From: a virus | Taxonomy: Duplodnaviria; Caudoviricetes | Virus record (IMG/VR): IMGVR_UViG_3300012953_000109 | Span: 1 to 32,454 of that record | Reading direction: 5' to 3' (one strand) | Length of the DNA stretch: 32,454 nt | Part shown: one piece after another, positions 1-32,454 of the stretch | Numbering within the stretch: position 1 is the stretch's first letter | How the letters are laid out: the number at the start of each line of letters is the position of its first letter | Notes under the pieces: generated by a model | What the model was told of the DNA's origin: nothing | Databases searched by the model: none | What the model saw: the letters and a program-made list of their open reading frames with translations, nothing else | Made by a program: the position numbers and the translations under genes

Positions 1-2
1 TA

Positions 3-1208
3 GAGTTTGCCAATAAAAATACTGTTATAAACAGTCAGGCAATAAATATTAATGCTGCTGATGCTAGAGATGCAAATAACAACCTTCTTATAAACAGTTC
101 CGGTGCTTCACCAACAGACCCAACACTAGTTCAAGGGCAGTACAATACATTGTTAAATACTAATGAATTTGCACTAGGTGCAGTAGGTTCACTAGAGGGA
201 AGTTACAACTTCGTTGTTGGAACAACTAGTGGTGCTATAACCGGTGTGAACTCAGGCAACAATGTAATCCTTGGCTCATTAGCGACTACTATGGTAGCAG
301 CTAATGACCAACCTATGAGGGGCAATGTTGTTGTTAATGGTTCTAGTATCTCTTTTAATAATAATTTAGCTACCACAGACAGTAACAACACTAGAAATAA
401 TTATGTGCTAGGTTGTTCAAATATGGAGATAACAGATTCAGGGCGTAACTTTATTTTTGCAAATGAATTTTCAGGCACAACTTCATTTCAGTTCAATAAT
501 TTCAACTTTCTGTTTGGGATTACGAGTTATAATGGAGCTCAACAGTCAAGTATTTCAACCGGCTCCGACTATAACTTCTTATTTAATGCTGATGATGTTA
601 CATTAACCGGTTCTAACAATGTCGTGTTTGGGCAGATGAATGCCACAATTACCGGAGACAAACATACGATATTAAATTCATCAGGAACTGTTGGAGGAAC
701 AAGCAATGTTCTTTTAAGCGGTAGTCAACACACCGTTTCAGGAAACAATAATGTTCTGAGTGGTAATAGCCTTCAAACAGCAAATGGTACAAACAGAAGT
801 TTGAATATAGGTAACACTAATGTTATAGGTGTGTCGGGAGCAGCTAACAATAGTGCAGCTATAGGTAATAACATTAACATTAGCTCCGGTGCTAACAATG
901 CTGCTTTTGGTACTAATATAACTGTAACAAATTCAGTAAACTCTTTTACTGTAGGAAAAAACAATAATGACTCAGTAGTTAATAATCAAGGTAATCCATG
1001 TTTTCAAGTAGGTGTTGGTAGTTCGTCAGGTAACAGAAGAAATGCCTTAAACATTATCAATACATCGGGTCCTCTACATGGAGTGATTTACATGGACCAA
1101 TTGGTCAATCAAAACTACGCAAATGACGCAGATGCAGCAGCAGCAGGAATTGGATTAGGAGGGTTATATCATACTAACGGAGTAGTAAAAATAAACCTTC
1201 TGCCGTAA
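3..1208 (+). CDS. Tail fibre/spike-like protein with beta-helix or YadA-head-like repeats (5'-truncated by the window edge)
   Basis: The frame is open from position 3 (EFANKNTVINSQ...), so the TTG at 150 is not the true start. N/G/S/T-rich short repeats (GSNNVVFG, GTSNVLLSG, GNNNVLSG, NSAAIGNN, NNAAFGTN, NSFTVGKNN), a FQVGVG...RRNA motif and a C-terminal NYANDADAAAAGIGLGGLYHTNGVVKI cap of the type seen in Bacteroidota fibre/adhesin proteins. Confidence 0.65.
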   Translation, partial: EFANKNTVINSQAININAADARDANNNLLINSSGASPTDPTLVQGQYNTLLNTNEFALGAVGSLEGSYNFVVGTTSGAITGVNSGNNVILGSLATTMVAANDQPMRGNVVVNGSSISFNNNLATTDSNNTRNNYVLGCSNMEITDSGRNFIFANEFSGTTSFQFNNFNFLFGITSYNGAQQSSISTGSDYNFLFNADDVTLTGSNNVVFGQMNATITGDKHTILNSSGTVGGTSNVLLSGSQHTVSGNNNVLSGNSLQTANGTNRSLNIGNTNVIGVSGAANNSAAIGNNINISSGANNAAFGTNITVTNSVNSFTVGKNNNDSVVNNQGNPCFQVGVGSSSGNRRNALNIINTSGPLHGVIYMDQLVNQNYANDADAAAAGIGLGGLYHTNGVVKINLLP

Positions 1209-1224
1209 TTTAATATTAAATTAA

Positions 1225-1455
1225 ATGGACATTAGAAAAATCTCAGTAGGTCCTGATTATAAATCAGGAGGTATGCACTATATAGTAGGGCAATCTGTTC
1301 TAAACGGTGGGTATCAAATTCATTTAATTAAATACAACCAAGAAGAAGACGCATATCAGATTTATATATTAGACACAAGCGAAGGTGAAGTTTTGTTGTG
1401 GAAGCAGTTTAATTCTACTATGCCGGTTACTCTTGAGTTTAATATAAACTTTTAA
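1225..1455 (+). CDS. Hypothetical phage protein (76 aa)
   Basis: ATG after an A/T-rich leader; its stop overlaps the next start (TAATG). Confidence 0.8.
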   Translation: MDIRKISVGPDYKSGGMHYIVGQSVLNGGYQIHLIKYNQEEDAYQIYILDTSEGEVLLWKQFNSTMPVTLEFNINF

Positions 1456-2030
1456 TGCAGTCACCCACGCAATTTATTGTCAAACCCAAAGACGACACTC
1501 GCTATAACAATACAAAAAAAATAGAAGGGTTAGATTTAATTTTAGACACTTCTGAAGAATCTGTATCTTTTTCAAACAGACAGGCTATAGTAATTGAAAC
1601 TCCAATTATGTATAATGGTCCTATTGAGAAGGGTGATTCTCTTTTAGTACACCACAATGTTTTTAAGTTTTATAATGATATGTATGGTAGAAGGCAAAGT
1701 GGAAAAAGTTATTTCAAAGACAACACTTTTTTTGTAGACCAAACTCAGTATTATATGTATTACAAAAATAATAAGTGGAATGCAATTGAACCTTTTTGTT
1801 TTGTATCACCGCTACCTGCGACAGAAACTTATATATATAAACCATTTTCATATGAGCCGTTGATGGGTGTAATGGAGTACCCTACCGATTCTATAACTAA
1901 ACATGGAATAAAAAAAGGAGATATTGTTACCTTTATGCCTGACTCTGAATATGAGTTTAAATTAGAAAACAATAAATTATATAGAATAAGAACATCAAAT
2001 ATAATTGCATATGAATCTCAAAGAAACTAA
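1455..2030 (+). CDS. GroES-like co-chaperonin with two tandem GroES-like domains
   Basis: The C-half IKKGDIVTF...EYEFKLENNKLYRIRTSNII resembles the GroES pattern vKvGDxVlf...evkidgeeylimresDIl. The N-half has a parallel FIVKP...AIVIETP...IEKGDSLLVHH pattern. Located just upstream of the head genes. Confidence 0.6.
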   Translation: MQSPTQFIVKPKDDTRYNNTKKIEGLDLILDTSEESVSFSNRQAIVIETPIMYNGPIEKGDSLLVHHNVFKFYNDMYGRRQSGKSYFKDNTFFVDQTQYYMYYKNNKWNAIEPFCFVSPLPATETYIYKPFSYEPLMGVMEYPTDSITKHGIKKGDIVTFMPDSEYEFKLENNKLYRIRTSNIIAYESQRN

Positions 2031-2283
2031 ACTTAAGATAATAAACGCAGGATACAGGGCTGTAGAGCAACTAATCAAAGTTGCTAAAGAAGATATAATA
2101 AAACCTGACCCTGATGATGAGTTGGCTGCCGATAGATTGAAGAATGCAGCAGCCACTAAAAAGCTTTGCATCATGGATGCTTTTGAGATATTAAACAAAA
2201 TAGAAACAGAAAAAGAAGCATTAGAACTTGTAAACGAACCTACTCGTTCTAAGCAAGGATTCGCAGAAAGAAACTCTAAATGA
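2011..2283 (+). CDS. Small helical protein, candidate terminase small subunit
   Basis: ATG at 2011 preferred over TTG at 2005. Lies immediately upstream of the large terminase and overlaps it (ATGA). Function is inferred from position only. Confidence 0.45.
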   Translation: MNLKETKLKIINAGYRAVEQLIKVAKEDIIKPDPDDELAADRLKNAAATKKLCIMDAFEILNKIETEKEALELVNEPTRSKQGFAERNSK

Positions 2284-4502
2284 TAAAAGAATTAAAAGAC
2301 TATATACCCAAGTCAGTTCTTGTAAATAAAAACAGGGCTAGAACTTGGTTGTATGGTTATAATTTAAAATATGATTTGGTTATTATTTCAAAAACAGGTC
2401 AGATAGGAAAAGTTATTGAAATATCCAACGTAAGAATTGGACTGCCTAAAGCCCCAAAAGAAATATATAAAAGACATGAAAAAAAATATGAGCAGTATTG
2501 GGAAAGAAGAGAAACACCAAAACAATTAGATAAAATTCGTTCTATATTTCAATGGAATGAAATGCCAAGGGATTTTAAAAACCGTTGGGTTGACTATATA
2601 GAAAAGGAATTTGAATATCGTGAGGAAGGCTATTGGTTTTATAGTAATGGAAAACCAACTTATATTACAGGTTCTCATTATATGTATTTACAATGGACCA
2701 AGATAGATGTAGGGTATCCTGATTTTAGAGAAGCCAACAGAGCTTTGTATTTGTTTTGGGAGGCGTGTAAGGCTGATTCAAGAAGTTATGGAATGATATA
2801 TCTTAAAATTAGAAGGTCAGGTTTTTCATATATGAGTTCTTCTGAATGTGTTAACAAAGCCACGATATCAAAAGATTCACGAATAGGTATACTTTCTAAA
2901 ACAGGAGCAGATGCAAAAAAAATGTTTACAGACAAAGTGGTTCCTATATCAAACAGTCTTCCGTTCTTTTTCAAACCAATTCAGGATGGAATGGACAAAC
3001 CCAAATCTGAACTAGCATATAGAGTTCCTGCCTCAAAGATTACTAAGAAAAATATGCACGAGGTTTTTGAGGACGATTTAGAAGGTTTGGATACCACGAT
3101 TGATTGGAAAAATACTGACGACAACTCTTATGATGGAGAAAAACTTTTATTGTTAGTTCATGATGAAAGTGGTAAATGGATAAAACCCAATAACATTCTA
3201 AATAATTGGGGCGTTACAAAAACCTGTTTAAGATTGGGTAGTAAGATAATTGGGAAATGCATGATGGGTTCCACTTCTAATTCATTAGAAAAGGGTGGAG
3301 ATAATTTTAAAAAACTTTTTGAAAGCTCAGATGTTCTGAACAGAAATGCGAATGGTCAAACTAAAAGTGGATTGTATTCTTTGTTTATACCTATGGAGTG
3401 GAACATGGAAGGCTTTATAGATAGATATGGGCAACCTGTATTAGAAAAACCTAAGGTTGAGCTTCAAGGAGTGGATGGTGACTATATATATACAAGCAGT
3501 ATTGATTATTGGAAAGCTGAGGTTGATTCCTTAAAGAATGACGCTGACGCTTTGAATGAGTTCTATAGACAATTTCCTAGAACGGAAGCTCATGCTTTTA
3601 GGGATGAAAGTAAATCTTCAATATTTAATTTAAGTAAGATATATCAACAAATAGATTTTAATGACTCTGTTATAAGAGAGCATAACATTACACAAGGTAA
3701 ATTTATTTGGCAAGACGGTATTAAAGACACAAAGGTTATTTGGGTTCCCACAAAAAAAGGAAGGTTTCATATATCTTGGTTACCTGCTGTACATATTCAA
3801 AATAATTTTAATGAAAGAAACGGGCTCAAATATCCCGGGAATGAACATCTAGGTGTATTCGGTTGTGACTCTTATGATATTAGTGGGGTTGTGGGTGGAG
3901 GAGGTTCCAATGGTGCTTTGCACGGTTTGACTAAATTTTCAATGGACGATGCCCCAAGTAATGAATTTTTTTTAGAATACATTGCGAGACCTCAAACTGC
4001 AGAGTTGTTTTTTGAAGATGTTTTAATGGCTTGTGTTTTTTACGGTATGCCAATACTTATAGAAAACAATAAGCCAAGGTTATTATATCATTTTAAAAAT
4101 AGAGGGTATAGGAGATTTTGTTTAAACAGACCGGACAAACATTCAACAAAACTTTCAAGGTCCGAAAAAGAATTAGGCGGTATACCCAACACAAGCGAAG
4201 AAGTAAAACAAGCTCATGCCGCAGCTATCGAATCTTATATAGAAAAATATATAGGATTAGATACAGAAGAAGTGTTTAGACCTAGTGATGAAATGGGGAC
4301 GATGCCTTTTAATCGTACTCTTTTGGATTGGGCTAAATTTGATATTAACAATAGAACCCGTTACGATGCTTCAATAAGCTCAGGTTTAGCCTTAATGGCT
4401 AATCAAAAACATCTGTATACTCCTGTAAAAAAAGAGTCAAAAATAAAGATTAACTTTGCAAGGTATACAAACACGGGAACAAAAAGCGAATTAATTAGAT
4501 GA
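2280..4502 (+). CDS. terL: Terminase large subunit
   Basis: Walker A variant KIRRSGFS, Walker B LLVHDESGKW, motif III GSTSN, RNase H-like nuclease motifs FGCDSYD, LIENNK and YDASISSGLALMA. 740 aa, as in crAss-like TerL. Confidence 0.93.
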   Translation: MIKELKDYIPKSVLVNKNRARTWLYGYNLKYDLVIISKTGQIGKVIEISNVRIGLPKAPKEIYKRHEKKYEQYWERRETPKQLDKIRSIFQWNEMPRDFKNRWVDYIEKEFEYREEGYWFYSNGKPTYITGSHYMYLQWTKIDVGYPDFREANRALYLFWEACKADSRSYGMIYLKIRRSGFSYMSSSECVNKATISKDSRIGILSKTGADAKKMFTDKVVPISNSLPFFFKPIQDGMDKPKSELAYRVPASKITKKNMHEVFEDDLEGLDTTIDWKNTDDNSYDGEKLLLLVHDESGKWIKPNNILNNWGVTKTCLRLGSKIIGKCMMGSTSNSLEKGGDNFKKLFESSDVLNRNANGQTKSGLYSLFIPMEWNMEGFIDRYGQPVLEKPKVELQGVDGDYIYTSSIDYWKAEVDSLKNDADALNEFYRQFPRTEAHAFRDESKSSIFNLSKIYQQIDFNDSVIREHNITQGKFIWQDGIKDTKVIWVPTKKGRFHISWLPAVHIQNNFNERNGLKYPGNEHLGVFGCDSYDISGVVGGGGSNGALHGLTKFSMDDAPSNEFFLEYIARPQTAELFFEDVLMACVFYGMPILIENNKPRLLYHFKNRGYRRFCLNRPDKHSTKLSRSEKELGGIPNTSEEVKQAHAAAIESYIEKYIGLDTEEVFRPSDEMGTMPFNRTLLDWAKFDINNRTRYDASISSGLALMANQKHLYTPVKKESKIKINFARYTNTGTKSELIR

Positions 4503-6934
4503 AGGATGTAAAAATAGACATTAAGTCTGCAGCTTTTCCTGACCAATTTGTTTCAGACGCAGATAAGGCTACAGACGAATATGGATTAAAAATAGGACAA
4601 GCTATACAATACGAATGGTTTCGTAGAGATGGAATGAGCTGTAGGTTTTACGACCAATTTAGACAGTTCCATAAATTGCGATTATACGCAAGGGGAGAAC
4701 AATCAATTAGAAAATATAAGGATGAACTTGCTATAGATGGTGATTTGTCGTATTTAAATCTTGATTGGACACCGGTTCCTATAATACCAAAATTTGTAGA
4801 TATAGTAGTAAACGGAATGTCTGATAGACTATTTAAGGTTAGTGCTTATGCACAGGATGCTATGTCACAATCTAAGAGAAGTAAATATCAAGACATGGTA
4901 GAAGCCCAAATGGTTTCTAAAGAATTTTTGAATAAGATAAAAGAAAAGTCTTCGCTTGACCCATTTACAGTTTCACCTGAAGAACTGCCTAATAGCGATG
5001 AAGAGTTATCTCTTTATATGCAGCTTAACTACAAACCATCTATAGAGATTGCTGAGGAGGAAGCTATAAATACAATATTTGAAGAAAATCATTATGTAGA
5101 TTTAAGAAAAAGACTTGATTATGATTTAACCGTACTAGGTATAAGTGTGGCAAAGCATGAGTTTTTACCGGGTTCGGGAGTGCAAGTAAGTTATGTAGAC
5201 CCTGCTAATGTTGTTTATAGCTACACAGAGGACCCTCATTTTAAAGATTGTTTTTATTGGGGAGAAGTTAAAACACTACCAATGACAGAGCTTTTGAAGA
5301 TAGACCCAAGTTTAACAAACGAGCAATTAGAAGAGATTAGTAAATACAGTCAAAATTGGTATGATTACTATAATGTCGCACAGTATTATGAGAATGATAT
5401 GTTTTATAGAGATACCTGCACTTTATTGTATTTTAATTATAAATCTACAAACAAGATTGTATATAAGAAAAAAATAATGGAAACCGGAGGAAGCAAGGTT
5501 ATTGAGAAGGATGACCAATTTAATCCACCGGAAACCGTAATGGAAGAAGGAAGGTTCGAAAAAATAGAAAAAACTATTGATGTTTGGTATGATGGAGTTA
5601 TGGTTATGGGGACAAATATTCTTTTAAAATGGGAGTTAGCTCATAACATGGTCAGACCAAAATCTGCAAGTCAACACGCTATACCTAATTATGTTGCTGT
5701 AGCACCTAGAATGTATAAGGGTGTTGTGGAATCTCTTGTAAGAAGAATGATACCTTTTGCTGATTTAATTCAAATAACTCACTTGAAGCTTCAGCAGGTT
5801 ATTGCTCGAGTAGTACCCGATGGGGTGTTTATAGATGCTGATGGATTGAACGAAGTAGACCTAGGCACGGGCAATGCTTATAATCCTGAAGATGCTTTGC
5901 GTTTGTATTTTCAAACAGGTAGTGTTATCGGGAGGAGTTACACACAGGACGGGGACTTTAATCAAGCAAGGGTTCCTATAAAAGAAATAAATACTAACTC
6001 AGGTGCAAGTAAAACACAAATGCTTATTGCCAATTACAATCATTATTTAAACATGATAAGAACGGTGACAGGATTAAACGAAGCTAGAGATGGTAGTACG
6101 CCTGACCCTAATTCTTTGGTTGGCTTACAAAAACTTGCAGCCTTAAATTCTAATGTAGCAACAAGACACATACTTGATGGTGCTTTGTATATATATAGAA
6201 CTTTATCAGAGGCTTTAACTTACAGAGTTGCTGACATATTAGAGTATTCAGATTTCAAAGATGACTTTGTAAATAAAATAGGTAAATTCAATGTCAGTAT
6301 ATTAAATGATATACAAGATTTATATATATATGATTTTGGAATCTTTATAGATGTAGCTCCTGATGAAGAGCAAAAAGCAAAACTTGAAGCCAATATACAG
6401 ATGGCTTTATCAAAGAATGATATAAACTTAGAAGATGCAATTGATATTAGGGAGCTTAAAAATATAAAACTTGCTAATCAACTTTTGAAACTTAAAAGAA
6501 AACAGAAGCAAGAAAAGGAAAATGAGATGGAGATGCAAAAGCAACAGCAACAAGCTCAAATTAATATGCAGTCTCAACAAATGGCAGCACAAGCGGCAAT
6601 GCAGAAAATGCAACTAGAAGGTCAACAAAAGATGCAAATTAAACAAGCTGAGATAGCTTTTGAAATTGAAAAAATGAAAAACGAAGCTCAATTAAAATCT
6701 CAATTGATGGCAGAGGAGTTTCAGTACAACCAACAGCTTAGAAATATCTCAGAGACCGCTTTACAACAAAGAGAGTCTGAAAGAGAAAAAGCTAAGAGTC
6801 AAAGAATATCACAACAAAATTCAGAGCAATCACAACTTATAAATCAAAGGAAAAATAATCTTCCTGCTCAGAGGTTTGAATCAAATGAAGATAGTTTAGA
6901 TGGTTTTGATTTAGCTGAATTTGACCCAAGATAG
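4499..6934 (+). CDS. Portal protein
   Basis: 811 aa directly after terL (ATGA overlap). PIIPKFVDIVVNGM N-terminal motif, TGLNEARDG motif and a long Q/E/K-rich coiled-coil C-terminus typical of podovirus/crAss-like portals. Confidence 0.88.
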   Translation: MKDVKIDIKSAAFPDQFVSDADKATDEYGLKIGQAIQYEWFRRDGMSCRFYDQFRQFHKLRLYARGEQSIRKYKDELAIDGDLSYLNLDWTPVPIIPKFVDIVVNGMSDRLFKVSAYAQDAMSQSKRSKYQDMVEAQMVSKEFLNKIKEKSSLDPFTVSPEELPNSDEELSLYMQLNYKPSIEIAEEEAINTIFEENHYVDLRKRLDYDLTVLGISVAKHEFLPGSGVQVSYVDPANVVYSYTEDPHFKDCFYWGEVKTLPMTELLKIDPSLTNEQLEEISKYSQNWYDYYNVAQYYENDMFYRDTCTLLYFNYKSTNKIVYKKKIMETGGSKVIEKDDQFNPPETVMEEGRFEKIEKTIDVWYDGVMVMGTNILLKWELAHNMVRPKSASQHAIPNYVAVAPRMYKGVVESLVRRMIPFADLIQITHLKLQQVIARVVPDGVFIDADGLNEVDLGTGNAYNPEDALRLYFQTGSVIGRSYTQDGDFNQARVPIKEINTNSGASKTQMLIANYNHYLNMIRTVTGLNEARDGSTPDPNSLVGLQKLAALNSNVATRHILDGALYIYRTLSEALTYRVADILEYSDFKDDFVNKIGKFNVSILNDIQDLYIYDFGIFIDVAPDEEQKAKLEANIQMALSKNDINLEDAIDIRELKNIKLANQLLKLKRKQKQEKENEMEMQKQQQQAQINMQSQQMAAQAAMQKMQLEGQQKMQIKQAEIAFEIEKMKNEAQLKSQLMAEEFQYNQQLRNISETALQQRESEREKAKSQRISQQNSEQSQLINQRKNNLPAQRFESNEDSLDGFDLAEFDPR

Positions 6935-6961
6935 CTGAAAAAAATACATAAAAATATTTAT

Positions 6962-6969
6962 TAACTTTG
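6962..6969 (+). promoter_or_regulatory. Bacteroidota-type -7 promoter box (TAACTTTG)
   Basis: Matches TAnnTTTG in the intergenic gap, ending 17 nt before the ATG at 6986. No clear -33 element. Confidence 0.65.
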
Positions 6970-6985
6970 TTTAAAATTTAATTCA

Positions 6986-8131
6986 ATGGATATAAAAGTA
7001 AAAGACATTGGGGTAAAGGATGAAAAGTCTTTATCTCAAAAAGAAGAGGAAGTAATTAATAAAGCTTCTGAAGATGTTAAAGAAACAAGTGCTCCCGTGG
7101 AGCAAGTGGATACAAGCAATGAGAGTACCACCCCCACACAAGAGCAAGAAAGTGTACAGCCGGAAAGCGAAACACAAGAAGATATAACTCAGTCCTCAGA
7201 GTTAAAAGAGGAAGATGTTCTTAAGTATATTAAGAATACTTATGACAAAGATGTCAGTTCAGTAAATGATTTGTTTACTGAAAAAGAGAAGCCACAGGAA
7301 CTACCTGAAGATGTCTCAGCATTTTTGGAATACAAGAAAAAAACAGGTCGTGGATTTGAAGACTATGTTAAATTAAACAGAAACTTCAAAGACATGGATG
7401 AAACGCAGCTTCTGCGAGAATATTATCAAGCAACTGAAGAGGATTTAGACGCTGAAGATATTCAATACATGATGGAAGATTTTGCTTACGATAGTGAAGT
7501 AGATGAAGACAATGTGGTTAAGAAAAAGAAGTTAGCGTTTAAAAAAGAGATTGGTAAAGCTCGTAAGTTTTTTGAAGAGCAAAAGGAAATGTATAAGGAG
7601 CCCCTTGAGTCAAGTACGGCAACTATTTCCAAAGAGCAAGAAGAACAACTTGCAGCTTATGACCAATATGTTAAGGATGCTCAAACCTATGAAGAAGAAA
7701 TAAAGAGAAGACGAAATTGGTTTTTAAAAAAAACTGACGAGGTTTTCGACACAGAGTTCAAAGGTTTTGACTTTAAAGTTGGAGAAGACAAAGTAATAAC
7801 TTTTCTACCTTCTAAGGATGTTGAAGGAATTAAAAAGGTAAACTCAGGAGCCAATGCATTAGCAGAGGTTTATTTAGATAGTGAAACCGGGTTAATTAAA
7901 GATGCATCAGGATACCATAGGGCAATATCCGTAGCAAGAAATCCTGAAAGATTTGCTAAGTTCTTTTATGAACAAGGTAAGTCTGACGCAACAGAGGATG
8001 TGACTAAGAAAATAAAAAATGTCAATATGACAACACGGTCAACTCCTCAGGTTGTAAAGAAGGATGGAATGACTATACGAGCAATCAACCCAAGTGAGGG
8101 TAGAGGGCTCAAAATTAGAAGTAAAAAGTAA
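6986..8131 (+). CDS. Putative capsid scaffolding/assembly protein
   Basis: Very acidic disordered N-terminus and helical E/K-rich body; sits between portal and MCP. Confidence 0.65.
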   Translation: MDIKVKDIGVKDEKSLSQKEEEVINKASEDVKETSAPVEQVDTSNESTTPTQEQESVQPESETQEDITQSSELKEEDVLKYIKNTYDKDVSSVNDLFTEKEKPQELPEDVSAFLEYKKKTGRGFEDYVKLNRNFKDMDETQLLREYYQATEEDLDAEDIQYMMEDFAYDSEVDEDNVVKKKKLAFKKEIGKARKFFEEQKEMYKEPLESSTATISKEQEEQLAAYDQYVKDAQTYEEEIKRRRNWFLKKTDEVFDTEFKGFDFKVGEDKVITFLPSKDVEGIKKVNSGANALAEVYLDSETGLIKDASGYHRAISVARNPERFAKFFYEQGKSDATEDVTKKIKNVNMTTRSTPQVVKKDGMTIRAINPSEGRGLKIRSKK

Positions 8132-8157
8132 ATTAATAATTTTTAAAATATAAAAAA

Positions 8158-9624
8158 ATGGCAGGAAATTTTGCAGCAAGTCCAACATTCTCGTTGCAGC
8201 CATCGGCTCAACAAGTTCCGTTGTCGACTAATTATATTACCAACTTTGATTTCTTGAATCAGTATCTTCCTGATACATATGAAAAAGAATTTGAAAGATA
8301 TGGTAACAGAACACTTTCATCATTTATTAAAATGGTGGGTGCAGAAATGCCTTCTAACTCTGACCTTATCAAATGGGCAGAACAAGGAAGGTTACACATC
8401 AAATATACCAATGTTACATCCGCAGCAGCCGCAGGTTCTGCAACAGCTACTTTAACAGTTGTTGACTCAGCTATCGGTGATAACCCCGCAGGAACAGTAA
8501 TTACAGGTGCAAACCCATACAACGCTGACGCAGCTATTGCAGTCAGAGTGGGTCAAACAGTTGTAGTATCTGACAATGCAGGTGGCGGTGAAAACAAAGC
8601 AGTTGTTACAAGCGTCTCTACAGGAGCCGGTGGTAACGGTGTTGATTTTGATGTCGCATATTATGAATCAGCAGGTCAAGTATCTGCAGGTCCATTCACC
8701 GTATTTATTTACGGTTCAGAATTTGAAAAGGGAACAGCAGGTATGCAGGGCTCTTTACAATCAGATGACTACATCTTTGAAAACAACCCAATCATCCTAA
8801 AGGACACTTACTTAGTGAACGGTTCTGATATGGCTCAAATTGGTTGGATTGAAATTTCAACAGAAGACGGAGGTTCAGGATATTTATGGTATCTAAAATC
8901 AGAACATGAAACAAGGTTAAGATTTGATGACTACCTAGAAACATCCATGATAGAAGCAGTACCGGCAGAAAATCCTGCAGGTGGTCCTCAATCAGGAGCT
9001 TCTGCAGCAGGGCTTATTGGTTCTGAAGGTGTATTCCATGCAGTTGGAACAAGAGGTAACTTATGGTCGGGAGGTAATCCTGATGCATTAGCTGACTTCG
9101 ATTCAGTCATTGATAGATTAGACAAGCAAGGTGCAATAGAGGAAAATGTAATTTTCTTAAACAGACAATTCGGTTTCGATATTGACGATATGTTAGCAGC
9201 TCAAAACTCTTACGGAGCAGGTGGTACATCTTATGGACTATTTGACAACGATGAAGAGATGGCGTTAAATTTAGGTTTCACAGGATTCCGTAGAGGTTAT
9301 GACTTCTACAAGTCTGATTGGAAATACCTAAATGACCCTACTATGAGAGGCGGCATTTCAGGCACAGGTGCAATTAATGGTTTATTAGTACCGGCAGGTT
9401 CTACAAGTGTTTATGACCAAGTTCTTGGTAAAAACGCTAAGAGACCTTACCTTCATGTAAGATATCGAGCTTCAGAAACTGAAGATAGAAGATATAAGAC
9501 ATGGATTACAGGGTCAGCAGGTGGAGCAGCTACTACAGACATTGATGAAATGAAGGTTAACTTCCTTTCTGAAAGATGTGTTTGTGTAATGGGTGCGAAC
9601 AACTTTGTATTATTCGAAGACTAA
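8158..9624 (+). CDS. Major capsid protein
   Basis: 488 aa; IKWAEQGRLH, FIYGSEFEKG, NNPIILKDTYLVNGSD and a terminal FLSERCVCVMGANNF motif. Position after the scaffold, followed by a strong terminator. Confidence 0.88.
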   Translation: MAGNFAASPTFSLQPSAQQVPLSTNYITNFDFLNQYLPDTYEKEFERYGNRTLSSFIKMVGAEMPSNSDLIKWAEQGRLHIKYTNVTSAAAAGSATATLTVVDSAIGDNPAGTVITGANPYNADAAIAVRVGQTVVVSDNAGGGENKAVVTSVSTGAGGNGVDFDVAYYESAGQVSAGPFTVFIYGSEFEKGTAGMQGSLQSDDYIFENNPIILKDTYLVNGSDMAQIGWIEISTEDGGSGYLWYLKSEHETRLRFDDYLETSMIEAVPAENPAGGPQSGASAAGLIGSEGVFHAVGTRGNLWSGGNPDALADFDSVIDRLDKQGAIEENVIFLNRQFGFDIDDMLAAQNSYGAGGTSYGLFDNDEEMALNLGFTGFRRGYDFYKSDWKYLNDPTMRGGISGTGAINGLLVPAGSTSVYDQVLGKNAKRPYLHVRYRASETEDRRYKTWITGSAGGAATTDIDEMKVNFLSERCVCVMGANNFVLFED

Positions 9625-9638
9625 TACAAACCCTAAAT

Positions 9639-9672
9639 GATACGGGAGCCTACGGGCTCCCTTATCTTTTTT
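9639..9672 (+). terminator. Intrinsic terminator after MCP
   Basis: GATAcGGGAGCC-TACG-GGCTCCCtTATC hairpin with a C(UACG)G tetraloop, followed by TTTTTT. Confidence 0.9.
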
Positions 9673-9694
9673 AATAAAATTTAAATTTAATATA

Positions 9695-10441
9695 ATGAAA
9701 GTAAAAAAAGAATTAAAAGACCGAGTCTATAGACTCACAAGGAATGCAGCTCCATTGAGCTTCATGCTCCCTTCAAAAAGTTCAAAGCGTAAACCACTCC
9801 TTTGGTTTGATGAAGAACTAGGAATCAACAAAGAGTTAAGGTATGCAACTAATCAAAAGAGTCCATTTAAAGATGAACAAGATGGTAACGCAATAGTTAC
9901 TCCTATTGTTTTTGAAGATGGATTACTTCAAGTTCCAAAAAGAAATCAAGCTCTACAAACATTCTTATCATATCACCCGTTAAATGGTGTTAAGTTTGAA
10001 GAGGTAGATTTAGCAAAAGATGCAGCCACACAAGTGGAAAGTTTAAATGTAGAAGTAGATGCATTGATAGCCGCTAAAGAACTTACTTTAGAGCAAATGG
10101 AAATGATAGGTAAAGTTATCTTGTTTGGTAATGTATCTAAAATGTCAAGCTCTGAATTAAAAAGAGATATTTTAATATATGCTAAAAATTACCCTAGGGA
10201 ATTTTTGAGTGCAATATCAGACCCTGAGATACAATTAAATTCAACCGTTCAAACTTTCTTTGATGAGAGAATGTTGATATTCAAGAATCAAAAGAAGGAT
10301 GTGTATTTTAATTTACCGGGAAATAAAAAGAGATTGATTCAAATTCCGTTTGGTGAAGACCCTATTTTTGTTTTATCATCTTATTTTAAAACAGACGATG
10401 GAGTTGACAAGCTCGAATACTTGGAAAAAAAGCTCAAATAA
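9695..10441 (+). CDS. Conserved post-MCP phage protein (248 aa), function unknown
   Basis: Long clean ORF with an A/T-rich leader. Occupies the slot of the conserved gene that follows MCP in crAss-like genomes (synteny only). Confidence 0.7.
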   Translation: MKVKKELKDRVYRLTRNAAPLSFMLPSKSSKRKPLLWFDEELGINKELRYATNQKSPFKDEQDGNAIVTPIVFEDGLLQVPKRNQALQTFLSYHPLNGVKFEEVDLAKDAATQVESLNVEVDALIAAKELTLEQMEMIGKVILFGNVSKMSSSELKRDILIYAKNYPREFLSAISDPEIQLNSTVQTFFDERMLIFKNQKKDVYFNLPGNKKRLIQIPFGEDPIFVLSSYFKTDDGVDKLEYLEKKLK

Positions 10442-10447
10442 TAGTCG

Positions 10448-10455
10448 TATATTTG
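10448..10455 (+). promoter_or_regulatory. Bacteroidota-type -7 promoter box (TATATTTG)
   Basis: TAnnTTTG in the intergenic gap upstream of the ATG at 10487. Confidence 0.6.
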
Positions 10456-10486
10456 TTCTTTATTAACTCATAAAATTTTTTAAATT

Positions 10487-10762
10487 ATGAAAAAATATGG
10501 AGATTTATCCACCTCAGGTGGAGACGGACTTATTTCTTTGACTGATGTTGCATCTTGCTACATTGATTCAAATGATGATGTAATCATTGATTATAATAGT
10601 GGTTCGAGTATTGCTATTGCATCAGCATCAGCTTTAGTACAGGCAGACGCAGATATTGTATTCGGTGTTATCAAGAGTGCTCAAGAGCAAAAATGGAGTA
10701 AAGTAAAATATATTATTCCGGAGTTAAGCCAAACTGTTAACGCTATAACATTCACCTTTTAA
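10487..10762 (+). CDS. Small putative virion (decoration-like) protein, paralogue A
   Basis: 91 aa with an A/T-rich leader; aligns by eye to the next ORF. Confidence 0.65.
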   Translation: MKKYGDLSTSGGDGLISLTDVASCYIDSNDDVIIDYNSGSSIAIASASALVQADADIVFGVIKSAQEQKWSKVKYIIPELSQTVNAITFTF

Positions 10763-10773
10763 ACCTAGAAACT

Positions 10774-11019
10774 ATGATGAATAAATTTTTAAAAATCGGA
10801 GATTATGTTTTTGGAGGTAGTGTAATATATGTTGGTGTAAGCGGAGGGACATTAACCCTTAACTACGAAGACAAGCAAATTGCCCTAACCGGAGCAGGAA
10901 GTTTTGTAGCTGCAGATAAAGTCGCAGTCGAAGATGCTCTTGTACAGGTTTGGGGACAAGGCTATACTGACTCAACCATTGATGTAACTTTAAGTCAAGC
11001 AATAACAACTGTTGCATAA
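10774..11019 (+). CDS. Small putative virion (decoration-like) protein, paralogue B
   Basis: 81 aa (the start may be 10774 or 10777); shares the IA...A.s.V.AD...V...LSQ.v..i pattern with the previous ORF. Confidence 0.65.
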   Translation: MMNKFLKIGDYVFGGSVIYVGVSGGTLTLNYEDKQIALTGAGSFVAADKVAVEDALVQVWGQGYTDSTIDVTLSQAITTVA

Positions 11020-11041
11020 CAATTGTTTTATTGAAGAAATC

Positions 11042-11076
11042 AAAAGGGGACTAGAAAACAGTCCTCTTTTTTTTTT
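11042..11076 (+). terminator. Intrinsic terminator
   Basis: AAAAGGGGACT-AGAAAAC-AGTCCTCTTTT stem (one G.U pair) running into a 10-T tract. Confidence 0.85.
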
Positions 11077-11079
11077 GTT

Positions 11080-11087
11080 TATCTTTG
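11080..11087 (+). promoter_or_regulatory. Bacteroidota-type -7 promoter box (TATCTTTG)
   Basis: TAnnTTTG immediately after the terminator, ending 17 nt before the ATG at 11104 (same spacing as the 6962 box). Confidence 0.65.
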
Positions 11088-11103
11088 TAAGAAAGATTTA
11101 TAG

Positions 11104-11829
11104 ATGATAAATTCAGTTAGACAAACTGTCTTGTCCATTCTTAATAAGAATAATTACGGGTATGTATCTCCAAGTGATTTTAACTTGTTTGCAAAACAAG
11201 CACAGTTAGATATATTTGAAGATTATTTTTACCAATACAATTATCAAATAAACAAAGAGAATGCAAGACAATCAGGAACAGGGTATGCTGACATTAAAAA
11301 GGGTTATGAAGAAGTTATCGACACCTTTGGTGTTATTAACCCTTTAATACAGACAGTACCGGGAACCCCCGGTTCTAATACTTGGAATATGCCTTCTGAT
11401 TATTATTTAATAAATAAAATATTATATAGAGATGGAGCTCGACAAAATGAAGTAGAAAGAGTTCATCAAAACAAAATCACTTTATTGAATCAATCTTTAT
11501 TAACTGCACCGTCAGCACTCTATCCTGCATATACTCAAACGGGTAGTGTGGTCACAGCATTTCCTAGCACAATTAACAATGCCGGAGATTTGACTTGTCA
11601 ATATATTCGTTTCCCAAAAGACCCCGTGTGGACATATATAAACCTATCGGGTGGAGAACCTGTATTTGACCAAACTGCTGCAGATTATCAAGACTTTGAG
11701 TTGCCTCAAGATGATGAGCCAACTTTAATTATGAAGATATTACAATTTTCAGGAATGTCAATTAGAGAAATACAAGCCGTTCAGTTTGGACAGCAACAAG
11801 AGGCTTTGGAGGACCAACAAGAAAGATAA
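11104..11829 (+). CDS. Putative tail ring/adaptor protein
   Basis: 241 aa; LNKNNYGYVSPSDFNLFAKQAQLDIF, WNMPSDYYLI, YIRFPKDP and DFELP motifs resemble crAss-like ring proteins; position in the tail module. Confidence 0.65.
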   Translation: MINSVRQTVLSILNKNNYGYVSPSDFNLFAKQAQLDIFEDYFYQYNYQINKENARQSGTGYADIKKGYEEVIDTFGVINPLIQTVPGTPGSNTWNMPSDYYLINKILYRDGARQNEVERVHQNKITLLNQSLLTAPSALYPAYTQTGSVVTAFPSTINNAGDLTCQYIRFPKDPVWTYINLSGGEPVFDQTAADYQDFELPQDDEPTLIMKILQFSGMSIREIQAVQFGQQQEALEDQQER

Positions 11830-11832
11830 ATT

Positions 11833-12756
11833 ATGTCATATATAACACCATATCAATATTACGAAAATGGAGGGAATCTTCCTGAGAATGCTAATTGGGG
11901 GTCTTATCAATATGTAAGCCTACAAGACATCATCACTAATTTTGAATTGATGTATGCGGGTAATCATTCCTTAGTTAACAATGAGGAGAGGTATAAGATT
12001 TTATTTCATGCAAAAAGAGCAATACAAGAATTAAACTATGACGCATTTAAGGAGATAAAAATATTGGAGCTTAATGTTTGTAAAACACTACGCTTTGTGT
12101 TACCGCCTGATTATGTTAATTGGGTTCGTGTATCTTGTTTCAAAAACGGTTTGCTGTATCCGTTGACAGAAAATATTCAAACAAATTATTCAGATGCATA
12201 CCTACAAGACGATAAATGTAGAATTTTATTTGACCATGATGGTAATATATTAAAACCTGAAAATTCAAACTTGGATTTAGAAAGAATTACAGGAGGCTTG
12301 AAAAGCATTTATCTAAACAAGAATAGTATATTTTATGGATATGAAGGATACTGCTGTGATGGGTATTGGTATTTTGATTATCAGATAGGTTCTCGTTTTG
12401 GTCTCAATACTGAAACAGCAAACGCAAACCCTACATTTAAAATAGACAACAAGGGTGGAGTTATAAACTTCAGTTCAGGAATGTCAGGTGAATTATGTGT
12501 TCTTGAATATGTTTCTGATGGAATGGAAAACGGAGACAACTCTAAAATTACAGTAAACAAATTATTTGAAGAATATATTTATGCATATATCGAATTTGCT
12601 ATTTTAAGTTCAAAGTTAGGGGTACAAGAATATATAGTTAATAGAACTAGAAAAAGAAAAAGTGCTCTATTAAGAAATGCGAAAATAAGAATTAGCAATA
12701 TACACCCCGGCAGGTTATTAATGAATCTAAGGGGTAGAGATAAATGGATAAAGTAG
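11833..12756 (+). CDS. Putative tail tubular/ring protein
   Basis: 307 aa; AKRAIQELNYD, FVLPPDYVNWVRVS and LEYVSDG motifs; directly upstream of the nozzle gene as in crAss-like phages. Confidence 0.65.
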   Translation: MSYITPYQYYENGGNLPENANWGSYQYVSLQDIITNFELMYAGNHSLVNNEERYKILFHAKRAIQELNYDAFKEIKILELNVCKTLRFVLPPDYVNWVRVSCFKNGLLYPLTENIQTNYSDAYLQDDKCRILFDHDGNILKPENSNLDLERITGGLKSIYLNKNSIFYGYEGYCCDGYWYFDYQIGSRFGLNTETANANPTFKIDNKGGVINFSSGMSGELCVLEYVSDGMENGDNSKITVNKLFEEYIYAYIEFAILSSKLGVQEYIVNRTRKRKSALLRNAKIRISNIHPGRLLMNLRGRDKWIK

Positions 12757-12757
12757 A

Positions 12758-15700
12758 ATGGCAAATTTAACTAGAAACTTTGTAGCAGGTAAGATGAATA
12801 AAGGTCTTGATGAAAGACTCTTACCTAATGGTCAGTATATTGATGCTGTCAATGTTCGTTTGGGCTCTACTGAAGTTACAGAGATTGGAGCAGTTGAACT
12901 TGCAAAAGGTAACGAACAACTTACCACCCTATCATTTAACAACACACCTTTATCTTCTGACGCTAAATGCATAGGGGCTTTTGAAAATGGAGAAAACGAA
13001 ATTCTTTATTGGTTTGTCCATGACCCAAATTTTCCTACAGGTGTTACCGGAAAGTGCGATATGATAGTATCTTTTGACGCTACAAATAACTTACTTGTAT
13101 ATCATGTAGTAAGTATGGATGACGGAGGCGGAATAAATACCACATTAAATTTTGATGAAAAAGAATTAGTATTAGGGGTCAATCTTATTGAGAATTTATT
13201 ATTCTTTACCGACAACTTTAATCCACCTAGATTTATAAGCACCACCAAAAACTATCCTAACCCTGTTTTAAATGTAGACCAATTTGCGGCAGAAGATATA
13301 CTTGTCATAAAAAGACCACCGGCTTTTGCCCCGGCTATCTCACCACTACCATCTAGTTCACCCAACAACTATATGGAGGATAGGTTTTTATCTTTTGCTT
13401 ATAGATACAGATATGCAGACAATGCATTCTCTGCAACATCTCCTTTCTCTCCACCGGCTTTTATACCCGGTCCTTTTGAATTTGAGTTTGACACTTTCTT
13501 AAATGGAGGGATGTTAAATGCTGCTAATATAGTGAGGATTGACTACAACACAGGGGGACCATTGGTTGTTGGAGTAGACCTTTTGTTTAAGGATAATAGC
13601 ACCAATGTAATTAAAGTCATAGAGTCTTTTAACAAGGAGGATTTGGGATTACCCGATAACTCAACAGAAACTTATACATTTAGTAATAGTAAAGTCTTTC
13701 AGGTTTTGCCTGATACTGAGATATTCAGGACATTTGACAATGTGCCATTGAAAGCCAAGGCTCAAACCCTTATGGGTAACAGGTTGATGTATGGAAACTA
13801 TGAAGATGGTAATGATGTAGTAGATGAGTTTGGGTCTCCTGTAAAGCTAGAATATTTTACGAACTCCGTTAGTGAATTAGTAGACAACGAATCACTAGAG
13901 GTGACCTTGGATACAGGGACCTATAACATAGACCCCGGTGCTCAAGGAACTCAAATACCTAGTTCTAGATTGACTTTAGATTTTTCTAATGTGGATTTAG
14001 TCCAAGGTGCAGCTTTTACGGTAGATGCAGATTTGTCTCACTCGACTTTTACAGATACCACATTAACAGAAACTAACAACAATATAGCCATTGATTTCAC
14101 ATTCTTGCTTCCCGCAAGTTATGCAGATGCTTTCACTATGGCAAATTCACAAGAATTTATTGATGCTATATCTGCAATAGAGGCAAACTTTGCAGATTCT
14201 TGTAACGGAACCTCATTGACAGACCAATTCAATTGTGATGCATTGAATACTTTAAATGATGCAAACACAGGTATTGCGTATAATAAAACAGGTAGTGGAA
14301 CTGTAGCTATAAATCAAGGTTTTTTAATTATTGCTGACCAAGCAACTCCGAATATTATCACAATACAAATCAATGCACTTCAGTATACTGACCCTAATAA
14401 TCCCGCTAACCAAGCGTATGAGTATCAAACCATAAACCTTGCTACTGCTGAATTTACTAAAATAGCAAACGCAACAAGTCTTCATAGCAACAGGGGGTAT
14501 GAGATTGGTATAATATATTTAGATGAATTTTCTAGAGCTACTACAGCTTTGGTTAGTGAAAACAACAATGAATACTTCCCCTGTGGAAGTTCGGTAAATC
14601 AAAATAAAATACAAGTAGAAATACCTCCTGCTCAATTAGCTCCAACATGGGCTAAGTATTATAAGTTTTGTATCAAACCTGATAAGGAAAATTACGACAC
14701 TATATACACTAATTTATTTTTTGAGGATGTCACTTTAGGTTCTACATGGTTTTTATTAGAAGGTGAGAATAGCAGAAAGATAGAAGAAGGGGATGAGCTT
14801 ATAGTAAAGGCTGATACTGATGGACCTATCACGAGGTGCACAAGAGTTAAGGTTTTATCCAAAGAGGCTAAATCAAGTAACTTTATTCTTCCACCCCCAC
14901 TTGATGATGCAGGAAACCCCATCGGTGGTTTTGATGATAACAATAATGAGTTGCCCGGTGTTCCTGCAGGAACATATATGAGGTTACGAACCAATCAGTT
15001 TACGACTGCATCGGGTGATAATCCTTTTCAAGAAGATAGTGCCAAAGGAAGTGCTCAAAGAGATGGCTTTCTTGGTCCCCCTGAATGTAAAACTTTAAAA
15101 CTTTTAATAGGAAGTATAGATAACCCTGACACCCCTACAGGTGCATATAACCCTCTTGACCCTGCAACTTACGAAAGAGTAGACTTAGATATACCGGCAG
15201 GTTCAACTTTAAATGTAACCATAGACAATAAAAGAAACGGAGGAAGTGGAGACAAATGTGAGTTGGTGGAGTACCTAACAGATGTTACCGTGACAGCATC
15301 ACAAGATTATGCTAATGTATATGATTTTTTTATTGCTCAGAATATTTATGGAGCCATGGTTTCGGCACAAAGTGCACGAACAGATACTAATGACTCTCCA
15401 CCTGAATTAGTATTTCCTAACCAAACTTTACAAGACGGGTCTCCAAGCGGTCTACCTTGTAATGTGGGAGATGTCTCAATAGCGTGGACAAGAGATAACT
15501 CAGGCTCAGATGCAGGTCAACTTAGGTTTCATGTTAGAAGTAGTAAGTCATGTGGTGAAAACAAAAACAGAAGGGTAAACTTAAAAATTAGCATGACGCT
15601 AATTCGTAGAAATACTTTGATTGTATTTGAAACCGTACCTCAAGATGCAGCACCTGACCTTTGGTATGAAAGTGCAGATACATTTAGTGTGTTTCCTGAC

Positions 15701-18136
15701 GGAACGCATGAGGGTAATGTACAATCACAAACCGCAAATCAAAACGCTATTATAGATACTGACTTTTTTAATTGTTATACTTTTGGAAACGGTGTTGAAA
15801 GTAGCAAGATAAGAGATTCTATAGTGGGTAAACCATTAGAACTAGGTAACAGAACAACAAGCACATCCGAGAAAGAATTTGAACTAGCCCATCGTTTTGC
15901 TGACATCACCTATAGTGGAGTATTTAATCCTGAAAGTAATGTGAACAAACTAAACGAGTTTAATTTAGGACTACTTAACTTTAAAACATTAGAAGATGAA
16001 TATGGTCCTATTACACTAATGGATGGAAGAGCTACCGATATTCTCGTGTTACAAGAGGATAAAATATCTTATGTTTTACAAGGTAAAAACTTACTAAGTG
16101 ATTCAACGGGAGGAGGAGCTGTGACATCGGTTCCGCAGGTTTTAGGAACACAAATAGCCCGAATAGAAGACTATGGCAATAGTAACAACCCTGAGAGTTT
16201 TACCAAATGGGGTGCAGATAAATTCTTTACTGATGCCAAGCGAGGAGCAGTATTACAACTAAAAGGTAGTTCAGCACAAAACGAACAGCTTCAAGTTATA
16301 TCAGAAACAGGAATGCGTTCTTATTTTAGAGATTTATTTATAAATAACTTTAATACATTTAAGTTAGGTGGGTATGACCCCTACATGGATGAATATGTAT
16401 TGAACAACACAACAAGAGAAATACCTGTTCCTGAGGTTGAAATACCATGTGGTATCACTCAGAGTTTTACTTTATCCAAAAACTCTTCTGAGGAATTTGT
16501 TTATGATTTAGGTTTTGACATTGGAAGTGTTGAGGTAGACTTTACAGTTGGAGGATTACAAGCAGGTGAAGAATTAGAAATTACAGGTATATATCCTTCC
16601 CCTTCAGGTCCCCAAGTGTTTAATCAAGTAATAAATGCAGACGGCTCTTATGCTTTGACGTTTAATAAGACTTTTGTCAATCAAAACTTACTTAAAGTTA
16701 CAGTTGAAAAAGTGGGAACAGTTCAGTCTGCCGACATAAACCTTACGGTATTTTGCCCTGATGCGGTGCAAATGAATGTTGTACAGGTGGCAATCACTAG
16801 CGATAATGAGGCGGGTAAATTTATACATGATGAATATAGATGGAACGATACCACTTTCTTAAGTGCATTACAGTCAGAACAAATAGAGTTTCAATCAGGA
16901 ACAGGATTGATAGTTTCTCAGTTTACTTCTGTACAAGGGGCTCAGGGTGGAAACATAGCACCGGCTGATGGAGCATCAGTAAAAATTATCAGCAATAAGA
17001 TACCTGCTTTAGGGGATGACTTCAACTTTAATATAAATAGTAACTCATTTAAATTCTTGAGAACAAGCACTACTTATCTCAATACCCCCACAGGTATTGC
17101 GAATTTATTAGCAGCCGCTAATGCTATACCAAATATAACAGGGGGTGGAAATCAATTTGAAGGACAGTTTACTATGCCTACATCAAACGACCCTAATTTA
17201 TATTTAATATATGACTATAGAGACCCTACTGAGGCAGAACTTTGTTATTCTTCAAGCGATGCTACAGATGCTTGTTGTGGATGCTCTTCAGGCGACACAC
17301 CTTCAAACAGAGTAGCCACTCTATGTAGAAAATATACTACAGGTGGAGTCACTATAAACAACACATCAGGAAGTCCTGACACAGTAGTAATACCTCCGAC
17401 TACCGGTGTAACATTAAATACATTTGTGACTATAACAGGTGTCAGCAATGACTGTGAATACAGAGTAGGGAGTGAAACACCTGACGCATCAACGAATACT
17501 GTTAATAACATTATAGTAAATCAAACCGATTGTACGCAAAGTGCCGGAACTTATACCGTAACTGCCGATGGCGGTGCTGCAATAGTGACCGTTCAAGATT
17601 CGTCAGGAACAGTATTTACAGAGGAAATACCTCAACTTGAAGAAAGAACTTATTGTGCGAGAAACATATCTGTTGACCAAGGTAATCCTGTAATAGAATA
17701 CACAGACTGTGGTTGTAACAATTTAAACTTACTGCTTCAAAGATGTGATGTGTTTACTGCTGCAACGACTGTCGTTGCAACGAATGATATTCTAACAAGT
17801 AGTGTTGGTCTAGGAGATTTTGTAGCATTGAGTGGATTAGGAAATGCAGGTTGTGCGTATGAAGTAATAGCCTTTACAAATGCAACAGCCACAGAGTCGG
17901 CAACAAATTTATTTTTGGGAACTTGTAGTTCTTCTTGTGCAACTTATGAATTGTTCAACGGTTTAGCGAGTGACCTATCAATAAATTATTTAACTTGTAT
18001 AGGTAATAGTGCATCAGTTACTATTCCGGGAGGAAGTACGGTTACAGTTTGTATGAGAGCGGACTCTGTTACAGGTAAAGATTTTAATAGTCTAACAACA
18101 ACTTTCATAAATTGTGGATGCATAACACCGGCATAA
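12758..18136 (+). CDS. Tail stabilisation/nozzle (muzzle) protein, N-terminal and main part, with a C-terminal Cys-rich extension
   Basis: N-terminal NFVAGKMNKGLDERLLPNGQYIDAVNVR, LLFFTDNFNPPRFI, FAYRYRY, GNRLMYGNY, GNGVES..IRD, YGNSNNPESF, FFTDAKRGAVLQL and GGYDPYMDEYVL motifs recalled from crAss-like stabilisation (P22 gp10-like) proteins. Confidence 0.75.
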   Translation: MANLTRNFVAGKMNKGLDERLLPNGQYIDAVNVRLGSTEVTEIGAVELAKGNEQLTTLSFNNTPLSSDAKCIGAFENGENEILYWFVHDPNFPTGVTGKCDMIVSFDATNNLLVYHVVSMDDGGGINTTLNFDEKELVLGVNLIENLLFFTDNFNPPRFISTTKNYPNPVLNVDQFAAEDILVIKRPPAFAPAISPLPSSSPNNYMEDRFLSFAYRYRYADNAFSATSPFSPPAFIPGPFEFEFDTFLNGGMLNAANIVRIDYNTGGPLVVGVDLLFKDNSTNVIKVIESFNKEDLGLPDNSTETYTFSNSKVFQVLPDTEIFRTFDNVPLKAKAQTLMGNRLMYGNYEDGNDVVDEFGSPVKLEYFTNSVSELVDNESLEVTLDTGTYNIDPGAQGTQIPSSRLTLDFSNVDLVQGAAFTVDADLSHSTFTDTTLTETNNNIAIDFTFLLPASYADAFTMANSQEFIDAISAIEANFADSCNGTSLTDQFNCDALNTLNDANTGIAYNKTGSGTVAINQGFLIIADQATPNIITIQINALQYTDPNNPANQAYEYQTINLATAEFTKIANATSLHSNRGYEIGIIYLDEFSRATTALVSENNNEYFPCGSSVNQNKIQVEIPPAQLAPTWAKYYKFCIKPDKENYDTIYTNLFFEDVTLGSTWFLLEGENSRKIEEGDELIVKADTDGPITRCTRVKVLSKEAKSSNFILPPPLDDAGNPIGGFDDNNNELPGVPAGTYMRLRTNQFTTASGDNPFQEDSAKGSAQRDGFLGPPECKTLKLLIGSIDNPDTPTGAYNPLDPATYERVDLDIPAGSTLNVTIDNKRNGGSGDKCELVEYLTDVTVTASQDYANVYDFFIAQNIYGAMVSAQSARTDTNDSPPELVFPNQTLQDGSPSGLPCNVGDVSIAWTRDNSGSDAGQLRFHVRSSKSCGENKNRRVNLKISMTLIRRNTLIVFETVPQDAAPDLWYESADTFSVFPDGTHEGNVQSQTANQNAIIDTDFFNCYTFGNGVESSKIRDSIVGKPLELGNRTTSTSEKEFELAHRFADITYSGVFNPESNVNKLNEFNLGLLNFKTLEDEYGPITLMDGRATDILVLQEDKISYVLQGKNLLSDSTGGGAVTSVPQVLGTQIARIEDYGNSNNPESFTKWGADKFFTDAKRGAVLQLKGSSAQNEQLQVISETGMRSYFRDLFINNFNTFKLGGYDPYMDEYVLNNTTREIPVPEVEIPCGITQSFTLSKNSSEEFVYDLGFDIGSVEVDFTVGGLQAGEELEITGIYPSPSGPQVFNQVINADGSYALTFNKTFVNQNLLKVTVEKVGTVQSADINLTVFCPDAVQMNVVQVAITSDNEAGKFIHDEYRWNDTTFLSALQSEQIEFQSGTGLIVSQFTSVQGAQGGNIAPADGASVKIISNKIPALGDDFNFNINSNSFKFLRTSTTYLNTPTGIANLLAAANAIPNITGGGNQFEGQFTMPTSNDPNLYLIYDYRDPTEAELCYSSSDATDACCGCSSGDTPSNRVATLCRKYTTGGVTINNTSGSPDTVVIPPTTGVTLNTFVTITGVSNDCEYRVGSETPDASTNTVNNIIVNQTDCTQSAGTYTVTADGGAAIVTVQDSSGTVFTEEIPQLEERTYCARNISVDQGNPVIEYTDCGCNNLNLLLQRCDVFTAATTVVATNDILTSSVGLGDFVALSGLGNAGCAYEVIAFTNATATESATNLFLGTCSSSCATYELFNGLASDLSINYLTCIGNSASVTIPGGSTVTVCMRADSVTGKDFNSLTTTFINCGCITPA

Positions 18137-18146
18137 TAATATAAAT

Positions 18147-19082
18147 ATGGCAACATTAGGAACATTTTTTTTAGACGGACCAACATTAGAAACTAGCACA
18201 ACTGTTTTTACAGATGCTACTTTAACTACTGCAGCAGCAGATGGTTGGTATTCTGATGGTGTAAACTATAGACAGCAAATAAATGGTATTTTGGGTCCTG
18301 TAGTTGCGTGTCCTTCGTGTGTGACTCCATGTGGAAGTGCTTTAGCTTTTAACGGTGCTAACGGTCTTTACGAAATAACTTATGGTATAGGTACAGATTT
18401 AGGTGCTATCATAGTTTACTTCAACCCACAAAGTGTGGTTGATGGAATTAGTTGTGTTTACGGTAATGTAGTTTATAATACAGCCACAAGTCCTAACTTT
18501 GGTTTTCTTGGTAGTGGGAGCATATATAATTTCTTAGGGGCTAGTAATGCTACAGGTGCAAATAATATTGGTCCCACATTAGATGCAGGAGGATATACAG
18601 GGCAAGATTTTTATTTAGCAGATGCCAATGGTAACTTTCCAAATACCCCAACAAATTCAAATGGAGTAGTAACAGGTTCAAGTGCTGATGTTAATTTAAC
18701 TCCTAATACAGGACCGGGTGCTGTTACTATAGTAATTCCAAGAACGACTGTTGGGTTTACAAGTATAACGCTAAGAGTGTTTGGACCTCCGGGTGCTGTT
18801 ACTGCATGGAGTGCAACAGTCAATTGCCCCGTAGCATTAACGCCAACTCCGATTAGTAACCCCAATGTAGATTGTGGTAATGCCTCATTTCCAAATACTG
18901 TTTATGTTGCTCCGAATATATCGGGAACTGCAGGTAGCCCTGCTGTGAATGAATTTGCTTTTCAAGATGAAAACGGTGAAATAGGATATCCTGCGGGAGA
19001 TTATCAAATTAATTTGGGTGCATCGACTGCATTAATTACGATAGATGTTAACCATGTAATAACCGCTTATAACCCTTGTTAA
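18147..19082 (+). CDS. Putative tail-associated beta-rich protein with a CPSCxxPC motif
   Basis: 311 aa, T/G/N/P-rich. Similar motifs at both ends (VFTDATLTTAAADGWY and AFQDENGEIGYPAGDY). Lies between the two nozzle parts. Confidence 0.6.
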   Translation: MATLGTFFLDGPTLETSTTVFTDATLTTAAADGWYSDGVNYRQQINGILGPVVACPSCVTPCGSALAFNGANGLYEITYGIGTDLGAIIVYFNPQSVVDGISCVYGNVVYNTATSPNFGFLGSGSIYNFLGASNATGANNIGPTLDAGGYTGQDFYLADANGNFPNTPTNSNGVVTGSSADVNLTPNTGPGAVTIVIPRTTVGFTSITLRVFGPPGAVTAWSATVNCPVALTPTPISNPNVDCGNASFPNTVYVAPNISGTAGSPAVNEFAFQDENGEIGYPAGDYQINLGASTALITIDVNHVITAYNPC

Positions 19083-19083
19083 T

Positions 19084-19956
19084 ATGCCTACTTATACACC
19101 CATAACAGAAGAATTTAAAAGAACGATTACTTATAGTGAGGACTCGCAAGGGTTTCCGTCATTCTATTCTTACAATCCTGATTATATAATTGGTATGAAT
19201 CAGTTCTTGTATACATTTAAAAATGGAAATCTATATAGGCATAATACCAACAACACTAGGAATGAATATTATGGTGAGCAGTTTCCTGCTCAAATTGAAA
19301 GTGTATTCAATGACCAACCCTTAGAAAATAAAATATTCAAAACACTTAATTTAGAAGGTGATGATGCGTGGTCTGCTAAGTTTACATCAGACATACAGAT
19401 ATATGGAGAAATAGATGCTGATTACTTTGTTCAGAAAGAAGGAGCATGGTTTGCATTCTTAAGAAGTAACAGCCCCACAGGTGGTGTTGGTGCAACTGCA
19501 TCTATACCTGCAGGAGCAAATTTAAATTTAAGAAGCATAAATGGTATTGGTCAAAGTATAGATGTTGCACAAGGTGACCCGGCTAATATTGTAATAACAT
19601 TTAATATTGACAAACCCTTATCGAGTATATATACCTTAGGAGATTTTGTTTATTTAAAAGATGGAGCAACACCTCCTGTTTTTATTGGCACATTAGTGGA
19701 TGTTGTGTTTGATACCGTTGCATTTCCTAATTTAGCAGGTATAGTTGTAAATAGCACAAACGCAGGAACTTATCCTGCACCTCAACCAACAGCACCTTTA
19801 CCTATTCCGGGAGGATATTTCTTTACACTAAAGAATCCTGTCGCTGAATCACATGGTATACTCGGACATTATGGCATATTTCAATTAGAGATAGAAGCCA
19901 ATACGGCATCAGAGTTATTTGTCGTAGAATCTGAGGTCATGAAATCTTTTCCTTAA
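19084..19956 (+). CDS. Tail stabilisation/nozzle protein, separately encoded C-terminal part
   Basis: TITYSE...GFPSFYSYNPD...MNQFLYTFKNGNLYRHN...YYG, VFND.P...KIFKTLNLEG, FVQKEGAWF, GILGHY and ELFVVESEV..S match the recalled C-terminal end of stabilisation proteins. Confidence 0.65.
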   Translation: MPTYTPITEEFKRTITYSEDSQGFPSFYSYNPDYIIGMNQFLYTFKNGNLYRHNTNNTRNEYYGEQFPAQIESVFNDQPLENKIFKTLNLEGDDAWSAKFTSDIQIYGEIDADYFVQKEGAWFAFLRSNSPTGGVGATASIPAGANLNLRSINGIGQSIDVAQGDPANIVITFNIDKPLSSIYTLGDFVYLKDGATPPVFIGTLVDVVFDTVAFPNLAGIVVNSTNAGTYPAPQPTAPLPIPGGYFFTLKNPVAESHGILGHYGIFQLEIEANTASELFVVESEVMKSFP

Positions 19957-19962
19957 TTTTAG

Positions 19963-19970
19963 TATCTTTG
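19963..19970 (+). promoter_or_regulatory. Bacteroidota-type -7 promoter box (TATCTTTG)
   Basis: TAnnTTTG in the short gap before the cupin/ejection-protein block. Confidence 0.55.
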
Positions 19971-19978
19971 TGAATAAT

Positions 19979-20521
19979 ATGAGTATATTATCTTTGACTA
20001 AAAGAAAAAAAACTTATAGACCTGAACAGATTTTAAATGCAGTACATCATCACCGTGGTTTATTATGGGAAAAGATAGAAGCATTTAAATACTTAATAAG
20101 CTCTGTAGATGGAACGGCTACTCATAAGATAGGTGAGCCGCAAGAAAAGTTGATGAAAAAATATTACCCATTAAAACATCATTTTGAAGGTGGGTTATAT
20201 ACAAGAGAAATATTTATGCCTCAAGGGCATATATGTGTTTCTTTTATTCATAAACAACAACATCCTTCTTTTTTAGTCAAGGGTAAGCTTTCATACTTAA
20301 ATGATGAGGGTGAAGTAAAAAATATAGAAGCACCTCATACGGTTTTTACTCAGATAGGAACTCAAAGAGTGTTTTACATACATGAAGATACCACTTGGAT
20401 TTGTGTCTATAAAACCGATGCAGACAATGTGGAGGATGCAGAAAAAGAAATTTATGCAGATTCATTTGTTGAACTGCCAAAAGAAATTATAAATAAAGCT
20501 TTAGAATTATGTCAGGATTAG
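19979..20521 (+). CDS. Cupin-like (double-stranded beta-helix) protein
   Basis: LKHHFEGGLYTREIFMPQGHICVSFIHKQQHPSFLVKGKL...APHTVFTQIGTQRVFYIHEDTTWICVY fits a cupin pattern (HxxxH...G). ATG 19979 is preferred over GTG 19970, which overlaps the promoter box. Confidence 0.6.
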   Translation: MSILSLTKRKKTYRPEQILNAVHHHRGLLWEKIEAFKYLISSVDGTATHKIGEPQEKLMKKYYPLKHHFEGGLYTREIFMPQGHICVSFIHKQQHPSFLVKGKLSYLNDEGEVKNIEAPHTVFTQIGTQRVFYIHEDTTWICVYKTDADNVEDAEKEIYADSFVELPKEIINKALELCQD

Positions 20522-21519
20522 GAGCAGCCGGAATAGCGGCAATAGTAAGTGCAACAATAGGTGCTACCGGAGCAGGTCTTTCTTTTGCTCAAGCAGGTAA
20601 ATCCAAAAGAGCTGCAAGAGATGCTGAAAGCAAGGCAGCCGAAGCTATGCGTTTAGCAAGAAAAAGATTAGAGGTTAATTACTTAGATGAATTAGCTATA
20701 CAAAAAGAACCATATGAATTAGCTCGTGAAGCAGCACTTCAGCAAGGAGCAACAGCACTAGAAGCGGCAAGAGAGGGAGACCAAAGAGGTATCGCTGCTA
20801 CTGCCGGAAGATTAGAAGTTGCTCAAGATGCAGCACAAGGACAAATAAGGACTCAGATGGGTAAAGAGATGTCAAACCTAGATAAGTTAGTTGCTGAAGA
20901 AGATGCTAGGTTAAGAGATTTAAATGTTCAATTAGACTTAGGCGAGGTTCAAGGGTTTCAAGCTCAAGCTGCTAATCAAGAGAGATTAGGTAATCAAGCA
21001 ATGATGCAGGGATTTCAGGGGGCAGCCAATGCTTTGTCATCAGCCGCAGCCGTTATTCCTCTTTATTCTCAAAACCAAGCAGCTCAACAACAGGCTATTG
21101 GAGATACAGTTTATACGGCAGACCAAACACAAGCCTTGAAAGATAGTGGTACTGTTGATTTTACAATAAGAGAAGGAAAATTTTTACCCGGTATATTTGG
21201 GAAAAAAATGGAAAAGAGCATAGACCTTACTAATCAAGATTTAGTTGCAGGTTTAGATAGTCGTGCCTTTAGAAAATTAGATAGAAATTTAAGTAACACA
21301 CAAAAACAAAACTTGATGGGCTCTAATTTCTTACAAACATATAATCTTCAGCAAAACTTAGGAGTTGCTGACCCAAATAATCCTGCACAAACTGCAAACC
21401 AATTAAAAGTTCAACAAGCAAAAGCTTCAGGAGATAAGAGATTTATGAAAGATGATGGCAAAGGAAATATGATTCTTATGACTGATGATGAAATAAAAGC
21501 TGTTTTAGGAATAAATTAA
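20509..21519 (+). CDS. Putative internal virion/ejection protein
   Basis: Hydrophobic G/A-rich N-terminus (MSGLGAAGIAAIVSATIGATGAGLSF) followed by an A/Q-rich coiled coil, as in podovirus DNA-pilot/ejection proteins. Confidence 0.6.
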   Translation: MSGLGAAGIAAIVSATIGATGAGLSFAQAGKSKRAARDAESKAAEAMRLARKRLEVNYLDELAIQKEPYELAREAALQQGATALEAAREGDQRGIAATAGRLEVAQDAAQGQIRTQMGKEMSNLDKLVAEEDARLRDLNVQLDLGEVQGFQAQAANQERLGNQAMMQGFQGAANALSSAAAVIPLYSQNQAAQQQAIGDTVYTADQTQALKDSGTVDFTIREGKFLPGIFGKKMEKSIDLTNQDLVAGLDSRAFRKLDRNLSNTQKQNLMGSNFLQTYNLQQNLGVADPNNPAQTANQLKVQQAKASGDKRFMKDDGKGNMILMTDDEIKAVLGIN

Positions 21520-21520
21520 T

Positions 21521-23413
21521 ATGAGTGCAACTGAAGGATACGGATATGTAGATAGACAAGTAGACAGTCAAATAGATTGGTCAGCAGTCGCATCAGGCTT
21601 TACAGATACTCTACAAGCAGAAATTGCAGGAAGACAAGCAAAAAAGGACGAGCTTGACAAAGCAGCTCGTGAAATGCAAGAAAGACTTGCTAATGCCCCT
21701 TCAGGTACATATACTGAAGCAAATGAATTTGCTGCTCAATTTGCGGCTGATGGTTCTGCTGCTATGTTAGCAGCCAATCGTGCATTAAAAGCCGGTCTCT
21801 TACAACCTAGACAATACTCTTTGATAGCAGCCAACCTTAATGATTCAACCGACAAGGTGTACGGTATGGCTAAAAAATACGAAGAAGTGTATAAGCTTAA
21901 AATGGAAAGGCAAAAAAATGGTGAATCTCAAGCATATGAAGGTTGGGAGATGGACCAAATAGGAGGTCTTTATAATATTCAAAACACCAAAGCATTAGTT
22001 AATCAAAACAATGGTATGGTTTCTATTGGTCATTGGGAAGATGGAAAAATGGACGGAGACCCAAATCAATTTATGACTGTGAACCAAATGACTGCCGCAC
22101 TAAATTCTCAATATGATAATTTTGATTTACAAAAAGCTATCGGAGATGACAAGTCAAGACTTGGTATAATAGATTCACTAAAAATGCAGTATGGTGGAGA
22201 AGGAGATTTAGAATATTTAATAAAGACTAGGTCACAAGGCGGTAAGTATAGTGCAGATGATGAAGAAATAAAATTATACCAAGAGTGGAGAGATGAAACC
22301 ACAAAAAGATTTATGGTGAATGATTGGGATGTTGTTTCCGTTTTAACTGATGAAGGTTTAACAGTTAATGGTAAAGCATATACTTTTAGTAAAAACCCTG
22401 CAGACAAAGGCACAGAGGGCATAATATTTATTAACACCGAAAAATCAGCTAGAGGAAACCCTGAATTAACTGAGGCACAAAAGAAAGCAGCAGAAGAACA
22501 TATCAAAGGACAAATAGATGCTTCAATAAATAAAGAAATAACTACTTCAACAAGTAGAAGAGGTTTCAAACCACAAGACAAAGTGAACAGAGAGTCTTCA
22601 CAAAAAGCATTCACAGAGTTGGCAAAATTATATTATGATGACGATGCAGGTATTGAATCAACCCTTGGGTTTGTGAAAGACCTTAACAAAGATTCTAAAG
22701 ACCCCTCATTAGTTATAGACTATATAGATAGAACTACCAACGGTGTGAGAGTACAGTTTGCAGATGGAACAACAGAAACTGTTGACTTTGTAACAGGAAC
22801 AGGTCAGACGAAAAACATGAGAGAGTTTGTCACGGAACTTATTAATAAAGTTAAAATTACTGACAATGTTGGAGATGTATTAAACCAAGGGCTTAATATA
22901 CCAAGACTTAAAAATGAAACTGATGCAGAATTTAAAAAGAGAACATCACTAAACTTAGGTAAAGACACTAGAGGAAAAGGATTAGGAAGAACTAAAACAG
23001 TCAAGCAAAAAGGTGAGTCCCCTGCTCAAACTTATGAAAGAGCAGTTGTGGATACAGCTATTGCAGAATACAACCCTAACGAAATGGCTAATGATAGTGG
23101 CAATGTAGATGATAGGCTTACTAATTTATTAGTAGAACTAAGATTGCCCGGATATGCAGTAGATGGTGGAGAAATCAAAGACCCTGATGGTAAAGTAATT
23201 GCAACCTACGAAGATGATGATGCTGATTCTATAGCGGCAGCTCTTGATGCATTAAGCGATGAAAGTGTGAGTGTATTCGCAACACAAGATATCACAGACC
23301 AAGCCAACCAAACTAAAGGAATGGGACGAACTGAGAATATATTCTTCGGAGAAAGGTTTAATGAAGAGTTCAAAACAGACAATAACCCTGATGGAAGTTT
23401 TAGCAACTTTTAA
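21521..23413 (+). CDS. Putative internal virion/ejection protein (630 aa)
   Basis: Helical N-terminus (IDWSAVASGFTDTL...); lies between the small and giant ejection proteins. Confidence 0.55.
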   Translation: MSATEGYGYVDRQVDSQIDWSAVASGFTDTLQAEIAGRQAKKDELDKAAREMQERLANAPSGTYTEANEFAAQFAADGSAAMLAANRALKAGLLQPRQYSLIAANLNDSTDKVYGMAKKYEEVYKLKMERQKNGESQAYEGWEMDQIGGLYNIQNTKALVNQNNGMVSIGHWEDGKMDGDPNQFMTVNQMTAALNSQYDNFDLQKAIGDDKSRLGIIDSLKMQYGGEGDLEYLIKTRSQGGKYSADDEEIKLYQEWRDETTKRFMVNDWDVVSVLTDEGLTVNGKAYTFSKNPADKGTEGIIFINTEKSARGNPELTEAQKKAAEEHIKGQIDASINKEITTSTSRRGFKPQDKVNRESSQKAFTELAKLYYDDDAGIESTLGFVKDLNKDSKDPSLVIDYIDRTTNGVRVQFADGTTETVDFVTGTGQTKNMREFVTELINKVKITDNVGDVLNQGLNIPRLKNETDAEFKKRTSLNLGKDTRGKGLGRTKTVKQKGESPAQTYERAVVDTAIAEYNPNEMANDSGNVDDRLTNLLVELRLPGYAVDGGEIKDPDGKVIATYEDDDADSIAAALDALSDESVSVFATQDITDQANQTKGMGRTENIFFGERFNEEFKTDNNPDGSFSNF

Positions 23414-23426
23414 ATAAAGAAAAAGG

Positions 23427-26400
23427 ATGAATGAAGAAGCGTTTCAATTATTATATAATCACGCAGTTAGTCAGGGATATAGAAAGTCTCGTGAAGAATT
23501 TCTTGAGCTTCTTGGTTCCAATAAAGAGGCTTTTGATTTAAGTTTTCAATTTGCTACAGAAGAAGGGTATCAAAAAACCCCTGATGAATTTGCTAAGTTA
23601 TTAGGTGTAACTATACCACAGGAAGTCCCTGTAGTAGATAATACAATACAAAACCCACAACTACAACCGGAGTTAGTAGAGGTTGCTCAAGACAATACTC
23701 GTGTCAACCTTCCTCCAACATTATATCCTGAGATTCCCGGATACCAACAACCGGGATTACCTGATGATTTTCCTACTCCTGAAGAATTTCAACAAGCTCA
23801 ATTTCGAGATGCTGAAGAAAGATTAGCCGCAGAACAAAAAGCAAAAGAACAAGAGCTTGAAGAAAAATACACATCTGAACAAGCCAATATAGAAGTTGTT
23901 AAATCCCCTGATTTTCAAAGTGCTTTACTCAATACTAATGAAAGAATATTTGATGAGTCTATAGAGTCAGGTGTTGGCTTTTTAAATAATCAGTTTGAAG
24001 ATTATAATTTTATGTTTAAAGTAGATGAGGGATTTTTTGATGATGAAATAACTGTAATGGCAGAGAATGGAAACTCTTTGCAATTTGATACCGATGAATT
24101 AGAAGCGGCTAAAAACTTTATGAAAGAAAATGCCACTCCTAAAAAAGAAGAGACAGAAGTTACAGACGAACAATACACCGCATTGAAAGTAATGAATATG
24201 CGTAAAGGAGGTTTGTTAGACAATGGCAGAGTAGAGGCATATGGTTGGGAAACTAAACAAGAAGGAGGTAAAACCATAGTTTATCCCACTTTATTTCCCA
24301 AAAGCCCTGACTCTAATTACGGAACTAGAAGAGCATATTGGTTAAAACTTTCAGGCGATGAAGCTTTAGAAGAAGCTAAGAAAAGAAATGAGGTATATAC
24401 ATTTGATGACTCTGTGGAAGCTAGAGATTTTGTTAATGGTAGTTGGAAAGATGAAAACACTTTTGAATTATATAGTAGAGAATATTTTGACAAAAATGCT
24501 GATGGTATTGACTATAAGACTTACAAACAAAAGTTTGATGAGTACGAAAAAATCATGAATACTTTGGAATCATTTGAAGAACTAGGCGTAGAGTCAGGTT
24601 TAGATATAGAAGACGCTGAAGATAAGTTAGATGAAGAAAGCATTGAGCTACTAAAAGACAGCAACTACTTTGTTGACGGCAAACAAGTTCGTGTCACAAA
24701 AGATATTATTGAAGCACTTGAAAAAAAGGCTGAGGAGTTGAGTGTGGTTGTTCAAGATGAGGATTTAGTAAAAGTCAGAGAGGATATAGACTATAATTAC
24801 CATCAATATTGGCGTGACAAATCAGTAAGAGCTGCTAGAGAAAATCAAAATATGATTAAGGCTCAAGACGCATTACAAGTTGCATCATTAAATAAATATG
24901 GAGTAAGAGTAGAAAACTTAGGGGAACTAGATTTACAAAAACCTGAAGAAATAAATGACGCTAGAGCTTTGCAATTATCTTATGAAGCAGCAGCAGCAGA
25001 TAGACGAATGGCTGCTGACCAATTTGAGATTGCTAATATGTGGTATAATGACAAGTTTGATAAAAGTGTATACAGAGAATGGGAAGAAGGTTGGTCTGCA
25101 GTTACTAACGAATGGGATAAAGGTTGGGCTCGTGGAGAAGCTGCTGACATAATTCTACAAATGGGACTTGGTTTAGAAAACAAAGACAGTAAGGCAATGG
25201 CTATAGAGATTTCCAAAGCCCTTGCTGAATCTAAAAGAGGAGGTCAAGCTCGTGTATTAGATAGGTGGCAAAAAGCAAGAGGTGGTTTATTTGGTAGAGA
25301 AACCCTTCAAGTCCTTAAAGAAAACCCTCTTGATTTAGGTATGCAGTTTATGGCTTATAGTTTAAGTCAGATGTTACCATATGGAGCTGAACTATTAGCA
25401 ACCAATGTTGGTATTGGTACAACAACAGGAGCCACAATAGGAGCAGCAGGAGGCACAGTAGCTATACCGGGACTAGGAACCGGAGTTGGAGCTGTAGGTG
25501 GTGGAATAATAGGTGCTAAAAGTGGACTTGTTACCGGAGGTTATATGATTGGACACGCCATGGAGTTTACAAATGCTATCATTGATACGGCTGAAGCTTA
25601 TGGTTATGATATGACTAATCCTGATGATGTGACAAAAGCATTAGTCAATGAAGATGTGTGGGGTGAAGGTGCAGCTTTGGGACACAAGAGAGGTATTCCA
25701 ATTGGTATAGTGAATGCTTTGTCTTTTGGTTTAGCAGGTAATGTAATTAAAGTTGGAAGAACAGCAAGTGCGTTTAAAAAAGCCGGAGCATTCTTGGCAG
25801 AGAGGGTAACTTTTGACCCTGCCATGGAAGCCACAGGTGAGTTTTTAGCTCAGGTGGTTGCCGGTCAAGACATAGATGGTAAAGAGATATTTGCTGAAGG
25901 TTATGGAGGATTATTTAGTAATGCACCTGCAGCAGCATTCAGTGGTTTTGTAAACACTCTTAACAACAGAACTTCAAAGTTATCAAAAGACTTGTCTACA
26001 CCCAAAGGTATGCTTGATGAATCCTATAATGCTTCTGATGGCAGAATATATGATTGGACCAAGAGAATGGTGAAGTTGAAAAAAATAACACCTGAGCTTG
26101 GACAAAAAATAGAAATCCAATTAGGTAACAAGCAAACAGCAAAAGGACTTCTTAAGGGTGAAAAGATTAAAAATAAAAAAACAGCAACGCTAGAAATAAT
26201 GAAGTTGCTTGATGAAAAAAGCAAGTTAACAAACACACCGGAAAGAAAGAAAATATTTAAAACAAAAATAAAAGAGATTGATGCTCGTATAGCAGGTATT
26301 GCAGATGGTAGTATCAAAGTGGAACCTACCAAGAAAACAGCACCAACATATCTGATTGGTAAAGAAAATTTTGAAACCAAGGATAAGTTCATGGAAAGGA

Positions 26401-29400
26401 TAAATGCCTTGACTCCTGAAGAAATAAACACTACTGAAATATTCATTGGTAATGACAATAAAACTGCATTAGAGGTAAATGAAATCTTTAATGTAAAAAG
26501 AGATAGTGAAGTAGATGGAAAACCAAAAGAAACACCTACTGTGACTACTGAGACTACTGAGACTACTGAGAATCTAGAAGTTGGGGTTACACCTTTGTCA
26601 TTTACTCAGTCTAGTAAGACTAGCAATTTTACTTACGAAGAAAATATAACTGATGAAGCCAAGGCAGATGATGAACAGACCACGGGTGTAAAAAAAGTTA
26701 CTTTTGATTTTACAAAGGAAAACAAAAAAACAAAAAAGAAAAGGAAAGGAAAAGGAGCTGCTGTTCCTATAGAAGAAACAAGATTTAAAAACTTCAAAGA
26801 AGCTATTATAAAAAAAGAAAATTTAGAAGACTTTGATATTGAGGTTAAAGAAGTTAAAATTGTGCCTAAAACAACCAAGAGTGCAGCAGCAGGTAACACT
26901 ATATTCAAGTTAAAAATTAAAAAGAAATCTGATGGAAAAGGTGGGTTTGCTCCATCAACTGAAATAGATATTTTTATAACCCCTGAGGAGTTGGCAGAAG
27001 CGTCTGCAATTACTGAAGAAAATATTAGTCCTGAAGTAGAAAATGAACTCAACGCACTTGAAGAGTTGTTTAAAAACAATAATCCACAGTTTCAAGTCGT
27101 ATCTTCTAACACTCGTACTCAAAAAATAGCCGACTTAAAAGAGGAGGCAATGAGACAAATGGAGGCATTAGAAAATATTCAAGAAGAGACATTTGAATTG
27201 ACTGAACCTGATACCGATGTTACTGTAACCCCTATAGAAATAACTCAGAATACAGAACTAGCAAACAAGATACCAAGGATAAGTCTTGATGAGATTATAG
27301 GAAAGGAAGCTAATTTTTTAATGGCAGACCAATTAAAAGTAGATGAAAAAAACAACCTATTGGGAGGACCTTTTTTCCCCTTAACATCTAAAAATTTTGG
27401 TAAAGTAGCTTGGGCATCTATAGATAAAACTGCAGCTAATAAAATAATAGACGGGGCTGTTGACTCTGAAATATCTGTGGTATTTAATATGGGCGAAACA
27501 GCAATGGACTCTAATGTGGTTCTAACAAACTTAACCATAGATAAGATAATAGAAAACCCTAGGCTCAATAATGAAGAGATTATTGTAGAAATTAAAGATA
27601 GATTAGCTAGTATGGTAAATACTATAGTGGCAGTAGATAAAAAAAATAACAGACACATAAAAGGAAGACCTAAGTTTCTAGAGGATTTAAATAAAGTTAA
27701 TACACTTGAAGATTTAAAAAGATTCTTTGCGGAAGATATAACTAGCACAGAGGACAGAGCCAAAGCAATCAGGGAAGTGGTAGCGAGTAGAAAGCAGTCT
27801 ATGCCGGACACCCCTTCAAAGGTGAGAATGGAAACGGCAGGACTTTTTATAGAAGATATAAGAGCTGAAATTAGAGAGCAGTTTACAGATGAATTACCGG
27901 CAGGAGCTATGACTATGGTTGTTGAGGTACTAGACAAACAAGGAAATAAAGTTACTGAAGCTACTAAAGACCAAGCATTAATAGATAGAAAAGAACAAAA
28001 AGAACTAGGTCTCACACCTCATCCAAACTACCCATTTTTTATTAGAGGTAGGGCAGTCGGTTTGTTAGAAGAAACTGTGCCGGTTTATACTGTTGCTGAA
28101 CCTATACTTGATAAGATAGCAGCAAAAAATTTAAACAGAGTTTCAATGGATTCTGCAAAAGCAAGTGGTCTTAGGAGTTTAATGATGAGAGCATCAGAGA
28201 CTTTTGAAGTGATACCTCCTACATTTACCAAGTATCAAAAACTTTTAAATCTTTTGAGTCGTGCCTTTCCCGGAATAGAAGTTGTTTCAAGCCAAGAAGC
28301 GTTTAATGCTATGATGGAGAATGCTTATGCAAAAAAGCTTATAGTAAAAGGAATGATGAATCGAGATGGAGCCTCAGTTTACGGTGGTGTTGTTGATGGT
28401 AAGGTCTTTTTAAATCCCAAACATGATAGTATGAATGCTGCTATACATGAGTTCGGTCACATATGGTTAAACACAGCCAAAACTGCACGACCTGATTTAT
28501 ATAAAAAAGGGTTGGAACTTGTGTCAGATAGTCCGTATATGGATGAAATCAAGAATAATAAGGCTTACCAAAGAATTATTAAAGAGATGGAGAAGGAAGG
28601 TAGAAGTCAAGAAATGATAGACAACTACATAAAAGAAGAAGCATTGGCTACTGCTATAGGTGATAAGGGTGAGAGTTTTATACTAGCATCTAAAGAGAAG
28701 GGCTTTAAGGTTTGGCTTAAAAAATTATTCAATTACATAAAATCATTAATGGGATTGTCTAAGAGAACCAAGAAAGATATCACCAACATGACTATGGATG
28801 AGTTTGTGGAAGGAGTTGTTGTTGATTTACTTTCAGGTGAACCTGTGTTTGCAGAATTTGAAGCCAATAATTTAGAGAACTCATTTCAACTGATGGCTAA
28901 GATGGATGCTAAGAAATCAACTATGGCTAACATAATTATGACAGCACGACAGTTGGATATATCTGATGCTGCAATAAGGTTATATTTAAGAAAGCAAGGC
29001 TTCAAAGTTGTCGAAATAAACGAGGCAATGAAGGTAGATACAGACCTTTTTAGTAGTGTGCCTCAAATGTTTGGAAACATAAAAGGTGGTATGAGTGTGG
29101 GAATGCAGGTGTTCGGCAGAGTGATGGCTCAGGTTAAGAAATTTGCTAAGAAAAAAAATAGCACTCTTTCAGAAGTAAGAGCCAAAGCTCAGGAAATATT
29201 AAAACAACAACCTGAGTTTCAAGAACTCAATAAAACACTACAAGATGATTTACTTGTTGCCCTAGATAAACAGTTGGCTATTCAAAAAAATCTTGAGGTA
29301 GCCAATGACATCAAGAACATGAAGGAAAGAACAAGGCAACAAAAACTTGGGGCTAGACAATTAAGTGAGCTACAAAGGCAAATGAAAAGTTTTATATTTA

Positions 29401-32400
29401 AGAATATGCCGAAGACCAAATGGACTTCTCCACAAGTAAAAAAGTTTTTAAACAATATAGCAGACGCTAAGTTCTATAAAGATTTCTATACTGTAAAACA
29501 ACCGGATGATATCAGAATGGTTTTGGATAATGTAATCCAAATGATTAATAAACAAAACACTAGAGATTCATTTAGTGTTTTTGACAAACTACTTGGAACT
29601 AAACTTAAAGTAAAAGCTAGTACAAGATTTAAAGGAAAGTTTTTACCCAACTTGCAAGATGCTATAAATAAGTTAAAGAACAATATCATAAACACCAACC
29701 CAACAAATGAAGAAGATGTAACGGCTATAAACAATAAGATTACAGAACTTAGAAAGGAGTTTGATAAGATTAAAAATAAGAATGTATATACAGTAGATGA
29801 TGAAATTAATCTTGAAACTTTACAAATAGCCATATTGTATAACGAAGCAAGGTTGATGGAAGACACAAATCCACACAAATCTTCTACACTAGATGAGGCA
29901 TCTACATTGTTAAAAGAACTTTTTGTTCAGGGTCGTCAACAGTTCAAGGCTGACATGGAACAAAGAAGGTTGAGATACAATGAGCAAAAAAGAAAATTAT
30001 ATAAAGATGTTTCAGGGCTTGACAATGACTTTAATGACAAGAAGCAAACCAATGATGCACTTAGAAAACTAAACAACATATTAAAAAGGATTGACAATAA
30101 AACTTTAACTAAGTACGCCAACAAATTAGCTGCTGCATTCAAAAGCTTTTTTGCCGGAAATATGGGTATAGATGTTCTCTCCGAACAAATATCTAGAGAG
30201 TCGACCGATATATATAGCACAGAAGCAAACAAGTTAATATACGACCCTATATATAGAGCTAGACTTGAAAGAGACAAAGGAGTGGTTTATATGCAGGATT
30301 TAATTCGTTCCAAAATGGAAGAGTATTTTGGTAAAAATTATGAATTGATATTAGATGACTTCAGTAAAGTCACAATTAATTTCGAAGCCAATCCAAAAAG
30401 GGCTGCAGAAATAAAACAAAAACTAAAAACCCTTGACAAAAATTCCATAGAGTTTCAGCAGCTTACAAATGAATTGAATGATATGACTGTTCAACTCACA
30501 CAAAATCAAATGTTCTATATATATAATCAAGGGCTAGATACTGCTAACCACCCGGGTCTTCAAAACAATGAATTACTACAAGACAGTCAATTTGATTTGA
30601 ATGAATTGCTAAAACAAATAGATGTAAAATTAGACCCAAGAATAAGAAGATGGGCAGAGTGGCAGGTGCAAGAGTTTTTCCCTAGTGTATACCCAAGATA
30701 TAATTCTGTGTATAAAGATGTATACAGAACTAATATGCCATGGAACAGTAAGTATGCAGGAAGACTTCAAAGAACTTTAGACCAAGAAGAAATAGGTATA
30801 TTGGATTTGAAAGATATGAATAACAAAAAATATCAAACAAATATTGGTGGTCAATCTACTATAGCAAGGATAAATAATGCAGCACCTATACAGTTTGTTG
30901 ATGGGAACCAACAGTTGAGAAGATATATTCAAGACATGGAAAACTTCAGAGCATATGCTATACCACTTAGAGATGTCAATAAATTGCTGAATGAAGCTCT
31001 CATAAAACAAGCAATGAATTACAAAGTTGGGTTTGATATACATAATATGATTTACCAAAACTTACAGATGGTAGCCAATCCTTATGGTAAAAGGTCTACA
31101 GGACCGGTAGATAAGTTGTTTGATAAATTCTTTGACATCACCTCGGGGTTATATATATATAAAGCTTTGGCTGCGAACCCTACAATCATGCTGAAACAGT
31201 TCTCATCATCCATGGCTTTTGCTGACTACATAGGTTATAGAAATTGGTTTACTTATGGTACAAAAGAATTAAGAAATGGAATAGGTACTTGGAATAAAAC
31301 ATGGCAAGAAATGTACAAGAACTCACCTACCTTACAGCAAAGATATACAAGAAGGGATTTCGCTAGGATGTTTGAAGGGTATAATCAAAGACCAAGCAAA
31401 AGTGTTTTCGAAAAGCTTAATATAAAGCTTCCAAAAAACATCAACGAAAAGTTAAGTCGTAAAAAGATTGACCTTGCCCGAGTAGTCGATGCAATGATGT
31501 GGTTTGTTAAAACAGGAGATAAAGGTGGTGTTATGGGTAGCATACCTGCATACAGTTATTACAAAGACCAATTCAAAAAAAACAACCCACAGTCAACCGA
31601 CCAACAGGCAATAGATTTTGCATTAGACAAAGTAACCAAACAAATAATAACTACTCAGCAAGATTTTGATGCACTCAACAGAGACGCATATCAAAACAAT
31701 AGATATATGAGATTGTTTCAGTTGTTTACATCCTCGCCTAGAGCTTTGCTAAGGAGAGATATACAAAATATGGTAGGGTTGTACACTAAAATGATTAAGC
31801 TAGACCCAAACGCAGGTAAGGGTTCACTAGGTCAGAACTTAAGGGGTGTGTTTACTTATCACTTGTTATTACCTTTGACATTTCAATTCATTGCATCAGG
31901 CTTTCCCGGTATATCACGAGAGTGGAGAGACGAAGATGATTTTGATTTTATTAGGGCAGCTCTATTAGGGACTTTCAATTCAGCTTTTATAGTCGGTGAC
32001 CTTTTAACTTATATATTTGATTCGATATCCAACAAGCCGTGGGCAAAACCAATACGAAACATACCTATCCTTGACCAACTTCAAGCTTTAAATGATGACT
32101 ACACAAAATATAAGAATGCAGGGTCAGAGACAACTGCAGAGAAATATCAATTCAGAACTATGGTTAAGTTGGCTGAACTCTTTGGTGTACCTGCTAACAA
32201 CTTTGCTAAGTTCTATGACAACTATTCTAAAATATTATTCGGTGATGTCAAGAGTCCCGGAGAAGCTTTCTTGAGAATGTTCAACTATTCAGAATATCAA
32301 ATTTATGGTTATGAAGAATTAAAACGAAGAGCAAACACAAATACATCTTCTTCAAGACGAACAAGGAAAACAAGAAAAAGATATTCTAAAAAAGAAACAG

Positions 32401-32423
32401 AAGAATTTGATTGGTTACAGTAA
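23427..32423 (+). CDS. Giant polyvalent ejection protein (2998 aa) with a zincin-like metallopeptidase domain
   Basis: Uninterrupted 9-kb ORF. VYGGVVDGKVFLNP...AAIHEFGHIW...EEALATAIG zincin motif, glycine-zipper segment and helical, hydrophobic C-terminal region. Last gene of the tail block. Confidence 0.75.
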   Translation: MNEEAFQLLYNHAVSQGYRKSREEFLELLGSNKEAFDLSFQFATEEGYQKTPDEFAKLLGVTIPQEVPVVDNTIQNPQLQPELVEVAQDNTRVNLPPTLYPEIPGYQQPGLPDDFPTPEEFQQAQFRDAEERLAAEQKAKEQELEEKYTSEQANIEVVKSPDFQSALLNTNERIFDESIESGVGFLNNQFEDYNFMFKVDEGFFDDEITVMAENGNSLQFDTDELEAAKNFMKENATPKKEETEVTDEQYTALKVMNMRKGGLLDNGRVEAYGWETKQEGGKTIVYPTLFPKSPDSNYGTRRAYWLKLSGDEALEEAKKRNEVYTFDDSVEARDFVNGSWKDENTFELYSREYFDKNADGIDYKTYKQKFDEYEKIMNTLESFEELGVESGLDIEDAEDKLDEESIELLKDSNYFVDGKQVRVTKDIIEALEKKAEELSVVVQDEDLVKVREDIDYNYHQYWRDKSVRAARENQNMIKAQDALQVASLNKYGVRVENLGELDLQKPEEINDARALQLSYEAAAADRRMAADQFEIANMWYNDKFDKSVYREWEEGWSAVTNEWDKGWARGEAADIILQMGLGLENKDSKAMAIEISKALAESKRGGQARVLDRWQKARGGLFGRETLQVLKENPLDLGMQFMAYSLSQMLPYGAELLATNVGIGTTTGATIGAAGGTVAIPGLGTGVGAVGGGIIGAKSGLVTGGYMIGHAMEFTNAIIDTAEAYGYDMTNPDDVTKALVNEDVWGEGAALGHKRGIPIGIVNALSFGLAGNVIKVGRTASAFKKAGAFLAERVTFDPAMEATGEFLAQVVAGQDIDGKEIFAEGYGGLFSNAPAAAFSGFVNTLNNRTSKLSKDLSTPKGMLDESYNASDGRIYDWTKRMVKLKKITPELGQKIEIQLGNKQTAKGLLKGEKIKNKKTATLEIMKLLDEKSKLTNTPERKKIFKTKIKEIDARIAGIADGSIKVEPTKKTAPTYLIGKENFETKDKFMERINALTPEEINTTEIFIGNDNKTALEVNEIFNVKRDSEVDGKPKETPTVTTETTETTENLEVGVTPLSFTQSSKTSNFTYEENITDEAKADDEQTTGVKKVTFDFTKENKKTKKKRKGKGAAVPIEETRFKNFKEAIIKKENLEDFDIEVKEVKIVPKTTKSAAAGNTIFKLKIKKKSDGKGGFAPSTEIDIFITPEELAEASAITEENISPEVENELNALEELFKNNNPQFQVVSSNTRTQKIADLKEEAMRQMEALENIQEETFELTEPDTDVTVTPIEITQNTELANKIPRISLDEIIGKEANFLMADQLKVDEKNNLLGGPFFPLTSKNFGKVAWASIDKTAANKIIDGAVDSEISVVFNMGETAMDSNVVLTNLTIDKIIENPRLNNEEIIVEIKDRLASMVNTIVAVDKKNNRHIKGRPKFLEDLNKVNTLEDLKRFFAEDITSTEDRAKAIREVVASRKQSMPDTPSKVRMETAGLFIEDIRAEIREQFTDELPAGAMTMVVEVLDKQGNKVTEATKDQALIDRKEQKELGLTPHPNYPFFIRGRAVGLLEETVPVYTVAEPILDKIAAKNLNRVSMDSAKASGLRSLMMRASETFEVIPPTFTKYQKLLNLLSRAFPGIEVVSSQEAFNAMMENAYAKKLIVKGMMNRDGASVYGGVVDGKVFLNPKHDSMNAAIHEFGHIWLNTAKTARPDLYKKGLELVSDSPYMDEIKNNKAYQRIIKEMEKEGRSQEMIDNYIKEEALATAIGDKGESFILASKEKGFKVWLKKLFNYIKSLMGLSKRTKKDITNMTMDEFVEGVVVDLLSGEPVFAEFEANNLENSFQLMAKMDAKKSTMANIIMTARQLDISDAAIRLYLRKQGFKVVEINEAMKVDTDLFSSVPQMFGNIKGGMSVGMQVFGRVMAQVKKFAKKKNSTLSEVRAKAQEILKQQPEFQELNKTLQDDLLVALDKQLAIQKNLEVANDIKNMKERTRQQKLGARQLSELQRQMKSFIFKNMPKTKWTSPQVKKFLNNIADAKFYKDFYTVKQPDDIRMVLDNVIQMINKQNTRDSFSVFDKLLGTKLKVKASTRFKGKFLPNLQDAINKLKNNIINTNPTNEEDVTAINNKITELRKEFDKIKNKNVYTVDDEINLETLQIAILYNEARLMEDTNPHKSSTLDEASTLLKELFVQGRQQFKADMEQRRLRYNEQKRKLYKDVSGLDNDFNDKKQTNDALRKLNNILKRIDNKTLTKYANKLAAAFKSFFAGNMGIDVLSEQISRESTDIYSTEANKLIYDPIYRARLERDKGVVYMQDLIRSKMEEYFGKNYELILDDFSKVTINFEANPKRAAEIKQKLKTLDKNSIEFQQLTNELNDMTVQLTQNQMFYIYNQGLDTANHPGLQNNELLQDSQFDLNELLKQIDVKLDPRIRRWAEWQVQEFFPSVYPRYNSVYKDVYRTNMPWNSKYAGRLQRTLDQEEIGILDLKDMNNKKYQTNIGGQSTIARINNAAPIQFVDGNQQLRRYIQDMENFRAYAIPLRDVNKLLNEALIKQAMNYKVGFDIHNMIYQNLQMVANPYGKRSTGPVDKLFDKFFDITSGLYIYKALAANPTIMLKQFSSSMAFADYIGYRNWFTYGTKELRNGIGTWNKTWQEMYKNSPTLQQRYTRRDFARMFEGYNQRPSKSVFEKLNIKLPKNINEKLSRKKIDLARVVDAMMWFVKTGDKGGVMGSIPAYSYYKDQFKKNNPQSTDQQAIDFALDKVTKQIITTQQDFDALNRDAYQNNRYMRLFQLFTSSPRALLRRDIQNMVGLYTKMIKLDPNAGKGSLGQNLRGVFTYHLLLPLTFQFIASGFPGISREWRDEDDFDFIRAALLGTFNSAFIVGDLLTYIFDSISNKPWAKPIRNIPILDQLQALNDDYTKYKNAGSETTAEKYQFRTMVKLAELFGVPANNFAKFYDNYSKILFGDVKSPGEAFLRMFNYSEYQIYGYEELKRRANTNTSSSRRTRKTRKRYSKKETEEFDWLQ
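26543..26569 (+). repeat. In-frame 9-bp tandem repeat (GACTACTGA)x3
   Basis: Three exact copies encoding TTETTETTE in a linker of the giant protein. Confidence 0.85.
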
Positions 32424-32454
32424 TGCCGTTTAGAAAAATAGGAAAAAATAAAAA
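32423..32454 (+). CDS. Start of the next ORF (MPFRKIGKNK...), 3'-truncated
   Basis: TAATG stop/start overlap; the frame is open to the window end. Confidence 0.45.
   Translation, partial: MPFRKIGKNK

Follow-up and report, generated by a model that had tools for sequence, protein, structure and literature searches.

Elimination of restriction sites in phages and their avoidance in hosts concern almost only the sites of orthodox Type II systems, according to sections of the surveys by Rusinov et al. (PMC6286503, PMC4687349). The word CCAG is known as the motif of a phage methyltransferase: M.Phi15I of the lactococcal 936-group phage Phi15 is reported to have the motif CC(6mA)G, assigned to the gene by SMRT sequencing and inference, and 41 of 90 phages of this group are reported to carry homologous genes, presumed to protect against host restriction (PMC4190342, PMC4759559). 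For short asymmetric sites, MnlI is described as a Type IIS enzyme acting on CCTC, and AciI as a system with a composite double methyltransferase (PMC4081073).

The window considered here (the whole stretch of DNA that was analysed, 32,454 nucleotides) comprises the structural module of a marine podophage known only from uncultured material, with all genes on the + strand (Table 1). Phages of Elemovirus, Pervagoviridae and Pachyviridae have the same structural gene set, and the terminase of the window is 46% identical to that of the elemo phages; unlike the window, none of the five cultured phages from these groups (31-50 kb stretches checked) is purged of the 4-mer. The clade is estimated at ~7,700 stored stretches in IMG/VR and comes from marine and freshwater sources. 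The host probably belongs to the Bacteroidota, given that relatives in culture grow on Flavobacteriaceae (Flavobacterium, Cellulophaga, Maribacter and Tenacibaculum).

Table 1. Features of the window, with coordinates counted from its first base
Feature	Coordinates	Strand	Remarks
5'-truncated ORF	3..1208	+	without PHROG match; contains ACC GGT at 240-245
Terminase large subunit	2280..4502	+	PHROG 6681; marker used for collecting and placing relatives
Portal protein	4499..6934	+	PHROG 6547; contains the detour CCA CCG GAA at 5525-5533
Virion structural protein, likely major capsid protein	8158..9624	+	39% to a Calle_1 protein annotated as major capsid
Remaining structural/virion genes	11104..32423	+	include 1792-aa and 2998-aa proteins; none contains CCAG or CTGG
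Whole window	1..32454		without CCAG, CTGG, GATC, GGCC, GCGC, CGCG and GAATTC; ACGT and CAGTG nearly gone

Word counts in the window

The first-pass annotation had noticed by eye that CCAG and CTGG are missing from the + strand, and the direct count agrees: both are 0 in 32,454 bases. The pair is the most depleted 4-mer, and lies far below both nulls that the annotation had proposed as a check, a maximal-order Markov model (149.8 expected on both strands) and per-gene synonymous codon shuffles (n=300; 59.5 CCAG with a minimum of 45, 75.8 CTGG with a minimum of 56, about 135 together). An observed count of 0 against 135-150 falls within restriction-site avoidance as defined by a compositional bias below 0.1 at an expected count above 15.

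The detour of codon pairs around the word, also claimed from reading by eye, is found throughout the genes. Of the Pro codons, CCA makes up 0 of 138 where G follows and 93 of 253 elsewhere; NCT codons before Gly number 0/175; CAG is used in none of the 48 Gln codons that follow C, and not one of the 84 Trp codons is preceded by C, as had been supposed. The two examples quoted, CCACCGGAA at 5525-5533 and ACCGGT at 240-245, are present in the sequence, and CCGG is indeed frequent (67 vs 38.6 expected). The annotation erred in calling CTAG abundant: there are 77 vs 85 expected in genes and 79 vs 92 overall.

All four extensions are lost (CCAGA, CCAGC, CCAGG and CCAGT are 0 each, vs 24.7, 11.3, 11.3 and 12.2 expected), so a depletion of the Dcm/EcoRII site CCWGG only, which the annotation had set apart from a loss of the 4-mer, can be rejected. 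A target in single-stranded DNA or RNA is rejected as well: CCAG and CTGG are both gone from the sense strand, and CCGG and CTAG, the words that a degenerate pattern common to the two would cover, are present. Both strands are purged though the genes all lie on the + strand, and the target is therefore duplex DNA and not mRNA. A target CYAG (the motif of M.Phi93II/M.Phi145II) does not agree with the CTAG count in the window; this word is lost in only 11 of the 35 purged loci described below.

Further words are missing from the window: GATC (0 vs 81), GGCC (0 vs 23), GCGC (0 vs 11) and CGCG (0 vs 5) are absent, and ACGT (2 vs 38) and CAGTG/CACTG (1 vs 30) nearly so. The first-pass annotation overlooked all six losses. 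The purge of GATC, GGCC, GCGC and ACGT along with CCAG points to restriction-site avoidance. Between the loss of CCAG and that of GATC, no significant link was found on independent pairs (median p 0.375). CCAA is enriched in the window (167 vs 114).

The purge in related phages and its maintenance

The annotation had suggested repeating the count on related phages, and the loss proves to be common there: 35 of 80 related contigs are without or almost without CCAG on both strands, having 8 sites in 439 kb vs 2,262 expected, and none of the 80 has lost the word in a strand-polarised (one-way) manner. Among the 72 loci with enough expectation for the extensions to be told apart (8 were dropped), 30 lack all four CCAGN words, 4 lack CCWGG only, a single locus lacks two and the other 37 have lost none; all four are present in the relaxed lineages L009, L042 and L053.

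The terminase tree requires at least 11 changes of CCAG state. Sister phages can differ strongly, as do G001 with 2 sites and G008 with 263 at a terminase identity of 91%, and such changes fit host switching. The sets of purged palindromes, which are classic host palindromes, also differ among the same genomes.

The purge is maintained by selection and not by drift or mutation bias, since five close relatives of the window have no CCAG or CTGG and the 11,109 substitutions among them create no site on either strand, where about 116-156 would be expected on scaling from control words. Aligned sites are kept in purged partners in 0 of 808 cases, vs 1,776 of 4,579 for control words, the comparison being made on 18 pairs that are not independent. 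Of ~3,100 variants, the 40 listed include none that creates a CCAG site, a number too small to serve as evidence.

As an alternative, the annotation had proposed that methylated CCAG decays to CTAG in the absence of repair; more generally, a methylated C in CCAG/CTGG could deaminate to CTAG, TCAG or CCAA. Among 626 single-base replacements, 235 are compatible with deamination and mostly give CCAA, in line with the enrichment of this word in the window. However, 313 alter the A:T pair, only 14 give CTAG, which is not enriched, and the Pro-G and NCT-Gly contexts are cleared via changes at A or T. A search with 13 methyltransferase queries matched 0 of 44 purged records or loci; for the phage of the window this covers the structural module, its early region lying outside the window. 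Decay alone would also leave a residue rather than 0 of ~300 sites. Decay to CTAG is rejected, and we regard mutational decay as a whole as hardly credible; self-methylation by the phage accompanied by decay likewise disagrees with the methyltransferase search and the replacement spectrum.

Host restriction and the competing explanations

In our view, CCAG in duplex DNA is likely the target of a host defence of some kind. What the first-pass annotation proposed, a defence of the host directed at CCAG as an asymmetric target of 4 bp, remains the best-supported reading, although an inferred one; neither the enzyme nor the host was found. In its specific form, an orientation-independent Type II host restriction-modification system targeting CCAG/CTGG, we give it a probability of about 0.47. 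The loss on both strands, regardless of orientation, is what would be expected of orthodox Type II, and palindromes typical of classic Type II enzymes are lost from the window as well. For the host system, 5'-CCAG-3'/5'-CTGG-3' would be a single asymmetric site of 4 bp in duplex DNA, cut regardless of the way the sites point. With a site about every 220 bases, 60 kb of unmethylated phage DNA would offer ~270-300 targets, so that only a total purge would escape; the phage has removed every CCAG and CTGG via mostly synonymous changes and keeps new ones out. The architecture would likely be orthodox Type II (IIS, IIA or IIT), like MnlI on CCTC or AciI on CCGC, with a predicted stand-alone endonuclease and both strands methylated (m6A or methyl-C on CCAG, methyl-C on CTGG).

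Some chromosomes in the order of genome G011 (titled Flavobacteriales) avoid CCAG, with 0.41 in G270, 0.44 in G038, 0.46 in G316 and 0.53 in G433; most genomes of the order give no sign of it, and 10 of 12 low-ratio genomes checked are at 0.77-0.99, the ACCAGA/AGACCA ratio used for the screen giving false leads in GC-rich genomes. A cognate CCAG enzyme was not found in the candidate host genomes examined, nor a methyltransferase common to the CCAG-avoiding bacteria examined. Homologs of M.Phi15I amount to a single match, weak and partial, among 301 genomes from the order, one genome contig and two plasmids, and were not found in the phage clade. The fused C5 and m6A methyltransferase of G270 with its 392-aa partner has a fitting architecture, but was rejected: cassettes of this type carry CCAG freely (0-21 each, at least one in 22 of 23), and the partner has matches in only 4 of 151 family genomes. 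PD-lambda-5, Type III, HpaII-, HinP1I-, NgoFVII- and DpnI-like loci are present in avoiding genomes, none common in a way that tracks the avoidance. Where MAG contigs match the capsid protein, they are probably phage contigs caught up in the binning and do not point to a host.

The closest competitor, which we find somewhat unlikely, is a host that methylates one strand only, CC(m6A)G, in the manner of Type III, Type IIL/ISP or the BREX-related MANTIS; inverted pairs would be cut strongly and direct repeats weakly, so that some phages would become one-way and others would purge both strands. The CCAG site does have a methylatable A on one strand only, as in the motif reported for Phi15 (PMC4190342), and Type III loci are present in G270, G346 and G433. 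For MANTIS, strong restriction of inverted pairs and weak restriction of direct repeats is reported, as is depletion of Type III sites on two strands in virulent phages (bioRxiv 10.64898/2026.09.23.753747); the Type III site CAGAG is reported as avoided in hosts and phages, though elimination of Type III sites is called very rare in the same source (PMC6286503). Against this reading, strand-polarised survival of sites, its expected mark, is seen in none of the 80 relatives, though depletion on two strands is reported for Type III sites. Were one strand sufficient, the other should drift back, and the substitutions among the close relatives return the site to neither. Among the avoiding bacteria, Type III methyltransferases match one another at only 32-42%, in partial alignments.

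Alternatively, the nuclease might belong to the phage itself: a CCAG-specific nuclease or nickase would degrade host DNA, and the phage would be safe by having no sites. The purge is absolute, a protecting methyltransferase was not found in the search above, the clade encodes small nucleases (VRR-NUC, PDDEXK_14, DUF3799), and the early region is missing from the window, so that the gene set of its phage is incomplete here; an early GATase/GGACT module, not found in G006, G007 and G008, occurs in six records of purged phages. But the nucleases belong to the core genes and the CCAG-keeping G006 and G007 have them too, the purged G001 is without the early module, bacterial chromosomes avoid CCAG as well, and the sets of classic host palindromes purged vary among the same genomes. 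We think this improbable. Quite improbable, too, is a sum of several separate 5-bp systems (CCWGG, CCAGC, CCAGT/ACTGG and CCAGA) that would imitate the purge of a 4-mer. It is suggested by partial losses: Panino lacks CCWGG only, Gundel and phi19:3 lack CCAGC, phi38:1 lacks CCAGC and CCAGG, and the words retained are almost only CCAGT in L306-L308, mostly CCAGG in L310 and mostly CCAGA in L321. However, the loss in the clade is all-or-none, with 5 of the 72 loci missing one or two extensions against the 30 missing all. Retention of a single extension may also fit one CCAG cutter, together with a methyltransferase by which the phage protects sites that overlap CCAG; the loci keeping a single extension carry short C5 methyltransferases. 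The partial losses in phi38:1, Gundel, phi19:3 and L306-L308 count against the Type II reading. A phosphorothioate system (BREX type 4, Ssp or Dnd) marking CCAG in the host seems very improbable: BREX type 4, which is present in Bacteroidota, does modify asymmetric motifs of 4 nt (CCTC and GAAG, for example), but only 0.2-17% of motif sites are reported as modified in B. salyersiae (PMC12914056), a poor fit to discrimination site by site, and CCAG is absent from the sections of the phosphorothioate literature concerned. Avoidance of a CRISPR PAM was rejected by reasoning only: escape needs no genome-wide loss.

Comparison with described systems

Neither a CCAG-cutting endonuclease nor a CCAG purge in flavobacterial phages was found in the literature searched, though REBASE may hold an entry for such an enzyme. 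The main text of the aquatic methylome papers PMC8919816, PMC6329791 and PMC12570018 gives no CCAG motif; for PMC8919816 this extends to one supplementary file, and motif tables may lie elsewhere. In the part of PMC13700133 concerned, CCAG matches primers only.

The avoidance of sites is in itself no new strategy, but in this case the genomes of a phage clade reveal the target of an enzyme that we did not find described. We would suggest, tentatively and with some doubt, that aquatic Bacteroidota have an anti-phage system against CCAG, so far undescribed but common and long-lived, and that it has rewritten about half of one of the larger uncultured aquatic phage clades and thinned the word in host chromosomes. 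If true, this would give aquatic Bacteroidota a new restriction specificity for an asymmetric 4-bp site, directly findable by methylome. Combined with the other purged words, the state of CCAG could serve as a fingerprint that links uncultured phages to hosts and dates host switches.

Among known systems, virulent dsDNA phages are reported to lose short restriction sites wholly (Rusinov et al. 2018, PMC6286503), as happens here with GATC, GGCC, GCGC and others; the CCAG purge adds a 4-bp asymmetric word, and this word is absent from the main text of that paper. In the halovirus Hardycor1, CCAG is reported as under-represented (0.11) among the avoided words, which is attributed to host restriction-modification (PMC7911831); there the host is archaeal, the depletion partial and no enzyme named, whereas here the purge is total. 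T7 with the Type III system EcoP15I, and MANTIS, resemble our case in that host restriction shapes an asymmetric site, but escape is reported to proceed mainly by keeping sites on one strand (bioRxiv 10.64898/2026.09.23.753747), while here both strands are empty. MnlI and AciI can be taken as a model for the enzyme we infer, combining an asymmetric site of 4 bp with an endonuclease of its own, though their sites differ in sequence from CCAG. Phage Phi15 methylates CCAG; the phages described here lose it.

Absence of CCAG and CTGG from the window

The window contains neither CCAG nor CTGG, although a maximal-order Markov model predicts 149.8 copies over both strands, which makes the pair its most depleted 4-mer. 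Per-gene synonymous codon shuffles (n = 300) gave means of 59.5 CCAG and 75.8 CTGG, with minima of 45 and 56. All four right and all four left extensions of CCAG are at zero, so the loss is not a depletion of CCWGG. The absence described in the first-pass annotation is therefore upheld under both nulls, and so are its codon-pair detours: in the window's genes none of 138 proline codons before G is CCA (93 of 253 elsewhere), none of 175 codons before glycine is NCT, CAG serves for none of the 48 glutamines after C, and none of 84 Trp codons is preceded by C. CCGG is indeed frequent (67 against 39 expected) and, with CCAA (167 against 114), takes up part of the lost sites; CTAG, believed to be abundant, shows no enrichment (77 against 85).

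GATC, GGCC, GCGC and CGCG are also absent, ACGT and CAGTG almost so, and GAATTC is found 0 times against 8.8 expected; the rare survivors of purged words are listed in the table. The loss of ACGT is typical of the window's close relatives; among the 80 terminase loci, no locus with sufficient expectation shows it. CCCG/CGGG is a second asymmetric 4-mer, purged in the CCAG-keeping clade members L002, L028, L039, L068, L115-L117 and L127.

The record is a 32-kb fragment of 20 genes, all on the + strand, which form a podophage structural module (terminase, portal, virion proteins) without replication or early genes. Inside the terminase (2280-4502), the listed ORFs include none that reaches 60 aa in another + strand frame; the one overlapping ORF lies on the minus strand, at 2786-2974, with 62 aa. 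Its nearest relatives in culture are Flavobacterium elemo phages (terminase 46%) and phages of Cellulophaga, Maribacter and Tenacibaculum, and we infer from these hosts that the window's host belongs to Bacteroidota. Sequencing runs containing its DNA are mostly marine.

Distribution and maintenance of the loss

Among the best 80 of 617 terminase stretches (collection estimate about 7,700), 35 loci are purged, 10 low and 35 near normal; the purged ones together carry 8 sites over 439,049 bases where 2,262 would be expected, and none of the 80 retains sites on one strand only. The large purged records have 0 (G002-G005, 54-61 kb each), 2 (G001) and 4 sites (the freshwater record MW202828); the keeping or low ones have 356 (G006), 154 (G007) and 263 (G008). 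The purge thus recurs in related phages, although not in five cultured relatives (31-50 kb checked per phage). On a terminase tree of 82 rows (quick IQ-TREE run), purged and keeping states alternate with at least 11 switches, and keeping lineages are nested among purged ones; as the tree is unrooted, it does not separate gain from loss. Another 80 viral loci, chosen by a short C5 methyltransferase, comprise 1 purged, 10 low and 69 normal ones.

It had been proposed, as an alternative, that methylated CCAG decays to CTAG by mutation. Of 626 single-base replacements of CCAG/CTGG, 235 are compatible with deamination, mostly yielding CCAA, which is an ordinary synonymous change as well; 313 alter the A:T pair, beyond the reach of cytosine deamination, and just 14 yield CTAG, so we reject this explanation. 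Zero sites are found in each of five close relatives, four of them at 85-90% nucleotide identity and one near 70%. Their 11,109 aligned substitutions create none, against an expectation of about 116-156 scaled from control word pairs, which arise 167-298 times. Keeping and purged phages were also aligned in 18 pairs, which are not independent: of 808 aligned sites none is preserved in the purged partner, whereas 1,776 of 4,579 control words are. The absence is kept by selection, not mutational decay.

A union of separate 5-bp systems could mimic the purge of a 4-mer. Partial losses occur outside the clade: CCWGG is missing from Panino, CCAGC from Gundel and phi19:3, and both CCAGC and CCAGG from phi38:1. 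Some other phage contigs, which carry short C5 methyltransferases, retain mainly one extension (CCAGT in 19/22, 24/25 and 11/11 sites of L306-L308, CCAGG in 8/10 of L310, CCAGA in 51/56 of L321), possibly shielded by their own methylase. This leaves the union a minor rival. Within the clade, 72 loci have at least 5 expected copies of each CCAGN (8 were dropped): 30 lack all four extensions, 4 only CCWGG, 1 two and 37 none, and the relaxed lineages L009, L042 and L053 contain all four. This mostly all-or-none pattern favours one 4-mer target.

Candidate enzymes in phages and bacteria

Methyltransferases were found neither among 108 representative non-core proteins of purged genomes (Pfam) nor in a scan of 22 further proteins of phage records G443 and G442. 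Thirteen methyltransferase queries were run on partly overlapping sets of records or loci; they matched none of the 44 purged and none of the 37 normal ones, but one of the 13 that are low. The sole match is G007, placed among purged relatives, with intermediate CCAG and relatively rich in CCAGG. Small nucleases are core genes, present in CCAG-keeping genomes too. An early GATase/GGACT module occurs in six purged records (G002-G005, G443, MW202828) and was not found in purged G001, nor in G006, G007 or G008.

A pattern screen for CCAG avoidance was run on genomes from the order of G011 (301) and from the family of G270 (151). CCAG ratios were 0.41 over 319 kb in G270 and 0.44 over 143 kb in G038; 10 of the 12 genomes in that check were false leads. 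Another check gave 0.46 (G316), 0.53 (G433) and 0.65-0.86 for eight other genomes. These four chromosomes, from putative hosts at most, also avoid CTAG, GGCC and often GATC.

The fused methyltransferase (table) has a strong PADLOC match and homologs in marine Flavobacteriaceae; for its partner, no Pfam or NCBIfam family scored above cut-off, and CCTTC is mildly low in the cassettes. The 1.05-Mb record G014 bears the title of an archaeal chromosome; one of its CCAG-free blocks has the clade's capsid-like gene, and the blocks are probably contigs of phages that were joined into a MAG during scaffolding.

Coordinates of features in the window, phages and other records
Feature	Location	Remark
GATase/GGACT fusion and partner of unknown function	L092:345-1466; L096:16703-18372; L394:686-5649	early module
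Two short C5-type methyltransferases	G007:C1 51796-52464; 60281-60952	
Fused C5+m6A methyltransferase	L185:6296-9972 (G270:C8); L276-L297	392-aa partner
D12 adenine methyltransferase	L162 (G021:C1 110675-114379)	adjoins DGQHR/DndB-like protein with nuclease-like domain
Sharply bounded CCAG-free blocks	G014:C1 866001-878000; 886001-892000; 898001-902000 (L113, L381-L385)	
Survivors of purged words	window 2428, 16658, 25940, 18057	ACGT twice, CAGTG once, GAGCG once

Likely cause and known systems

We believe that the loss is probably due to a restriction-modification system of the host, reading CCAG/CTGG as a single site, which the phage would escape by having none. The suggested host defence with a 4-bp asymmetric target thus stands as likely, although the methyltransferase loci of the CCAG-avoiding bacteria yielded no cognate enzyme. 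The main rival is a hemimethylating, orientation-graded system: the site has A on one strand only, and in Pseudomonas phages, according to the MANTIS preprint (bioRxiv 10.64898/2026.09.23.753747), Type III sites are depleted on two strands and asymmetric IIG/S sites are not. Against it, both strands stay empty despite heavy substitution; this and the elimination by phages of almost solely orthodox Type II sites, as reported by Rusinov et al. (PMC6286503, PMC4687349), favour cutting independent of site orientation. MnlI and AciI (PMC4081073) may serve as working models for the proposed enzyme.

The same four-base word is a methylation motif in lactococcal phage Phi15, where PMC4190342 and PMC4759559 ascribe the SMRT motif CC(6mA)G to its orphan methyltransferase, with gene homologs in 41 of 90 936-group phages. 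In halovirus Hardycor1, CCAG is under-represented, at 0.11 (PMC7911831, Table 2). The literature covered, with REBASE and most supplements lying outside it, yielded no CCAG endonuclease and no report of such a purge. Site avoidance is a known strategy; the novelty is a target word for which that literature describes no cutter.
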